Shown one piece after another: positions 1-64,000 of a stretch of 64,000 nucleotides of DNA. The stretch lies in the NCBI GenBank assembly GCA_000004985.1, contig GG738878.1; one strand, given 5' to 3'. The number at the start of each line of letters is the position of its first letter. Within the stretch, counting starts at the first letter, position 1. This DNA comes from Naegleria gruberi (taxonomy: Eukaryota). The position numbers and the translations under genes are program-made. The notes under the pieces were generated by a model. That model saw only the letters and a program-made list of their open reading frames with translations, was not told the origin of the DNA and made no database searches.

Positions 1-1
1 A

Positions 2-163
2 GAAAGAATTGCCGAAAAGTTAAATTCTCCAAGTGAATTATTTCCAATTCTTTTGGAGCAATTAAGATGGACAATTATTTCAGGAAGAAGAGTTGAAAGC
101 TCCAATAGTAATCTCTTCCAAGATATCAAACCAAGATTATTCAAAACAATCAATCAACAATAA
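2..163 (+). CDS. 3' end of an upstream gene, partial. The open frame ends ...LRWTIISGRRVESSNSNLFQDIKPRLFKTINQQ*. Product unknown.
   Basis: The frame is open from the window edge to TAA at 161-163. Convergent with the next gene. No homology recognised. Confidence 0.25.
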   Translation, partial: ERIAEKLNSPSELFPILLEQLRWTIISGRRVESSNSNLFQDIKPRLFKTINQQ

Positions 164-185
164 TATTGTTTCACATTAATATCTA

Positions 186-467
186 TTAATAAAAGATGCT
201 AGAATAATATTCTTCTTCTTCATCATCATCGTCATTGTTTTGAGTTGGTGGAGGTGGACAAGGATCAACACCCTTATATTTAGTTTCCTTAATGTCTATA
301 TCTCGTCCTGTAATGAGAGTGTGAATGTTTCGTTCAGAAAACTCAAATAGACCACATTTGACATGTTTCAGGAATGGAATTGGTGATTTTGGGAAGTTTT
401 TCAAATCCTCTATCACAAACCAAATTCTTTTTCCAGTTTCAGCCAAATGTTTCAACACTTTAAACAC
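186..467 (-). CDS. Terminal exon of a minus-strand gene. The C-terminus is acidic: ...DDDDEEEEYY. Product unknown.
   Basis: The ORF has no in-frame ATG. The track M is GTG. The frame stays open upstream only to a TGA at about 500, so an upstream exon and intron are implied. Confidence 0.3.
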   Translation of the reverse strand: MFKVLKHLAETGKRIWFVIEDLKNFPKSPIPFLKHVKCGLFEFSERNIHTLITGRDIDIKETKYKGVDPCPPPPTQNNDDDDEEEEYYSSIFY

Positions 468-918
468 TCCGTATGGGTATGCATAAGATCAACCTAATAG
501 AAAGTTTCTGAATTAATTTTAGCCGAAACTACCTTGGCACTCTTTACAAGCTCAAAAATTTACCCATTCCATCATCCTCTTCATGCTAGGGAATCATTTC
601 ATCATTCAATATTTTCTTCCCGATCATAGAAAATTATTTCCGATCATGATCACTCACGATCGTTCGGAACAATTATTTGAATTTGATTTTGTAGGTAAAA
701 TTCATAATCTACACAACTCATTTCAATCCAATTAAAAGGTCCACAAGATCAAAAATATGAGGTGAAAAATAGGAAAAGATCAATTCCAAGCATTATTTTT
801 TAGTTAAATTTAAAATCAAATTTCATAAGAGATTAGTGAAAGATGATACATAACAACCAACAAGAGAATTTATTGATCAAGTTTTCATATATCAGATTAA
901 CAAGATTATTTGAAAAAA

Positions 919-1856
919 ATGGAATCAACATCAATGAATGAAATTGCACTTCTAGGAGGTTAGTAAGAATAAAAATTAGCATACTTTAATAAAACACGCA
1001 CAACAAAAAAGGTACTCAAGGAATTGGCAAGCAATGTCTCTTGTTTCTACTAATGAAGGGAGTGAGAGTGAGAGTTCTTGCTCGTAATCCATCAATGCTC
1101 TCTCCTCTCGATAGTAAATATTCCGATCGATTAAGCATTGTGAAGGGAGATGCTACCAAGGCAGAGGATGTTGCCCAATTAATTTCCAACTCTCAGGTCT
1201 CTCATGTTATTTGTGCTCTTGGAGTGAGAATGAATGAGCCAACCACTGTGGTTGAAAATGGAGTGATCAATGCAATTAGTGTAATGAAGAAACTTGATAG
1301 GGAAATGAGATTTGTGTTGGTTACTTCGTCAGCTCTTGTAAAATCGAATTCTAATTGGTTTTTTGATAATATTGTAAAGAAACACTTGTTGAATCATATT
1401 TACGATGATTTGGAAAGAGCTGAGAAGGCTTTGGTTGAATTGACCAAAGATTCAAAAATCAGTTATGCAATTGTTCGACCACCTCAACTTGTTGATGCAC
1501 CTGCTACTCTCGATTTGATCTACAAGGAAGGAGATGAACAACCAAAAGGAACACATCTCGTCACGAGAGAAGATGTTGCCTCTGTTTTATTAGAATGTAT
1601 CTTTGACAAACAGTTCAATACTGGCAATAGAATATTTAATGTTGATACTACTCGAAAGTTGGATGTCAAAGTGGATGTAATTAAGATTTTGAGATCTGTA
1701 ACACCATACCCAAAGTATTTAATGATTAGATCATTCATGTTTTCAATTCAGGCTGCAATTGGATTCTTGATTGGCTTTTCTCTCTTCAAACTCAAATCAT
1801 TGCTATTCCCTCAACTTGAAGAACACATTATAAAGTATCTCAGTAAACATAAATAA
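919..1856 (+). CDS. NAD(P)-binding Rossmann-fold protein, NmrA/flavin-reductase (BLVRB)-like, with a C-terminal hydrophobic tail. Exons are join(919..958,1012..1856).
   Basis: ATG at 919 gives MESTSMNEIALLGG. A 53-nt intron follows, starting GTTAGT and ending aaaaaag. Splicing restores the glycine-rich motif LLGGTQGIGKQ joined to the 1041 ORF. The ORF-track start at 1041 is a TTG. Confidence 0.6.
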
Positions 1857-1864
1857 ATCAAAGA

Positions 1865-2912
1865 TTAAACTTCAAATCTAATAATTTTTCCATTAGTAGT
1901 TCCAATGATAAGAACCTCATCAGTGTAAAGGATACTAGCAATTCTTTCATTAATTTCAATGAGGGGAGCATTATCATTGGGAATGGTTTTGAATGGATGT
2001 TTTGCACTGTTGGAATCAAAGACGTACACCCAAATATAACCTTTGGAATCTGTTGCAGAATTATTTCCCAACACAATCTTGCTTTCATCCATTTGATAAT
2101 AGGCCAATTGTTGGGAACTTGTCTGAATTGTTTTTAAATGTTTTACCTGTTGTTGTATTAAATCCTTTGCTGATTCAATTTTGTACAATGAAATTCTATT
2201 ATGAAAATCAACAAATAAAATGTTTCTAAAAAAAGACAAATTATCAATTGTTTGATTGTAAAAATCGCCCATTTCCAATTGTTCCTCTTCAAATGTATTC
2301 AATTCATAACACTTTAAATCGTGTCCAATTCCAGCAGCTATTATTTTCTTAATCTCATTATTGATAGCAAATGTTTTTAATCCATAATCCAATCCCAAGT
2401 TTCCACTAATTTCTGCATTAAACTTGAAATTTTCAATATTGAATAAATATACTTCTCCACTCAAATCACAAATCATTAAATCCACCTCTGAATACCATTC
2501 CATTTTAATAAATTCCTTTCTTTCTTTCTTCTTACTTGTTATTTGTCCAAGTTTAAGATCATCACCTAATTGATAAACAATAAAAGAGCCTTTGCAAAGT
2601 ACGAATAATAAACCAGATTTAGCACTATACGAATATAATTATAATAATTAAATTAAGCTACAACAACAATACATACATCATTTGAATGGGTGCATCTTCC
2701 AATTCTATAACAGAAAAAACTTTCTGTGTATTGGGCACATTCCTCAATCCGATCACTTTCTTATTCGTTGCTGCAAAAACAAATTGTTTTAAAATTGCTA
2801 GACACGAAATTGGATATTCGGAAATTTGCATGGTGGAGCCTATCTGCTGCTTCCATAAAGAATTATTCTGGTTCTGAAGAAGCATCTGTTGTGGCTGGTA
2901 ATGTTTGCTCAT
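1865..2912 (-). CDS. Hypothetical beta-propeller-like protein. Exons are complement(join(1865..2624,2677..2912)).
   Basis: ATG at 2912 is preceded by an A-rich leader. A 52-nt intron at 2625..2676 starts GTATGT and ends TATAG. It joins the two ORFs in frame: ...APIQM|IAKSGLLF.... Confidence 0.5.
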
Positions 2913-3184
2913 TTTTTTTATTTGAATTTTTTGAGTTTTTTAAGTTTTTTGGAATTCAATTTTGGGATTTGTGAAGCATTGGTGAAAATTAATCCAAACA
3001 TTGAGGAATGGAATTTAATGTTGCTTAATTCTGAACCACCAATTATTTAGCAAAAATATTTTGATTCGGAATTAATAATGTAAAAGTTTACAAAAACTGA
3101 AACGTGATTTAAAAAAAATGCATGAAGAGAATTACTACGGAATGGATCACTCGTTGATTCAATTATTAAAACAACAAATCATGG

Positions 3185-4972
3185 ATGGAAAAGAATGGAA
3201 AATATGATCAAGAAAATAGGCTTTCACTTTTAAAGAAAATTGAAAAGACAACACTTGATTATTTTCTATTGATTTTTAATAATCATCAAGATCATGGAAA
3301 GGAATTAAAAGAATTAGGCTTTGATGTGGGAATATTGAGTAAATTGGTGGAGAATGAAAAATCAAAGAAATTCCGAAATGATTTTGATGAAATTAAAAAA
3401 GAATTGAAGGATCAGATTAATAATGAAGGAGTTGATATTGGAGAGGTGATTGTTCAATGTGTTTTACATCAGAATTTTGAACATGTGGAGGAGTTTTCTT
3501 CTGCTTTCTATTCAATTCTTGAACTTTCGAATGCAAGACAAACATTGACTAGAGGAATTATTTACTCAATATTGGTGGGTGAGAATTCCACTACGATTCA
3601 ACATGGTTTTGATGAGATGGAAAGAGTTTTACTACTGAGAGGTTGTAATATTTCATCATTGTACCGTCCATTGTTTGTCAAATTTACAAAAGCAGTGAAA
3701 GGAAATCCAGTTGCAGATGAATTAGAATCCATTGACGAATCAAAAATTAATCCTAAACTCAAGAATAATTATACCATTATTCTGAAAGATCAAGATGATT
3801 TTTATGATGTGCCATTTGCAGAATATTTTCAAAAAGAGTATGAACCAATCATTAACGAGTTCTATCAATTAATCAATGATTTAACACTTCTCAAAGATCA
3901 TAATTATCCATACTTGAATGAATATATTGCATATATTCAAAAATATATTGAATGTTTACAAGAAAGAGACAGCTCAAAATTAGAAGATGTATACAGAGAA
4001 TTGGATGAATTGTGGATGGATATCAAATATCACATTCAATATGTACATGATATTGAGTATGGATATTGTGATTCTTTGAGATGTAAAGTAACACCTGATT
4101 TCAGTGTTAGATTGGTTGATGAGGAATACCAAGATGTAAATAATTTTATCAAGGAAAAGATTACAAAACGATTATTGGATTACTTCTCCAATAGAAATAC
4201 AAATCTCGGAAAGAAAGGAGTAAGCACTATAGAAAAGTCATCCTGTTTTATTTATTACTTTCCATTCTTGTGTGGAAGCAGCTTGAATTTCAGATTTTCT
4301 GGTCAATCAATCCCAAACAGACCAGAAGTCTCTTCCAGTAAAGGTGTAAAAATATTTTTTGATCCAGTGGCAAGTGACATGTACAATTCACAAACAAGAC
4401 AAACAGCTAGAAAGTTATTTGAACAATGTGATGATATTGAGAATAACATGACAGCATCAGAGGCCATTCGATTCCATATTGCATCACATGAGCTAGGTCA
4501 TGCCTCCTATAACTTGTCGAGTATTAAGGAATCTATTACAACATCCACTAAAACTCTATTGGAAGAACCAAGAGCTCAATTGACTGCATGCTTTGCCATC
4601 AAATTACTCTATGATCATGGTGATATCACCAAAGAGGAGATGGACAGAGGATTACTATTTTTTGCTGCTGAGGATTTGAGTAATTTTGTAATGGCTGGAA
4701 AAGTTGCATTCGAACCTTACATTATTTCTGGAATTAATTGCTATGGAATTTACGAAACTGTTGGATATATGTCTATTGTAAATGACAGGATTCATATCAA
4801 TAATGAAAAATCCTATGAAGCACTCTGTAAACTTGAAGAATTATTCGAAACAATTTTACAAGCCGAAGACGAAAATGATGGAAACAAACTTGAAACCATT
4901 TTACAACAAATGCAAAACAAACCTCCAATCATTACCTGGATGTATAAGAAACTTAACCTTGACCTTGCCTAA
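3185..4972 (+). CDS. Hypothetical 595-aa protein with an HELGH (HExxH-like) motif. Possibly a zincin-like metallopeptidase fold.
   Basis: Long ORF from ATG 3185 to TAA. The motif FHIASHELGHAS is visible. No firm family assignment. Confidence 0.5.
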   Translation: MEKNGKYDQENRLSLLKKIEKTTLDYFLLIFNNHQDHGKELKELGFDVGILSKLVENEKSKKFRNDFDEIKKELKDQINNEGVDIGEVIVQCVLHQNFEHVEEFSSAFYSILELSNARQTLTRGIIYSILVGENSTTIQHGFDEMERVLLLRGCNISSLYRPLFVKFTKAVKGNPVADELESIDESKINPKLKNNYTIILKDQDDFYDVPFAEYFQKEYEPIINEFYQLINDLTLLKDHNYPYLNEYIAYIQKYIECLQERDSSKLEDVYRELDELWMDIKYHIQYVHDIEYGYCDSLRCKVTPDFSVRLVDEEYQDVNNFIKEKITKRLLDYFSNRNTNLGKKGVSTIEKSSCFIYYFPFLCGSSLNFRFSGQSIPNRPEVSSSKGVKIFFDPVASDMYNSQTRQTARKLFEQCDDIENNMTASEAIRFHIASHELGHASYNLSSIKESITTSTKTLLEEPRAQLTACFAIKLLYDHGDITKEEMDRGLLFFAAEDLSNFVMAGKVAFEPYIISGINCYGIYETVGYMSIVNDRIHINNEKSYEALCKLEELFETILQAEDENDGNKLETILQQMQNKPPIITWMYKKLNLDLA

Positions 4973-5312
4973 TTCCCTTAATGACCTCGACCACATTTTC
5001 ATTATTTACTCTCCCTATAATACCCATCATTCTGCATCAACTTCAAAACAATAGAAAAACTAATCATCACTAGTCCATTAGAGAATTTCATCATTCCAAT
5101 TTCATTTCCTTACTTGCAATTTTCCAATCCGCGTTTACTGTAAATTTTTGGGTTTTTAGCGAATTTAAAAAAATAGTCACAAACCTCTCCGCGCAACAGA
5201 GATTTGATTTTCCCTTAAATTAAGTAAATTTTAAGAGAGGGTGGAAATATAAATTGGAGGATGATGGTAGGTTATTGTTAGTGGTAGAGAATAATGTTGG
5301 TGTTTTTAAAGA

Positions 5313-6224
5313 ATGGAAATCATGATTAATAAATCTAATATTCGGGAAGGAAAAAAACAAAAAGGTGATGATGAGGAACAAACAAGTTTCAATGATGAGA
5401 AGAGTAGGAAAGATACAGCAAAACATCAGGTACAATCGCCTCTTATCACTAAATTAAAGATACAATCTTTGGAAAAGGAAATTAAATTGCAAAATGAATT
5501 AATCGAACAATCAGAGGAGGATTATTCAATGAGGGTGACTTACCTTCAGAGTATGCTTGAGTCCGTATGTAAGGACATTATTAATATTGGAAATCAATCC
5601 TTAGTAGAAGGAGAACAAGAAGAAACAATATGTTTGGAAGGAGATTCTACTTTGGAAGTGTCAATGATTCCCAACCAAACAGAAATATCTCCAATTAAAA
5701 AGAGCTCTATGGAATTTGATTCGCCCATGTTGGAAGACCTTATTTTTGTGGAAGGATTTGGAGAAGGAGATGCAGAACAATCAACAACTATGAAAGAACA
5801 AGAAAATCAAACCGAGAAGTATTTATTGGAAAGTAATACTTCAAATCTAAGTGTTATCAATGAAAGTGAGATTGATAACCAACTAAAGGATCTCAATAGA
5901 AAATTGAGAGACGTTGAAGGACAATTAGCAATGAATAATCACAGTTCCAAGCTTGATATTTCAAATTTGGAAAAGGATTTATCAGATAAAATTGAAGGCA
6001 TTGACAAGAAGATTGATTCCTTAGACTCTAAAGAAGAGACAGTGCTTTATTCTATCAAGAGACTCTCAATGGATTTGAGAAAACCTGAACAATCACAAGT
6101 TAAAATTACGGAAATTGTTCATCACAATTATCTGAACTTTAAGGTCTTGGCAGCAATTTTAATATTTGCTGTTGCCATCTACTTTGGGCTCCAATTAACA
6201 AGCTATGACACACCAACATTTTAA
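5313..6224 (+). CDS. Tail-anchored coiled-coil protein, 303 aa. Acidic and coiled-coil N-terminal part with a single C-terminal transmembrane helix.
   Basis: ORF from ATG 5313. The heptad-rich middle ends in the hydrophobic tail LAAILIFAVAIYFGLQL. Confidence 0.5.
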   Translation: MEIMINKSNIREGKKQKGDDEEQTSFNDEKSRKDTAKHQVQSPLITKLKIQSLEKEIKLQNELIEQSEEDYSMRVTYLQSMLESVCKDIINIGNQSLVEGEQEETICLEGDSTLEVSMIPNQTEISPIKKSSMEFDSPMLEDLIFVEGFGEGDAEQSTTMKEQENQTEKYLLESNTSNLSVINESEIDNQLKDLNRKLRDVEGQLAMNNHSSKLDISNLEKDLSDKIEGIDKKIDSLDSKEETVLYSIKRLSMDLRKPEQSQVKITEIVHHNYLNFKVLAAILIFAVAIYFGLQLTSYDTPTF

Positions 6225-6251
6225 AACCACATGTGATTATACATCAGGACT

Positions 6252-9200
6252 TTATAGCAAATTAATCTTGAACTCGTTTTTAACAGTCTCTCTCACATTG
6301 GTTTCGAGTTTTGACAAGGCAAAATAGGCAGCTGTCTTTTGAGATTGCTCAGGTTGTTGCTGCTGCTTGTAATAGTAGATTTGACTTCCAAATAATTGTT
6401 TGGAATAAATGAAACCATCTCTGTCATTTTTGAGGAAGAGTTTTGTAACGGCCTTTCCAGTCTTTGGTTGTTGGGCCTCTTCATTCCACCATTCTACTTG
6501 TTGATTTTCTGTAGAGTTGAGATAAGTATTTCTGGCCTTTGCTACATTAACAAAGAAGGTCTTGCTTGAAATATTGGTTGTTGTTGCCATACTATTAAAT
6601 TCATCATACATTAGACAGAATGAGTTGGTATCTGTTGTTTGTTCTCCATTATTATTAGTAGCTGGTGCTCTCTTATATCTGACATTACCATTAAGCTTGT
6701 ATGGTGCTGACTCCTCTCTAGCAAGAATCATGTTGGTATAACTTGATCTATCCATTTTTCTGGATATTTGTCTCAAAATTGGTTTCATCTCAGTTCGAAT
6801 CTTGATGATACAATCATTGAGATCGCATCTCCAATTGAAGGACTCCTTAAATTCCCATAATAAGCATAGTGATAGATCTCTATATCTATATGTTATTAAT
6901 GCATGCTTCTTCATTGATGTAGTGTTAGAATCATTTGAATTAAGATAGACTTGCAAATAGTCAATTTGATCTTCCTCGCTGAGAACTATAAATTCTGATT
7001 CCTTATCTCCAGAAATAATAAACATGTTGTAATCCAAATTGATACGAGAAATTTTTTCCTTTGATTCGCTATTGGTTGGATTTTCTTCATCCTCAGAATA
7101 TTGTAAATCCTGAACAGCTGTTGTTTCATACATGGACCAGTCATCAATCATGTATGCGTTAATACCAAAAGCACTATTTTCATTTGGTAATGGGCTTGGA
7201 GCATAGGTTGTGCTTGCATTTGATTGGACGGAGGCATTACTCAAACCACCAGGTGAAGATTCGTGGAAACTACTTCTCGATCTATTCTCTGGTGTCAGAG
7301 TTCTTTCTCTGGCAGATCCAATACTAGACTTGGAGAGTGATTTTACCAATGGGCTCACTGTTGCTCCCGAAGTCAATAAATTACTGGTGCTATTTGATTT
7401 GGCATTTGATCGGTAAGGGCTTTGAGTATTTACAGGTGTGCCAGGAGTTTTGAACTTTCTCAGTGGAATTGGTGTAATATGGCTCGAGTCTGGTGTGGAT
7501 ACGAATGGGTTATCACTTTGTGGTGTACCAACAACACTTCTTGCTTTAACCCCGTTTAATGGTGTAAATTTGGTCATTGGACTTGAAACAATCTCTGCAT
7601 CGAATGATTCATCATATCTGTCCTGATATTCACACAAATTCTTTTCAATACATTTTAGTCTGAATAAAATAAATTGAACAACCTTTTCATCCAAATTATT
7701 GAGAGCTACTAGACCCTTACTTTCGAAAAACATTGCCGAGCCGATAAGGGATCCCCGTTCCTCAGTGATTTGAGTATCCTCATTAATTGATAAATTTTCC
7801 AATTGTTTCTGTACCATTCTTGAGAGTGAGACTCCAAGGGTATTAAAGTTATAATTTGGCTTGACTCGTGGCATTGTTGATCCATAAGAATCCTGCAATT
7901 GATTCAATATGGTCATGGCTTTGATAAATATATTCTTTTCAGGAACTTCTGCATAGGGAATGGCATGTGGGAATATTCTTTGAGTCATGGCCTTAATTGG
8001 CAGATCATCTGGAATTTTTTGACTTACAGTATACATTTTGATGAGGACATTTAAATCGTCAAGAACCATCTCCTGATCAGAATTCCATCTCCGTTCAGTA
8101 TTAGGTCTCTTCTTGTAGATATTGGAGACGATTGGGTTATATGGTGATGCAATCCATGGTGTTCGATGATTATCATTTGGAACTATTGACCTCACTGGGA
8201 ATGGCCCTTCAATAATATCCTCAAAAACATCCAAACTACTCTCAAACTCATTGGTATGAGAGGTGTAAAATTCAGTTTTGGCAGCTTCAATTTCCTTCTC
8301 TCTCTTATTTAGTGAGCTTCTATCTGAAAGTACTTGCTTAATATTGTAGGTTCCATAAATAAAGGCAAAGGAATCGAGAATGTGACGTAAATTTTCGTGT
8401 AAAATATAATTTGGAGTACTTATTGGAGCACATAGACAGTAGATCAAGTTGTAATATCTCACAATTGCCATTTTAGAGTGATTGAATTGTACCATATTGA
8501 CAGGATGGTTACTTTCTTTAGATTGAACTCGAGGTACAGCTGTTGCTTCAGCCTTGAGTGAAGATGTGAGAAGTGATTTGGTATTGTCAGCTGAAGTTGG
8601 TGGAGAAATTGAGTTGTTATCAAAGCCGTTTTCTTCTGGAGAAAGTGTTTCAAAAACGAGAGGGTGGAAAGAATCAGTAAAAATCAAATATGATTGAATA
8701 TAACCAATAATATGGAGTTGTGATGTTTTTGAGACTGTACTTGGATAGAAATAAATTAATTGTTCCTCCAATAAATCAGTTTCATTATCTGTGACCTGAT
8801 CATCTTGTCTATATTCATCATACATGTCGAATTGTTCTTCTTCTTGATCATCATGTGAAGAGAATGTATGTCTTCCTCTCTCGCTTCCTTCATCCAACTC
8901 AGTTTCACTACTGTTTGTGAAAACCATAAAACCATTTCTAAAGAATGACAATCCTTCATTCTTTAACTTTTTCTCCATTTCATCTTCATCCCTCATCACA
9001 TTTGTTTTCCTTTGTTCCATGAGTTTTTTCATACGATTGACCTCTCTTTCTCTTTCCTTCTCTCGAGCCTTTTTTTCCTCCTTGTGAGTTAATTGATATC
9101 CTGTAATATTGATCGAGAGAGGAATATCGAATTGAGATAAAGCTCCAATCGATCCAAAACCATCCAGATCCACAAAAGTGTTATCTCCACCATTATTTTG

Positions 9201-9485
9201 CTGTTGTTGCATGGCAATTTGTGCCAATGATGATGATGGAGTTTCATTATTCGGAATGATGACTTGTTGCTGAGAATTATTTGTAGTAGAGGTGGTAGGA
9301 CCAGTATAGGCACTCATTGGTGTTTCGTCCTCTTCTAATAATGTTAAATTCTGATGCATATGAGAAAAGTAAATACTATGAAGAAGATTTGAATCGGTAG
9401 AAAAGACTGTTGTTGTGGGTGTTGCATTTGATGAATTTTTGTCCTTGTTAGGATCATTCTTTGTCATGGTGAATGTTCTCATCAT
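6252..9485 (-). CDS. Large longin-domain protein of 1077 aa, CCZ1/HPS4-like (candidate Rab-GEF subunit), with long N/Q/S-rich insertions.
   Basis: Single ORF from ATGATG at 9485. Its N-terminal motif ...EEQLIYFYPSTVSKTSQLHIIGYIQSYLIFTDSFHP matches the CCZ1/HPS4 N-terminal longin signature (ILFYYP...VGL..A...F). The assignment is tentative. Confidence 0.45.
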   Translation of the reverse strand: MMRTFTMTKNDPNKDKNSSNATPTTTVFSTDSNLLHSIYFSHMHQNLTLLEEDETPMSAYTGPTTSTTNNSQQQVIIPNNETPSSSLAQIAMQQQQNNGGDNTFVDLDGFGSIGALSQFDIPLSINITGYQLTHKEEKKAREKEREREVNRMKKLMEQRKTNVMRDEDEMEKKLKNEGLSFFRNGFMVFTNSSETELDEGSERGRHTFSSHDDQEEEQFDMYDEYRQDDQVTDNETDLLEEQLIYFYPSTVSKTSQLHIIGYIQSYLIFTDSFHPLVFETLSPEENGFDNNSISPPTSADNTKSLLTSSLKAEATAVPRVQSKESNHPVNMVQFNHSKMAIVRYYNLIYCLCAPISTPNYILHENLRHILDSFAFIYGTYNIKQVLSDRSSLNKREKEIEAAKTEFYTSHTNEFESSLDVFEDIIEGPFPVRSIVPNDNHRTPWIASPYNPIVSNIYKKRPNTERRWNSDQEMVLDDLNVLIKMYTVSQKIPDDLPIKAMTQRIFPHAIPYAEVPEKNIFIKAMTILNQLQDSYGSTMPRVKPNYNFNTLGVSLSRMVQKQLENLSINEDTQITEERGSLIGSAMFFESKGLVALNNLDEKVVQFILFRLKCIEKNLCEYQDRYDESFDAEIVSSPMTKFTPLNGVKARSVVGTPQSDNPFVSTPDSSHITPIPLRKFKTPGTPVNTQSPYRSNAKSNSTSNLLTSGATVSPLVKSLSKSSIGSARERTLTPENRSRSSFHESSPGGLSNASVQSNASTTYAPSPLPNENSAFGINAYMIDDWSMYETTAVQDLQYSEDEENPTNSESKEKISRINLDYNMFIISGDKESEFIVLSEEDQIDYLQVYLNSNDSNTTSMKKHALITYRYRDLSLCLLWEFKESFNWRCDLNDCIIKIRTEMKPILRQISRKMDRSSYTNMILAREESAPYKLNGNVRYKRAPATNNNGEQTTDTNSFCLMYDEFNSMATTTNISSKTFFVNVAKARNTYLNSTENQQVEWWNEEAQQPKTGKAVTKLFLKNDRDGFIYSKQLFGSQIYYYKQQQQPEQSQKTAAYFALSKLETNVRETVKNEFKINLL

Positions 9486-10495
9486 GATTATCAGATTGTT
9501 GTTGAAGAAGAATTAAAACAATTAAAGACTTTGAAAATCGATCCTCTGTATGATGATGTTATTGAACAATTAATGACTGTTATTCATGAATCCGTTTTAA
9601 TGTATCCACTTCAAATTATTAAATAATCGTATGATCAACGAGTTGTTAATATCAGTGCAAAAGCTAACACTCAATGGAAAGAAGATTTTTTTCAAGTCTG
9701 CTTTCATTTATTATTATTTGATGATGGTTGTCGGTTACGATATGAAGAAAAAAGACTTGATTGCATGACTAACTTTTATGACTGGTTGAAGGTGTTTCTT
9801 GTCTTGTTTATTGATAATTTGGAATTGATACCAAACCATTCGTTCTAAAACAATGAAGTCATTATAGAGGTATTGCTTCGATGTTGTATGAACCTTCCTT
9901 GTTGATGTTTCCTTTTCTGTCACATAAGAGCAGGTGCCTAGAGGAGGAGAATATAAAATCTGTATTACAAATATAAATTATATTCGTTGGTTAGTTTGTT
10001 GGAGGGGCCAATATCATGATGATCATGAAAGTCATTGCATTTACATTGACAATACTCATGTTTTGCATTCTATCATCATCAACTTATTCCGTTCCTCTTC
10101 TTTCCTCAACTTTGGGCATCATGATGAAGAAGTGTTGCTGCGTTGTGTAAGGCCCTTACGTGTTCATTCAACAGTTTGTTTGCTCCAAATTTTTGGCGCT
10201 ATTTTATTGATTGGACGTTGAAAAACAAAAGAAAAAAAAACATAAACGCTAGGCCAGCTCTGAGCGCTTTAACAACATACTCTTGTTGCAAAGCACTTTT
10301 TTAACCACACACATCAGCTTTCCATCAACGGTTTTTTTGCGTTGCGTTCAAATTGTAAGACCACGTTTTTTAACAAGGCTTCGAACTCTGAAATTGCCAG
10401 CAAAACTTCTGTTTTTTAACGGAACGCGCGTAAATTCAATCTCACAAACAACCGCTATTCAATCTACAGCTTAGCAATTTACACCAACAGCAACA

Positions 10496-12696
10496 ATGTC
10501 CATCGAACAAGAAAAACCAACCTCATCATCCACAACATCAACTACATCAACAACAGATGAGAAGGACACCAATATGATGATGATCACGAGTACTACTAAC
10601 AGTGATGGTGGAGCAGCCTCTACAATAGCTTCTAATACTCCAGTCAAGGCTGAGTCATCATCAGCTGCTCCACAAACAAAGAAGAAGGCTTTGATTGAAA
10701 AGCTTAGAAAGACAGTAAGCAATACTGAAAATATTGTTGCTGCTGCTTCTACACCAACTTCATCCAAGAAAGCCCCTTCCACAACCATCTTTACTCCAAC
10801 TGTGGAACCACCTTCTCTCTCTATTAATACCAACACTGCTACTACTGGTGTAGCTGCAACAACAATTGGTGCCTCTTCTTCCACATCCAACAACACCACT
10901 CCTACCCAAAATTCTACAACCAATACTACTCATCCAAACACTACATCAACTACAGAACCAATCACTCCAACAAGATCCAAGAGAACTCGTAGACCAAACA
11001 AACTGTTAAATGATGAAGAAATTCCAAGCCTTCCAGAAAGTATACAGAAAAAGCTCCAAAAGCTAATGGGTATTGTTAAGAAACACAAATGGTCTTGGCC
11101 ATTCAATAATCCTGTTGATCCTGTACAATTGCAAATTCCTGATTACTTTGATGTAATTAAAAATCCAATGGATTTGGGAACTGTTGAAAAGAAGGTTAAC
11201 AATAATGAATATATGGATGTCTACCAATTCTTGGACGATGTTAGAGTTATTTGGTCGAACTGCTACTTGTACAACCCTGTTGATAGTGACATTTACAAGA
11301 TGGCCAAGGAAGTGGAAAAGTATTTCAATGAAAAGTATGTCAAAACTGTTGGTGAAGTTAGTTATGATACAACAACAACTGTTCAAGAAGAGGTTACATC
11401 ACCATCAGCCCAATCCAGTACCATTACAACCCCAGCAAGCACACCATCAACAAGTAAGAATAAGAAATCGAACGGAACAACATCATCAACTAAAGGAAGA
11501 AAGAAAAAGACATCCGAAACTGAAACCAATCTAGACTTAATGATTGAGACACCAATTAAGGAACAAGTAACAACACCATCAACCACCTCAAAATCTAAAG
11601 CATCATCAACCAAAAAAACTACAACAAACAAGAAAACAAAACCTAAGACAATGTCCTATAATCAAAAGAAGGAACTCAGTACAAATATTGGTTCTTTGGA
11701 AGGTGACAAATTAGCTGAAGTGGTTCGAATTATTCAAAGTAAAGCACCATCAGCTTCCAGCAAATCTGAAACTGAAATTGAAATTGATTTAGATAAATTG
11801 GATGATGCTACATTATTTGAATTAGAAGCATTCGTGGAAAAGAATCTTCCTAAAGAGAAGAATAAGAAAAAAACATCTTCAAAGCCTGCACCAAAGAAGA
11901 AGAGAAAGACTTCCCCTGTAAAGGAAAAGAAATCAAACAAGAAACCAAAAAAGGAAGAAAAAGTTAGTGACTCGGAATCTACTGCTACAGATAATAGTGG
12001 ATCAGAATCAAGTGCCACAGAATCAGACTCTTCCGACTCTGACTCTTCAAGTGGATCTGATTCTGATGATGATACTATCATGAAGACCATGACAAATCCT
12101 GTGCCACCAACTGTTCAAGAGATTCCAAAATCAATTCCTGAAGGTAAGTTTAATCTTTATTTTTCACGTTCATAAGGTATAGTTTAGTAGCTCAAAAACC
12201 ATTACTTCCTAACATTCAAACAACCAACATTAATACTCCAAACTCTGTGAATAATAACACTATTAATACCCCAACCAATTTATTACCACCAACTCCTACT
12301 TCTTCTAGACCTCCTGCCAATATTATCCCAACAAAGAAACAAGTTGATACAGTAAAAGTTGATGAATTAAGCTGGACAAGTTTATTGGACGATGATGATA
12401 AGAAGAAACAACAATCTTCAACAAGTTCTGGATCTAGTATGGACACATCTGATGATCATACCAGTTCAAAATGGACCATTTTCCAACAGCAACAAAAGAG
12501 ACAAAACGAATTGGAGGAAAAGATGAAACTTATCAGAGAACAAAAAGAAGAAGAACGTAGACAACAATCCATGCATGCCTCTCACATACATATGAATGAA
12601 AGAGAATTGGCAAAGAGACAACGAGAAGAGGAGAGACAACACAAGATGCACGAAGATTTGGATCCAGAGGCCTTTGAAAAGGAGTATTTTAATTAA
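10496..12696 (+). CDS. BET-family bromodomain protein with an ET domain (Bdf1/BRD4-like). Exons are join(10496..12143,12188..12696).
   Basis: The bromodomain is WPFNNPVDPVQLQIPDYFDVIKNPMDLGTVEKKV...YLYNPVDSDIYKMAKEVEKYF. The ET-like region is NQKKELSTNIGSLEGDKLAEVVRIIQ. A 44-nt intron at 12144..12187 (GTAAGT...TTTAG) joins the two ORFs in frame. The N-terminus is T/S-rich. Confidence 0.75.
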
Positions 12697-13221
12697 ATTT
12701 AATTTTTTTAATGTCAATTCACAAATTTTCATATCTTAGATCAAGTGAAATCACATACTTTTTCATTTATTGACATGTGCTTCTGGCTAGTTAGATATTC
12801 TTTTACTCTCCTCTATGGTCATTTTTAATGAACTGGATAAAAGTCATGTTGATCATTGAGGATTGACTAATGTATCCAATCACGTTGTCATTGAGGTACT
12901 TATTTCTAAGGTTAAGTTTTTCCAGTAAACTCAAATCCTTGATTTGATTAGCGTCAATGTCATCAATATTATTGGACTCAAGATGTTTTAATTTTTTCAA
13001 TTGATTAATATGTGGTTTTAAAGAATCTGCGAACTCCTTATATTAAGGAATTGTAAATTGGTGAAATTATAGGCATCTAAACTGATGTTGATGCATCTAA
13101 AGGCTTCCAAACTTTCGTCCAGGATTGTCTTCATTGACTTCCTCTAATTCTGGTTTGGGTAGCTCTTATCCATTATTTGTTTTTATATTCCATTGAAAGA
13201 ATTCAAGATGAAGGAAACAAT

Positions 13222-13866
13222 TCAATAATCTTTAATATTTTTACTCTTTCTTACAAAATGAAAAAATTCTATTGAAAATATCGAAATTCTCCAAGCATGC
13301 ATTTTGAAAAACTTGCTCAAATGCTTATTTTCCTTAAATAATTTCTTATAGTCATCTCTCTCTAAAACTAGTCGGTATACCTTTTCTGGATATTTACTTT
13401 CGAATAATGGACAATAATAGTTGAATATTTCATCTCGATTGTTGAATGCGTTCAGAATAACATAGTTTTGGGATTCCCACTCGACTTTGTATTCTTCAAG
13501 ACTGCCAGTGATAATATCCAGATACTTTTCAGAGATATCATTTTCCAAGATTAGGTTAAATGTTGAAATGTTATTCGAAACCTGTGGCACAGTGTATTTC
13601 TTTTTGGATGCAACAGCAACACTGATCCCTACCACCTCCAATTTTCGTTTCTTCTTCAATGTTTCATTTTCCTGCAATAATCGACATATTTCCCTTTCTT
13701 GCATGTTTAGTTGACTTTCCAATGACATAATTTTTGAACTCAGCATTCCAGCTTGATTAATGGAATTGTAAACATTCCCACTCTCCATTGTTGATCTGCT
13801 CCAATTTGACATTTCTTCTACCACACATGCGTTTACTCTTCTTTCTTCTATTGTATTACTTGTCAT
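13222..13866 (-). CDS. Hypothetical coiled-coil protein of 214 aa. The upstream Q/H-rich ORF at 13863..14216, in another frame, may be its N-terminal low-complexity part.
   Basis: ORF from ATG 13866. The upstream open frame encodes ...QHQHLHHMQQQSMQQ, which abuts it. Confidence 0.35.
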   Translation of the reverse strand: MTSNTIEERRVNACVVEEMSNWSRSTMESGNVYNSINQAGMLSSKIMSLESQLNMQEREICRLLQENETLKKKRKLEVVGISVAVASKKKYTVPQVSNNISTFNLILENDISEKYLDIITGSLEEYKVEWESQNYVILNAFNNRDEIFNYYCPLFESKYPEKVYRLVLERDDYKKLFKENKHLSKFFKMHAWRISIFSIEFFHFVRKSKNIKDY

Positions 13867-14447
13867 ACATGAATTGTTAGGATGTAATACAGTAATTCTC
13901 GTTGTTGCATTGATTGTTGTTGCATGTGGTGAAGGTGTTGGTGTTGTAGATGAATGTTGTACTGTTGTAGTTGTGACATTCGAATGATTATTAGAAATAT
14001 TCGAAATGTGTTGATGAGAAGAGAGTGTCCCATCAACAAACTCTTGAAAACTGGGAAGAGCAAAGATTTTCTCTGCATGTTTTCAAATTTGTTGTTGATA
14101 CAGCATGTTGTTATCTTTTGATTTTTTTGACTTGGACATTGTTGCATTTCGACCAAAAGAGAAACCAACAACCAGAAACCAGAATGTATTCGAAATTGCA
14201 CGGAGATTGATAACAATTATGTCGGGTGGATTAATATTTCGGCTTTTACCAATCCGATATTCCAAATTAAAAAGACCTCTCTAAAATATTTCCAAAACCT
14301 CAATGAAATATAGTTGTGATGATTATAGTAGGCACGGTCTGTTACAAAGCTCATTGATACCTTCCTTTTCTTGACAAGTTGTTGACAATGTTTATTAATC
14401 CGCATTGTGTTGTGTTGATTTTCATGAACATTGTGGGATTACATGGA

Positions 14448-16097
14448 TTATTTAAGAAGCTTTTGAGTTTCGAAAAAGTTACCATGGAAACCAAAAGGTA
14501 CTCTTCTTGGTAGCTCAATATTCACTAATGGTGTGTTATTCATTGTCTTTCCATCGAATACAAACACTGTGGAAGAATTGGAATGTTCATGGTAGGCATA
14601 ACATACAATGTAGACATCATCCTCTTCTTCAGATCTTGGTATGATTGAAACTTCTCCAATCATTCCATTGTTTGGAATGGTAATTGTTTGGAATGCATTT
14701 CCTTTTTCCAAATCAACTTTGGCAATTGAATTGGCAACGAATAGTTCTGATTTTTCAACTACTAAACTGTAGTAGAAAAATCTATTCTTTTGACCAGTGA
14801 TTTCTCCTCTTACGACAGGGAACTCTCCAGAGGGTAATTGATTTCCGTCGAGGGTTTTTAAGAAACCTTCTGAAATTAACTTGCCACTTGTTAAGTTCAG
14901 AGTGTATTCATATGGGAATGGTTGCCCTTTTGAAAAATCAGTCATTGAGAATGATTTTTGAACGTGAACCAATATCTTAATCAATAAATCATCACCCTCT
15001 CTTTCTTCATAAGCATTAATATAGTGAAAGGCAACACCAGTTTCAGCTTCAAAGAATTGTATCTTGCTCGACTTGCCATCGTACAATCTTGGGAAGACAG
15101 CAATCTTGGTTGGTTTGGTATCATCGAATACGATTGGATTTTCACCAGTTAGAACCTTCTTGACATCCAAAATCAATGGATAAAATCCAACAATTGAATA
15201 ATTTTCAGTAATGACCATATCATGAATCATGCAAACGTATGGAGTTTCTTCCTTGGTGAACTCATGTGAATGAATAATATCAAGATTCTTATCAGTGACA
15301 CCATATCTGAAAGAGGTTCCTCTAGGATTCAATTCATATCCAAAGAAAATCATCTCTCCATTTCTTGGATCAATTTTTGGATGAGCAGTGAAATTATGTT
15401 TCAATTTTCCTTTAAAATCAAACTCTCCAACTGTTTTCAAATCTGGGAATGTAACTTCCATTGGTTTGTGTCCTTCTTCGAGTGCCAGGAATTTACCACC
15501 ATGATAAATGATATTAGTATTTGCAGCACCACCTCCCTTCTTAAGTGGTCCATTCAATCCTCTATACATTCTCTCGTACAAGTAATGATAGGTATATTTG
15601 AGAAGTGGATTAATGCCACCATCCATGATCATACTATGAGCGAGAGGTCTTCCATTCTCCTTCTCTTGCAAGTACTTTTCAGTTTGGACGAATCTATTTC
15701 GATACGAACAATTTCCATCCTTGAATTCAAGTGCATGAATATGACCATCACCTTCAAACCAATGCAAATTATAGAGTGGATTAAATTGTGGATTTGGTCC
15801 AATTCTTGCATAAATTCCATTCAAATCCTTTGGAATTTCACCACTAATAATCGGAAGCTTTGTGATGGTCAATTCATCATGAATCGGAGCAAAATTACCA
15901 TTCATTATTGGATTGTTTTTAATACCGCTCTCATAGGCTTGATTCTTATAATTGGAGAAGAGGAAATACTTGAAAACTCCCTTGATCCACAATAGGACGC
16001 CATTTAAAACTGTCCAGCAGAGGATTAACAAGTATCGTAGTTGATCAATTAGAGAATTTTTGGCGGGAGAAGTTGGTTGATCATTGGATGAAGCCAT
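14448..16097 (-). CDS. Carotenoid cleavage oxygenase, RPE65/CCD family, with an N-terminal transmembrane segment.
   Basis: Intronless ORF of 549 aa. Family motifs present: FDGDGHIHALEF, IIYHGGKFLALEE, FTAHPKIDP and MIHDMVITENY. Confidence 0.75.
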   Translation of the reverse strand: MASSNDQPTSPAKNSLIDQLRYLLILCWTVLNGVLLWIKGVFKYFLFSNYKNQAYESGIKNNPIMNGNFAPIHDELTITKLPIISGEIPKDLNGIYARIGPNPQFNPLYNLHWFEGDGHIHALEFKDGNCSYRNRFVQTEKYLQEKENGRPLAHSMIMDGGINPLLKYTYHYLYERMYRGLNGPLKKGGGAANTNIIYHGGKFLALEEGHKPMEVTFPDLKTVGEFDFKGKLKHNFTAHPKIDPRNGEMIFFGYELNPRGTSFRYGVTDKNLDIIHSHEFTKEETPYVCMIHDMVITENYSIVGFYPLILDVKKVLTGENPIVFDDTKPTKIAVFPRLYDGKSSKIQFFEAETGVAFHYINAYEEREGDDLLIKILVHVQKSFSMTDFSKGQPFPYEYTLNLTSGKLISEGFLKTLDGNQLPSGEFPVVRGEITGQKNRFFYYSLVVEKSELFVANSIAKVDLEKGNAFQTITIPNNGMIGEVSIIPRSEEEDDVYIVCYAYHEHSNSSTVFVFDGKTMNNTPLVNIELPRRVPFGFHGNFFETQKLLK

Positions 16098-16316
16098 TTT
16101 TTTTCAAGATGAAAAATTGATTTTTACAATGACATTTCAAATTAGGAGAATTTGAGTTCAATTTAATTGAGAATAGTTAAGAATCGAATAGAATATTAAA
16201 TTGCAAAATATTAAATTTTGTGATAGTATTTACTACAAGTATTCTATTGTAAAAGTTGGAATGCATAAATTCAGAAGATGTCAGCAGTCACAATGCTTTA
16301 TTAAAAAATTAAAAAT

Positions 16317-16877
16317 ATGACAAGAACCACTGAGGAGGACTGTGAATCCCAACAGCCAATCCAACAAAACACCACCACTCCAAGAAAAACACCTCTCTTC
16401 GATTTATTATATCCCATTCTCTTACAATTGTGGAATTCCTTCCATTCGGCCAATCAAAGCATCTCTGAATTTAACATTAATGCATGGACACAGGGATACA
16501 TTGATAAATTCGACTCTCTTGTGGGTATTGATAACGTTACCAACATGTTCAATTTGAGAATAATCTGCATGATTTTCTTATTGTTCTGTGCAAGTCTTTC
16601 TGATAATGCATCGTCATCACTCTCCACAGAGCTCATTGTTGGATTCTTGACTGCTGGTTTGGGATTTTATGCGAGAATTTTCTCAGATCCACTTGGAATG
16701 TTAATGTTCAGCATTTTGAATTTGTGTCTCTTTTTGCGTTGCACTTCTTGGATTGAAGATAAGCAGACTGCTCTGATTTTAATGACTCCCTTCTTGTTTA
16801 TGAATCAAATTCGTTCGGTAGTTTGTGTGTTTAAATATGGAAAGGAAAAGATCAATAGTGGTTTAAAGGAAAATTAG
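16317..16877 (+). CDS. Small multi-pass membrane protein of 186 aa. Hypothetical.
   Basis: ATG at 16317 after an A-rich leader. Several hydrophobic segments. Confidence 0.4.
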   Translation: MTRTTEEDCESQQPIQQNTTTPRKTPLFDLLYPILLQLWNSFHSANQSISEFNINAWTQGYIDKFDSLVGIDNVTNMFNLRIICMIFLLFCASLSDNASSSLSTELIVGFLTAGLGFYARIFSDPLGMLMFSILNLCLFLRCTSWIEDKQTALILMTPFLFMNQIRSVVCVFKYGKEKINSGLKEN

Positions 16878-17382
16878 AATATTTTGAGTTAAATGTTGTG
16901 TAATTAGTATGAGAATATTTAGGTGAAACGAAAGTAAACTATTCCTATTCCTCACTTGATACGCGTTTCGAATATTGTTTTTTTGTAAATGATGAAATAT
17001 TTGTTACAATGAATTTTCAAATAGGAGATTTTTCTTGGAATAATCTTTAAGAATCGAATAGTTTATAAATAACCAATTTTAAATTGGTAGAAACCTTATT
17101 GGATATTGGAAAACATCTGAAATAATATCTTTAAAGAATGGGTAATACACTTGATTGAAATTCCTTTCTTCATTCCTTCTCTAATTAATTCCTTCCATTA
17201 GAGTGCTGTGAATATTGGATTTTCCTCACAAATTGATGACTTTGAGTATTATTAGATATGTGGCCAACAGCCTACTACTTATTGAAGAAGTTGTTTAGTA
17301 TTTAAATTCTGCATTTCTTCCACTTTCGAATAAAAACAAATAAACCGTTACGAAAGTAACTATCACAGACACATTAAAAAAA

Positions 17383-19544
17383 ATGCCCTTCGCATGGCTC
17401 AAACGAGGTAGCGGCCAAGAGGAAATAGATTTGGAAGATGTTCCTCTGAATCAGTGGTCTTCCAAACAGTTGACCAAATTTCTCAAGCAACACAAAAAGA
17501 AGATTGAATTGGAAAATAAGGATATTACCAGTATGTTTCAACAATAGCGAAATATCTAAATAGTAACAATTTTTTATTCACCATAATATTATAATGTCAT
17601 CATGATGATGAATTTTTATTATTATGTTCCGTGATGACGACAATGATGATGCTAACCACACCACGAACAACAATAACAAAAAAACGCGCCAATTCTATAT
17701 CTACTACTAACTACGATAATGATGATGATCAAACTCTAATTATTGCAAATTAACCGATTAATAATAATAACAATAACAAATATGATAATAATAACAATAC
17801 TATATGATAATAACAAAATAACAAAAAAGAATTGAGAGAAGAAAGATGGAATGGTTTATCCATGTTAAGTGCCAAAGTTGAAGATTTGGAAAAGTTGGGT
17901 CTTGCAAGTGGATCCGCGCATGCACTCTATACAACAATTCATGAAGTTATCAATAGTCAAGTACAACGAAATCTTCTCAACTTGAGTAATAATAGAATTT
18001 CCGTTAATATCAATACAGCATCATCGGATATATCAACAAGTGATTCTAATATTGGTTCATCATCATCAGCTGGTCATTCTCTAACGATAATTTCAAATGG
18101 AGGAGGTAGTGGAGAGGGAAAACATAGTTCTCTAGAATTTTCAAGTTCATCACCTGGAACATCAGTCAACCAACACCAACTCAATTATATTCAAACTATT
18201 ATTCAAAAACAACAGGGTAAATTGTCTGTACCAAACTTGAAAGATGAACAAATTGAAACATCTGGTGCAGTCACAACAAAAACTGGAGCAGATTTGGCTG
18301 CTATTCCTGCAGAAGATGATATTCGATTGGCACACGATTTGAATAATCCAGGAGAACTTGTTGAAGTTTCTCATGGTAGAAAGTCAGCAGGTGGTGGATT
18401 ACAAATTCTCACCCTTGCTTCATCTTCTACAAGTAATGCCAGTTCTCTTGAATCTGCTGTGAAGGATTGCCCTGCTTGGAAAGTTGATCAACTAACAGCT
18501 CAGCAAACTCAAGCTTTTGAAAATGCTGTTGAAAAGGTACAGAGCTTGAAGTATCCAATCAAACCTGAACTTATTGATGTTTTAGCTCAAGACTTGGTTA
18601 TTGTTGATAGATTCAAGTATAAATTCTTGAACCCAGACCGTTTAAAGCAAAGAGGAGATGGTGGTAGACATGATACTTTCCTCAAGATTAAACTTGTCAT
18701 TACCGAAATGGATACAGAAGTTTTCCACAGAATTTGCAGACGTTTTGCTAATACCTTCTCTACAACTGTTAGAAATAGTAGATGGGGTATGTTCCACACT
18801 GCCTTGATCATTGGTCCATGGTATTTGGAATGGAATGACAGTTCTCTTTCAACTGTTAGAAAGAAGAGTAGTAGTAAGGCAGTTTTTGCTGTTGATATTG
18901 CTAAAATTGAAGGACAAAGAGAAGTTAACGAAGTTATTGATTCTGTTGCTCAATTATGTACAGTATGGAACGGATACAAGCTTTATGAAAATGACTCATG
19001 TAACTGTCAACATTTTGTTATTGACATGTTAGAATATTTGGGATTGGGTGATTCTTTTGAAAATGTTTTGGAAAGATTCCCACCACTCAAGGAATACATT
19101 AACAAACTTAAGAAACGAGGTGTTTGCGATATGGCTTACTATGTAGATGATAGAATTGCTAAAGCCATCAAGGAATCTACACAAACAAGTAGAGCTTTGA
19201 AAGAACTTGTCAAGAATAAGAAGGTTACCTTTGCATCTCACAAACTTTTGGATGAATTTGTGAGTTTTATCATGCAAAACTTCCCACTCTTCATAACGAA
19301 TCGTCAACAAGAGTATGAACTTTTGAAAGCCTTTGATCGTGCTTTTTGGTTGAGAAGTCAATCTTCACAAACTGAAGATGATGAAACTGTGCAACCTATG
19401 GTTGATATGCACACTCAAGAATGCAAATGTCCTTTCAATAAGAATAATCAACCAATAACTGAAGTTAACAATTCTATTGTTGGTATTGACTATGATGTTG
19501 GTAATTATACAACTCATTTCCCTAAGCCTAGTGTTAACGCTTAA
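17383..19544 (+). CDS. Protein with an N-terminal SAM-like segment and a C-terminal papain-fold, PPPDE/DeSI-like putative peptidase region. Exons are join(17383..17530,17830..19544).
   Basis: Exon 1 encodes MPFAWLKRGSGQEEIDLEDVPLNQWSSKQLTKFLKQHKKKIELENKDIT and ends at a GTATGT donor. The 299-nt AT-rich intron ends acaaaaaag. Exon 2 continues in frame as K-LREERWNGL.... The motif DSCNCQHFVIDML resembles the PPPDE catalytic Cys region. The first in-frame ATG inside the 17832 ORF is well downstream. Confidence 0.5.
17531..17829 (+). other. Spliceosomal intron of 299 nt, GTATGT...aaaaaag, containing ATG/AAT microsatellite-like runs.
   Basis: Removing it joins a 49-codon first exon in frame to the 570-aa ORF. 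It has the same A-rich acceptor context as the intron at 959..1011. Confidence 0.5.
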
Positions 19545-19608
19545 TTGTAAATAATTTTCTAAATTTAATTTATTTTGTTAATAAATGTGATGTTACTGAT
19601 CTAACCTT

Positions 19609-21114
19609 TTAATAGAAACAATCATATACATCTGAAAGGGCATTAACTTTAACATCTTTCCAATGTTGAACAAAATCCTCGATACACATGTAAAAGATAC
19701 CATCATCTCTGAATTCAACATTCAAACGCTTAATGAGGTATGGTGTCCAATCCGAAGAATTGTCTGAATATCTTCCCTTCCACTCTAACGATGCCATAGA
19801 GCTTTGAATTTGTTGTTTTGTCATGTCGCTGCCAGCAAATCCCCTATTGAATTGTAAATAAAGTTATCAAAATTAAGATGAACAAACTTACCAAGGATTC
19901 ATAATTTTAACAAGACGGTGAACCTTTTGCTCATCCTCAACCTTTACAACCTCCAGTACAGCATATGCATGGTATTCCTTGATTCCACTTGTTTTCTCAG
20001 TTTCTGCATAGTTCTGAGGAGAGTAAACAAAGATTGTGTTGCCTGCCTTGTTGAAGTCGACCAGTTTTTTCCAAATTTCTAACGGGTTACTTGTTGGTGT
20101 AACAACTAGGCCTGGTAAAGGTCTAGCTCCACAAAGAGTTGCTGTTGCAAAATCCGATTGACCTCCATGCCCAATAGCTTTGTATCCTCCATATAATTTG
20201 GCAAATGCTTTCTCCAAAAGTGGAACCCAAAATTCATTAACTGTTGATGACCTAGAACATAATAACTTTCCATTTCCTCCAAATGGGAGTCTATCGTCGA
20301 TAGTAACCAGTGTTTCCTTTCCATCCTTATAGAGACGTAAAACATGTTTTCCCTTCTTCATATCACTCTCCACAAAAATATTCTTAATAATTCTTGGGCA
20401 TTTGTAGGCCAAATTAATGACAGCTGCCAAAAAGTAGCACGTTCCAATAGAAGACTGCCTAATATCAAGAACATCAATGCCATCGAAAAACAATTGAGGA
20501 TCGTCAGCAATTTCGCACGGACGTAACCATGCAGAAATCTTTTCACTGAAATCCCAATCTTGTTTGAATTCAGTGTCGAAAAACATTGTGCTTGTATTTG
20601 CTCTCTTTTGTCTTTCAACCATTTCCTTACTTGGATTGAAAATTCCATGCAATGCACAGTAATAATCCTTCAAGAGTTTTAAATATTGGTACAATTTTCC
20701 ATATTTCTGGAAGCAATCAATAAGGGTTTTAACTGGAGTTTCATAACTTGGCGTCACTGGCAAATTTTTGCATTCCTGAATCAGTTGATCAACAGTCAAA
20801 TTCAAAAAGTCTGGTACATTTGGTGTATTCACCCATTCGGATCTGACTTTTAATTCCTTATCTAAAATATCGCAGTGACTTGGATACCAACCACTTAATC
20901 CACTCTGAAAATCCGAATCTGTCTTCTTTACATAATTCATATAAAAATCAACATGTGGTGGTTTTGCCAAACCAATACCATTATCCAAAGCCTTTTCCCA
21001 CTTTACTATTGTATCTAATGTTTTTGTAAATTGAGGAGAGACTCCATCTAATTTCCCATACTTTTCCTTAAACTCTTGTAGTGTTTTCTTAATACTATAT
21101 TCCGAGACAGACAT
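19609..21114 (-). CDS. Calpain-like cysteine protease, paralog 1, with an intact Cys-His-Asn triad. Exons are complement(join(19609..19843,19892..21114)).
   Basis: Catalytic motifs present: QSSIGTCYFLAAV (Cys), EYHAYAVLEV (His) and KIMNPWG (Asn). A 48-nt intron at 19844..19891 (GTAAGT...CAATAG) joins to the calpain domain end ...RDDGIFYMCIEDFVQHW. Confidence 0.8.
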
Positions 21115-21500
21115 GATGATTTTTGATTTTAATAAAAATACAAAACAGAAGTAAAGTTCAAGCCTTTTTTTTTTAATTTTTTCAAGTTCAATTCGTTAAT
21201 TACAGTTATTATTCAATTTTTGGCGCCAAAACCACCCAAGTTACTTTTATCCAACCGTAAATTACTATAAATTATTAATACAATACCAATACTTTACAAT
21301 AAATTATTGATCGGGATTATAATACTGATAAATCTTCGCGCATTTTTCAAAAAGGAAACCAAAAACGAATCCAAAAAAAACAAAAACACAATACTTTCCT
21401 TTCACCATATCATCATCCACAACAAACTCAATCATCATTAAATAATATTATTTATCTATTTAATAATAATAACAAATGAGAAGGGGAAGTATTCATTCTG

Positions 21501-23177
21501 ATGATGATGATTTTTCCATTCCATTCGATTGATTATCATCATGCAACAACAATAACAATGAATGAAATTCCACTTTCTTCATCATCCATGTCTCATCATC
21601 AATATATGCCTCCACCTCCTGTATTATCATCTACTACTCCATCGTCACCATCTGGAGTAGCAGCAACACATCATCATCCTACTAGTACATTATCTTCCTT
21701 GTTTAGAAAGTATACTTCATCACCCAGTAGTAGTCGACAAAAGCAACATTCGGATATGAATGATTTACAACAGGATTTGTTGGAAAATGATTTTCAGGAA
21801 GAGTTGCAGACGAGAAATAAGAGTATTGATGGGTATAATGGGGTAGTGGACGATGATGCATACTATACGAAAGAAAATAAGGTGAAATTTTACATTCCTG
21901 AGAAGAAGTTTAATTTCTATCCGAATGTGGTGTTTAATTTGAGTAATTCGACTATTGGAGCTGGAATATTGACACTGCCATATGCTTTTAAAAGTTGTGG
22001 ACTAATTATGGGAATTGTCATTTTGGTTTTGGTTGGATTGATTGCTGTCCTTTCACTTCATTATTTATTGAATGCATCAGAGATTACAAAAGGGAGAACA
22101 TATAGAGAGGTAGCTATCAAAGCATTTAGAGGGAAAAAATTCATTGGTGTGATAATTGACATTGTGACGATCGTGTTTTGTTTTGGAGTCATGGTTGGAT
22201 ATGCAAATATTGTTGGAGATTATATGAAAACTATTTATGTTGGAATGTTAGAATCGGATTTGTTTGGAGGAAGTGAAGGAGCTTCAAAGGGACATATTAT
22301 GGCTACCAGAAGTTTCAATAGTTTTATTGCAATGGTTTTGGTAATGCTTCCTTTGAGTTTACTTCGAAAGATTAGTTTCCTTTCGTTTACTTCGTATATT
22401 TCAATGATTTGCATGTTCTTTACAATGGTTGTTTTGTTTATTAGATTCTGCCAAAAGGCACCAACTCTTCCAAAAAGATATGGCTACGATCTGACTCTAG
22501 TTCAAGAAAGTGGAAAATTCATGGAAGTTTTCTTAGCATTTCCAGTTTTATTCTTTGCATTTGGTTCACATTTTACCTTACTTCCACTCTATTATGAAAT
22601 TAAGGCCAAAATACGATCAAGAAGAAATATGGCTTGGGCCATCAACAATTCATCCATCATTTGTATGATTTGCTACTTGTTTGTTGGTATATTTGGTTAT
22701 GTACAGTTTGGAGACAAGTCAGTTAAGGAAAATATTCTCAACTCTTTCAAAGCCAATGACTTGTTGGTACTCGTTTGTAAAATATGTATGATATTTGTGG
22801 TTGGGTTGTCCTATCCACTCATTAACTTTGTTGCTAGAGTTCATGTTGAATCTTTATTATTTTCCAAGAGAAAATTCTCCTATTTCAGATGGGTTTTTGA
22901 AACATGCATAATTTCAGCATTGGTTTTATTGGTAATTTTGATTCCTTTGGATATTGTTACAATTTTTGGATTGACTGGAGCCAGTTTTGGAATGATTTTA
23001 ATGTTTATATTACCTTGTGTGTTTTATGGAATGGTAGAAACTCACAAAGTGAAAAGAGGATTTGCATTCTTTGTTGCATTTATTTGTTGCCTTCTTGGAT
23101 TAATATCGACAGGAAGTGTCATTTTGGACTTTGTGAGAAAAATTATGAATAATCAAATAACACTGCAAGATTTCTAA
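21501..23177 (+). CDS. Amino-acid transporter, Aa_trans/SLC38-AVT family, 11 transmembrane segments.
   Basis: Intronless 558-aa ORF from ATG 21501. The N/S-rich N-terminus is followed by the family start NVVFNLSNSTIGAGILTLPYAF. Confidence 0.7.
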   Translation: MMMIFPFHSIDYHHATTITMNEIPLSSSSMSHHQYMPPPPVLSSTTPSSPSGVAATHHHPTSTLSSLFRKYTSSPSSSRQKQHSDMNDLQQDLLENDFQEELQTRNKSIDGYNGVVDDDAYYTKENKVKFYIPEKKFNFYPNVVFNLSNSTIGAGILTLPYAFKSCGLIMGIVILVLVGLIAVLSLHYLLNASEITKGRTYREVAIKAFRGKKFIGVIIDIVTIVFCFGVMVGYANIVGDYMKTIYVGMLESDLFGGSEGASKGHIMATRSFNSFIAMVLVMLPLSLLRKISFLSFTSYISMICMFFTMVVLFIRFCQKAPTLPKRYGYDLTLVQESGKFMEVFLAFPVLFFAFGSHFTLLPLYYEIKAKIRSRRNMAWAINNSSIICMICYLFVGIFGYVQFGDKSVKENILNSFKANDLLVLVCKICMIFVVGLSYPLINFVARVHVESLLFSKRKFSYFRWVFETCIISALVLLVILIPLDIVTIFGLTGASFGMILMFILPCVFYGMVETHKVKRGFAFFVAFICCLLGLISTGSVILDFVRKIMNNQITLQDF

Positions 23178-23242
23178 TTTATTTATACAAATTTGGAGTT
23201 TATTTTCTTTTTGGAATATAGTTGGATTGTTGTAGATATTGA

Positions 23243-24769
23243 TTATTTAAGTTTGTTCGGAAATCTGAAATTCATTCTATCAACATAGGTCCATAACTTC
23301 CTTGGATCCAACTGCTTCTCAATTGGACACTGATATTTCCATTTAGGAATGGATCCTTCTTGGAACTGAGTAGAAACTTCTAAATTACAACACCAAGTAT
23401 TGGCCAACAACTTTACAGTAGCACAATACAGAGCTTCATTCATTCTCAATCGTTGCTGAGTGGGAAGATAAAAGTACTCAATCATTGATCCAAATGGTCC
23501 AGAGATATTTCTAAATTCCTCCTTACTCGGTCTTGCTGAAAGCTTTTGCTTTTTAATGATTGACTCAACTGGTAAACCACATCCTGCCTTCTTTGAATAT
23601 TCTCCCAGCTCGTTCAGTAATTGATTGCAAACATCTTTTGAAATTGCATTCTCAATCACAACATATCCATATCTGTGAAAGAATTCCAAATGTCTTTGAG
23701 TGACAAGTTGCGAATGCTTGTTATACATTTCATCAAATTGAGATGATGGATCTTCATTAGTATTCTTTGAGAATAAGGTCTGAGAATGATTCTTCTCCCT
23801 GAATAGACATTCTCCGAGTGGAGTGAGCGGAATTAAATGTTCTGGATTGTTTGGATCCATGAATTTCTTTTCTAATTGGAATTCTGAACTGAAATCGTTT
23901 GGAGTTTCAAAGGTTTTTCTCTTCACACGTAAAGATTCGACTGTTTTCATATTGATTGGATGAGCCATTTCGAATGCATGATAGAAAACACATCTGGGAT
24001 AGCTCATATAGTTGAATTTTGAATTCTGATGTGGCATTCGAATATCAAAAAAGATGTAATCACCTCTTTGAATGGGTTCGTATGGAATCTTATCGTGTTC
24101 CTTGGCTATCTCTTTCAAATACTTGATATATTGGTCGACTTGATCTTGATCTGAATCAATTTCTAATCTAGTCACTTCCTTAGATGGTGGAGACCAATTT
24201 TTAGGTACTCGCTTGACCTTTCGTATTAATTCGAATAATGGACTATCCTCTTTATCATTCTCAACAAATTTCACATGATACGGACTCACCCAAGGTGATT
24301 TCTTCCTCATCGACTCTCCTTCCCTAAACTTTTCATCACAAGCTTCAAAATAACCATCAGCCGAAACTGTTGGAAATCCAGGAATAATCTCCAAACTACC
24401 TTCCTCCTTACTCTTATCCAAATCTCCATCCGAAAGACACAACATGGACTGGAAAGGTCTAAATCTATCCAATTTCTCATACTCATACTTTCTATTCAAT
24501 TTACCCCAGAGATTATACGGCCACGAGTCGAGATGAAGACCAGTTCCAGTTTGCCTCAAAGGAGTTGTGCTGGTTGTTGAAGACTTTTCGGATTCAACAA
24601 TTGCTGAGCTGGATGAGGTGAGAGTAGATTGTTTTAATTTACGTTTCTTTGTGGCTGTTGCATTATCTTGGTTTGGTTGTGATTTCATTTTTTTTGGTTT
24701 TAGTTTTTTTGTTTTTGCGAGTTCTAGTAAAAACTGGAAGTGATATTTCACCAACTTCATAAAATTCAT
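23243..24769 (-). CDS. Phytanoyl-CoA dioxygenase (PhyH)-like 2OG-Fe(II) oxygenase family protein.
   Basis: 508-aa ORF. The PhyH-like N-terminal signature FFHRYGYVVIENAISKDVCNQLLNELG is present. The assignment is moderate. Confidence 0.5.
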   Translation of the reverse strand: MNFMKLVKYHFQFLLELAKTKKLKPKKMKSQPNQDNATATKKRKLKQSTLTSSSSAIVESEKSSTTSTTPLRQTGTGLHLDSWPYNLWGKLNRKYEYEKLDRFRPFQSMLCLSDGDLDKSKEEGSLEIIPGFPTVSADGYFEACDEKFREGESMRKKSPWVSPYHVKFVENDKEDSPLFELIRKVKRVPKNWSPPSKEVTRLEIDSDQDQVDQYIKYLKEIAKEHDKIPYEPIQRGDYIFFDIRMPHQNSKFNYMSYPRCVFYHAFEMAHPINMKTVESLRVKRKTFETPNDFSSEFQLEKKFMDPNNPEHLIPLTPLGECLFREKNHSQTLFSKNTNEDPSSQFDEMYNKHSQLVTQRHLEFFHRYGYVVIENAISKDVCNQLLNELGEYSKKAGCGLPVESIIKKQKLSARPSKEEFRNISGPFGSMIEYFYLPTQQRLRMNEALYCATVKLLANTWCCNLEVSTQFQEGSIPKWKYQCPIEKQLDPRKLWTYVDRMNFRFPNKLK

Positions 24770-24847
24770 TAAACATATTCGATGAAAATTCGATAGAAAA
24801 TGGTAAATGGAAGAAAATGGTTAAAAAGGTATTTTACTTTCGAATAT

Positions 24848-25153
24848 TTATTTAGTCAACTTGGCATTATTAATAACAGATAATGGTTCATTTACATCGA
24901 AAACCTTTGCTTCTACATGATCCACTCCAAAATTCTTCAATCTTGCAGTATGCATTTCAAGATAGGCACGTGCAGTTTCTTCACTTTCGAATAAATAAAT
25001 TCCACCAGCTTCTTGGTTCTCCTTACTTTCGGTCCAAACTTTCCACAAAAATCCAGGTTCCCTATTGATCGATTCTGCTAATCCTTTCAACTGCTCCGAC
25101 ATTTCCTCACCGAAAGGTCCATTAAATTTAAAGTGCACTTGCAAGAGTTTCAT
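24848..25153 (-). CDS. YdhR-like small protein, a dimeric alpha/beta-barrel putative monooxygenase. This is a bacterial-type family.
   Basis: The 101-aa [46 protein letters not shown]...[43 protein letters not shown] is near-collinear with enterobacterial YdhR (MATLLQLHFAFNGPFG...[10 protein letters not shown]...GGIYLF...HTARLK...[10 protein letters not shown]). The comparison is from memory. Confidence 0.7.
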
Positions 25154-25321
25154 TTTGTTTTGTTTTTTTTGTTTTTTCTGCTTTTTATTTTCAAGATCTT
25201 TTGATTTGGTAATGGTGTTTGAGTGGAGGAAAATTATTTATCCATTGTGAATGGATATTAGAATTTGTACGTGCGTGTTATTTATTGTTAAGAATTCGGC
25301 GAAATAGTTTTACAATTTTCA

Positions 25322-26296
25322 TTATTTGCTTGCAGAATTCTGTGCAACAGATTTGAATGAATCGAGCTCAAGTAATTCTGGATATTCATACTCAATTCTC
25401 AAATCTCTGTAATTGGCTGAGTAGTCTGTTTGTGAAAGGAAGCCGTGTAAGGAGAGTGCTTGCAATTTCAAATGTTCATCAAAACGATAGGATAATGGAG
25501 TACCTTCTAGAGCTTGTCCATTTTGTTTGATACATTCAAAAATAAAATTCCAATCACTTGTAATGTCGTTGTCAGCATAGCTGAGAATATTTCCTTGATT
25601 CTTGACACATTTCAATACAAATTCTCGATCCTTCTTGAGCTCATCTGATGCAAACAAGAAAGCTCTTTCATCATTTAGAGTAGCTCTATAGACAATCTCC
25701 TTATCATTTCGAAACTCCTCACAAACATGTTCCAATAGGGAGCCACATCTTCCAATTGATTTCAAAACAAAATCTCGATCACTTCCTAATTCAGGAACAT
25801 AACCCATTGCAAATCCAATGACATATTCGACATGGTTTCCTCCTTGATCAACAGCTTTCAGTAACAATTCCCTTGTTCTGACTCTTGGTGGAGTCAACTT
25901 GATAACATAACCATTCACCTTTAAACATTTCAACACAAATTCAGCATTCATTTTCAAATCTAAAGAAGCAAATTCAAATCCCTTTCCATCAGGCGTTTTG
26001 CTAATTAATTCCAAGATGAATTCCTGATCTTCTTTCAAATCAGATGAAATACGATGCATTATCCATGGCGAATCAAGGACTGCAATGGTTACAATTTCCC
26101 TGTTATTTCTCAATTCTAGAGAAGCAAATCTCAGTAATTCTCCTTTTTTGGAAACTGATTTTTTAACATAATCATAATCATTGGAAAATTCTATTGGTAT
26201 AAATTGTGTATTGATGATTTCCTTGTTGTAAATCCATCGGATTGTTGACTTGGAAATGGTTTCAAATTTTTTCTTTAAATATGTATTAGAAAACAT
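25322..26296 (-). CDS. DUF4116-repeat protein of 324 aa.
   Basis: It has repeated modules of the form FASxELKxDREFVLKCVKxNGxxL (ASLELRNNREIVTIAV, ASLDLKMNAEFVLKCLKVNG, ASDELKKDREFVLKCVKNQG). Confidence 0.6.
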   Translation of the reverse strand: MFSNTYLKKKFETISKSTIRWIYNKEIINTQFIPIEFSNDYDYVKKSVSKKGELLRFASLELRNNREIVTIAVLDSPWIMHRISSDLKEDQEFILELISKTPDGKGFEFASLDLKMNAEFVLKCLKVNGYVIKLTPPRVRTRELLLKAVDQGGNHVEYVIGFAMGYVPELGSDRDFVLKSIGRCGSLLEHVCEEFRNDKEIVYRATLNDERAFLFASDELKKDREFVLKCVKNQGNILSYADNDITSDWNFIFECIKQNGQALEGTPLSYRFDEHLKLQALSLHGFLSQTDYSANYRDLRIEYEYPELLELDSFKSVAQNSASK

Positions 26297-26471
26297 CTAA
26301 AATAATAGTGGCAATTTCATCATCATCATATTCATCTTCTGATGATGATCGTTTGATTTTTTTATTTTCTCCGAAGTAAAAACTGTCATCGATCTGCTTT
26401 CTCTTGTTTGACATTTTTTTTAAAGAATTTTTATTGTAAACTTTTATTCCACAACATGTCAGAAAAGCAAA

Positions 26472-28177
26472 CTATTCTTCTTCCTCCTCATATGTTTCTT
26501 CTTCTTCAGCAACAACTTCTTCCTCATTCAAAGTTAATTGAGCCTTTCTATTTTCCCAAACAAGAGTAACTTCAACATCTGAGAATTCTTCATCTCTACA
26601 TTCAGATTTAACATAGAATGTGTAATCTCCTTTTGGAACTCTTCTTCTTGTACCAGTAAATACATAGAGACCATCGCATTTGATTTCCAATTCTTCACAA
26701 CTTAATTCAAGATAACTGTTGAATTTGTCCATATCATCGTGAATCATTCTCAATGCAATGAGAACGTCACAAGTTCTGTCGACTGAAAGTGTGAATTGTT
26801 GAGTGAGAATGCATTCACCTTCCTCATTTTCACAAGTTTCGTCCTTTTCATCATGTTTGAGAATTTGTCTATAGGTAGGGAAATAGGACGATTGGTGAAC
26901 GTTGTGCAAGAGTTTTGGACTGAATTGATATCCGAATGAATTCTCGTCCTTATAGAAACATTCAATATCCACAATGTGGCCAACTGTCATTCTGGAGAAA
27001 CAATTAATAACATCATCAAAATGCATCCAAAAGACACCGTCATCCTTTTCTGCCTTATTTCTCTTTCTTCTTGATTTTGCATCAGTTGCTGTATCCACAA
27101 CAGGCAAAAGAACTGTATCTTTACACAACTCCTCAATGAGTTTTGATTGTCTAGTTACTCTCAGATTGAGTTCTCTCTTAACTTTTGTTGTCATCTCCTT
27201 AGAAGTATCAGACCAAGCTCCTTTCCATTCAGTACAACCCCAAGGATTTCTCAATCTAACCAATTGATTTCCATTGTAATCACAGGCATCAATGAGCGCA
27301 TAGTAATGTCCATCAACAATACCACTCTCTGTGGTGTTGGTATCACCGAGTCCAGATTCATTTTCTGAAGCAAAACCAATTGCATTACCATTCTTTACTC
27401 CTTTAAGAATTGATTTCCAAATGTCTTCTTTACACAATCCACCAAAAGGTTCTTCTTCTACACCTTCTTCTTCTTCCTCAGCAGTTTCCTCTTCTTCCTC
27501 TTCAACATACTCGTATTCACCTTCTTCCTCTTCTTCGTATTCTTCAGTTTCTTCTTCTTCTTAGCTTCCTCTTCACAATCACATTCCTCTTGGGTACAGG
27601 AAACGTGATTCTTCAAATATTCGAATTGAGGAAGGCAACCTGTGAAAATTTGAATTCCCAAAGTACCATCTCCACCATCAGTTTTATAATAACTTCCAAA
27701 AATTTTGGCAATCGCCTTCTCAACAATGGTAGGCCACAACTCATTTGGATTCTTTGATCTAACACCCAACAAGGATCCATCAGAAGAGACTGGAACATAA
27801 TCATCAATAGTGACATATCTCCACTCGTTTCTCCAGAACAATCTCAATGTATATTGTCCCATCTCAACATTTGCCTTAACAAACAAGTGAGCAATAATGT
27901 GTGGATATCTGGCAACAGCTGCTAACGAACTCAAAATCCAACAATTTCCAAAGCTTCCCTGAGCGATATCATTCACATCAATGCCATCACAAATAATCTG
28001 TGGATCATCACAAAGTTCGGAGAGTCTCATAAATCCATTATAATTCATACCTTCAAGATCTTCGTAGCCAAAAGATGTTTCATCGGCTGGAAAATCCAAA
28101 TCAACATACGGCTCTTCAAGAGGAGCCAAGTCTTTTTGCATTGAATAAAATTCCTCCTTACTTTGATAGGTTGTCAT
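26472..28177 (-). pseudogene. Calpain-like cysteine protease, paralog 2. The reading frame is broken once inside a (GAA/AAG)n tract near 27540-27575. Either a homopolymer assembly error or a pseudogene.
   Basis: ORF 27458..28177 carries the Cys motif GSFGNCWILSSLAAV. ORF 26472..27437 carries the His motif DGHYYALIDA, the Asn motif RLRNPWG and a C2-like tail. Both frames are E/K-rich across the junction. A 1-nt indel in ...GAAGCTAAGAAGAAGAAGAAACTG... would fuse them. No GT-AG intron fits. Confidence 0.7.
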
Positions 28178-28331
28178 TGTGTCTTAACGCCAATGAGGAT
28201 GAAATGTTACGGTATTTTTTTGTAATTTTTTATGTAATGTGGTTGTACTTTCAAGTTCATAAGCCAGTATTGCAACACTGAAAGATGGCCACAATGATGC
28301 GCACAAATTAATAAGAAAGTTTCAATAATAT

Positions 28332-31300
28332 TTATTTTTCGTGGAGTTTAGAAGAAACCCAGAATAAGGAATCTTCATTTTCTGGCATATCTTCATTAAT
28401 CTTTTCCAAACACTTCTTTCTGATAAGTTGATAAGAGGCCTTCTCCTTTGATTCTGCCATATAGCTCAATACATCCTCATTCTGATCCATAAATTCTATG
28501 GCTTCCTCAAATCTCAAGCTGAGGAATAATTCTCTCAGAGCTTGATAACCAGAGCACATTTTGATAAGATCTGGATTTGCATGTTCCTTTCTAGAGAGCA
28601 CACTATAAATATTGATTGGAATGGCCTTTCCCTTAACACAAACCACATCAACCCATTTACACAAGAATTTCTTGTGAACCTTTGCATAGACATTCTCACT
28701 GATCATTATTGAGGAACCATACATGGAATTGAGAGATTCGAGACGGGATGTTGTGTTGACTGTATCACCCAGACAAGTATAATTCATTCGGTCAACAGAC
28801 CCAATATTACCTATGAAACATTCTCCTGTATGAAGTCCTATTCTTATTTTCATATTAAAATTGTCAAAGGTTCCAGCATTCTTGTTAACACATATTAATC
28901 TCAACTTTTCCTTCCACTTGTTATTGAATGGAACTAGGCCCTCCTGACAAGCAAAGGCACTTTCAACAGCAGCTAATTCATGATCTCTTATAGGAACAGG
29001 ATCATTCCAAAAGGCCATAATTGAATCCCCAATAAATTTATCTACAGTTCCTTGGGTTTTCATGATAATATCTGTCTGTTGAGTGAAAAAGTCACACATT
29101 AGCTCTACAAGTGTATCAGGCGACATTTTCTCAGTCATGTTTGTAAAACTTGCAATATCAGAAAAGTAGAGTGTGACAGTTTTCCATTGAACACCCAACA
29201 TGGCTGGTTGTTTTGACTTGACAATAGTGGCAACAATATCATATGGCACATACTTGGAGAAACTATTCAAGCCTTTGCTCATTTGATTGACTGAGGAAAT
29301 AATGGAACGCACCTCTGAGAATGTAACAGGTACCTTGTCATCGTAACCTGTTTCTATATTCATCTGAGCAAGGTTGTCTACTCGTTTCTTCAATGAATTC
29401 AATGGACTTGTAATCAGTGCACTGACACAAATAGATATCATAACGGAAACTAAAACCAATACACACGACACGGCAACTACTGTGTAGCTTGTTTCTTGAA
29501 ATAGTGAAATATAACTACGTCTTGATGTTGAGTGGATAAGTAGCCAGTCTAATCCATTTTCAGTAATTGGCTCCACAGATACAAAATGAGCCTCACCACT
29601 AGAATCAACCAGGTAAATATTATTCGGAATGTTTGTCACATTAAGAGTGCCATTGATGCCATAATCTGTAAAAAGTTTTGTTGCAATTGAGGAGATGACA
29701 GTGTCATTTGCATTCTGTGCGAGAAGTAATGTCTGAGAACCTGACGAGTAGACCTGTTTCTGCTCTATTCCTTTACTAGATCCTAAAAGAGCTCCATCTT
29801 GTCTGATAACAAAAACTCTGTGATGATCCTCCTTGGCATATTCAGAATATAATTTCGTAGATAATTCAGAAAGTGAAAATATTACTGTCAAAACTCCTGT
29901 AAATTTGTTGTTGATATAGTAAGGGATAGAACAACCAATAGCCCATTTACCTGTAATAGTAATCTGGAAAATACTTGACCATACTGCAGTGTTGGAAGCA
30001 TCTAATCCTTTGGCCATTCTCTGTTCATCTATTGCTTTTAACTCATTCACACTAGAAAGAAGAACACCAAATCTACTTGATGATAATGGCATATTTCCTT
30101 CATAATATTGAATTTTTCCATTAGTCATCCTCCAAAAGTGCAACTTGTTTGTATTGTTATTTACAATGTACCTTTCTACTAATGAACCAGTTGGTGAATA
30201 GCTAACGTCAACCCCAGAATAATTTCCGTATAAATCTACAGAAAACATTTGATAAAACATTTCAGATTGAGCCACAGTATCTCTGAATAATTTCCTTAAC
30301 ATAGATTGATATCTTTCATTGGTTAGTGTATCTGTCAAGGAGAGGTTGGGCTCCAATTGAGTGAGTACAACTCTTGCCAAGTTTAACACACTCGGAGCAT
30401 AGTTGACCACTGAGGTCATCCAATTAGTTTTCATAAGATCCACTAGCTCTGAATTTGAATCAAATGCAATAGTATTAACTACTTGATACTCAGTGGTTAA
30501 ATACCCTGCGAGCCAAACTGAAATTCCAGTCACTACCACAACAGAAAGAAATACAATGAAAAGTACTATTTTGATGCTACAAACATAGTCGAAGCATTTT
30601 CTCTTGAAAACTTCCTTTTCTTCTCCAATGGATTCACTAACAAATGGCTCGGAAACAGATCTATTGGTAGAAACAACACTATTTCTATGATTATTTACAG
30701 TTCTTATGGATCTGGGTTGATCCTCACTACCTCTGTGGGCCATGTTTCTGTTGATATGATTGACTGTACCAAAAGAAAGTTGTAATGATTGAGGTCTATT
30801 AACAGAATTCCCATTTCTTTTTTTGTTGACTTGACGATTTGGAACCTTCTTTAAAACCTGTACCATAGTTGATGCAGAAGGAAGATCATCAACGATAATT
30901 TCGTTCTCCTCTTTAAAAGAAACTTGAACATTGTTCGCAGTAAGAGGTTCTGACCCTATTTCTTCTCTTGGAGTTCCAGGAGAGACCGCCACAATTGGGG
31001 AATTGGTTAAATTTAGTGCCTCTGACTTTTGTACTGGTTGAGAAGAAGATCTTCTTCTATTAGGATCATATTTTGTGGGTGGAAATGCAAATGACATGTT
31101 TACATCTTCCTCTCCGTCATGTTCCTCCATAGACTTAATTTTCTTTCCCAATTGTTTCTGAATAGTAAGAGGATCTACAACCAAATTATTTCTTGATGGT
31201 GAGGGAATGAGTTTTGGAGCTCTTGGTTGATCTCCTTCTTGACTTTGGCTCTGCCAACTTCCTACAAGCTGTTTTCTTCTAGAAGAATTAGCTCTAAACC

Positions 31301-32558
31301 TGTCATCACCATCGTCTTGTAAGTCGTCGCTCAACTCTCCTTGTTTAAAGAGCTCTACTATTGATTTTGCAGAGCCCATCATACTGGATTTCCTTGAAAT
31401 TCCACTAGTGTTTGACAAGGAGTTTTCATTGCCAAGAGATTTTCCAAAATATGAATTAACTGGAAGAGAATGAGTAATTCTTTCGGATGTGTCTGGTGTT
31501 GCTAAATGTATTGGATTGGTAGAATTAAAAGAAGGAGTAAATGAAGTACCAGTTGAGTGAACATCTGTCATTAGAGAATTGGGAGTGCTACAAGAAGGAA
31601 TGTGTTCCTCTACTAAGGCATTCAAATTAATATTTGTAATGGCCTCATCAGGATTAATATTCTCTGCAAATGAAAATTCATTCTTGAAATTATCCATCTC
31701 CTCATGTACCTCTTGATGATCATCTTGAATGGTAGAGACAGTCAGTATACTATCGAATTGTTGTTTCTCTACCTCATCATGAATATTAGTTTCATTCGAA
31801 TGTTCATTCTCAAGACTCTTCAATTCCGATGATAGAGTGGTATTATTATTACTATTTTCTAAATTAATACTATTACTACTAGTAGTCTCCACAATCGAAA
31901 CATTTACATCTTGCTCATCACCATCACAAACATCTTCAAATCTAGTTTTCTTTTTTATCAAATCATTCAATTCAACCTTGACCGTCGGAGGAGTACTATG
32001 AAGAATACTTTTCAATTCACGATGACTCGATTCTTGTTGTTCTCGTTCTTGTCCTTGTCCTTCCACAACAGCTTTACCGAGTGTCCTACCTCGAACATTG
32101 TTTTGTTGTTGATTTAAACTTGGTGCTTTTGATTCATTTTTTGCTTCTCTTGCAAAAAGATTTCGCGCCAAAGAAACGGAAACTGTTGGCGGCTGATTAA
32201 GTTTTGCTGATAATTCATTTTCGAATAATTCTTGTTGTTGGTGTGCTGAAGGTGATTGTGGTGGTGATTGAGGCTGGGAAGAAATGATGGTGGGTTGATT
32301 TCCTCGGAAGCTTCCATTCTTGGGTGAGTTGTTTCTAGAGCTCGAATTACTACCACTTGAATTGTTGTTGGTCATTGAGGTTATTCTATTGAGTTGGAGT
32401 TGTTTCTTAGGTGATGTAGGCGGTATTGATGATGATTGGCCTGAGGAGTTTGTTGTTTGTTGATTGGAAATTATACTGGGAGAGCTAGTGTTATTGTTGT
32501 AGGATCGCCTACCATCACTAGGTGTTCGTGTATTTCGATTATTCTTCATCATTGGCAA
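28332..32558 (-). CDS. Sensor-type class III adenylate/guanylate cyclase, 1408 aa. It has about 640 aa of N-terminal low-complexity sequence, then TM1, an extracellular domain of about 300 aa, TM2, a HAMP-like linker and the cyclase domain.
   Basis: Intronless 4.2 kb ORF. The transmembrane helices are IVLFIVFLSVVVVTGISVWLAGY and VVAVSCVLVLVSVMISICVSALIT. The cyclase core contains FSDIASFT, FIGDSIMAFWN, IRIGLHTGECFIGNIGS and CLGDTVNTTSRLES. Confidence 0.8.
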   Translation of the reverse strand: MPMMKNNRNTRTPSDGRRSYNNNTSSPSIISNQQTTNSSGQSSSIPPTSPKKQLQLNRITSMTNNNSSGSNSSSRNNSPKNGSFRGNQPTIISSQPQSPPQSPSAHQQQELFENELSAKLNQPPTVSVSLARNLFAREAKNESKAPSLNQQQNNVRGRTLGKAVVEGQGQEREQQESSHRELKSILHSTPPTVKVELNDLIKKKTRFEDVCDGDEQDVNVSIVETTSSNSINLENSNNNTTLSSELKSLENEHSNETNIHDEVEKQQFDSILTVSTIQDDHQEVHEEMDNFKNEFSFAENINPDEAITNINLNALVEEHIPSCSTPNSLMTDVHSTGTSFTPSFNSTNPIHLATPDTSERITHSLPVNSYFGKSLGNENSLSNTSGISRKSSMMGSAKSIVELFKQGELSDDLQDDGDDRFRANSSRRKQLVGSWQSQSQEGDQPRAPKLIPSPSRNNLVVDPLTIQKQLGKKIKSMEEHDGEEDVNMSFAFPPTKYDPNRRRSSSQPVQKSEALNLTNSPIVAVSPGTPREEIGSEPLTANNVQVSFKEENEIIVDDLPSASTMVQVLKKVPNRQVNKKRNGNSVNRPQSLQLSFGTVNHINRNMAHRGSEDQPRSIRTVNNHRNSVVSTNRSVSEPFVSESIGEEKEVFKRKCFDYVCSIKIVLFIVFLSVVVVTGISVWLAGYLTTEYQVVNTIAFDSNSELVDLMKTNWMTSVVNYAPSVLNLARVVLTQLEPNLSLTDTLTNERYQSMLRKLFRDTVAQSEMFYQMFSVDLYGNYSGVDVSYSPTGSLVERYIVNNNTNKLHFWRMTNGKIQYYEGNMPLSSSRFGVLLSSVNELKAIDEQRMAKGLDASNTAVWSSIFQITITGKWAIGCSIPYYINNKFTGVLTVIFSLSELSTKLYSEYAKEDHHRVFVIRQDGALLGSSKGIEQKQVYSSGSQTLLLAQNANDTVISSIATKLFTDYGINGTLNVTNIPNNIYLVDSSGEAHFVSVEPITENGLDWLLIHSTSRRSYISLFQETSYTVVAVSCVLVLVSVMISICVSALITSPLNSLKKRVDNLAQMNIETGYDDKVPVTFSEVRSIISSVNQMSKGLNSFSKYVPYDIVATIVKSKQPAMLGVQWKTVTLYFSDIASFTNMTEKMSPDTLVELMCDFFTQQTDIIMKTQGTVDKFIGDSIMAFWNDPVPIRDHELAAVESAFACQEGLVPFNNKWKEKLRLICVNKNAGTFDNFNMKIRIGLHTGECFIGNIGSVDRMNYTCLGDTVNTTSRLESLNSMYGSSIMISENVYAKVHKKFLCKWVDVVCVKGKAIPINIYSVLSRKEHANPDLIKMCSGYQALRELFLSLRFEEAIEFMDQNEDVLSYMAESKEKASYQLIRKKCLEKINEDMPENEDSLFWVSSKLHEK

Positions 32559-32776
32559 TCAAGTATAATGAAAGGAGTTTGGGATTCTTGGCTCAATGAT
32601 AAAGTTCTCTCTTTTTTTCTGTACAACTTGAAGGATGACATTAAGAGTTTGAAAGCAATCTAGCGTTGTACAATAAAAACTCACTACATCTCATAATTTT
32701 CAACAACCTTTTTTATCCTTACTTGGGAGAGATCTGTAAACCTGAAAATTTCTTACAAGGAAAGTGCGAAAGTAAT

Positions 32777-45305: not shown

Positions 45306-45609
45306 TTTTTATTAGAAACTTAACGAATTAATTATTTATTATTAGAAAACGTGATATTAATTAATTTACAAATCATTTCTACTTTGATTTTCACAAGTAC
45401 ACTGTCCATCACATTCTCGATCATTGTTGTGAGATTTACGAATCAAAGACCATTCACGTTGATATAAAAAACATGATCAATATCTTGTGAATAATTCTTT
45501 TTGGCAATTGATCTACCTTAATATTTTTCCCTTTATATTTGTTGCTACATTTAAATTCGAATATGGAATACAAAGTTTCTAAAATAAAAATTAATTGGAA
45601 TGGAAAATT

Positions 45610-45700
45610 TGATGAGAGTGGGATTTGAACCCACGCCCTTGCGGAACACGGTATTAATAATACCTTAACGTGTCGTCTTAGACCACTCGACCATCTCACC
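45610..45700 (-). tRNA. tRNA-Leu(AAG) with an 11-nt intron at the canonical 37/38 position. The intron is 45652..45662 on plus-strand coordinates.
   Basis: The minus strand reads GGTGAGA TG GTCGAGTGGTCTAAGAC G ACACG TTAAGG [TATTATTAATA] C CGTGT TCCGCAAGGGC GTGGG TTCAAAT CCCAC TCTCATC A. It has a type-II long variable arm and the eukaryotic Leu D-loop GAGTGGTCTAAG. The acceptor stem has 7 bp including one G-U. Confidence 0.85.
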
Positions 45701-45813
45701 ATTGAAAAATCGAGTTTTTACTAATATAATATTTTTTGCTTAGCATTGAACTTGGAATATTCAATTTTGAAATAATAATAAAAATAAAATTAAAGTTCAT
45801 TAAGTTCAAAAAA

Positions 45814-46773
45814 ATGGTCGTTATTCATCTTATTGATTTTATTGATGACAAAGTAATAACCGAATCAATCACTACTTCCTATAATTCAAATCAAGAAGAA
45901 TATAAATATTTAATTAATTTATTAAAACATTCAATAACCCGAAAATTATTAGAACCTTTTTCATTGAATTTTGAAAAGATTGAATTGAATGGAATGTCCC
46001 TAGGTACTTCATCCTATGATATAGTTATATCACCCTTCTACGATAAATTAATTGTAAATCATAAAAATTTATTACAAGTTTACAATATATCTTACAATAG
46101 ATCAAAAAGAAAAGAAATTAACTTGTCAATGTATTCACAAATAACACACAAGGATGGTGCACACTTTAGGGTCATGAAATTAATGAATGAAAGTGGGGTT
46201 GAATATATTTATGCTAGTGATAATAGAAATTGTGTTACAAAATGCCAAGTTTCAGATTTGATAAACGAAGGAAAACATAACATAATTTGGAAATCTGAAG
46301 AATATAGGAATATGTGGGGATTAACAGTATTTAATGGAAAGGTATATGCCCTAGATTATGATAATGGTATTAAAGTGCTTGATTGTAAAAGTGGTAAAAC
46401 ACTTTACAGTGAAGAAATACTTCCAACCATTGAAAACGGATATGGAATTCATTTCTATTCTGAAAATGAACTTTTAATTGGGCATTCAAAGAAATTGGAA
46501 TTATTTAAAAAGAATGATAATTCTTGGATTTCAGTGAAATGTTCATCGTTTACAATGCTAGACTGTTATTCTATTTTCATTGAGAATTTATCTGATTTGA
46601 TTTATGTTTCTGATAGCTCTGCAAACAAGATACATGTTGTAAGGAGGAATGATTTGTCACTTGTGAAATCACACGATGGGTTTCAGTCTCAATTTGGAAT
46701 GTTAATAGATGACAGGAATGGATTATTATATGTATGTGATACATTTGCTCATCAAATACGCGTTTTTAAATAA
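45814..46773 (+). CDS. NHL-repeat / six-bladed beta-propeller-like protein.
   Basis: ATG at 45814; the track start at 45736 is not an ATG. NHL-like blades are YVSDSSANKIHVVRRND and LLYVCDTFAHQIRVF. Confidence 0.5.
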   Translation: MVVIHLIDFIDDKVITESITTSYNSNQEEYKYLINLLKHSITRKLLEPFSLNFEKIELNGMSLGTSSYDIVISPFYDKLIVNHKNLLQVYNISYNRSKRKEINLSMYSQITHKDGAHFRVMKLMNESGVEYIYASDNRNCVTKCQVSDLINEGKHNIIWKSEEYRNMWGLTVFNGKVYALDYDNGIKVLDCKSGKTLYSEEILPTIENGYGIHFYSENELLIGHSKKLELFKKNDNSWISVKCSSFTMLDCYSIFIENLSDLIYVSDSSANKIHVVRRNDLSLVKSHDGFQSQFGMLIDDRNGLLYVCDTFAHQIRVFK

Positions 46774-47056
46774 AATCACATGACCATTTTCAACTGAATA
46801 ATTGAGTGAATTGGTGAAATTCTTTTGCTATTGTCCTCATTTTCATCTCTTGTTAATCGAAAAGAAAATTAAGCAAAAATGTAATTTTTCAAAAATCAAA
46901 AATTTAAAAAAAAACAAAAAAATTTCAACCGTTATTCCAATTCATCATCGGAATTTCACATTTTAAATATCAACAATATTCATCAAAATATTAATAATAA
47001 TAATACAAACAATTAAAAATCAATAATAATAATAATAATACTAACTGAACATCATA

Positions 47057-47971
47057 ATGGAAGATCGACCAGTTCATCTCAATGTCGGAGGTAAAATAAT
47101 AACAGTTTCATTATTGGATTTAACCAACACGGAGAGGGAACCAAATAATTTATTTATTAGAATGTTTAGAGGAGAACTACCATTGTATGAAACAGCCTCT
47201 CCTCTCTTCTCTGATAAAGTCTATTTTATAAATTGTGATCATAAACCATTCCGACATGTTTTGAAATGGTTAAGGTATGGAAGAATAGATCAACAAATGG
47301 TGGAATTAAAGGCTGATTTGTTGGATATATGTAAACAATATAGATTGGAAAAGTTGGAAAAATCAATTTCTCAAATTAATGTAAATGATTGCATCTATGA
47401 TCTTTCATTCGGTCTGGGTGTTAGTAGTACAATTATACAATTTAAGGAAGTTATGGATTTGTTTAAGAGAGCACTAGGATGTGAAACTCCTCCAAAATTA
47501 CTTTATAGAGCTTCAAATGATGGATTTACGGCTCAATCATTTCATCAAAAGTGTGATCATCAAGGTAAAACTGTGACCATAGTAAGGTCAGAGTATGGAA
47601 ATATTTTCGGTGGTTTCACTTCTCAGGATTGGGAATCACCAAAGCAAGCTAAATTCAAAGCTGATCCAGCAGCTTTTGTATTCAAATTCGAGAGTGATAG
47701 TGCTGGAAATTCAAGACTTGAAGTATTCCACATTAGACAAGGAGATCAGAAGGCAATTTATTGTGATGCTTATGATCTTGCTATATTTGGAGGAGGATGT
47801 GATTTTTACATTTCCGATAGTTGTAATATCAATTCGGCTTCATATTCAGAGTTTGGAGATAGTTACGAGTTGCCTCTGGGCTATTCATTCGGTTCTGAAC
47901 AAACTCATGTCTTTTTGGGAGGTAAATTCGATTTTAGAGTTTCTGAAATTGAGGTTTTCAAAATTGATTAA
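47057..47971 (+). CDS. BTB/POZ (KCTD-type) plus TLDc domain protein.
   Basis: The BTB region is VHLNVGGKIITVSLLDL...LFIRMF...YFINCDHKPFRHVLKWLRYG. The TLDc region is KLLYRASNDGFTAQSFHQKCDHQGKTVTIVRSEYGNIFGGFTSQDW. Confidence 0.7.
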   Translation: MEDRPVHLNVGGKIITVSLLDLTNTEREPNNLFIRMFRGELPLYETASPLFSDKVYFINCDHKPFRHVLKWLRYGRIDQQMVELKADLLDICKQYRLEKLEKSISQINVNDCIYDLSFGLGVSSTIIQFKEVMDLFKRALGCETPPKLLYRASNDGFTAQSFHQKCDHQGKTVTIVRSEYGNIFGGFTSQDWESPKQAKFKADPAAFVFKFESDSAGNSRLEVFHIRQGDQKAIYCDAYDLAIFGGGCDFYISDSCNINSASYSEFGDSYELPLGYSFGSEQTHVFLGGKFDFRVSEIEVFKID

Positions 47972-48027
47972 GGTATTCAAAGAAAATAACACTTGTTTAT
48001 AAAATCAAGGCTAGGTGAAATACTCTT

Positions 48028-49671
48028 TCAATTACTATTATCTCGTTCCAGTTTTTTGAAAATGAAAGGCAATACCACACCCTCTAAATGGTTTCGTTCT
48101 TGGAGAATGTATTGTCTCTGAGAGACGAGGTCAATATTAACTTCCAGGAATTTACCATAAAAGAAGGACCACCCTACAAATGCTCTCACTGGACTAGTAA
48201 ACACTGATGGTTTAGCATTCTCATTATAATTCAAATAGTGAGAGTTCATGATCAAGAGCTCTGGATAGGGCTTGAAAGATAGGTGGAAATATTCATAAGT
48301 CTTTTTGATTTTTGAAAAATCTGCCAAACATGCATCATAGAATGACTCTGCACTATAGAAATATTCTACAATTCCCTTCCAATCCATTGGATATCTGATA
48401 TTTTCATAAATGGAGGAGGTTTTTTCAATGAGATGAGCCATAGAATTTGTGGTAATTGGAGATTGGAATTGATTGAGCTCGCTCTCATCAGGTAGTGGAT
48501 AAGTTGGTGAAGGGAAAGGAAAGAGGCTACGATTCAATTCTTCCATCGATATTTCTCTATGTTGTCCATTCTCTCCTTTCGAGAGTAACTGATTGATTTG
48601 ATTCCACTTTTCATTGCACTCTCTTCTACTCTTCTTGCTGTATTGAGAGCCCTCAATGTGCATAATCTCAAACAATTGCTCGAAACATTTAATACTCTTA
48701 TTTTCTGCAGCCACAGAAAGCGAATCGTATACATCTCTAAAAGTTTCAAAGTGACAATACTGACTTGCTAGGGCTGCCTTTTCTCTAATACTCTCCTCAA
48801 TCTTATCCAATTTGGTATTCAAAAGTTTGTGTGTTGATAAAATCTTGTGTTTCCATACGAATGAATGTGTTGCTCCCATATCAAATAGCAAAGCACACGA
48901 ATGAGTCAAGCTCAACAAGTCCTTCCACTCTAAAAACTCGGAAACCTCAATGAATAAATCTCTGTGAAATATAATTTCAAAAACTGTCTTTTGACAATGT
49001 TTGGGCACCAATTTGTGAATTTTTGGTTGATAGGCCACTGGAAGAGTGCTTCCACGTTTTCTAGTTCTGATTTCAGCAAAATTTGTTGATGAGGTCGTTG
49101 GAGAAGAAACATCCTCAAATTGTTTTGCAATGGCTCTTCTCTTTGGAGAGGATAAACATCCAGGTCTATAATTATCATCATCGTTATTAGAATCTGAAAC
49201 AGATTGAAAGAAGAATGGAGCATTATCAGAGAATCTTCTCCCTCCCGTTGGTGAGGTTGCAACATTTAGCATATCAACACAACTCTCTGGGAATATACTG
49301 AGAGGAGAAGTGGCTTTGGATTTGTTTTTGGTTGTTGGAGTGTTGAGTTGTCCTTTCCAACTCAAACTCTTACTTTCCTCTAAGGGGTGATGATCTTCAT
49401 CCATAGAATTGGAAACTTTTATCTGAGGAAATACAGAGGTACAACTATTGGTTTTTGTTTGAATTGCTAGTGGGCTCTTACTAGGAGATGAAGAAGCAAA
49501 GGAATCTCTCAATTGTCGAATGGATTTTGGAGAAGCATAGGCTGGTATTGAATTCTTATTATTTTCAATTGATGAGGAAGAATCGATAAAGTTTGGTACA
49601 TGAATTGATTTCCTTCCAGAACTGCTGGTAGTGGAAGGAGAGGGATATGACTGTTTTTCAATTACCTCCAT
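48028..49671 (-). CDS. Hypothetical S/T-rich protein of 547 aa with a possible F-box-like segment.
   Basis: ORF from ATG 49671. The segment HRDLFIEVSEFLEWKDLLSLTHSCALL is F-box-like. Confidence 0.4.
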   Translation of the reverse strand: MEVIEKQSYPSPSTTSSSGRKSIHVPNFIDSSSSIENNKNSIPAYASPKSIRQLRDSFASSSPSKSPLAIQTKTNSCTSVFPQIKVSNSMDEDHHPLEESKSLSWKGQLNTPTTKNKSKATSPLSIFPESCVDMLNVATSPTGGRRFSDNAPFFFQSVSDSNNDDDNYRPGCLSSPKRRAIAKQFEDVSSPTTSSTNFAEIRTRKRGSTLPVAYQPKIHKLVPKHCQKTVFEIIFHRDLFIEVSEFLEWKDLLSLTHSCALLFDMGATHSFVWKHKILSTHKLLNTKLDKIEESIREKAALASQYCHFETFRDVYDSLSVAAENKSIKCFEQLFEIMHIEGSQYSKKSRRECNEKWNQINQLLSKGENGQHREISMEELNRSLFPFPSPTYPLPDESELNQFQSPITTNSMAHLIEKTSSIYENIRYPMDWKGIVEYFYSAESFYDACLADFSKIKKTYEYFHLSFKPYPELLIMNSHYLNYNENAKPSVFTSPVRAFVGWSFFYGKFLEVNIDLVSQRQYILQERNHLEGVVLPFIFKKLERDNSN

Positions 49672-50195
49672 TGTTGTTTTTGATGATTTATTTACAATTA
49701 ATTGTGGATCGATATCGGATTGGTGATGAAACTGTAAAATATATACAATATATACAACTATTTTAGCTACTACTTCTATTTAATATATATACAATAATAC
49801 AAGGAAGAACATTAACTGAATTTTTCAAATGGAATGAAAATAAATTAATGATGAGGGATTGAATTCGTGGCGATGATGATGATGATTAAGGTTGATGGTT
49901 TAAATTTGCCACTCCGATTGTTGTTGTTTTTTTCAATGTAAATTGCTGGTTGTTGATTGAGTAAAATGTACAGAGATGAATGACCTCTCTTGAAAGTGAT
50001 GAGTTTTATGTTATTCTGTTATTGGGTGCGTAATTATAAACTCAAAAAGGACAAAAACTCATGATTGGAAGTACATTCGATGAGTGTTTAGATGTTAGAG
50101 TAAATACCAAAACTTAGTCATTGTCAGTCAATGGCTCTTCTTTCAAATTGATATCAATCAATATAGAGGGTTTAATCATTTGAAGTGAACTATAT

Positions 50196-51937
50196 TTATA
50201 AATAATGACTTTTGTAAAAATCACTGCGCTTTTGAACAATTTTCAATTCTTTAGGTCGGAAACTTTCATGCAGTTGACTCTTAGTTTGCCATTTAATAGC
50301 TCTGGATGCTGCTTGAAGTTCTAGAGTTGCGACATTCTTAGACAGTTGCTCAATTTGTTGAATCTCCTTATCTTCTTCGTCTGTATTATCTGTTGGCTTT
50401 CTTTGTCCCTTATTTTTTGTGGCAGCTCCTGACTTGGGACGTTTCTCATTTGCCTGAACTGGCGTTTTTCTCAAATCTTCTTGCTCTTTTTCAATTCTTT
50501 CCTTCTTTCTTTTTTCAAAATCTGCTCGTTTATCAATGAGTTGCTTTTGAAGATCGTGTGAGTTGATGAATTCCTCCTCTGATTTCATTTCACATATGAG
50601 GTAGAATAAATCTTGGAAGGAAACTTCATTTTGGGCCACAATTTTCCTAAAGAGAGCCAATTTCTTCTTTTCATCTTCTGTGAGTGAGTTTGGTTTTTCC
50701 TCTATCAATTTGAACCATTTCTCTGTGAATTTGGTTATTCCCAGAGAGTCCAGCAATGCATTCATTTCTGATGCCTTGATGTTGGTCATCTTTCCTGCTT
50801 TGAAAGATGGGTGATTATTCTTAATTAAATTAATAATCAAGCCCCTTTCATTGCCCGTCAACAATAGACCTTCAAAATCTCTATAAACATGGGAAAGACT
50901 TTCAAATATTGTATCAATAGAGCTCTTTTCTTTTTCTTCATGCTCTAAGTATTGCTTCACTTTGCTTTCGAGAAGAGTTTTTTCCATTCTGGCTCGTTCT
51001 TCGTCCTCCTTCTTTACGTTCATTACAGCTCGTTCTTTCTTAATGTTGTTGGCGTGCTTACATGCTAATTCAGCAGTAGCTCCCATGAATGAAGGTGGTT
51101 TGATAGTACTGAGTCTCATTGTCTTGTGTTCCAAAACATGAGAAGGAACAGTTTTTCCAAAGGCAATTTCTCTGCTGAGAGTATTTCGATTCTGCTGATA
51201 TGTGAGTGCAAGTTCTTCTCTCTCTATGGTAGTAATTTCCACCCTATCAAAAACTTGCAATACTGGAATATCCAAAACCACTCTAGCTCTATATTCATTC
51301 TTTGGAAGAGTGTCACAGAGTGGATTCCCAAATAGCGTTAATTGTTTCAAATATCTCATTCCCTTAATACATTCCATAACTTCATCCAAGCTCTTCAGAT
51401 TATTTTCGTGCAATAACAAAGTCTCCAAGAATTTGAAATTACAAAAATTATTAACATCCAATGACTCGATTCTATTCTGTTGCAAGTAGAGATGTTTCAA
51501 TCTCATACAACCAGTTTTTACTGGTTTATCAAGTATTGATTTCGATCCCAAGATTGCTCTCTCAACGTTCGGGGATCTATCAAATTTGTAACCTTCTTCA
51601 ATTTATTTCCATTGAGCCACAACTCCTCCAACATTATTAATCGACTAAAATTAATATGAATTTCGGTCATTCCTCTCTTTCCCAAATGTAATTCCTTCAC
51701 GTGGCGAAAATCCATTCTACCAATCTCACCCATCGGATCCACTAGAACTGGTGTATTTTCATCCACAATTTCCTTAGCAATCGGAGGCACACCAACCTCC
51801 TGTAACCATTCCTCAAGAATCCTTTGATAGATTTTTTCTACTGCCTCCTCCACATTTTTCTTCTTCTCCTCGAGTCTCTTCTTCTCATCCTCAATTTGTT
51901 TCTTCGACTTCTTGGGTGTAGTTGGTTTTGGCGGCAT
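50196..51937 (-). CDS. Leucine-rich-repeat plus coiled-coil protein. The two ORFs overlap at 51518..51551 out of frame, an apparent 1-nt frameshift near a C4 run at 51571-51574.
   Basis: Upstream ORF: ...MLEELWLNGNKLKKVTNL. Downstream ORF: ...CMRLKHLYLQQNRIESLDVNNFCNFKFLETLLLHENNLKSL with a long E/K coiled coil. Adding one C to the C4 run joins ...NLIDPPNVERAILGSKS... in frame. Confidence 0.55.
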
Positions 51938-52057
51938 TTTTTTAATTTAAAAAATTGTAAATTTTCGTTATTACCGTTACAACACCTTTATTATTTTTGA
52001 ATTGAATTAAAGATCTGTAATGAATGAGCAGAAAATAAATTCATTAAAGATTTTCAT

Positions 52058-52777
52058 TTACTTGTTCATACAGTTCAACTTGTCACTTCCCTTACTCTTC
52101 TTAAGACATGCAAACTTGACATCCAATGATCTCAATAATCCATATAAATTCTTTGGTAATCCTTTGAAATACTTTTTGGAGACGTGGCAAGTTTTAATCT
52201 TTTTCAAATTCTTTCTACATTTGGAAAGGGATGCCAGCATTTCATTGGTGTGTTTTTGATACATTTGTTGGAATTGTTTCACCATTTTCTTAAGAGATGA
52301 GATTCTATGTTTCATTCGCTTAATTTTGGAATGGAAGCACTTCTTGTTAGTTTTGGCATTTTGGAAAACTGTATATTGTCTTGAAGTTAATTGACTTTTG
52401 ATTTGTTCAACTCTAGAAATTGCCTTCTTTGATTGCTTAAATTTTTTCTTCAACTTTATCAACTTTTTCTTAACTTGGTGCATCATTTTCCTGAATTTTC
52501 TTCCTCCTCTTTGAGCTTTTCTCAATTTCCTATTGATTTTCATCATTGATATTTGGCATGTTTTCTTTACAAGTTTCCTTCTCCATTGATAACAAGGGCT
52601 ATCTGTAGACGAATTAATTTCCTTAAGAGCAGAGGAGGTAGATTTAGCAACAACACTACTCAAAGTAATGGCACTGCTTGATTCAACTTGTTCAATTGTT
52701 GTTTGTATGAACAATAAATACAAGATTATCAATGACAAGCCAACAAGACATTTCCTGTAGGGATTGTATTGATACAT
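52058..52777 (-). CDS. Secreted basic (K/R-rich) protein of 239 aa with an N-terminal signal peptide.
   Basis: ATG at 52777. The hydrophobic leader is LVGLSLIILYLLFIQ. Confidence 0.45.
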   Translation of the reverse strand: MYQYNPYRKCLVGLSLIILYLLFIQTTIEQVESSSAITLSSVVAKSTSSALKEINSSTDSPCYQWRRKLVKKTCQISMMKINRKLRKAQRGGRKFRKMMHQVKKKLIKLKKKFKQSKKAISRVEQIKSQLTSRQYTVFQNAKTNKKCFHSKIKRMKHRISSLKKMVKQFQQMYQKHTNEMLASLSKCRKNLKKIKTCHVSKKYFKGLPKNLYGLLRSLDVKFACLKKSKGSDKLNCMNK

Positions 52778-52829
52778 TTTTTATAATAATAATTAGCTCT
52801 GTAAAATTAATTGATGGGGAGAGATTGAT

Positions 52830-53972
52830 TTATAAATTGTTCTTGGTCATGTATGCCTTGAGTTGTGACAAGAATGCAGGTTGAACATTATTCTCTTCCA
52901 TAAACTTTACATAACCTTTGAATTTTGGAGTGTTGATAATATCCTTAACTTTCTGACCTTTGAATTTACCAAATGGGAAAATACCCTCGCTATCGAATTT
53001 AAAACCCTTAGAAGCACCATCTTCTGAGGTTTCCTTTTTACGAGAGGTAGGTTCTTTCTTGTATTGAGCTGATCCATCATCCATACCAAAGTTATCAAAC
53101 AATGATGCTTCACTGTCAACAGAGTCAGGTGTCATCATGACAACTGGTTCCTCATCAGCTTCAACTTGTTCTTCAACATCTTGAGGAACTTGTTCTACTA
53201 CTGCTTCAGCTTGCTTTTTTGGAGTTGTGAACTTGCTCTTTTCAACATATGGATAGGTGAATTCTCTGTCATGTCTTCTGAAGAGTTTCTTGGTTGTCTT
53301 TTTAGTGACATGTTCACAGAAAGCTTCAACAACATTCTTAGCTCTCCATGCAATAATAAAGTTTGGATCCCAAAGCTCACTACCAATACCAATATCCTTA
53401 CAACATCTCATTAAGGCATTTGACTTGGCACCTTCAAGAGAACTTCCAATTGATTTATATCCTTGTTCATCAACAGTTTGCTCTCCAAATGATTGACTCA
53501 CAAATTGTCCTCTACAGAATAAACCATATTCTTGAAGGATACTTCCTCTCTCAATTTTAAATTCAGAGAGTGGAACTAAACACCATCCTCCAGGGCCGAA
53601 AGCCTTGTTCAAAATACGTCTATACTTAATTTCAGGCAAGTACAAAATACCATCAGGCTTAACTTCAATATCTTGATCTGGGAGTGGAGCCATTAAAATT
53701 TGGGCAATTTCTTCACTAAAAGGTTGTTTACCAATTCTTTCATAGACTGTTGTACCATTATTTGCTAAATCGGCTCCGACGAGAGAAGTAGTATTCATTG
53801 TTTGTTGATCAAATTCTTCACAAACTCTTGCTGATGATGAAAAATTTCTCACCGATGATAACAATCCCGAGGCAATAAATGATTGTGATGATGATTTAAA
53901 ACATTGTTTAATGCTGCAACAAGTATTCTTCTTGAGCAATGACGAAGTGGTAGCACGAATAGTAGCTTTCAT
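52830..53972 (-). CDS. MGM101: Mgm101, mitochondrial genome maintenance protein (Rad52-like), with a C-terminal extension.
   Basis: Contains KPDGILYLPEIKYRRILNKAFGPGGW and MRCCKDIGIGSELWDPNFI, the Mgm101 core signature. Confidence 0.75.
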   Translation of the reverse strand: MKATIRATTSSLLKKNTCCSIKQCFKSSSQSFIASGLLSSVRNFSSSARVCEEFDQQTMNTTSLVGADLANNGTTVYERIGKQPFSEEIAQILMAPLPDQDIEVKPDGILYLPEIKYRRILNKAFGPGGWCLVPLSEFKIERGSILQEYGLFCRGQFVSQSFGEQTVDEQGYKSIGSSLEGAKSNALMRCCKDIGIGSELWDPNFIIAWRAKNVVEAFCEHVTKKTTKKLFRRHDREFTYPYVEKSKFTTPKKQAEAVVEQVPQDVEEQVEADEEPVVMMTPDSVDSEASLFDNFGMDDGSAQYKKEPTSRKKETSEDGASKGFKFDSEGIFPFGKFKGQKVKDIINTPKFKGYVKFMEENNVQPAFLSQLKAYMTKNNL

Positions 53973-54833
53973 TTTTTTTGATTGAAATTAATTTTATTAG
54001 AAGCAATTTTCAATCAGTTTATTCATTTTGTTAATGATTGAATTGTTGGTTTTGTGAAGTGCCTTATTAGTTGTTGGTGGCGAGGCGTTTATCCAATCGA
54101 ATGGCTGAGTAGGGAGTTGAGTTTAATCTTGTAAAATGACCTTAATGAGAAGGACACTTCAAGAGATTCGAATTTTAAAGAAATTGATTGGTGTGAAAGA
54201 TGAAAATTGATTGGAAATCTCTCTTATTTCTTATTGTATGGTGCATGTATGCATTGTATCAAAACTAAACACCTATCAAAGATCGATTTACTCTAATCAA
54301 AAATTTCACTTTACATTAAAAACAAAACAGTTCCGATAATGGTGTACTTGTTGATAAAACATGTACATGTTTGCATTGAAGGTAATGAAACCATTATCCA
54401 AAGTAACATTCAATTTTTTTATCATCCCATTCTCGGAATCATAACACAGGGTTTTTGATATCGGAACGAAGAACAATAAGAAGGAAAACAGTCATCAAAA
54501 CCAAGCAGCAAAAACAAATGACAGGCGTTTTCTAAAAAAAGCGGCATTGTAATCCGAATAATAATAGAAAACAGACCAAAAGTGAACGATGTGTACGGCT
54601 TTGACGTCGTTAAAAATCAAAATTACCACTCAAACATTTTTAAAATTTAAAATAAAAACACAGAAAAAATTTCTTCAGTCTTGTTTGCACAAACTCGCTA
54701 CATACACAATTTTGAGCAGTTTTTCTAACGGCGTCTATACAACGAACAAAATCTAGAGATTTTCTAAACAACAACAACAATACAATCATCATCGTCTGTT
54801 TAGACTAGTAAATATAAGAGTAAAGTATAGAAA

Positions 54834-56381
54834 ATGAACACTACTATGTTTGATATTAAGAGTAAAATCAAGCAAATTAAAAACACCGTTCTTCAGATGA
54901 CTCCACTGGAGATCAAAGTCAGAGAATGTACAAGTAACGATTCTTGGGGAGTTAAATTGTCTGATAAATTAGAAGTTGCTGATCACAGTTTCAATTATGA
55001 AGACTTCAAGCTCATCTTCTCTGTTATCAGAATCAGATTGGCTGACGTTGGAAAGGATTGGAGACACGTCCAAAAGGGTATCCAACTTGTTGAATTTTTG
55101 GTCATTAACGGTTCTGAAAGATGTTTGGATGAAGCCAGAGACATGCAATCACTTATTCGTCAAATGAAGAACTTTAAATATGTTGATGATGACGGAAAGG
55201 ATTGGGGTGTTAACGTAAGAGATGCTGCTAAACACTTCTTGGAATTCATCAAGGATGAAGAAAAGATCAAGGAAGAAAGAGAAATTGCCAAACAACAAAA
55301 GGAAAAATATGAAGGTTTTTCTAGATCTGAAGCCAAGCACAAGTCTCGTACAACAGGTAGTTCTTCATCAGAAAAGAAGAAGAAGGAAAAGAAGCCATCC
55401 TATGATGATGAATATGATGCTCCTAAGAAGTCTACTTCTCGTTCTAGCTTTGAAGAAGAAGAATATGAACAAGAAGAAAAGCCAAGAGCTTCTTCTCCTG
55501 TCAATCAATCTGGTAGACCAAGAAAGCCATCTACTGGTACAACCCCATCATTCCAAACTACATCTCAACCAGTTAAACAAAAGGAAGATACTCTTATTGA
55601 TTTCTTTGATACACCAGTTACCACAACAACAAACCAATATAACAATAACAACTTTGGAAATAACAATGGTTTCGGAAATAATGGTTTGGCCAATAACTCT
55701 GGCTGGTCTCAACCAACTCAACCTGTCAATACTGGATTCAATCCAAGAACTGCTAGTACCCAACCAACAAACTCTGGATTTAACCCAAGAGGTAACAATG
55801 GTGCTTCATTCAACACTGGTGGTAATGATTTCGAAGCTAACTTTGATAGCTCTGGTTTTGATGATGGTTTCGGAACAAATGATGCTTTCAATAATGCTTC
55901 AGGTCAAGAAAAGAAGGATTCTACCTTGTTTGATATTTCAAGTGGTTTGGTTAACTTGGATCTTAATGAAACCAAGCAACAAACAACATCTCAACCAGTT
56001 AATCCATCTCAACCATCAGCTAACATGTCGTTGAAGGAATTGAAGAGATTGCAAGGAAACAATACACCAACCAAGCCTCCAGTCATGAATAATACCACTC
56101 CATCTTTCCCATCCAACACATCTTTCCCACCAAACAACAACTTTGGAGGTGGTTATCCAAATAACAATGGTTTCAACAATTACCCACCAAACAACAACAA
56201 TAACTTTGGTGGTTATCCAAACAACAACATGCCACCAAGAACTGGCGGAAATTATCCACCAAATAACAATTTTGGTAACATGCCACAACCAAGCGGATAT
56301 GGATACAATAATCAACCTGTCAATAATAATAGACCACCACAAAACAACAACAACAATGGAGGAGGTTTCGACTTTTTCTAA
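54834..56381 (+). CDS. ENTH-domain (epsin-like) protein with a long N/G/F-rich C-terminal tail.
   Basis: The N-terminal ENTH region is VRECTSNDSWGVKLSDKLEVADHSFNYEDFKLIFSVIRIRL...WRHVQKGIQLVEFLVINGSERCLDEARD. The tail has NNNFGG/YPNNN repeats. Confidence 0.75.
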   Translation: MNTTMFDIKSKIKQIKNTVLQMTPLEIKVRECTSNDSWGVKLSDKLEVADHSFNYEDFKLIFSVIRIRLADVGKDWRHVQKGIQLVEFLVINGSERCLDEARDMQSLIRQMKNFKYVDDDGKDWGVNVRDAAKHFLEFIKDEEKIKEEREIAKQQKEKYEGFSRSEAKHKSRTTGSSSSEKKKKEKKPSYDDEYDAPKKSTSRSSFEEEEYEQEEKPRASSPVNQSGRPRKPSTGTTPSFQTTSQPVKQKEDTLIDFFDTPVTTTTNQYNNNNFGNNNGFGNNGLANNSGWSQPTQPVNTGFNPRTASTQPTNSGFNPRGNNGASFNTGGNDFEANFDSSGFDDGFGTNDAFNNASGQEKKDSTLFDISSGLVNLDLNETKQQTTSQPVNPSQPSANMSLKELKRLQGNNTPTKPPVMNNTTPSFPSNTSFPPNNNFGGGYPNNNGFNNYPPNNNNNFGGYPNNNMPPRTGGNYPPNNNFGNMPQPSGYGYNNQPVNNNRPPQNNNNNGGGFDFF

Positions 56382-56413
56382 ATAAATTATCTATTAATCT
56401 ACTACATTGTATC

Positions 56414-56450
56414 TTATTATTTATTATTATTTATTATTATTTATTATTAA
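56414..56450. repeat. Short AT microsatellite, a 10-nt ttattattta-type unit repeated about 3.5 times, in the 3' flank of the ENTH gene.
   Basis: The sequence is cttattatttattattatttattattatttattattaa. Confidence 0.6.
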
Positions 56451-58070
56451 TTTTGTTTTTCGAGTGAGGATGAGGGAGAATTATTTTGGGTGGATGGAGT
56501 ATTGTTTGAAATGTTGGCAGACACTACAAAATCTTTCATTTTTGATGCCACATGTCTGAAAAAACTATGGAAGGCAAGGAAATTACCCTTACCTCTTCTA
56601 AATTCAATAAGTATTACGGTATCTGAAACAGTTCTGAGAATGGCTACATTAAGAGTAATGACCGAATCAGCCAAGTTCACATAGCACTTGATCAAATTGG
56701 TTCCTTTAAATTTTGGATTGGCTCTTTCTTCCCTTAATATTTGAAAAACTCTTTCCGAAATATCGTCAGCTTTTCCAATAGCAACTAATCTGGTTTGTCT
56801 TCGAATTAATAAATTATCTTGTCCTGTTGCCATTTTTGAAATTGATCCCATCACAAACTGAGATGCTATATCAAAAGCATTCATTCTAACCTCTGTTGGT
56901 TGATTCGTATTACTATTACTCCCCTGAGGAGGAGGTTGATCTATTTCCTTATAAAAACTATCCTTTACAGCTTCCTTCAAATCATTGTTGGAAATTTCAA
57001 TTTTGGGTGATTGAAGAACAACTCCAAAATCTTCCCTATATCCTATTTGGAACCATTTAGAGGCCTTTATATTTGGTATGGAATATCTCTTTTTTGGATT
57101 AACTTGCAACATTTTCGATATTAAATCCTTAGCTTCTTTTGACAGATGTGATGGGAATTCAACTTTTCCACTTTCTATTTTTTTAAATAAATTGTTAATG
57201 TTTCTATCATCGAATGGAAGTTCTACAAAATATTGAGTTAATAATCGCATCTTTTTCAAAATAATACATACTTCCTGTTAGCATTACATAGAGAATAACT
57301 CCCATCGACCAAATATCTGCTAAAAATCCATCATATCCTTTTTCCTTAATAACCTCTAAAAGAATATATATTCATGCACATGATGTAATTATTGTTGTTG
57401 TTTCATGAAGTTTGAATGTTGTTGTTATTGAATGGAAAATTGCATTTGAGATTGTGAGCCTCACTTTAGAACCATCAACAACTTACCTGGTGAGACATAG
57501 TTCGGAGTACCACATGTTGTTTTCAAGAGCTGTGACTTTCCCAGCTTGTTAGGCACAATACTACTCAAACCAAAGTCCTATTATTGTTGTTTAATTACAA
57601 TCCATCATTCTCTATCAATTACATACCGTTATTTTCAGTTTATCAAAAGAGTCTAAAAGTAAATTCTCTGGTTTCAAATCTCTGTGAGCGATACCCTGAT
57701 TGTGGCAATATTCGATTGCTGATACTAATTGATGAAAGTATCGTCTTGCAGTAATTTCATCAAACTTTTCAGCAGCCACAATTCTATCAAATAATTCTCC
57801 TCCTGTTACTAGTTCCATTATTACATAAATATTATTTTCAGTTTGTAGTACTTCTTTTAGATTTACAATATTAGGATGCTTCATAATCTTCATGATGGCA
57901 ATTTCTCTTTTTAATTGTGTTTCCATCTGTTCCTTCTTAATATAATTTAAATTCATAATCTTGATCGCATACGTCTCTCCAGTTTCCAAATCCCTCCCAA
58001 ATTTTACTTTTGAATATTTACCCTGGCCGAGCGTCCTCATAATTTCATAATTCGCAACAATCTTGACCAT
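56447..58070 (-). CDS. CIPK-like Ser/Thr protein kinase: SnRK/AMPK-related kinase domain, NAF/FISL-like motif and C-terminal regulatory region. Exons are complement(join(56447..57222,57271..57355,57487..57577,57627..58070)). There is a 1-nt frame problem in a G4 run at 57300-57304.
   Basis: Exon 1 has [11 protein letters not shown]...YAIKIM...[12 protein letters not shown]. Exon 2 has DFGLSS...[11 protein letters not shown]. Exon 3 should read [28 protein letters not shown], but the sequence has GGGG where GGG is needed. Exon 4 has LPFDDRN...[14 protein letters not shown] and then [16 protein letters not shown], the NAF-like motif. Introns are 49, 131 and 48 nt with GTATGT or GTAAGT donors. 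Confidence 0.75.
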
Positions 58071-59055
58071 TTTTTTTTATTAAGGTTTTTACAGTTTCCA
58101 GAATGATGATGTCGATTGAAGGAGAGACCAATCACCACTTCCAAACCAATCCGCAACAAGACCTCAATTTTTAAACAGCAACAACAGTAGCAGTGGCAGC
58201 AACATTAGCACTCAACATCAACTCGTGTTATTTGGAGTCAATTACCAGCCACATCTACAGTTGGTTCCAGCAGAACATTTGTTGGCGGTTGTTCTTCTTC
58301 TGAGGTATGAACACAAGTTCAAGGCGAACGAATACGGGCGGCCTAGGACAGAACGTGATGTTGATGCTACTGGTGTTTCGACTCAGGGGCCACAAGTTCA
58401 TCGGCTTTGACAATGCATCACGGCAATACATGATGATATAAAAGAGGAAATGAAAAAGTTTATTGAAATATTAAATATTTAATTGGATAGTGAGTGTTGT
58501 TTGGTTTTGAGGCAAATCAAGTTAACTGATGACCTTTAATAACTGTTATTGAGGCAAGAATTTCCTTATTTAAAGGAAGACGAATAAGGTTATTAAAAAA
58601 TAATTATTTTATGTTTTGTAAATTGAGATTTAGAATCCATCCCTATGAAATGATTTGAAATATTAAATTATGAAAATTATTGAAATCAAAGAATTATCTA
58701 AATAAGTAGTGTTACTATACTAATTTGATGATTATTGAATAAAAATGGATTTGTCGAGTCTCTTCTTAGTAAATGTTTACGGCTTACATTTAAGGTCTTT
58801 AAAATACTAACCATGGCATTCGCAGTACATTTACCAAAGCAAAAAGGAAATTGTAAAGATTACTTAACTTCAAAACATGTTGCAATTCGTTGCAAAGGAC
58901 GTATTATTCTCAATGGATGATAATTCTTCGAGTGACTGTCCATCTCAAAAAGCACAGTTTAATTGCTGTATGAAAAAGATAAACGTTACATTCAGAGATA
59001 ATTGTAATCCAAATGTCATTTCCTTCCTTGAACAGAAAAAAAATATCAACGTGAA

Positions 59056-59128
59056 GCTGGCGTAGCTCAGTCGGTAGAGCGTTGGTCTAATAAGCCATTG
59101 GTCGCCGGTTCGATCCCGTCCGTCAGCA
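59056..59128 (+). tRNA. tRNA-Ile(AAT). The anticodon stem and T-stem each carry one non-Watson-Crick pair.
   Basis: Reads GCTGGCG TA GCTC AGTCGGTA GAGC G TTGGT CTAATAA GCCAT TGGTC GCCGG TTCGATC CCGTC CGTCAGC A. The D-arm and T-loop are classic and the anticodon loop is CTAATAA. Mismatches are at 27-43 and 50-64. It could be a slightly degenerate copy. Confidence 0.6.
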
Positions 59129-59295
59129 AACATTTTATGAATTAAAACAATAATGTTTACCCTTTTAATTAAAATAAAAATTATATTCTATTTTTTGTTA
59201 AAATCTATTTCCATATTTTTTTGTCATTTAAAATAGAGAACAACTTTCCATGTTACCAATCACCAAACATCAAACATATTACAAATCAAAAAAAA

Positions 59296-59852
59296 ATGTC
59301 TCTCTCACAATACGATACCCGTGAACAAGCTGAAAAAGAAGGAGCGGTCGTTGCAAAGATTATCTTTGATAATGTTACTCTCGAGCAAGTAATACAAATC
59401 ATTTCCGATTATAAAAGTTATACCGAATTTGTTGAAGGAACAAACAAGGTTGAATATAAGGATACTGTTGAAGGTACTGATGGAAAGTGTTTGGATGTTT
59501 GGTGGAATGTCACTGTTGGTGGATTGAAAACTGTGGAATATACTTTGAGATTGTGTGTTTTTGAAGGTATGAAAATATTATAATAATTATTAGAATGTAA
59601 CCTAAATTATCATGATTTTTAATAGATGGATTATCTTGGCAAGAGACTGATCATGGTCCATTTAAGAAGAATCGTGGTGGATGGAAATTGAAACCAACCA
59701 CAGATGGAAAGGGAGTCGAAGCCACCTATATTGCTCTCATTGATTTCAATGTTTGGTGTCCTGGTTTCATCAAGGATTTCCTTGTTGGAAAGGGATTGAC
59801 AAAGACATTGGAAGCATTCAAGAAGAGACTTGCTGAAAAATTCAAAAATTAA
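59296..59852 (+). CDS. SRPBCC (Bet v 1 / START / polyketide-cyclase-like) fold protein, about 165 aa. Exons are join(59296..59566,59626..59852).
   Basis: ATG at 59296 after a run of A (MSLSQYDTREQAEKEG...). A 59-nt intron (GTATGA...TTAATAG) joins ...LRLCVFE-D-GLSWQETDHGPFKKNRGGWKLKPT...ALIDFNVWCPGFIKDFL. Confidence 0.55.
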
Positions 59853-60042
59853 TTCATAGAGTGGATTACAATAAATTCATCAGCAGATGAATTTAGAGTT
59901 TTATTTAAGTGGATTTTCTTAAGGGTAATGTTCAGAATTGACTGCGATTGGCGCTATTGGCGCAGTTGAGTAAAGTGGACATTTTCACAAACTCTTTGAA
60001 AGAGTTTCGAACAAAGAGTATTGAAATTGGAACTGAAAAAAA

Positions 60043-60871
60043 ATGATTCAAGGACATTATGGACCTGCAGGTTTATTACACTTCTTCTTTAGAGATATCT
60101 CCTTCACATGGCTAATGATTTCCACTCAGATCATTGACATGGTCTTTTTTGCTTTCGTATTGTGTTGTAAATTCGTTTGTAAAATGGAGATTCACTCATG
60201 TCCACAACCATTAGCTTGTTTGGAGTACAGTTCCTATAATGTTTCACTCATGAGAGAGAATCAAGCTGTTCCATTCAATGCTCAGAATGATATTTCACAT
60301 AGTTTGAGTGGAACTTTGATTTGGACTTTGGTTTTTACTGGAATTTATGTTTTGGTCAATTGGAGAAATAATTCTAGATCATTTGCTTCATTGTATGGTA
60401 TTTTCTTTTTGAGTATTTCGTCTCATTGGTTGTTGGATGTTGTGGTGAGAAGGTAAGAAATAGTTTTTATGAATTCTTATTCGAAATGTTATTAGAAATG
60501 ATGTTGCTGTTTTTCCACCATTCACATCGAACAAGATTGGACTTGGTACTTGGCAACACTTGTCAAAATTGAGTAATTATCTCATTGAAGTTGGAAGTGC
60601 CGTATTAGGATGGTTGTTTTTCTTCTTGGTAAGGAAATCATCCAAGTTGACAAAAGGTTTTTGGATTTCTTCACTTCTTTACTTTCTAATGACATTTGGA
60701 CTAATGTATGGAGTTTATTTTGCTGTGGATTATTCTAAAATTGCTGATTCTGTTCAAGATGGTTCTCCAACTTCACCTGATCAAATTCCATTCACCTATT
60801 TCACTTATGTACTTGTTGGAATACTTTCGTATTTCATGGAGAGAAAGGTCAGAGAAATTAAGACTGAATAA
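60043..60871 (+). CDS. Multi-pass membrane protein. Hypothetical, possibly DUF457-like His/Asp membrane hydrolase. Exons are join(60043..60452,60496..60871).
   Basis: ATG at 60043 after an A-rich leader. A 43-nt intron (GTAAGA...TATTAG) joins ...HWLLDVVVR-R-NDVAVFPPFTSNKIGLGTWQH... in frame. Several transmembrane helices. Confidence 0.5.
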
Positions 60872-61156
60872 TTATACCAACTTTCAACCCTCCCTATTAA
60901 ATTTCAATAATAAACAGATCAACTGAAATTGTATTCTTCCAATTACCACAGTTTTAATTTTTCTCGAAACTTGTTTTGTAAAAAAGGCAATTTGTCAAAA
61001 TTTGGGGAGTTGTGTGAAATATTACAATAATCAAAATATCTCACACTGCGCAATCCAACAGTCGAACGCTTGCACTATCCACATTGTGCGATTTCACCCG
61101 CACCTTATTTATCCAAAGATTACGCGCGTATCTTTGATAGTATCTCAATTTAAAAA

Positions 61157-64000
61157 ATGAAGACTTTTATTGCTACTGTCTTGTGGTTATCACTCATTTC
61201 CACCTTCCTTAGTTTAGTCCTAATTGTTACTGTTGTGAAGGGATTGAAAGTCGAACAAGAAACCTTTCGTTTACAACATTTTTCAAAGGATTACTCTGTT
61301 GATTCAATTATTCAACCAGTTTATCAAACATCAATGAAGTATTTACATGGCTCTGTTCTTTCTCTACTCTTCAATTCAGCTGCATGTCAATGGAATGGAT
61401 CCTATAGTTTAACATTATTAAATAATGATTATTTCCCAACCAATAGACCATACAATGATGTTATCACACGTTTGGAATCTGATTTAATTTACCTTGATTT
61501 GTCTAAATTAACATGTGTTAACAATTTAGAGCAAAAATATGCAATCATTACAATCAAGTTGAAGAGACGTGATATTGTGAATATTGATCCTTACAATTTG
61601 AGTGTGTTTAGTTTCGTTTTGAAGGATAGGTCACTGGTTTATGAGAATGTATCATTTTCAAATGGGGGAGTGAATGATTTGGAGAATGAATTCTCTTTTT
61701 CTTTGAAACAAGTATTTGAAAGTGGAAGAAACTATTTTGGTTTCCAATACTGGGTTGATTCTGATTACCATTCTCAAACTGGTATTCAAATTCGCTACCC
61801 AAAGGACATTACACTTTTAAATTCACATTTTATATCATCAATGGAGTTAAAATTTTCATACAATAGAGCTCCAATCATTAATCCAAATTTGGTCAACTCA
61901 ATTCCAGTAATTTCAGTATATAACGAATTTTATCAAGTGGAAGACAAATCAATTCCAAAACCATTCGATTATATTCTTTCAAAATCCAGAACTAGTTTAC
62001 AAAATAGAGGATTGAAACCTCTCATAGAGGAGAAATCAATGAGATTTCACTATGATGAGAGAAATGGGTTTAGAGATTCGAGTAATAATGTTTATTTCAT
62101 TGATCCATTCTCATTGGTTTGTGCCTTTTCATTTGGAGGGGATGATTATTTGAAGATTGATGAACAATCGAGAGTAATTGAAACTAAACATTCGAATTAT
62201 TTATTAGAATGTTCATCTAGTGAAATAACTGAAGATTATTCATGGACAATTTTGGCAAAGAAGAGTGATAAAAGACAGAAAGTGAATTGTTACTATGGAA
62301 AACCATGCCCATTATCCACTGATTCAATCTCTTCATTGACTTTATTTGCAGAAAACGATTTCGAAACTCTTAATATTTGGCCAGAACTTTCCTCAAACAT
62401 TTCTGGAAATTTGCTTTTGAAAAATCTTGAGAATTCTGAGGAATTGACGACTTATTCGCCGCCAAATACTTATCAGAAGCCACTCACATTGATTAATTGT
62501 TTTCAAGTTGATTTTTCACAATTGGTAATTTCCAAAAAAGGGCAAATCAACTTTGAGTTTAAAAAATCAACACAACCAAACGAAGATCCATTTTCAACAA
62601 GAATTTCAATTCTGGACAAACAAACCAGTTCCTTCTTTCTCTATCAAAAAGATTCTCCTACCAATTCAGATCTCAAATGGTCAATCAATCCATTGAATGA
62701 AAATGTTACATTTGGATTATGGAGCTATTCTCAATCTGAAGCAAAATTAGGTGATTTAGTGTTTGTCAATTATCCAAGAAATGTCAATTATCAATTGACA
62801 GATTCTCTCAGTATGAATGTTTACTTTAGTGGAGTTTCCATCTCAACTCCTAATTCATATCATAGACCCCACTTTACAATCAATCAATTCACACCAAATA
62901 TTTCATTACTGAATTATGTTATTCTTCAAAGTTTCCAAATGAATTATGGCGAAGGTTTGAATCATCTCGAATTTGATGAAGGAAGAATTTTCAATTTTTT
63001 TCCCACCACAACTCTGGTTGACCTTAATGGTAATAAGGCACAAGTTAAATTAACTGACCTGTCATGTGTCTATGTTTTGAAAAGTGAGAATTCTCAATAT
63101 TCGATTATTGAATTGAGTGATTTATATCCGAAATTCAGTAATGATGATGGAAGCTATCAATTGGATTGTTCAGAGGATGTTAGAGATGATGAATTTGTTT
63201 TCATGCTTGTTGGAAAACAATTTGAAAGAAAGTTTGTTTCTGGTGTTTATGGAATTCCAATAGAAGTGGATTCTGCACAGATTGTTTTATTCGAAACTAG
63301 GTGGTCTCCTTTGGATAAGTTTACAATTTCGGTTGATGTGAATACTGTTCTGAGAGGTGAATACATATTTATGGAAAAGCAAATTGAAGATTTTAAAGAT
63401 TATCCACTTTCAAATACGAATCAAAAGCCGTTGAATATTCTTGGAATCTTTGAACTTGATTATTCGAAAGTGACTTCTTCACTTGACATTGTTTCAGAAA
63501 ATTTGAATGGTTTATTTATTGAATTCCAAAAGAAAAGCTCCTTAACCAACACAGATCCTTCCTCTTTCAGATTTTTCAAACTCAATTCTTTCACAAAAGA
63601 CATTTGACTTGATGTTCAATGATCAACCATTCACAGGTCCTTGGGAGTTGATTGTTAGTGGAACAGGAAATGAGAAATCAATGATATTCGCTATTGCTGC
63701 ATTCCAAGACATTTCAGCATTGTTTAATCATGAATATCCACTTTCATATTCAAGACAATTACAATTCACAGTTGACCAAAGTGAATTAATGTATTCTTTT
63801 CAATTATCATCTTCCTTATCAACTTTATATCCTACTTTCCAATTGGATCTTAATACAACTCATTCCAATCAAACTATTATTGATCCAATTACAAAGATTG
63901 AATATGTCAAAATTCATTCATTTTCCATTCAGCAAGATATTCTAAACTATAATGTAAAATCGACCAGAAAGTTCACCTTCTCCTCAATTGGTTCCTCTCT
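61157..64000 (+). CDS. Large secreted or type-I membrane protein with an internally duplicated module of about 55 aa. It is partial and runs off the window. There is an apparent 1-nt frameshift at an A4 run near 63593-63596.
   Basis: Signal/TM start MKTFIATVLWLSLISTFLSLVLIVTV. Two modules repeat: YQKPLTLINCFQVDFSQLVISKKGQINFEFKKSTQPNEDPFSTRISILDK and NQKPLNILGIFELDYSKVTSSLDIVSENLNGLFIEFQKKSSLTNTDPSSFRFFKLN. After the TGA at 63605-63607 the +1 frame stays open to the window end. Deleting one A from ACAAAAGAC joins ...SFTKTFDLMFNDQPFTGPW.... Confidence 0.55.

Follow-up and report, generated by a model that had tools for sequence, protein, structure and literature searches.

A ydhR-like gene very probably acquired from a gammaproteobacterium and domesticated in Naegleria gruberi

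The closest described counterpart of the gene considered here is ydhR of Escherichia coli, whose product YdhR (b1667, P0ACX3) is annotated as a "putative monooxygenase", a name that derives from fold similarity. No biochemical assay of any YdhR was found in the literature, where the activity is also called "putative", and E. coli ydhR is listed among sigma-S in vitro transcripts and metal-stress transcripts. In other bacteria the domain occurs in further arrangements: some YdhR proteins are tandem double-domain forms, one of 214 amino acids in Serratia quinivorans and another of 267, and in others the domain forms the C-terminus behind a region of some 240 amino acids (338-342 amino acids in all, in an alphaproteobacterial metagenome-assembled genome).

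Two eukaryotic cases bear on the family. In N. gruberi, where 2.7% of the genes have been described as homologous to bacteria (Clarke et al., 2013, as quoted in PMC9928731), the protein XP_002675461 has already been listed as derived by lateral gene transfer (LGT), with Citrobacter rodentium ICC168 (Gammaproteobacteria) as its nearest neighbour in the published tree (Clarke et al., 2013, Genome Biol 14:R11, Additional file 2). In the yeast Debaryomyces hansenii, a "protein ydhR precursor" of 776 amino acids has been cited as a bacterial horizontal transfer (PMC2459174; PMC2715888). The supplements of the Naegleria pangenome and of N. fowleri hold no mention of a ydhR gene; a text match to "ydhr" in them was rejected, as it is a substring of a protein sequence.

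Here, the N. gruberi gene is analysed in its genomic setting, a stretch of 64,000 nucleotides of contig GG738878.1 (assembly GCA_000004985.1), referred to below as the window. The gene is very probably a member of the YdhR family that reached the nuclear genome by horizontal transfer and was domesticated there.

The reading frame, its family and its neighbours

The gene and its immediate surroundings are given in Table 1. The frame is intronless and has 101 codons before the stop, as had been claimed in a preliminary description of this DNA. It runs from ATG to TAA; N-terminal extension is impossible in the open reading frame. It corresponds to NAEGRDRAFT_69451 (XP_002675461.1, EFC42717.1, UniProt D2VKN0), and its product is 100% identical to this N. 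gruberi "predicted protein", which is encoded on a 395-kb scaffold.

Table 1. Positions of the ydhR-like gene, its spacers and its nearest neighbours in the window
Feature	Position	Strand	Basis or remark
ydhR-like CDS, intronless, 101 aa + TAA	24848..25153	minus	ATG-to-TAA open reading frame
Upstream spacer, 168 bp	25154..25321	minus	Between DUF4116 stop and ydhR ATG; presumed promoter
Downstream spacer, 159 bp	24689..24847	minus	ydhR to annotated Gig2-like ATG; presumed 3' UTR
Gig2-like/PhyH dioxygenase NAEGRDRAFT_58505, downstream	23243..24688	minus	Pfam; heterolobosean orthologues
DUF4116 repeat protein, 324 aa, upstream	25322..26296	minus	PF13475, E=1.2e-77, 9 repeats

The product belongs to the YdhR family by every measure applied. 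The Pfam model PF08803 (ydhR) is covered from position 1 to 95 of 96 (E=3.6e-44, 149.1 bits against a cutoff of 27.1) and the NCBIfam equivalog NF008333, "monooxygenase", from position 3 to 100 of 101 (165.7 bits, cutoff 103). The product aligns without gaps across 98 residues with the E. coli YdhR structures 2HIQ, 1WD6 and 2ASY (E ~1e-46, ~77% identity), and the collinearity with enterobacterial YdhR that had been proposed holds for all five of the blocks quoted, an agreement that chance would not produce. The protein is single-domain and has the full family length (~100 residues). All 18 positions that are conserved in at least 80% of 66 diverse representatives are kept, among them F8, G34, W37, K38, W40, E42, G50, G51, Y53, F55, Y64 and G76, as are the 32 columns that are invariant in an alignment of the Naegleria protein with 35 homologues. 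Only three of its residues (K9, H79 and E81) are shared by hardly any of 105 close homologues. A structure model, computed for the monomer only, predicts the ferredoxin-like beta-alpha-beta-beta-alpha-beta fold of the solved YdhR structures. By homology with the dimeric E. coli protein (~77% identity), whose PDB entries each hold two chains, the Naegleria protein would be a small cytosolic homodimer of the dimeric alpha+beta-barrel type.

The ydhR-like gene is physically linked to genuine host genes on one contiguous sequence, where host genes run head to tail with it and the spacers measure about 160 bp. The window contains no N bases and has a mean GC content of 34%, and a Pfam survey of its long open reading frames found, ydhR apart, only eukaryotic-type genes: a BET bromodomain protein, RPE65, two calpains, an Aa_trans transporter, a nucleotide cyclase, tubulin cofactor D (TBCD), a kinase, 60S ribosomal protein L4, and TLDc, Mgm101 and ENTH proteins. 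The placement between a PhyH-like oxygenase and a DUF4116 protein, and the view that this is not an obvious contaminant contig, are borne out. The flanking genes had also been called intron-containing, which was not borne out for the nearest ones; both are uninterrupted frames, and the 481-amino-acid annotated model of the Gig2-like gene, from which its start in Table 1 is taken, is collinear with the 508-amino-acid frame at 23243..24769. Split genes do lie a few kb away, where the TBCD frame has 925 amino acids against ~1190 in orthologues and a calpain falls into two frames.

The Gig2-like neighbour is vertically inherited within Heterolobosea; its collinear orthologues share 59% identity with it in Willaertia magna, 53% in N. 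lovaniensis and 52% in N. fowleri. Set against the Pfam models, this DUF1479-type dioxygenase looks like a circular permutation: its N-terminal half resembles PF07350 positions ~234-396, with the HxD..H core, and its C-terminal part resembles PF07350 positions ~39-173 together with PhyH positions 1-30. Homologues from Willaertia and N. fowleri, environmental sequences and a paralogue in N. gruberi itself have the same order, which therefore characterises the clade and did not arise in assembly. Upstream of the DUF4116 gene, the calpain at 26472..28177 (minus strand) consists of two frames covering Peptidase_C2 positions 1-171 and 175-273. The frame changes near 27460..27590, inside a GAA-rich acidic stretch that shows no credible GT..AG intron of ordinary size, and the split may therefore come from a frameshift, from an error in sequencing or from a tiny intron of unusual kind. 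A TBCD protein 99% identical to that of the window is encoded in an ENA contig of 4956 bp, an indication that DNA of a near-identical N. gruberi strain exists elsewhere and could independently confirm the ydhR locus.

Similarity to bacterial DNA is limited to the coding sequence, over which blastn gives 73% identity to E. coli ydhR; the flanks show no similarity to bacterial loci on either side. Near the insertion, a search for repeats, target-site duplications and mobile-element remnants found only low-complexity similarity between A/T-rich leaders. An AATAAA hexamer (24852..24847) overlaps the ydhR stop codon, which in such AT-rich DNA is weak evidence.

Bacterial relatives, host-like composition and expression

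The protein is nested in a bacterial clade and its closest relatives are bacterial, in line with the horizontal transfer that had been put forward, a proposal supported here. Among the best 120 of 505 database matches all named ones are bacterial, and the sole eukaryotic one is the N. gruberi protein itself. The closest relatives among the matches listed come from Citrobacter and Escherichia (75-81% identity); in GTDB, where each prokaryotic species is represented by a single genome, Citrobacter sp. ANG330 ranks first (81%) and further Citrobacter and Escherichia come next with 73-77%. When 1.84 billion cluster representatives were searched exhaustively (clusters at the 50% identity level), the family proved small, with 554 clusters reaching E<=1e-3 and 147 of them reaching E<=1e-10. 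The family spans Proteobacteria, Firmicutes, Actinobacteria and Acidobacteriota, and every sampled member that carries a name is bacterial, as expected of a family that had been described as overwhelmingly so.

Two sets of matches were considered as possible copies in other eukaryotes. The next-best matches (77-80%) were rejected as genes of other amoebae, since their contigs have 50-53% GC and a bacterial gene layout. JGI and ENA metagenome contigs yielded nothing above 78% identity and no eukaryote-like contig; the metagenome loci of lowest GC were likewise rejected as eukaryotic copies and carry Colwellia-type genes.

In a bootstrapped neighbour-joining (NJ) tree of 62 sequences and 101 columns, the Naegleria protein is nested inside the gammaproteobacterial radiation, with bootstrap values below 40% at every node above it and a sister relationship to Citrobacter plus Escherichia in 20% of replicates. 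Mean identity is 74% to Citrobacter/Escherichia, 68% to other Enterobacterales and 69% to a set of Vibrio, Alteromonas, Aeromonas and Neisseria; four residue states are shared exclusively with Citrobacter/Escherichia, as against two and one with the other two groups. The donor was most probably a gammaproteobacterium of the family Enterobacteriaceae near Citrobacter/Escherichia, an assignment that, given the weak bootstrap of the NJ sister group, is based on similarity, on shared residue states and on the one published tree. In this reading, a single gene would have entered the nuclear genome of the N. gruberi lineage from a gammaproteobacterium, plausibly prey, and of the donor DNA only the coding sequence would remain.

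Among bacteria, ydhR is occasionally mobile. A small number of large plasmids of E. coli (232-420 kb) and one of Aeromonas (74 kb) carry homologues with 68-75% identity, and ydhR occurs in four records of "phage" collections, mostly chromosomal or unannotated. A plasmid or phage vector for the Naegleria gene was rejected, as nothing ties these bacterial carriers to Naegleria.

In composition the gene resembles its host, as had been noted from the sequence alone. GC at third codon positions (GC3) is 0.32, against 0.28-0.40 in its neighbours and 0.46-0.57 in the closest bacterial genes. When codon usage is expressed as a log-likelihood ratio of host versus enterobacterial models, ydhR lies at z=-0.27 and ranks 11th among 27 host open reading frames; bacterial homologues score from -0.50 to +0.02, all outside the host 5-95% range of 0.16-0.42. 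Its leader is 85% A over positions -20 to -1 (compared with those of the 27 host frames) and is free of a Shine-Dalgarno motif, whereas the bacterial homologues have GGAG-type motifs. No sigma-70-like site was found on the minus strand of the upstream spacer, and no intrinsic terminator-like hairpin or Rfam element at ydhR. When 20 leaders were compared, the A-rich leaders of ydhR (25148..25191) and of the Gig2-like gene (24683..24716) were each other's best match (local score 21 versus at most 17), both ending in ...AAAACAAAA...ATGAAA. This likeness could reflect a locally duplicated leader or promoter, or just low-complexity similarity.

The coding sequence itself combines silent divergence with protein conservation. 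Synonymous differences from the nearest bacterial genes are saturated (proportion ~0.8-1.0), and third-position identity to them is 0.32-0.46, where ~0.25 is expected by chance. Nonsynonymous divergence (dN) is 0.17 between Naegleria and Citrobacter, 0.15 between Escherichia and Citrobacter and 0.25 between Escherichia and Salmonella. Saturated synonymous sites, low dN and conserved residues together indicate neither a recent arrival nor a decaying relic. A host-type A-rich leader has replaced the Shine-Dalgarno motif, and synonymous sites have been completely rewritten to host codon usage. Purifying selection has preserved the protein.

The gene is translated in Naegleria. Quantitative values for XP_002675461.1 appear in 6/6 samples of a published label-free whole-cell proteome of N. 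gruberi NEG-M (PMC9035749, Supplementary file 2, sheet "NG cu BCS raw"), at a log2 LFQ of 26.4-27.1 and with three unique peptides, 46.5% coverage, a Q-value of 0 and 17 MS/MS counts. The reported mass of 11.588 kDa equals that calculated for the product, and only one combination of three tryptic peptides yields 47 of the 101 residues (46.5%). These peptides are Naegleria-specific; no tryptic peptide of at least 6 residues is common to the Naegleria and E. coli proteins. The protein is made in axenically grown amoebae, and its abundance in this proteome showed no response to copper limitation. With host-like composition and signals, selection and expression all found, the gene is domesticated.

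Origin and timing of the transfer

Naegleria strains have historically been fed enteric bacteria, and the close match to Citrobacter and Escherichia, in protein as in DNA, is what would be seen if a reading frame of an enteric bacterium, such as a food organism, had been stitched into a Naegleria scaffold by contamination or a chimeric join. That explanation is effectively refuted, and its probability is minimal. Codon usage and GC3 place the gene with the host and outside the range of all bacterial homologues, bacterial similarity ends at the start and stop codons with the Shine-Dalgarno motif gone, and eukaryotic genes lie within 170 bp on both sides in gap-free sequence. No bacterial sequence above 81% appeared among the matches listed in genome and metagenome searches, and an independent laboratory detected the protein through peptides whose arithmetic fits Naegleria alone. 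Vertical inheritance, that is, an old eukaryotic YdhR lost almost everywhere, or a transfer from eukaryotes to bacteria, is just as hard to credit. In its favour, only the best 120 of 505 matches are in view, and D. hansenii has a gene annotated "ydhR precursor"; that case, however, is itself described as a bacterial horizontal transfer. An identity of 75-81% to one bacterial order far exceeds what is expected after more than 1 billion years, when the vertically inherited Gig2-like neighbour reaches just 52-59% even within Heterolobosea. All sampled members of the 554 clusters that carry names are bacterial, the Naegleria protein nests in the gammaproteobacterial part of the tree, and the surroundings of the anchor genes in the other heteroloboseans examined are free of a copy. 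It is also quite unlikely, if less so than either of these, that the transfer was real and left a dead or decaying relic whose frame is intact by chance. The frame is short, no function is on record for the family and no phenotype or regulation for the gene in Naegleria, and the protein does not respond to copper; against this, synonymous turnover is complete while dN is just 0.17, the 18 conserved positions and the 32 invariant columns (36 sequences including Naegleria) have been kept along with full family length, and the protein is present in every proteome sample.

The remaining alternative to a transfer in the N. gruberi lineage differs from it only in timing, and places the transfer before the radiation of Naegleria or Heterolobosea, with the gene later lost or moved elsewhere. 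Complete amelioration and saturated synonymous sites fit this history, as does an NJ position fairly deep in the Gammaproteobacteria and not firmly within any modern enterobacterial genus. On the other side, N. fowleri, N. lovaniensis and Willaertia, whose proteomes are in the database, have no homologue among the best 120 of 505 matches; in tblastn, the 10 kb on either side of the Gig2-like orthologue in these three, and of the TBCD-cyclase pair in N. lovaniensis and Willaertia, contained no ydhR. The weight of this missing synteny is lowered by heavy rearrangement between the species, which leaves the block without a definable exact empty site. Microsynteny with N. gruberi can be recognised for RPE65, TBCD and the cyclase in N. 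lovaniensis. There the three genes are adjacent and a retroelement (RVT_1/RNase_H) follows the cyclase; in N. gruberi (14448..16097 and 28332..35554) the TBCD-cyclase pair is inverted relative to RPE65, and between them lies a block of about 12 kb with an unknown frame, a calpain, Aa_trans, the Gig2-like gene, ydhR, DUF4116 and a calpain. Residue states are shared specifically with the Citrobacter/Escherichia clade, and the dN to Citrobacter is like that between E. coli and Citrobacter; together with the absence of a copy near the anchors, this distance favours an acquisition specific to the N. gruberi lineage over a deep transfer, short of proof. A transfer that predates the radiation is accordingly unlikely but retains some weight. 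Of the preliminary description, the amelioration to the host was upheld and the epithet "ancient" was not.

Putative function and comparison with described systems

By analogy with related proteins, Naegleria YdhR may be a cofactor-independent oxygenase, or a related enzyme that converts small molecules, with an aromatic or quinol-type compound as its substrate, an assignment made tentatively and at somewhat less than even expectation; a stress-related binding role, or another role typical of the fold, is about equally possible. As in ActVA-Orf6, SnoaB and YgiN, the putative substrate site would be a pocket that the sheet and the helices enclose. A fuller account is offered as speculation and is, as a whole, doubtful: N. 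gruberi or a recent ancestor would have taken ydhR from Citrobacter/Escherichia-like prey after the enterobacterial genera had split, and the gene would now be lineage-specific and constitutively expressed to inactivate a redox-active aromatic, the candidate targets being quinone, phenazine or polyketide-like compounds of prey or soil microbes. If this were true, Naegleria would offer a clean eukaryotic background, with a single copy outside any operon, for finding the substrate of the YdhR family.

The transfer is well supported but already catalogued, an ordinary case of bacterial LGT into a bacterivorous amoeba, and since such transfer into Naegleria is well documented the conceptual gain is small. 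In the catalogue of Clarke et al. (2013) the protein is one table row, which comes without family identity, amelioration, constraint, synteny or protein expression; the present analysis adds the assignment to family and fold, tests of amelioration and constraint, a comparison of synteny and the connection to the proteome. A clean and fully domesticated transfer of one gene into a phagotrophic protist, it can serve well as a positive control in testing HGT-detection pipelines and contamination filters, which might discard the gene wrongly.

Set beside E. coli YdhR, the Naegleria copy is one residue shorter at the N-terminus, differs in its C-terminal tail, carries the near-unique substitutions K9, H79 and E81, and is nucleus-encoded, with host codon usage and an A-rich leader in place of a Shine-Dalgarno motif. 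More distant relatives in the dimeric alpha+beta barrel/ABM superfamily are SnoaB (3KG0), ActVA-Orf6 (1LQ9), YgiN (1TUV), IsdG/MhuD and LsrG. The D. hansenii gene, if a member of PF08803, would represent a second, independent transfer of the family from a bacterium to a eukaryote; its 776 amino acids, however, misfit the 101-residue YdhR, and that length is absent from the best 150 family representatives. Within the N. gruberi LGT catalogue, by comparison, ydhR fits the usual pattern of a single metabolic gene standing among vertically inherited ones.

Follow-up and report, generated by a model that had tools for sequence, protein, structure and literature searches.

Why do several conserved and otherwise recognisable genes in one short stretch of a reference genome change reading frame part of the way through? 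The stretch analysed here, referred to below as the window, is 64,000 nucleotides of DNA that agree in sequence with the reference assembly of Naegleria gruberi NEG-M. A preliminary description of it counted frameshifts at seven sites in at least six genes, each in a homopolymer run or an (AAG)n tract, and preferred systematic homopolymer-length error in the assembly to many independent pseudogenes. We find frame breaks at four of the seven sites and in four of the six genes, the remaining three sites and two genes being explained by ordinary introns, and add a fifth break in one of the four. Comparison of the two frames with relatives, paralogues and internal repeats suggests that these five breaks are probably wrong base counts in the draft consensus and not mutations.

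A pangenome paper of 2023 lists a single N. gruberi genome, NEG-M, with 'Sanger' as its sequencing technology (PMC9928731). The window holds approximately 35-40 genes at 34% G+C, a composition from which one out-of-frame stop is estimated per 14 codons or so, and it contains many A/T runs of 6-10 bases. Two N. gruberi proteins, P0001 and P0028, share one 395,411-bp record; they are identical, break zones excepted, to the calpain and leucine-rich repeat (LRR) proteins, respectively, that we rebuilt from the window, and each is reproduced exactly from window DNA with one bridging 'intron' apiece. Exact-protein look-ups with window ORFs and with P0001 matched no record, the protein collection searched contained no other N. 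gruberi copy of the calpain or LRR gene, and metagenome scans with the LRR profile and with a 29-nt calpain flank returned no close relative. Throughout, the position of a break is the best-scoring site in a position scan, and its zone is the span in which both frames are open (Table 1).

Table 1. Genes, frame breaks and introns in the window
Feature	Position	Strand	Details
Canonical intron, bromodomain gene	12144-12190		
Canonical introns, TBCD			three introns
Canonical intron, calpain 1	19891-19844		
Calpain-family cysteine protease ('calpain 2')	26472..28177	-	two reading frames; Peptidase_C2 Pfam; P0001
Calpain break zone	27461..27560	-	both frames open; consensus one base short (or two extra)
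Spurious 20-nt 'intron' of public model P0001	27491..27510	-	GTATGT..GAAG; bridges frame break
Prefoldin subunit 3, intact	36724..37484	+	exon 36724-36798, intron 36799-36974, exon 36975-37484
Kinase-like gene	37678..39943	-	three frames, two one-base breaks; HND/DFE motifs; Cys-rich C-terminal tail
Kinase-like 3' break zone	about 38058..38085	-	consensus one base short
Kinase-like 5' break	39440..39455	-	consensus one base short; fifth break, absent from preliminary description
LRR (U2A'/LRR_9-type) gene NAEGRDRAFT_58509 (P0028)	50196..51937	-	split over two frames
Spurious 116-nt 'intron' of public model P0028	51477..51592	-	GTTACA..AACAG; deletes 39 orthologue-retained residues
LRR break zone	51521..51602	-	frame overlap; consensus one base short
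CIPK-type kinase, intact	56447..58070	-	464-aa CDS, three canonical GT..TAG introns
Canonical intron, polyketide-cyclase-like gene	59567-59625		
Canonical intron, YdjM-like gene	60453-60495		
Repeat protein, signal-peptide-like N-terminus	61157..64000	+	one break; continues past window end
Repeat-protein break zone	63546..63604	+	frame overlap; consensus one base extra (or two short)

The two flagged genes that prove to be intact show how readily introns can pass for frameshifts. In prefoldin subunit 3, for which breaks had been placed at 37021 and 37081, the frame is unbroken: there is one 176-nt intron (GTACGT..AATAG), the frame stays open over 36975-37484, and residues 19-192 of the spliced 194-aa protein align continuously to residues 25-189 of human prefoldin subunit 3. 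The CIPK-like kinase, flagged at a G4 run at 57300-57304, has an intact coding sequence with introns at 57626-57578 (49 nt), 57486-57356 (131 nt) and 57271-57223 (49 nt), and its residues 5-441 align with Arabidopsis CIPK23 from end to end (E=1e-93). The 11 verified introns of the window measure 43-176 nt and start with GTA[ACT]G[TA], and 11 of 11 end in TAG. All other adjacent same-strand ORF pairs considered as further breaks resolved into canonical introns, and an apparent ORF at 45457-45717 was accounted for by a tRNA gene. No further break was found among the ORFs checked in the first 26 kb, and a codon-usage frame map of the window was too noisy for picking up more; the five breaks are thus unevenly distributed, all of them falling in the second 37 kb.

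The calpain break, which had been proposed at about 27555, is borne out by the Pfam domain itself, which is split over two frames, with positions 1-171 of Peptidase_C2 encoded in the frame 27461-28183 and positions 174-272 in the frame 26475-27560. The best fit, at 27552-27561, is the start of an (AAG)4 tract, where GCT is followed by AAGAAGAAGAAG, and calpain paralogues have an acidic linker that agrees with the E-rich frame from the beginning of the break zone onwards. Since the catalytic Cys lies 5' of the break and the His/Asn region 3' of it, both halves would be needed for activity. P0001, the NCBI entry 'calcium-dependent cytoplasmic cysteine proteinase [Naegleria gruberi]', is 100% identical to the rebuilt calpain outside the break zone, and it matches the window DNA exactly only once 27491..27510 is taken out; if the break is an error, some 30 residues of the resulting model would be lysine-rich sequence translated out of frame. 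We reject this segment as a true intron, as its 20 nt fall short of even half the 43 nt of the shortest verified intron and it ends in AAG, not TAG.

For the LRR gene, a break had been placed at about 51572, in a C4 run. A break does lie within the overlap of the two frames, but the C4 run (51571-51574) scores 583-592, below the 616-620 of the best fit at 51536-51551 (TTGGGATCGAAATC), which lies 20-35 nt away in a G3/A3 context. Orthologues from N. fowleri and N. lovaniensis and one from a metagenome keep VTNL.D of the upstream frame as well as K.GC.RLK.LYLQ of the downstream frame. The 116-nt 'intron' of the public model is likewise rejected, its donor and acceptor being off the local consensus GTA[ACT]G[TA]..TAG. 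The expectation that automated annotation would fragment the broken genes therefore fails for the two public models examined, which instead cross the frame changes by means of spurious 20-nt and 116-nt introns, in the process garbling or dropping approximately 30-40 residues.

The kinase-like gene, the middle piece of which has a Pfam Pkinase match, is collinear over all three of its pieces with P0033 and P0034 from Willaertia magna and P0035 from N. lovaniensis. Its 3' break, previously put at about 38060, falls where two frames overlap at 38061-38082 and is upheld at approximately 38073-38078 (best fit 38076-38078, adjoining an A4 run at 38073-38076). Here the upstream frame reads ..IFNMVKNTK and the downstream frame RSERLTARECL, and the three relatives conserve both, keeping ..IFNM.K.. 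and R(I/L)TAREC.., respectively. At the 5' break, which is the one that we added, the scan peaks at 39440-39443 in GCGTAG, a site that has no homopolymer, with a score of 449 versus 414 at a neighbouring AAA; the upstream frame gives LSALYDFKL and the downstream frame VGISKLI, where relatives show LSALYGFKLNVNVAISKI. A 32-nt GTATGA..TATTAG intron was considered at this position and rejected, as it would remove the conserved YDFKL..VGIS.

The break proposed in the repeat protein, at an A4 run near 63594, also stands, with a best fit at 63595-63601 (A4 at 63595-63598) that leads by a small margin. An alignment of the protein's internal repeats crosses the break (E=5e-7). The GT..AG options available here have GTTT donors only, and repeat-homologous residues would be lost with them; a 61-nt intron, for example, has a GTTTAT donor and would remove residues homologous to the first repeat.

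Taken one by one, the five breaks have the properties of consensus indels: a single-base change of frame, long, open and conserved frames on either side, and an absence of further disabling lesions. Every break is flanked on both sides by residues that are conserved in relatives or paralogues (for the repeat protein, in the internal repeat), and the frames 3' of the breaks are open for 362, 464, 134, 468 and at least 151 codons, the last as far as the end of the window. The consensus would be one base short at four breaks and one base over at the other, perhaps through errors of base calling or consensus building where coverage was thin; for the (AAG)n tract, the consensus might also have been pieced together from two alleles with repeats of unequal length. 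N. gruberi itself most likely carries the four broken genes in intact form. At about 1e-4 per base, five indels over 64 kb would not be out of line with a draft-quality Sanger consensus, whereas plausible densities of loss-of-function alleles or culture-acquired mutations lie far below this rate. Several points weigh against the reading of the breaks as consensus errors: at about 8x depth, a Sanger consensus normally does better than one indel per 13 kb; all the breaks detected lie in the second 37 kb of the window; one gene with two breaks is a pattern expected of a true pseudogene too; and the reported heterozygosity of N. gruberi makes allele-specific frameshifts possible. For the four genes, nonetheless, assembly error is the most economical explanation, as the preliminary description had argued, even though two of the genes on which it based that argument are intact.

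The rival that survives best, which we consider unlikely, is that the breaks are genuine mutations of NEG-M, either heterozygous null alleles caught in the consensus of a heterozygous, possibly polyploid and long-cultured clone, or very recently fixed pseudogenes. The expected density of loss-of-function alleles or culture indels is orders of magnitude below five per 64 kb. It would also be necessary to suppose that 4 of some 35-40 genes had been disabled without suffering any other lesion, their downstream frames staying open over 134-468 codons and still aligning to relatives, in genes that are conserved across Naegleria and Willaertia. The pattern of multiple lesions looked for as the mark of a pseudogene is not seen, there being one lesion in each of three genes, two in the kinase-like gene and none besides. 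In favour of the mutational reading, the kinase-like gene has two breaks and degenerate HND and DFE motifs and so may be dispensable. In addition, the deposited sequence does contain the breaks and public gene models mirror them, and slippage mutations likewise favour A4 and (AAG)n contexts. Allele-specific frameshifts are possible because N. gruberi is reported to be heterozygous, Naegleria being described as a heterozygous diploid with variation in ploidy (PMC9928731).

A platform-specific, systematic miscount of homopolymers, of the type known from 454, Ion Torrent or Nanopore data, is quite improbable. Two of the best-fit sites do adjoin A4 runs (38073-38076 and 63595-63598) and one is in (AAG)4. 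The runs concerned, however, are of 3-4 bases only, and the many runs of 6-10 bases in the window are involved in none of the detected breaks. The fifth break, at 39440-39443, is without a run, the LRR break fits better at G3/A3 than at C4, and three of the seven sites originally named are not frameshifts. Moreover, in the window's unbroken coding sequence the chance of meeting a run of at least 4 bases is 0.28 in 22 nt, 0.58 in 59 nt, 0.69 in 82 nt and 0.76 in 100 nt; runs are therefore expected by chance in zones of this size, and their presence at each site carries no excess. Among the five breaks, no homopolymer enrichment beyond chance was found. With best-fit contexts of A4, A4, (AAG)4, G3/A3 and none, the breaks are not tied to any single sequence context. 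Sanger sequencing is not known as a platform with a run-length bias. The assembly is given as Sanger (PMC9928731), and the attribution to systematic homopolymer-length error is not supported.

Still less probable is that the breaks are read through by biological decoding, whether by short or non-consensus introns, programmed ribosomal frameshifting, or transcript slippage or editing. Frame-restoring GT..AG segments can be found at every break (20, 26, 32, 32 or 116, and 61, 64 or 109 nt), and two of them open with good donors, GTATGT and GTATGA. They are, however, either too short (20, 26 and 32 nt, below the local minimum of 43 nt) or off-consensus in the donor (GTTA/GTTT), those of 61 and 116 nt departing from consensus at both ends, and those of 20, 26, 61 and 116 nt end in AAG or CAG, not TAG. 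The candidate introns also encode YDFKL/VGISK, TIFNMVK, VTNLID..KTGCMRLKHLYLQQ, EEYEEE and FIEFQKKSS..DPSS, each of which is matched in relatives, paralogues or the internal repeat, so that conserved in-frame residues would be lost. Spliceosomal introns do not account for the five breaks; boundaries, lengths and the loss of conserved residues are all contrary. None of the five best-fit sites has an in-frame slippery heptamer of the form X XXY YYZ. The sole heptamer inside any break zone, A AAT TTG at 51587 in the LRR zone, was rejected as a slip site with a score of 546 versus 620 at the best position. To our knowledge, neither nuclear insertional editing nor frequent frameshifting has a precedent in Heterolobosea. 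Least probable of all is that the base counts are right and full-length proteins are made by recoding (transcript slippage, insertional editing, or frameshifting without a canonical slippery site), which, if true, would be a feature of nuclear gene expression not previously described in Heterolobosea.

The value of reading the breaks as wrong base counts lies in annotation and data quality, and its biological interest is low. Provided that the breaks are errors, the N. gruberi reference proteome, which is in wide use, contains internally corrupted entries: the calpain model would contain a fake 20-nt intron, and NAEGRDRAFT_58509 would be without 39 conserved residues of its LRR domain. Such artefacts spread to UniProt, to orthologue sets, to intron-length statistics and to comparative work in which Naegleria serves as an early-branching reference. 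Should the local rate hold genome-wide, a sizeable fraction of the gene models would suffer, which would make a case for polishing with modern reads. In intron-bearing genomes, changes of frame are to be checked against introns before frameshifts are called.

Among known systems, the breaks most resemble the indel errors of draft whole-genome shotgun consensus, in which single-base frame changes appear in otherwise intact conserved genes, and the public models resemble the artefacts familiar from draft assemblies, in which frame-restoring GT..AG 'introns' (here 20 and 116 nt long) corrupt or remove conserved residues. Unlike the usual errors of Sanger drafts, the breaks described here are locally dense, with 5 in 37 kb, and uneven across the window. 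Some of them adjoin short A runs, as do the homopolymer errors of 454, Ion Torrent and Nanopore, from which they differ in the Sanger platform, the runs of only 3-4 bases, the one runless site and the lack of excess over chance. With unitary pseudogenes and heterozygous loss-of-function alleles they share frameshifted conserved coding sequences, two shifts occurring in one gene; unlike these, they come without further lesions, with long conserved downstream frames and in too many genes for so small a region. Finally, the breaks recall programmed -1 ribosomal frameshifting in that, at four of the five, the frame has to move by -1; the resemblance ends there, as no heptamer lies at a best-fit site and the only one in a zone is contradicted by the orthologue alignment.

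Four of the seven one-base frameshifts that the preliminary description had placed in six genes correspond to real breaks, and a fifth, absent from that description, lies towards the 5' end of the kinase-like gene; the other three claims concern intact genes that contain introns. Every real break shows an overlap of two long open frames on one strand, with homologues agreeing with the upstream frame as far as the overlap and with the downstream frame beyond it. In the calpain gene, for example, positions 1-171 and 174-272 of Pfam Peptidase_C2 fall in different frames, and the catalytic residues are split over the two halves, both of which are needed. The acidic linker (EEYEEE..) of N. gruberi and N. 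lovaniensis paralogues agrees with the E-rich calpain frame as soon as the zone begins, and scoring all break positions against paralogues gives a best fit at 27552-27561, in GCT/AAGAAGAAGAAG. At the 3' break of the kinase-like gene, ..IFNMVKNTK and RSERLTARECL are both kept in relatives (two from Willaertia magna, one from N. lovaniensis), with a best fit adjoining the A4 run 38073-38076; at the 5' break the upstream frame reads LSALYDFKL and the downstream frame VGISKLI, the relatives' match is LSALYGFKLNVNVAISKI, and the best fit, 39440-39443 in GCGTAG, involves no run. The LRR gene is also truly broken, but the C4 run 51571-51574 that had been proposed scores only 583-592, below the 616-620 of the best-fitting stretch, 51536-51551. 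In the repeat protein, an alignment of the internal repeat crosses the break (E=5e-7), and the A4 run 63595-63598 fits best by a small margin. To keep the frame, the consensus would need one base fewer here and one more at each of the other four breaks.

Frame breaks, verified introns and spurious introns in the window
Feature	Gene or model	Position	Strand	Length or remark
Break zone	Calpain	27461-27560	minus	
Break zone	Kinase-like gene, 3' break	38061-38082	minus	
Break zone	Kinase-like gene, 5' break	39440-39455	minus	
Break zone	LRR gene	51521-51602	minus	
Break zone	Repeat protein	63546-63604	plus	
Verified intron	Bromodomain gene	12144-12190		
Verified intron	Second calpain	19891-19844		
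Verified intron	Prefoldin	36799-36974		
Verified introns (three)	CIPK-like kinase		minus	49, 131, 49 nt
Verified intron	Polyketide-cyclase-like gene	59567-59625		
Verified intron	YdjM-like gene	60453-60495		
Verified introns (three)	TBCD			
Spurious intron	P0001	27491-27510	minus	20 nt, masks frame break
Spurious intron	NAEGRDRAFT_58509 (P0028)	51477-51592	minus	116 nt, masks frame break

The window is gene-dense, with a G+C content of 34% and ORFs in the standard code. Joining two neighbouring minus-strand frames gives a calpain whose sequence equals, except in a short zone, that of the NCBI protein 'calcium-dependent cytoplasmic cysteine proteinase [Naegleria gruberi]' (P0001), and the LRR gene is identical to its public model (P0028) except at the break zone; both models lie on a single 395,411-bp record. 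Both proteins are reproduced without a mismatch once one GT..AG segment each is taken out of the window DNA, and the window therefore matches the N. gruberi NEG-M reference over the calpain and LRR genes. The NEG-M assembly is the sole N. gruberi genome in a 2023 pangenome list, where the technology is given as Sanger (PMC9928731), and the same RefSeq accession was still in use in a 2025 paper (PMC11702301).

We consider consensus error the probable cause of the breaks. Apart from the breaks, every broken gene is intact and conserved in Naegleria and Willaertia, and the downstream frames stay open for 362, 464, 134, 468 and, in the repeat protein, at least 151 codons, with an out-of-frame stop expected about every 14 codons (an estimate from base composition). 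Five breaks per 64 kb amount to ~1e-4 indels per base, a density within reach of a draft Sanger consensus and far higher than can plausibly be expected of loss-of-function alleles or of indels acquired in culture. On the same evidence it is unlikely that the breaks are genuine frameshifts, which would probably be allele-specific. Two breaks in one gene count against error, as does the clustering of all five in the second 37 kb; the ORFs checked over the first 26 kb yielded none, and local read depth in the draft may account for this unevenness. Consensus error may also have had an additional route at the (AAG)n tract, since Naegleria has been reported to be heterozygous (PMC9928731): a mosaic of two alleles differing in repeat length would yield a wrong count. 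The breaks are most likely a draft-assembly artefact.

Although assembly indel error, as first suggested, remains the likely reading, a systematic homopolymer effect is not shown. The best-fit contexts are A4, A4, (AAG)4, G3/A3 and none. Runs of at least four make up 6.9% of bases in the unbroken coding sequence of the window, and a 22-100 nt zone contains such a run by chance with a probability of 0.28-0.76. The window holds many A/T runs of 6-10 bases, none of which is implicated in any detected break, and the Sanger origin itself argues against a systematic run-length bias. The breaks may slightly favour short A runs, but this would not discriminate between error and slippage mutation.

The presence of ordinary introns alters how the frameshift claim is to be read. 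Eleven introns in the window were counted as verified, in that joining their flanking frames gives an open, homologous product. They measure 43-176 nt (8/11 are 43-52 nt), their donors are GTAAGT, GTATGT, GTATGA, GTAAGA or GTACGT, and the acceptor is TAG in all, never CAG or AAG. This tight local grammar (GTA[ACT]G[TA]..TAG) is usable as a filter on gene models. GT..AG segments of frame-restoring length occur at all five breaks, and as introns they fail: those of 20, 26 or 32 nt are shorter than every verified intron, those of 116, 61, 64 and 109 nt have GTTA or GTTT donors, and all would remove residues conserved in homologues or in the internal repeat. Nor does ribosomal slippage account for the breaks: an in-frame X XXY YYZ heptamer occurs in one zone only (LRR, 51587), and a shift there fits the orthologues less well, scoring 546 vs 620 at the best position.

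Annotation had been expected to fragment these genes; in both genes checked (calpain and LRR), the public models instead hide the break behind a spurious intron. P0001 carries ~30 out-of-frame lysine-rich residues (AKKKKKLKNTKKRKKVNT..) in place of the paralogues' acidic linker, and P0028 lacks 39 conserved residues, including VTNL.D .. K.GC.RLK.LYLQ, which is kept in the LRR orthologues of N. fowleri and N. lovaniensis and in one from a metagenome. Some 30-40 residues per entry are thus corrupted or deleted in widely used database records, a finding of practical value for re-annotation and of low biological interest.

Several other genes merit mention. The kinase-like gene (37678-39943, minus), which has Willaertia magna relatives, reads HND for HRD and DFE for DFG and is therefore probably a pseudokinase; its Cys-rich, CXC-like C-terminal tail is shared with the N. 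lovaniensis relative. A single-exon adenylate/guanylate cyclase of 1408 aa (28335-32558, minus) has a weak match to a bacterial MCP-like PDC sensor domain (E=0.001). An ORF with a bacterial-type ydhR mono-oxygenase domain (24851-25237, minus; PF08803, E=7e-44) shares its frame with a Gig2/PhyH-like dioxygenase ORF (23246-24820, minus), whose ATG follows ~80 nt downstream; this may be a candidate for lateral transfer, or else two genes that are fused or packed very closely. Packing is unusually tight at 40226-43480 (plus), where ribosomal protein L4, F-box-like and unknown ORFs follow one another in one shared frame with gaps of 9-25 nt between open frames. Of two tRNA genes, that at 59056-59128 (plus) is tRNA-Ile(AAT); the other, a 93-nt tRNA-like gene (45609-45701, minus), receives no type from ARAGORN, is perhaps intron-bearing or has a long variable arm, and explains why an 87-codon frame seems to be open at 45457-45717.

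The two genes wrongly taken to be frameshifted, prefoldin 3 and the CIPK-like kinase, were misread because their introns were overlooked. In prefoldin 3, a single open frame (36975-37484) spans both supposed sites, 37021 and 37081; with a 25-codon first exon it gives a 194-aa product, residues 19-192 of which form one continuous alignment with residues 25-189 of human prefoldin subunit 3 (E=4e-38). The G run at 57300-57304 in the CIPK-like gene (56447-58070, minus) lies within an exon and is read through normally, and splicing gives a 464-aa CDS whose residues 5-441 align with Arabidopsis CIPK23 (E=1e-93). The gene encodes a full-length CIPK of the plant type, comprising the kinase domain and the C-terminal regulatory region, and the alignment with CIPK23 covers 437 residues; this is consistent with a calcium-signalling kinase of the CBL-CIPK type outside plants.

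Follow-up and report, generated by a model that had tools for sequence, protein, structure and literature searches.

A probable receptor-type adenylate cyclase of bacterial ancestry with a diverged double-Cache sensor in Naegleria gruberi

Analysis of a window of Naegleria gruberi DNA (the whole stretch that was analysed, 64,000 nucleotides of contig GG738878.1) revealed a gene whose product is probably an adenylate cyclase of the receptor type and of bacterial ancestry. The protein would combine a dCache_1 ectodomain, a second transmembrane helix (TM2), a HAMP-like linker, a class IIIb catalytic domain and a TPR-like tail with a disordered N-terminus that was added in heteroloboseans. The gene product is NAEGRDRAFT_50331 (XP_002675464.1; UniProt D2VKN3), annotated in the database as "predicted protein" and nothing more, and no mention of the gene was found in the literature under any of its accessions. 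It is an ordinary, poorly annotated N. gruberi gene, and proteins of this kind are already known.

The open reading frame occupies positions 28332..32558 of the minus strand, to which all coordinates below refer, and, with a TTG taken as its first codon, comprises 1408 codons. It is directly preceded by an in-frame TGA, the first ATG is at 32552, and the complete single-exon coding sequence from this ATG to the stop codon covers 28332..32552. The GenBank model has the same single exon, but uses the second ATG (32549) as the start and is 1405 amino acids long. An intronless gene at 28332-32558 had been proposed in the first-pass annotation, which did not give the strand, and its extent proved to be exact. 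Chance could be ruled out as the origin of the reading frame because a run of 655 stop-free codons has a probability of about 3e-22 at the local base composition, the other two forward frames contain 14-50 stops per segment, and codon usage like that of the neighbouring genes is found in frame 0 alone, the N-terminal part included. The reading frame is thus confirmed as a real gene.

The gene is flanked by the TBCD gene and a calpain gene. The first-pass annotation had also regarded the lack of introns as unusual at a locus where most neighbours contain them. Two calpain genes, TBCD and a kinase gene are indeed split, but an RPE65-family gene and an amino-acid-transporter gene are each complete in a single reading frame. 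The contrast is not with the locus but with the orthologues, which have one or two introns, and the intronless state is limited to N. gruberi. The orthologue introns are spliceosomal GT-AG introns, and two orthologues have an intron in common within the codon for a catalytic Asp. As the nearest relatives outside the heteroloboseans are bacterial, bacterial contamination or an assembly artefact had to be considered as the source of the gene. However, its GC content and codon usage are like those of the neighbouring eukaryotic genes, it is placed between TBCD and a calpain gene, the gene order TBCD then cyclase is kept in three heteroloboseans (N. gruberi and two others), and the orthologues are interrupted by introns. 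These results refute an artefact, to which we assign a practically negligible probability.

The encoded protein contains two strong hydrophobic segments with K/R-rich flanks on the cytoplasmic side, which represent transmembrane helix 1 (TM1; aa 662-687, 30498..30575) and TM2 (aa 1023-1049, 29412..29492). From the N-terminus, the layout consists of a low-complexity region of about 655 aa, TM1, an ectodomain of 335 aa, TM2, the HAMP-like linker, the class III cyclase domain and a helical tail. The receptor-type topology recognised in the first-pass annotation, with two transmembrane segments and a class III cyclase domain, was thus recovered.

The N-terminus was likewise found to be rich in S, N, Q and T as described (S 15%, N 11%), and a Pfam scan of this region yielded no domain. 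Its first part (aa 3-336, 31551..32552) is S/N/Q/T-rich, specific to N. gruberi and without counterpart in the orthologues, whereas the second part (aa 337-655, 30594..31550) is a low-complexity cytoplasmic region that holds conserved short motifs. These are the acidic-basic motif QDDGDDRFRANSSRRKQL (aa 414-431, 31266..31319), the basic-basic-R-S motif NRRRSSSQP (aa 500-508, 31035..31061), IIVDDLPSAS (aa 554-563, 30870..30899), NRPQSLQLSFGTV (aa 587-599, 30762..30800) and HRNSVVS (aa 624-630, 30669..30689). The core DDLPSA is invariant in four aligned sequences and also present in the fragment P0173, and the basic-basic-R-S motif, a candidate basophilic-kinase site, recurs in N. lovaniensis (RKRSITDP) and in the same fragment (RKRSISQP). 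Apart from one fragment of 124 aa, a search with the conserved N-terminal region retrieved no further protein family. Judged from its sequence, the N-terminus is a coding, eukaryote-specific addition with short motifs kept among orthologues.

The ectodomain (aa 688-1022, 29493..30497) contains six N-x-S/T sequons. Scans with Pfam and NCBIfam, run on the complete protein as well as on the isolated ectodomain, yielded sensor families below threshold only. The Pfam dCache_1 model (PF02743) gave no match on the Naegleria proteins, for the N. gruberi protein even at E up to 10, and the sole related Pfam match was MCP-like_PDC_1 with 22.1 bits against a cut-off of 27. A novel sensor module, as suggested in the first-pass annotation, would be in line with the absence of any Pfam sensor family above threshold. 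However, an HMM built exclusively from heterolobosean sequences matched bacterial dCache_1 proteins with E values of 1e-14 to 1e-7 (best 1.7e-14), which are scaled to 1.84e9 sequences and thus significant at the scale of the whole library. Alignment with bacterial dCache_1 ectodomains using hhalign gave a probability of 99.7% over 277 columns (E 7.5e-26), and 58 of the 60 best non-heterolobosean matches carry the Pfam dCache_1 domain.

Structure prediction led to the same assignment. The AlphaFold model of the ectodomain reached a pLDDT of 86.7 and a pTM of 0.85, although the input alignment consisted mostly of bacterial dCache sequences, which favours this fold. In the predicted models, two PDC modules come after a long N-terminal helix, and the whole is situated between the two transmembrane helices; the distal module is the least confident part (pLDDT 59-79, ectodomain residues 100-150). 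All of the top 50 Foldseek matches in the PDB were dCache ligand-binding domains, e.g. those of PctD, Mlp24, TlpC and PctA. When the PDB sequences were searched with the heterolobosean-only profile, just a weak match to a histidine kinase (E 0.01) emerged; the stronger PDB matches obtained once a bacterial dCache protein was part of the profile were not counted as independent. A tblastn search with the ectodomain alone against 80 bacterial loci gave no match. Together, the HMM, Foldseek and hhalign results refute a novel sensor fold, which is extremely improbable, and by profile comparison and modelling the ectodomain is a very diverged double-PDC sensor of the dCache_1 family that falls below the Pfam threshold. 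This family is the commonest extracellular sensor family of prokaryotes, and a match to a well-known sensor family was what the first-pass annotation itself had named as refuting a novel module.

In PctA, the positions of the amino-acid-binding motif of the dCache_1AA subgroup are R-x-W-Y, Y and D. The consensus of this distal-module motif, which was defined by Gumerov et al. 2022 (PMC8915833), is YDPRxRPWY...PY...VD; the ectodomain instead reads MPLSSSRF...IF...VI. All amino-acid-binding positions are replaced, and an amino-acid sensor of the dCache_1AA type was therefore rejected. These replacements, together with an insertion of 19 residues that adjoins the distal pocket, could also mean that the dCache domain has lost ligand binding and serves as a dimerisation scaffold only, while activity is set via the disordered N-terminus, e.g. 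by phosphorylation; the conserved N-terminal motifs, including the basic-basic-R-S site, would fit such a role. We consider this unlikely. The distal-module residues VWSS, C-x-IP-x-Y and TG-x-L are invariant among orthologues that are only 31-40% identical, which suggests a constrained pocket, and ligands that are not amino acids are known for many dCache_1 domains (PMC8915833).

The succession of transmembrane helix, ectodomain, transmembrane helix and class III cyclase is also that of ACG from Dictyostelium, whose CHASE ectodomain serves as an intramolecular osmosensor, and a general proposal of osmotic control has been made for Naegleria cyclases (PMC9928731). The likeness to ACG noted in the first-pass annotation holds for this topology, but not for the family. 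The ectodomain, which had already been judged not to be CHASE, gave no match to the Pfam CHASE model even at E up to 10 and is homologous to dCache_1, and the nearest relatives of the protein are bacterial dCache cyclases rather than ACG. Membership in the ACG family is thus refuted, and an osmosensing cyclase of this type is very improbable.

A HAMP-like linker after TM2 had been proposed, and a candidate was located at aa 1046-1098 (29265..29423): the HAMP profile (PF00672) aligns over nearly its full length (positions 3-52 of 53), although the score of 12.8 bits (E 0.16) is below the cut-off of 25. HAMP matches 8 of 15 members of the family (best 1.8e-6), and the model shows a helix-loop-helix at this site with low confidence. 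The linker is followed by the short helix SFSKYVPYDIVATIV (29199..29264), which is common to the bacterial homologues and may be a cyclase-transducer-like element.

The catalytic domain (aa 1126-1312, 28623..29183) was identified by Pfam as Guanylate_cyc (PF00211) with 81.5 bits against a cut-off of 21.9 (E 7.5e-23). Its closest solved structures are those of the bacterial class IIIb adenylate cyclases CyaB (3r5g, E 8e-31) and CyaC (1wc0), with which the metal-binding residues D1134 and D1178 and the transition-state residues N1268 and R1272 align; the domain also contains K1309. In class III cyclases, Lys and Thr at the substrate positions are typical of adenylate cyclases and Glu and Cys of guanylate cyclases. 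Inspection of these positions, as suggested in the first-pass annotation, revealed K1174 within DKFIGD and T1261 within NYTCLG, and the set of six catalytic positions is intact. A guanylate cyclase could be considered because the Pfam family spans both enzyme types and weak matches to vertebrate receptor guanylate cyclases were obtained. However, with the Lys/Thr pair of CyaC and CyaB instead of Glu/Cys, and with adenylate cyclases as all of the best solved relatives, it is highly improbable. The catalytic residues predict a class IIIb adenylate cyclase, and cAMP is most likely the product. The protein ends with a helical tail (aa 1313-1408, 28335..28622), whose collinear counterpart in the bacterial homologues is a TPR-like tail.

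Over their whole length, the last 750 or so amino acids can be aligned with a bacterial family that is widespread and whose members have about 700 aa. The identity to the bacterial protein P0004 is 27% over the stretch between the distal sensor module and the C-terminal residue, both included, and the alignment with a gene from Polyangiaceae spans residues 7-741. The best ectodomain match and the best cyclase match come from the same bacteria, and the nearest relatives outside the heteroloboseans have the whole architecture in common with the Naegleria protein. The bacterial dCache cyclase family is present in many phyla, and no candidate donor stands out, all being about 26-36% identical. The gene was probably acquired by horizontal transfer from bacteria.

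For dimerisation, ligand control, the direction of regulation and the role of the N-terminus, we infer the following scheme. As in related proteins, the cyclase would form a homodimer, and a small extracellular ligand would bind to the double-Cache domain. The resulting displacement would travel through TM2 and on along the HAMP-like helices until it reached the short helix that precedes the catalytic domains, where it would alter the pairing of these domains and thereby how fast cAMP is made from ATP. A second, cytoplasmic input would probably come from the N-terminal region, e.g. through phosphorylation or partner binding at the conserved motifs. More tentatively, it is possible that an early heterolobosean took up a bacterial double-Cache receptor cyclase, which then gained introns and the motif-bearing disordered N-terminus as a second control input, e.g. 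for feedback phosphorylation at the basic-basic-R-S site, while the pocket was rebuilt for a new ligand that is not an amino acid. If so, this ligand could link prey or environmental cues to the differentiation of Naegleria.

These results provide D2VKN3 with a domain assignment and a predicted product, cAMP, and indicate that the Cache sensors of Naegleria are undercounted when Pfam thresholds are applied. The gene would also serve as a clean example of an entire bacterial receptor that has long been resident in a eukaryotic genome, where the order of genes was conserved, introns were gained and lost, and a regulatory tail was added. Otherwise, the knowledge of cyclases or Cache domains is unchanged.

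Among known systems, Upadhyay et al. 2016 (PMC4822843) report Naegleria Cache domains only in "bacterial-type adenylate cyclases" and list D2VLR9 and D2V3A4 from N. gruberi; D2VKN3 was not found in the part of the supplement covered. Both proteins have a similar architecture (dCache_1 and Guanylate_cyc), and D2VLR9 likewise has a long stretch, about 320 residues, before its Cache domain. D2VKN3 appears to be distant from both because, in a comparison by length, no protein as long as either was among the 150 best ectodomain matches. The first homologue search missed the protein of the window itself even though it was present in the collection, and N. gruberi paralogues may thus have been missed as well. 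Dictyostelium ACG (AcgA) likewise belongs to the class III adenylate cyclases and has transmembrane helices on both sides of its ectodomain, but it is defined by its CHASE domain (PMC4399386), whereas D2VKN3 has dCache_1 and no CHASE. P. aeruginosa CyaB and Spirulina CyaC have the same Lys/Thr pair, metal-binding and transition-state residues as D2VKN3, but carry different N-terminal sensor modules and no dCache ectodomain. Related dCache cyclases that have been described are Rv2435c of M. tuberculosis and a dCache_1AA cyclase of L. pneumophila. The same domain order is found in the bacterial dCache_1-HAMP-class IIIb cyclases, which are about 700 aa long and end in a TPR-like tail (P0004, P0026, and proteins of Polyangiaceae, Bryobacterales and Bradyrhizobium). 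They are collinear with D2VKN3 from the sensor to the C-terminal residue, match it in the catalytic residues and share the helical tail, yet the identity is only about 25-36%. Unlike theirs, the sensor of D2VKN3 does not reach the Pfam threshold, has no amino-acid motif and contains the 19-residue insertion. On the Naegleria side, the orthologues contain introns, and the added cytoplasmic N-terminus amounts to 300-655 aa, compared with only about 20-140 residues ahead of TM1 in the bacterial homologues, in agreement with the earlier view that so long an N-terminus is atypical for this enzyme class.

The cyclase gene noted at 28332..32558, which lies on the minus strand, is real, because its open reading frame, its topology, and its identity with a database protein all check out. 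The frame spans 1408 codons counted from a TTG, with the first ATG at 32552 and an in-frame TGA immediately upstream. The encoded protein and N. gruberi XP_002675464.1 (NAEGRDRAFT_50331, D2VKN3) are identical; the latter is a "predicted protein" of 1405 aa in its database model, which starts at the second ATG. Hydrophobic helices were located at aa 662-687 (TM1) and aa 1023-1049 (TM2), with basic residues flanking TM1 on its N-terminal side and TM2 on its C-terminal side. They enclose an ectodomain of 335 residues with six N-x-S/T sequons and precede the cyclase domain, so that the two-TM receptor topology of the first-pass annotation was confirmed. The long N-terminus is also coding. Its 655 codons are stop-free (chance about 3e-22 given the local base composition), each segment of the other two forward frames contains 14-50 stops, and neighbour-like codon usage was found in frame 0 only, N-terminal part included.

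The ectodomain had been regarded as not obviously CHASE and as a possible novel sensor module. The first view was correct: Pfam yielded no match to CHASE, dCache, PBP or another sensor family in this region, and MCP-like_PDC_1 alone appeared, below threshold. Despite the missing Pfam match, the ectodomain is homologous to dCache_1, and novelty was refuted by profile searches, hhalign, and structure comparison alike. The nearest protein outside the heteroloboseans is a bacterial dCache_1 cyclase (P0004), which aligns at 27% identity from the distal sensor module through to the C-terminal residue. An ectodomain profile retrieved 2157 proteins at E <=0.001 among 1.84 billion, and Pfam dCache_1 is present in 58 of the 60 best matches beyond the orthologue group. 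Because this first profile included one bacterial sequence, the search was repeated with a heterolobosean-only profile, which matched bacterial dCache_1 proteins at E values of 1.7e-14 to 1e-7 on the whole-library scale. Aligned by hhalign with a purely bacterial profile, it gave a probability of 99.7% and an E value of 7.5e-26 over 277 columns. The AlphaFold model was confident (pLDDT 86.7, pTM 0.85) and showed one long helix plus two alpha/beta modules. The best 50 Foldseek matches in the PDB were all dCache ligand-binding domains, including PctD, MkcA, Mlp24, TlpC, PctA-C, and TlpQ, a fold match to be read with the caveat that the input alignment consisted mostly of bacterial dCache sequences.

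Sensors of the dCache_1AA type bind amino acids through a defined motif (PMC8915833). In the alignment to the bacterial consensus this motif is absent from the Naegleria ectodomain: YDPRxRPWY, PY, and VD are replaced by MPLSSSRF, IF, and VI, with an insertion of 19 residues after them. The distal-module residues VWSS and C-x-IP-x-Y are invariant among orthologues at 31-40% identity, which suggests that a putative distal pocket is still under constraint.

The stretch after TM2 is a HAMP-like linker, not a proven HAMP domain, since it aligns with the whole HAMP profile but at only 12.8 bits; HAMP was matched in 8 of 15 family members (best 1.8e-6). The Pfam cyclase domain covers aa 1126-1312 (E 7.5e-23), and its nearest solved relatives are the bacterial class IIIb adenylate cyclases CyaB (3r5g, E 8e-31) and CyaC (1wc0). 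The residues for metal (D1134, D1178), substrate (K1174, T1261), and transition state (N1268, R1272) are present. Under the established rule for class III cyclases, ATP is the predicted substrate of D2VKN3. The last 96 residues are helical and collinear with the TPR-like tail of bacterial homologues.

In bacteria the full layout, about 700 aa long, is widespread (Bryobacterales, Myxococcota, Planctomycetota, Desulfobacterota, Bradyrhizobium, others, and even Dependentiae), and the C-terminal 750 residues of the Naegleria protein align to positions 7-741 of a Polyangiaceae gene. Because the best sensor match and the best cyclase match fall in the same bacteria, the receptor was inherited as a unit and not built by domain shuffling. 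No bacterial donor stands out, since identities are flat at 26-36%.

Compared with the bacterial proteins, the N-terminus is an added part. N. gruberi has about 655 aa of it, a heterolobosean relative from a metagenome about 300 aa, and N. lovaniensis about 447 aa as annotated. The N. lovaniensis frame extends 73 codons (L082 7782-8001) beyond the annotated start (MKMSSPRSSS...), giving about 520 aa, so part of the 5' end may be missing from the public model. Pfam found no domain in the first 655 residues, and the first 335 or so have no counterpart elsewhere. The conserved blocks DDxDDRF[KR]ANSxRRK, P-x-[VI]-[AS]-VSP, DDLPSA, RPxSLxLxF, and HR[ND]S follow; a 124-aa fragment of another relative shares several of them and a basic-basic-R-S site (variants RRRSSS, RKRSIT, RKRSIS). 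When the conserved region was searched as a profile, no further protein family was retrieved. The N-terminus may plausibly serve in regulation or targeting.

The gene is a single exon, as first annotated, but this is not odd in its locus, because the neighbours are mixed: two calpains, TBCD (tubulin cofactor D), and a kinase are split, and an RPE65-family gene (14448..16097) and an amino-acid transporter gene (21501..23177) are complete in one ORF with the whole Pfam profile. The two calpain-family genes lie inside 8 kb (19888-21114 and 26472-28177); the second, which flanks the cyclase opposite TBCD, is split by a short intron between Pfam profile positions 171 and 175. An ORF with eight DUF4116 repeats (E 1.2e-77) occupies 25322-26296, and a plus-strand ORF of 570 aa at 17832-19544 has no Pfam match at E <=1e-4.

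The gene immediately upstream of the cyclase, in the same orientation, is TBCD in N. gruberi (32777-35554, with the cyclase at 28332-32558), N. lovaniensis (pair at L082 2999-11745), and a contig of an uncultured heterolobosean from a metagenome (pair at L081 474-6834). In the window, the TBCD ORF starts only from the second ARM block; the missing 5' exons probably lie in 35555-38057, which holds no ORF of at least 150 aa. An RPE65-family gene is also close to TBCD in both Naegleria species. On the metagenome contig the cyclase gene is next to the mitofilin gene; in N. lovaniensis, a retroelement ORF of 1201 aa (reverse transcriptase, RNase H, endonuclease; L082 12695-16300) separates them. 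In N. lovaniensis the cyclase gene has a first intron of about 83 nt after KFIG (GTATGT...CAG, L082 10833-10915) and a second after ECFIG (about L082 11129-11257). The uncultured heterolobosean has a 35-nt GTATGT...AG intron (L081 6081-6115) at the same place and phase. This shared phase 1 intron splits the catalytic Asp codon (IG^D), and ATT GGG GAT is continuous in N. gruberi (29025-29033). As the site is common to N. lovaniensis and a more distant relative, the simpler explanation is that N. gruberi lost the intron. The conserved TBCD order and the acquired introns show that the cyclase gene is not recent in heteroloboseans.

Upadhyay et al. (2016; PMC4822843) placed the Naegleria Cache in a "bacterial-type adenylate cyclase" and traced eukaryotic Cache domains to horizontal transfer. 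The part of their supplement consulted includes two other N. gruberi Cache-bearing cyclases, D2VLR9 and D2V3A4, without D2VKN3. D2VKN3 belongs to a known class as a diverged and under-annotated member.

Follow-up and report, generated by a model that had tools for sequence, protein, structure and literature searches.

The four-exon gene at positions 56447-58070 (minus strand) of the 64,000-nucleotide stretch of Naegleria gruberi DNA analyzed here (contig GG738878.1, hereafter the window) very probably encodes NgrCIPK2, a kinase that belongs to the CBL-interacting protein kinase (CIPK, SnRK3-type) family and is under putative control of a calcineurin B-like (CBL) sensor. CBL-CIPK pairs were long regarded as plant-specific, and a sequence-only reading of the window had proposed a CIPK-like kinase in a host that it correctly took to be something other than a plant. 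Matches to solved structures, the scores of the kinase domain, a profile of the C terminus and the sensor candidate NgrCBL1 all support that proposal.

The observation is correct but not new, because a paper of 2016 already describes the exact gene under the name NgrCIPK2 (Beckmann, Edel, Batistic & Kudla 2016, Sci Rep 6:31645, Supplementary Table S1; PMC4990929). It is listed there under the identifier 69269, as opposed to 69469 in the NCBI locus tag (NAEGRDRAFT_69469, the N. gruberi predicted protein XP_002675473.1 = EFC42729.1). The same paper reports a paralogue, NgrCIPK1 (JGI 80321), and the sensor NgrCBL1, and N. gruberi was among the first protists in which a CBL-CIPK module was reported (Batistic & Kudla 2009, as cited in PMC4990929). 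The sequence-only reading, noting that such pairs are rare outside plants, expected the gene to be phylogenetically informative. The host is indeed a non-plant protist, but the point was made in 2009, according to that citation, and again in 2016 with the same gene, so that the window gives no new phylogenetic information.

Gene structure and the public gene model

The coding sequence comprises 1395 nt and specifies 464 amino acids in four exons separated by three GT-AG introns. The features used in our analyses are as follows.

52830-53972, minus strand: Mgm101 (E 1.4e-72)
56447-58070, minus strand: NgrCIPK2, whole coding region (ATG 58070-58068, stop 56449-56447)
57627-58070, minus strand: exon 1, residues 1-148 (kinase N-lobe and HRDLKPEN catalytic loop, ending just before DFG)
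57578-57626, minus strand: intron 1 (49 nt, GTATGT...TAG)
57487-57577, minus strand: exon 2 (DFG and activation loop, including T168 and Y175)
57356-57486, minus strand: intron 2 (131 nt, GTAAGT...TAG)
57272-57355, minus strand: exon 3 (28 residues)
57223-57271, minus strand: intron 3 (49 nt, GTATGT...TAG)
56447-57222, minus strand: exon 4 (end of the kinase C-lobe, junction, NAF/FISL motif, PPI/KA1-like domain, S/N-rich tail, stop)
57175-57222, minus strand: segment without a counterpart in the public model (48 nt, completing the K207 codon and encoding 16 residues)
56822-56884, minus strand: NAF/FISL-type motif, residues 320-340 (from alignments, predicted helix and column conservation)
56519-56809, minus strand: PPI-type regulatory domain with a KA1-like fold, residues 345-441 (from profile search, predicted structure and Foldseek)

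The four-exon structure given by the sequence-only reading is borne out, in that the assembled exons agree with the blocks recovered when the 464-amino-acid product is searched back against the window by tblastn. The public protein is 97% identical over 100% of the 464-residue query, and the two become identical once 16 amino acids are removed from the window product, all 448 published residues being the same. The difference lies at intron 3, for which the public model takes the second AG, 48 nt downstream, as acceptor and begins exon 4 at position 57174. The 16 residues restored by the 49-nt intron are present in the orthologues from N. fowleri and Willaertia, include the invariant positions P209, F210, L218 and I222, and are conserved in all 43 of the 43 aligned homologues. 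By these comparisons, the public model appears to omit 16 conserved residues of the kinase, and the corrected model would matter to anyone expressing the public protein.

Kinase domain

The Pfam Pkinase model covers residues 8 to 264 (E 1.3e-79), and the catalytic landmarks are all in place: the G-loop (15-22), K37, HRDLKPEN (129-136), DFG (149-151) and SPE (177-179). In the activation loop, T168 and Y175 are invariant among 44 homologues, and this threonine and tyrosine are also common to Arabidopsis CIPK23 and CIPK24/SOS2. The product contains an intact Ser/Thr kinase domain of the CAMKL type.

Residues 5 to 441 find their best matches among solved structures in AtCIPK23 (317.6 bits) and AtCIPK24 (313.8 bits), with which they share the order kinase, junction, NAF/FISL and PPI (PDB 4czt and 4d28; 2ehb in complex with SOS3). 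When the kinase domain is searched alone, CIPK24 and CIPK23 again lead (290.8 and 290 bits), as against 253.7 bits for Snf1, 244.4 for AMPK and 236.9 for MARK (MARK2). The domain is thus nearer by score to CIPKs than to SnRK1/AMPK or MARK, by a margin of about 37 bits, and the published Bayesian tree also places NgrCIPK2 among the CIPKs (PMC4990929, Fig. 2B legend, section 5). A neighbor-joining tree of kinase domains, rooted with only two outgroups (a mis-assembled SnRK1 and a CaMK), had negligible support at its deep nodes and put TvaCIPK with the outgroup, and so it was used for shallow orthology only.

NAF/FISL motif

The core of the motif occupies residues 320 to 335 (positions 56837-56884). 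A SnRK/AMPK-related kinase domain followed by this motif had been proposed from the sequence, and that order stands, but the motif begins 56 residues past the end of the Pfam kinase match and not about 70. The accompanying claim of a match to NAFxxIxxSxG fails, as a pattern search finds no literal NAF..I..S.G. Agreement with the plant consensus, including Arabidopsis CIPK23 and CIPK24, is confined over the 21 residues to the initial NAF-D-[IL] (NAF-D-I in NgrCIPK2), S327 and the hydrophobic spacing, with the glycine (G332) falling one position late. SxGxxLSxLF, the latter half of the plant motif, has not been retained, the LSxLF end being absent.

By composition, a NAF tripeptide is expected about 0.036 times in the 200-amino-acid tail, and by itself the tripeptide is weak evidence. 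Its context is more telling: across 44 homologues, conservation reaches 90% or more at the columns of A322 and F323, the [ND]AF column of these relatives aligns with the plant NAF, and HMMER places N321-A322-F323 on the NAF of AtCIPK23 (MNAFELIS...) and AtCIPK24/SOS2 (MNAFEMIT...) with the whole regulatory region collinear. Because of this conservation and collinearity, the motif is not a chance match, a possibility that the sequence-only reading had itself raised. A helix is predicted at residues 322 to 338 in an AlphaFold model of the exon 4 product, so that NAF opens an amphipathic helix, 50 to 70 residues past the kinase, in the position homologous to the plant NAF/FISL.

The Pfam NAF model (PF03822), which had been suggested as a check, gives no match at E of 10 or below to the full-length protein, its 198-amino-acid C terminus or the 66-amino-acid motif region. 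Nor does it match NgrCIPK1 or the orthologues from N. fowleri and Willaertia. Only 10 of the 44 relatives score at E of 1 or below, the best E-value being 0.0019, and the one bit score seen among them is 17.6 against a gathering cutoff of 25. The model appears tuned to plants, and NgrCIPK2 was reported as found with this same NAF HMM, at settings that are not stated (PMC4990929). An HMM of the NAF region built solely from 13 Arabidopsis CIPK sequences (supplement of PMC4990929) gave NgrCIPK2 9.2 bits, a score that one of 2000 shuffled sequences exceeded (rank 2 of 2001) and that is too weak to stand alone. Since the Pfam test fails, support for a CIPK rests on the other evidence; given that evidence, rejecting the assignment for want of a Pfam NAF match would have been wrong. 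The current model misses heterolobosean CIPKs, and surveys that depend on it therefore undercount CIPKs outside plants.

C-terminal regulatory domain

The C terminus of NgrCIPK2 is homologous to and collinear with the regulatory region of plant CIPKs, consisting of the NAF/FISL helix followed by a KA1-like PPI domain. As a single sequence searched against the PDB, it reaches significance only with CIPK23 (E 0.0021) and, at E 0.0056, with the regulatory domain of SOS2 (2ehb_D). A profile made from the C-terminal regions alone of 24 protist relatives recovers CIPK23 (1e-21), 2ehb_D (1.4e-18), CIPK24 (3.6e-18) and the CIPK14 regulatory domain (2zfd_B, 3.1e-6), with the KA1 domain of Chk1 next (6.2e-5); no AMPK or MARK chain in the PDB was matched by this profile. 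In the AlphaFold model, which covers the exon 4 product (residues 208-464), the domain is predicted with a pLDDT above 93 as beta-alpha-beta-beta-beta-alpha, and the model superposes on 2ehb_D with a TMt of 0.74 over 127 columns. The profile, with the fold in agreement, identifies the domain directly after the NAF motif as homologous to the PPI domain of SOS2 and CIPK23. It opens with IRRQTRL, whereas plant CIPKs and most protist relatives have RxTRF, so that the phenylalanine of the PPI motif is L352 in NgrCIPK2.

The CBL partner and proposed regulation

The sequence-only reading had advised looking in the genome for a CBL-type EF-hand partner, and one exists in NgrCBL1, whose published sequence (PMC4990929) is exactly XP_002671166.1 of N. 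gruberi. Its gene lies on another scaffold (275 kb), and tblastn finds no CBL gene inside the 64,000-nt window. Pairwise scoring of NgrCBL1 fails to tell CBL and calcineurin B apart (134 bits for CBL2 and 123.6 bits for fungal CNB), and the assignment was therefore based on the length of the first EF loop and on the C-terminal helix. The first EF loop, ISSSREDDGVIDKNEF, has the CBL-specific length of 14 residues and aligns without gaps with CBL2 and SOS3 but with a 2-residue gap against calcineurin B. At the C terminus, HPTMIGNMTI aligns with HPSLLKNMTL of CBL2 (HPxxxxNMT, CBL-like). On these features, the genome that carries NgrCIPK2 encodes a four-EF-hand protein of the CBL type, the N. fowleri copy of which is labelled "calcineurin B" in GenBank.

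By analogy with the plant SOS3-SOS2 and CBL2-CIPK14 complexes (PMC3634423) and with the Trichomonas pair (PMC4990929), the NAF/FISL segment would hold the NgrCIPK2 kinase autoinhibited at rest. Once loaded with Ca2+, NgrCBL1 would accommodate the amphipathic helix of NAF in its hydrophobic cleft and so free the kinase, and phosphorylation of T168 in the activation loop may add to activation. The PPI/KA1-like domain could serve as a docking site for a PP2C phosphatase and perhaps bind acidic lipids as well. The Trichomonas vaginalis pair, TvCIPK-TvCBL1, is the only non-plant "excavate" pair with experimental interaction, Ca2+ binding and kinase activity (PMC4990929); it differs from NgrCIPK2 in belonging to another lineage, Parabasalia, and is characterized there as the pair farthest removed from plants (PMC4990929).

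Paralogues and probable retention of CBL control

The orthologues of NgrCIPK2 in N. fowleri and Willaertia share 86% and 73% identity with it, respectively. In the neighbor-joining tree, (Willaertia P0003, (N. fowleri, NgrCIPK2)) and (Willaertia P0020, NgrCIPK1) each receive 100% bootstrap support, and since each paralogue has its own Willaertia orthologue, the CIPK1/CIPK2 duplication predates the split between Naegleria and Willaertia. By this tree, it is older than the genus Naegleria, and older than the "species-specific" event that it has been called (PMC4990929). The paralogues share the same architecture, but NgrCIPK1, with the NAF motif LNAFDLASMLMMGSMNPL and a PPI domain starting KRQTRF, retains the NPL and TRF of the protist consensus, which NgrCIPK2 does not: in the NgrCIPK2 clade, SKM or TKI stands in place of NPL, and RQTRL or RQTRV in place of the RxTRF at the PPI domain.

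These replacements raise an alternative that we consider unlikely, namely, that NgrCIPK2 is a derived paralogue in which control by CBL has been loosened or lost and which acts independently of NgrCBL1 or with another partner, possibly binding membranes through its KA1-like domain. The changes that set the CIPK2 clade of Naegleria and Willaertia apart from the protist consensus fall precisely in the second half of FISL and in RxTRF (F to L or V), the duplication behind it is old, with both orthologue groups at full bootstrap support, and the genome has one reported CBL for two CIPKs (PMC4990929). The C-terminal fold is, moreover, one for which lipid binding has been suggested (PMC3634423). Set against this, the NAFD[IL]ASQ[FY] helix and the segment following it are almost unchanged in three genera whose proteins are 73 to 86% identical overall, which suggests that the capacity to bind has been kept. 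In plant CIPKs, most of the variation falls in the loop that joins the two FISL helices, and CBL binding persists nonetheless (PMC3634423); one CBL, moreover, commonly serves several CIPKs in plants. It is therefore doubtful that NgrCIPK2 and its Naegleria and Willaertia orthologues form an old neofunctionalized CIPK lineage in which the altered second half of FISL and RQTRL have modified or abolished regulation by the one CBL; if they did, a single sensor would feed two CIPK branches with different wiring in Heterolobosea.

Resemblance to AMPK- and MARK-type kinases

A kinase of the CIPK family remains preferred over an ordinary CAMKL kinase of the AMPK or MARK type, with a KA1 tail and a chance NAF tripeptide, a reading that we hold to be very improbable. 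Much of what speaks for the latter is structural. The last 95 or so residues of NgrCIPK2 have the same fold as the KA1-type domains of MARK/Par-1, AMPK alpha and Chk1, and Foldseek searches of the PDB return, for the C-terminal domain, Chk1 KA1 (TMt 0.89 at an rmsd of 1.4) and MARK1 KA1 (TMt 0.76), and, for the C-terminal half, KA1-autoinhibited MARK1 and AMPK alpha chains as top matches. Foldseek does not discriminate between CIPK and MARK, AMPK or Chk1, however, because the KA1-like fold is common to all of them and the fragment of kinase C-lobe attracts AMPK and MARK chains. Weak Pfam KA1 matches occur in 14 of the 44 relatives (20.5 bits in Willaertia and, over the cutoff of 23, 25.5 bits in Andalucia), and these fit the known likeness of the PPI and KA1 folds, which has been noted in a review (PMC3634423). 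The missing Pfam NAF match and the chance expectation for NAF in the tail count on the same side.

A Pfam scan of NgrCIPK2 at E of 1 or below detects no UBA, AdenylateSensor (PF16579) or KA1 (PF02149) match. The protein thus lacks the AdenylateSensor that follows the kinase in AMPK/SnRK1 alpha, to which its likeness is at the level of fold only, as well as the UBA next to the kinase and the terminal KA1 of MARK/Par-1; unlike MARK and AMPK chains, it has a NAF helix preceding the KA1-like domain. The C-terminal profile is strong only on CIPK regulatory domains (1e-21 to 3e-6), with Chk1 KA1 at 6e-5 and MARK and AMPK absent. The 37-bit preference of the isolated kinase domain, the conserved [ND]AF column and the grouping of NgrCIPK2 with CIPKs in the published tree (PMC4990929) argue in the same direction.

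Origin and distribution in Discoba

The remaining reading, that the gene was acquired recently by horizontal transfer from a plant or green alga or is a contaminant, is the least probable: its best solved-structure matches are from Arabidopsis, but no non-plant CIPK structures exist to compete, and the gene has three short spliceosomal introns, a GC content of about 0.31 to 0.34 like that of its neighbors, native-looking flanking genes (Mgm101, an ENTH protein and tRNA-Ile), the heterolobosean orthologues described above, and relatives across Discoba that at about 48% identity exceed the plant CIPK Artemisia P0117 (40%). The Mgm101 gene had been noted by the sequence-only reading and is confirmed at the position listed above; an Rfam scan of positions 55500-61500 returned tRNA only.

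NgrCIPK2 is thus best regarded as a native CIPK. A search with NgrCBL1 (238 candidates) returned no named euglenozoan protein at E of 1e-35 or below, and kinase and sensor occur together in N. fowleri, Willaertia and Andalucia. Relatives of the kinase bearing DAF or NAF are widespread in Discoba, and their presence across Euglenozoa and jakobids would extend the reach of the module in this group beyond that of the 2016 survey.

The kinase gene and its model

The kinase gene at 56447-58070 is already known, because exactly this gene has been named and analyzed in print: its exact sequence appears as NgrCIPK2 in Supplementary Table S1 of Beckmann, Edel, Batistic, and Kudla (2016, Sci Rep 6:31645; PMC4990929), alongside its paralog, NgrCIPK1, and the sensor NgrCBL1. 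The interpretation as a CIPK, proposed earlier from the sequence-only reading, is supported. By the account in PMC4990929, Batistic and Kudla were the first to notice CBLs and CIPKs among Naegleria and Trichomonas sequences, in 2009; the 2016 paper itself shows interaction and activity of the Trichomonas CBL-CIPK pair by experiment and includes no Naegleria experiments, and a full-text literature search turned up no functional study of CIPKs from Naegleria. Two entries in the supplementary table warrant mention: NgrCIPK2 carries the identifier 69269, a clerical mismatch with the NCBI locus tag NAEGRDRAFT_69469, and NgrCBL1 is given as AAF78251, the accession number of the N. fowleri "calcineurin B."

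Exons of the kinase gene and the segment missing from the public protein
58070-57627, minus strand, exon 1
57577-57487, minus strand, exon 2
57355-57272, minus strand, exon 3
57222-56447, minus strand, exon 4
57175-57222, minus strand, 48-nt segment coding for 16 residues missing from the public protein

The three introns (49, 131, and 49 nt) are all GT..AG with GTAWGT donors, and the spliced coding sequence of 1,395 nt specifies 464 residues; a tblastn search of the window with the product recovers the same exon blocks. The window is AT rich (34% G+C), and the composition of the gene matches that of its neighbors. The top database match is a 448-residue "predicted protein [Naegleria gruberi]" (P0001; XP_002675473.1, EFC42729.1, NAEGRDRAFT_69469) on a 395-kb scaffold, which is identical to our product minus 16 residues. 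The public and published model places the acceptor AG of intron 3 48 nt downstream, such that exon 4 begins at 57174 and the 16 residues are lost. The omitted segment is present in N. fowleri and Willaertia and contains four invariant positions (P209, F210, L218, and I222). Because it is conserved across all aligned homologs, the 464-residue model is very likely correct; under this model, intron 3 equals intron 1 in length. This correction is a small addition to the literature.

The NAF motif

The sequence-only reading placed a NAF-type motif after the kinase domain, and such a motif is indeed present in a 16-residue stretch at residues 320 to 335 (56837-56884), although it lies 56 residues past the end of the domain and not about 70, as claimed. 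The literal pattern NAFxxIxxSxG has no match in the product, and the suggested check with Pfam NAF (PF03822) returned no match even at an E value of ≤10, with either the full protein or the isolated C terminus. The current Pfam model misses both Naegleria CIPKs, a second small addition to what has been published. By itself, the NAF tripeptide is weak evidence, with about 0.036 chance occurrences expected in the tail from composition. A NAF-region profile built from only the Arabidopsis sequences in the supplement of PMC4990929 gave 9.2 bits on the product, a score beaten by 1 of 2,000 shuffles.

It is the context that places the motif beyond chance: alignments to PDB chains, a C-terminal profile, and column conservation. 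With phmmer, Arabidopsis CIPK23 and CIPK24 match best among all PDB chains, over residues 5 to 441, and in these alignments NAF falls on NAF and IRRQTR on VKRKTR or VKRQTR. Conservation of A322 and F323 across 44 homologs reaches at least 90% in a single column; the residue preceding A322 is D in 26 (DAF in place of NAF) and N in 11, and of the others, 4 have T there and 3 have G.

The only alternative given real weight, and an unlikely one, is that CBL control has been altered or lost in the CIPK2 lineage. Alone in the protist family, this lineage has SKM or TKI where the consensus has NPL after the Gly, and Leu or Val at the Phe position of RxTRF, yet between Naegleria and Willaertia the motif segment has hardly changed. 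This divergence leaves the gene a modest residual interest.

The regulatory and kinase domains

The C-terminal 198 residues alone match only CIPK23 (E = 0.0021) and 2ehb_D (E = 0.0056), the SOS2 regulatory domain crystallized with SOS3. A profile of the regulatory regions of 24 protist relatives, without the kinase domain, matches CIPK23 (1e-21), 2ehb_D (1.4e-18), CIPK24 (3.6e-18), and the CIPK14 regulatory domain (3.1e-6), followed by the Chk1 KA1 domain (6.2e-5).

The Pfam protein kinase domain spans residues 8 to 264 (E = 1.3e-79), with complete catalytic landmarks (G-loop, 15 to 22; K37; HRDLKPEN, 129 to 136; DFG, 149 to 151; SPE, 177 to 179) and both T168 and Y175 in the activation loop. 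In isolation, this domain scores 290.8 bits with CIPK24 and 290 bits with CIPK23, versus 253.7 for Snf1, 244.4 for AMPK alpha-2, and 236.9 for MARK2. These scores, together with the C-terminal profile, which recovered CIPK regulatory domains and no AMPK or MARK chain from the PDB, disfavor an AMPK/MARK kinase carrying a chance NAF. Deep placement of the kinase is based on this score gap, the homology of the regulatory domain, and the published Bayesian tree, which includes NgrCIPK2 (PMC4990929); our neighbor-joining tree, with too few outgroups for deep nodes, was used for shallow groupings.

In a structure model of the exon 4 product (residues 208 to 464; mean pLDDT, 79.6), the last domain (residues 347 to 437; fragment positions 140 to 230) is predicted as beta-alpha-beta-beta-beta-alpha with a pLDDT of >93, and the NAF segment is predicted as a helix (residues 322 to 338) with moderate confidence. 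In the PDB, Foldseek picked out 2ehb_D, the regulatory domain of SOS2 (TMt of 0.74 across 127 columns), and 2zfd_B of CIPK14, and equally KA1-type domains from Chk1 (TMt, 0.89), from MARK1, and from the C terminus of AMPK alpha. The striking likeness of the PPI domain to KA1 has been remarked upon (PMC3634423), and this resemblance accounts for the weak Pfam KA1 matches in 14 of the 44 relatives. The modeled fold thus supports the architecture without discriminating; the sequence profiles discriminate.

The predicted CBL partner

NgrCBL1 of PMC4990929 is exactly XP_002671166.1, encoded on a separate 275-kb N. gruberi scaffold; tblastn did not detect it in the 64-kb window. N. lovaniensis and N. 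fowleri carry nearly identical copies; GenBank names the N. fowleri copy "calcineurin B." Judged on overall pairwise scores (CBL2, 134 bits; SOS3, 120.7; fungal CNB, 123.6), NgrCBL1 is not separated from calcineurin B. Its first EF loop (ISSSREDDGVIDKNEF) aligns without gaps to those of CBL2 (ISSAVIDDGLINKEEF) and SOS3 (LSSSIIDDGLIHKEEF), whereas alignment to calcineurin B requires a two-residue gap, and its C-terminal HPTMIGNMTI pairs with HPSLLKNMTL; by alignment, both segments are CBL-like. Orthologs occur in Willaertia, Acrasis, and the jakobid Andalucia, and in Willaertia and Andalucia they are found alongside CIPK-like kinases.

Duplication and distribution

NgrCIPK2 is 86% identical to its ortholog in N. 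fowleri and 73% identical to that in Willaertia magna. With 100% bootstrap support in each case, the neighbor-joining tree groups NgrCIPK2 with the N. fowleri (P0002) and Willaertia (P0003) proteins and NgrCIPK1 with Willaertia P0020; Willaertia has a third paralog (P0073). The duplication was termed species specific in PMC4990929, but because each Naegleria paralog has its own Willaertia ortholog, the tree indicates that the split is older than the Naegleria-Willaertia divergence, again a small addition.

Bodo saltans, Trypanoplasma, Diplonema, Percolomonas, and Andalucia all have full-length relatives (about 48% identity and about 95% coverage), and environmental sequences supply many more; DAF predominates over NAF in this set.

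CIPK-like kinases sharing the regulatory domain of NgrCIPK2
P0019, P0033, P0054, P0074, P0037, P0048, P0103, and many unnamed environmental sequences

Kinetoplastids are represented by Bodo, Trypanoplasma, and, as a fragment, T. cruzi; the other named lineages are diplonemids, Percolomonas, and Andalucia, a jakobid. The 2016 survey drew its "excavate" CIPKs from Heterolobosea and Trichomonas only and described NAF as invariant (PMC4990929); the wider distribution of DAF/NAF kinases modestly extends that work. Searching with NgrCBL1 at an E value of ≤1e-35 yielded no CBL-type partner for any named euglenozoan and one for Andalucia. Recent transfer of the gene from a plant is disfavored by its introns, its native neighbors, and its Discoba-wide relatives.

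Proposed regulation

NgrCIPK2 has the architecture of a CIPK, each part is homologous to its counterpart, and a partner is present; binding, autoinhibition, and substrates we infer from homology to the Trichomonas pair (PMC4990929) and to the complexes known from plants (PMC3634423). The NAF/FISL helix would hold the kinase autoinhibited until Ca2+-bound NgrCBL1 takes it into a hydrophobic cleft, freeing the catalytic domain. Phosphorylation of T168 would raise activity further, and the PPI/KA1-like domain may offer a surface for a phosphatase and possibly for lipid.

Genomic neighborhood

Mgm101, a mitochondrial genome maintenance gene that the sequence-only reading had noted in the window, was confirmed at 52830-53972 (minus strand; Pfam Mgm101p, E = 1.4e-72). 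The kinase gene is convergent with an epsin-like gene (54834-56381, plus strand) that encodes an ENTH domain and a long tail rich in N, P, and G; their stop codons are 65 bp apart (56382-56446), separated by an AT-rich (TTATT)n-like repeat. The kinase start is preceded, about 1 kb upstream, by a tRNA-Ile gene (anticodon AAT; 59056-59128, plus strand; Rfam tRNA, 59.9 bits), a call with which ARAGORN concurs. Just upstream of the start codon, 58080-58450 has a G+C content of 0.39 to 0.41, versus 0.25 in flanking intergenic DNA; it contains only short open reading frames, has no Rfam matches, and may be a 5' UTR, a promoter, or an unannotated small feature. Weak kinase similarity also links the CIPK catalytic core to a second open reading frame (38058-39416, minus strand), with a tblastn match of 29% over 134 aa.
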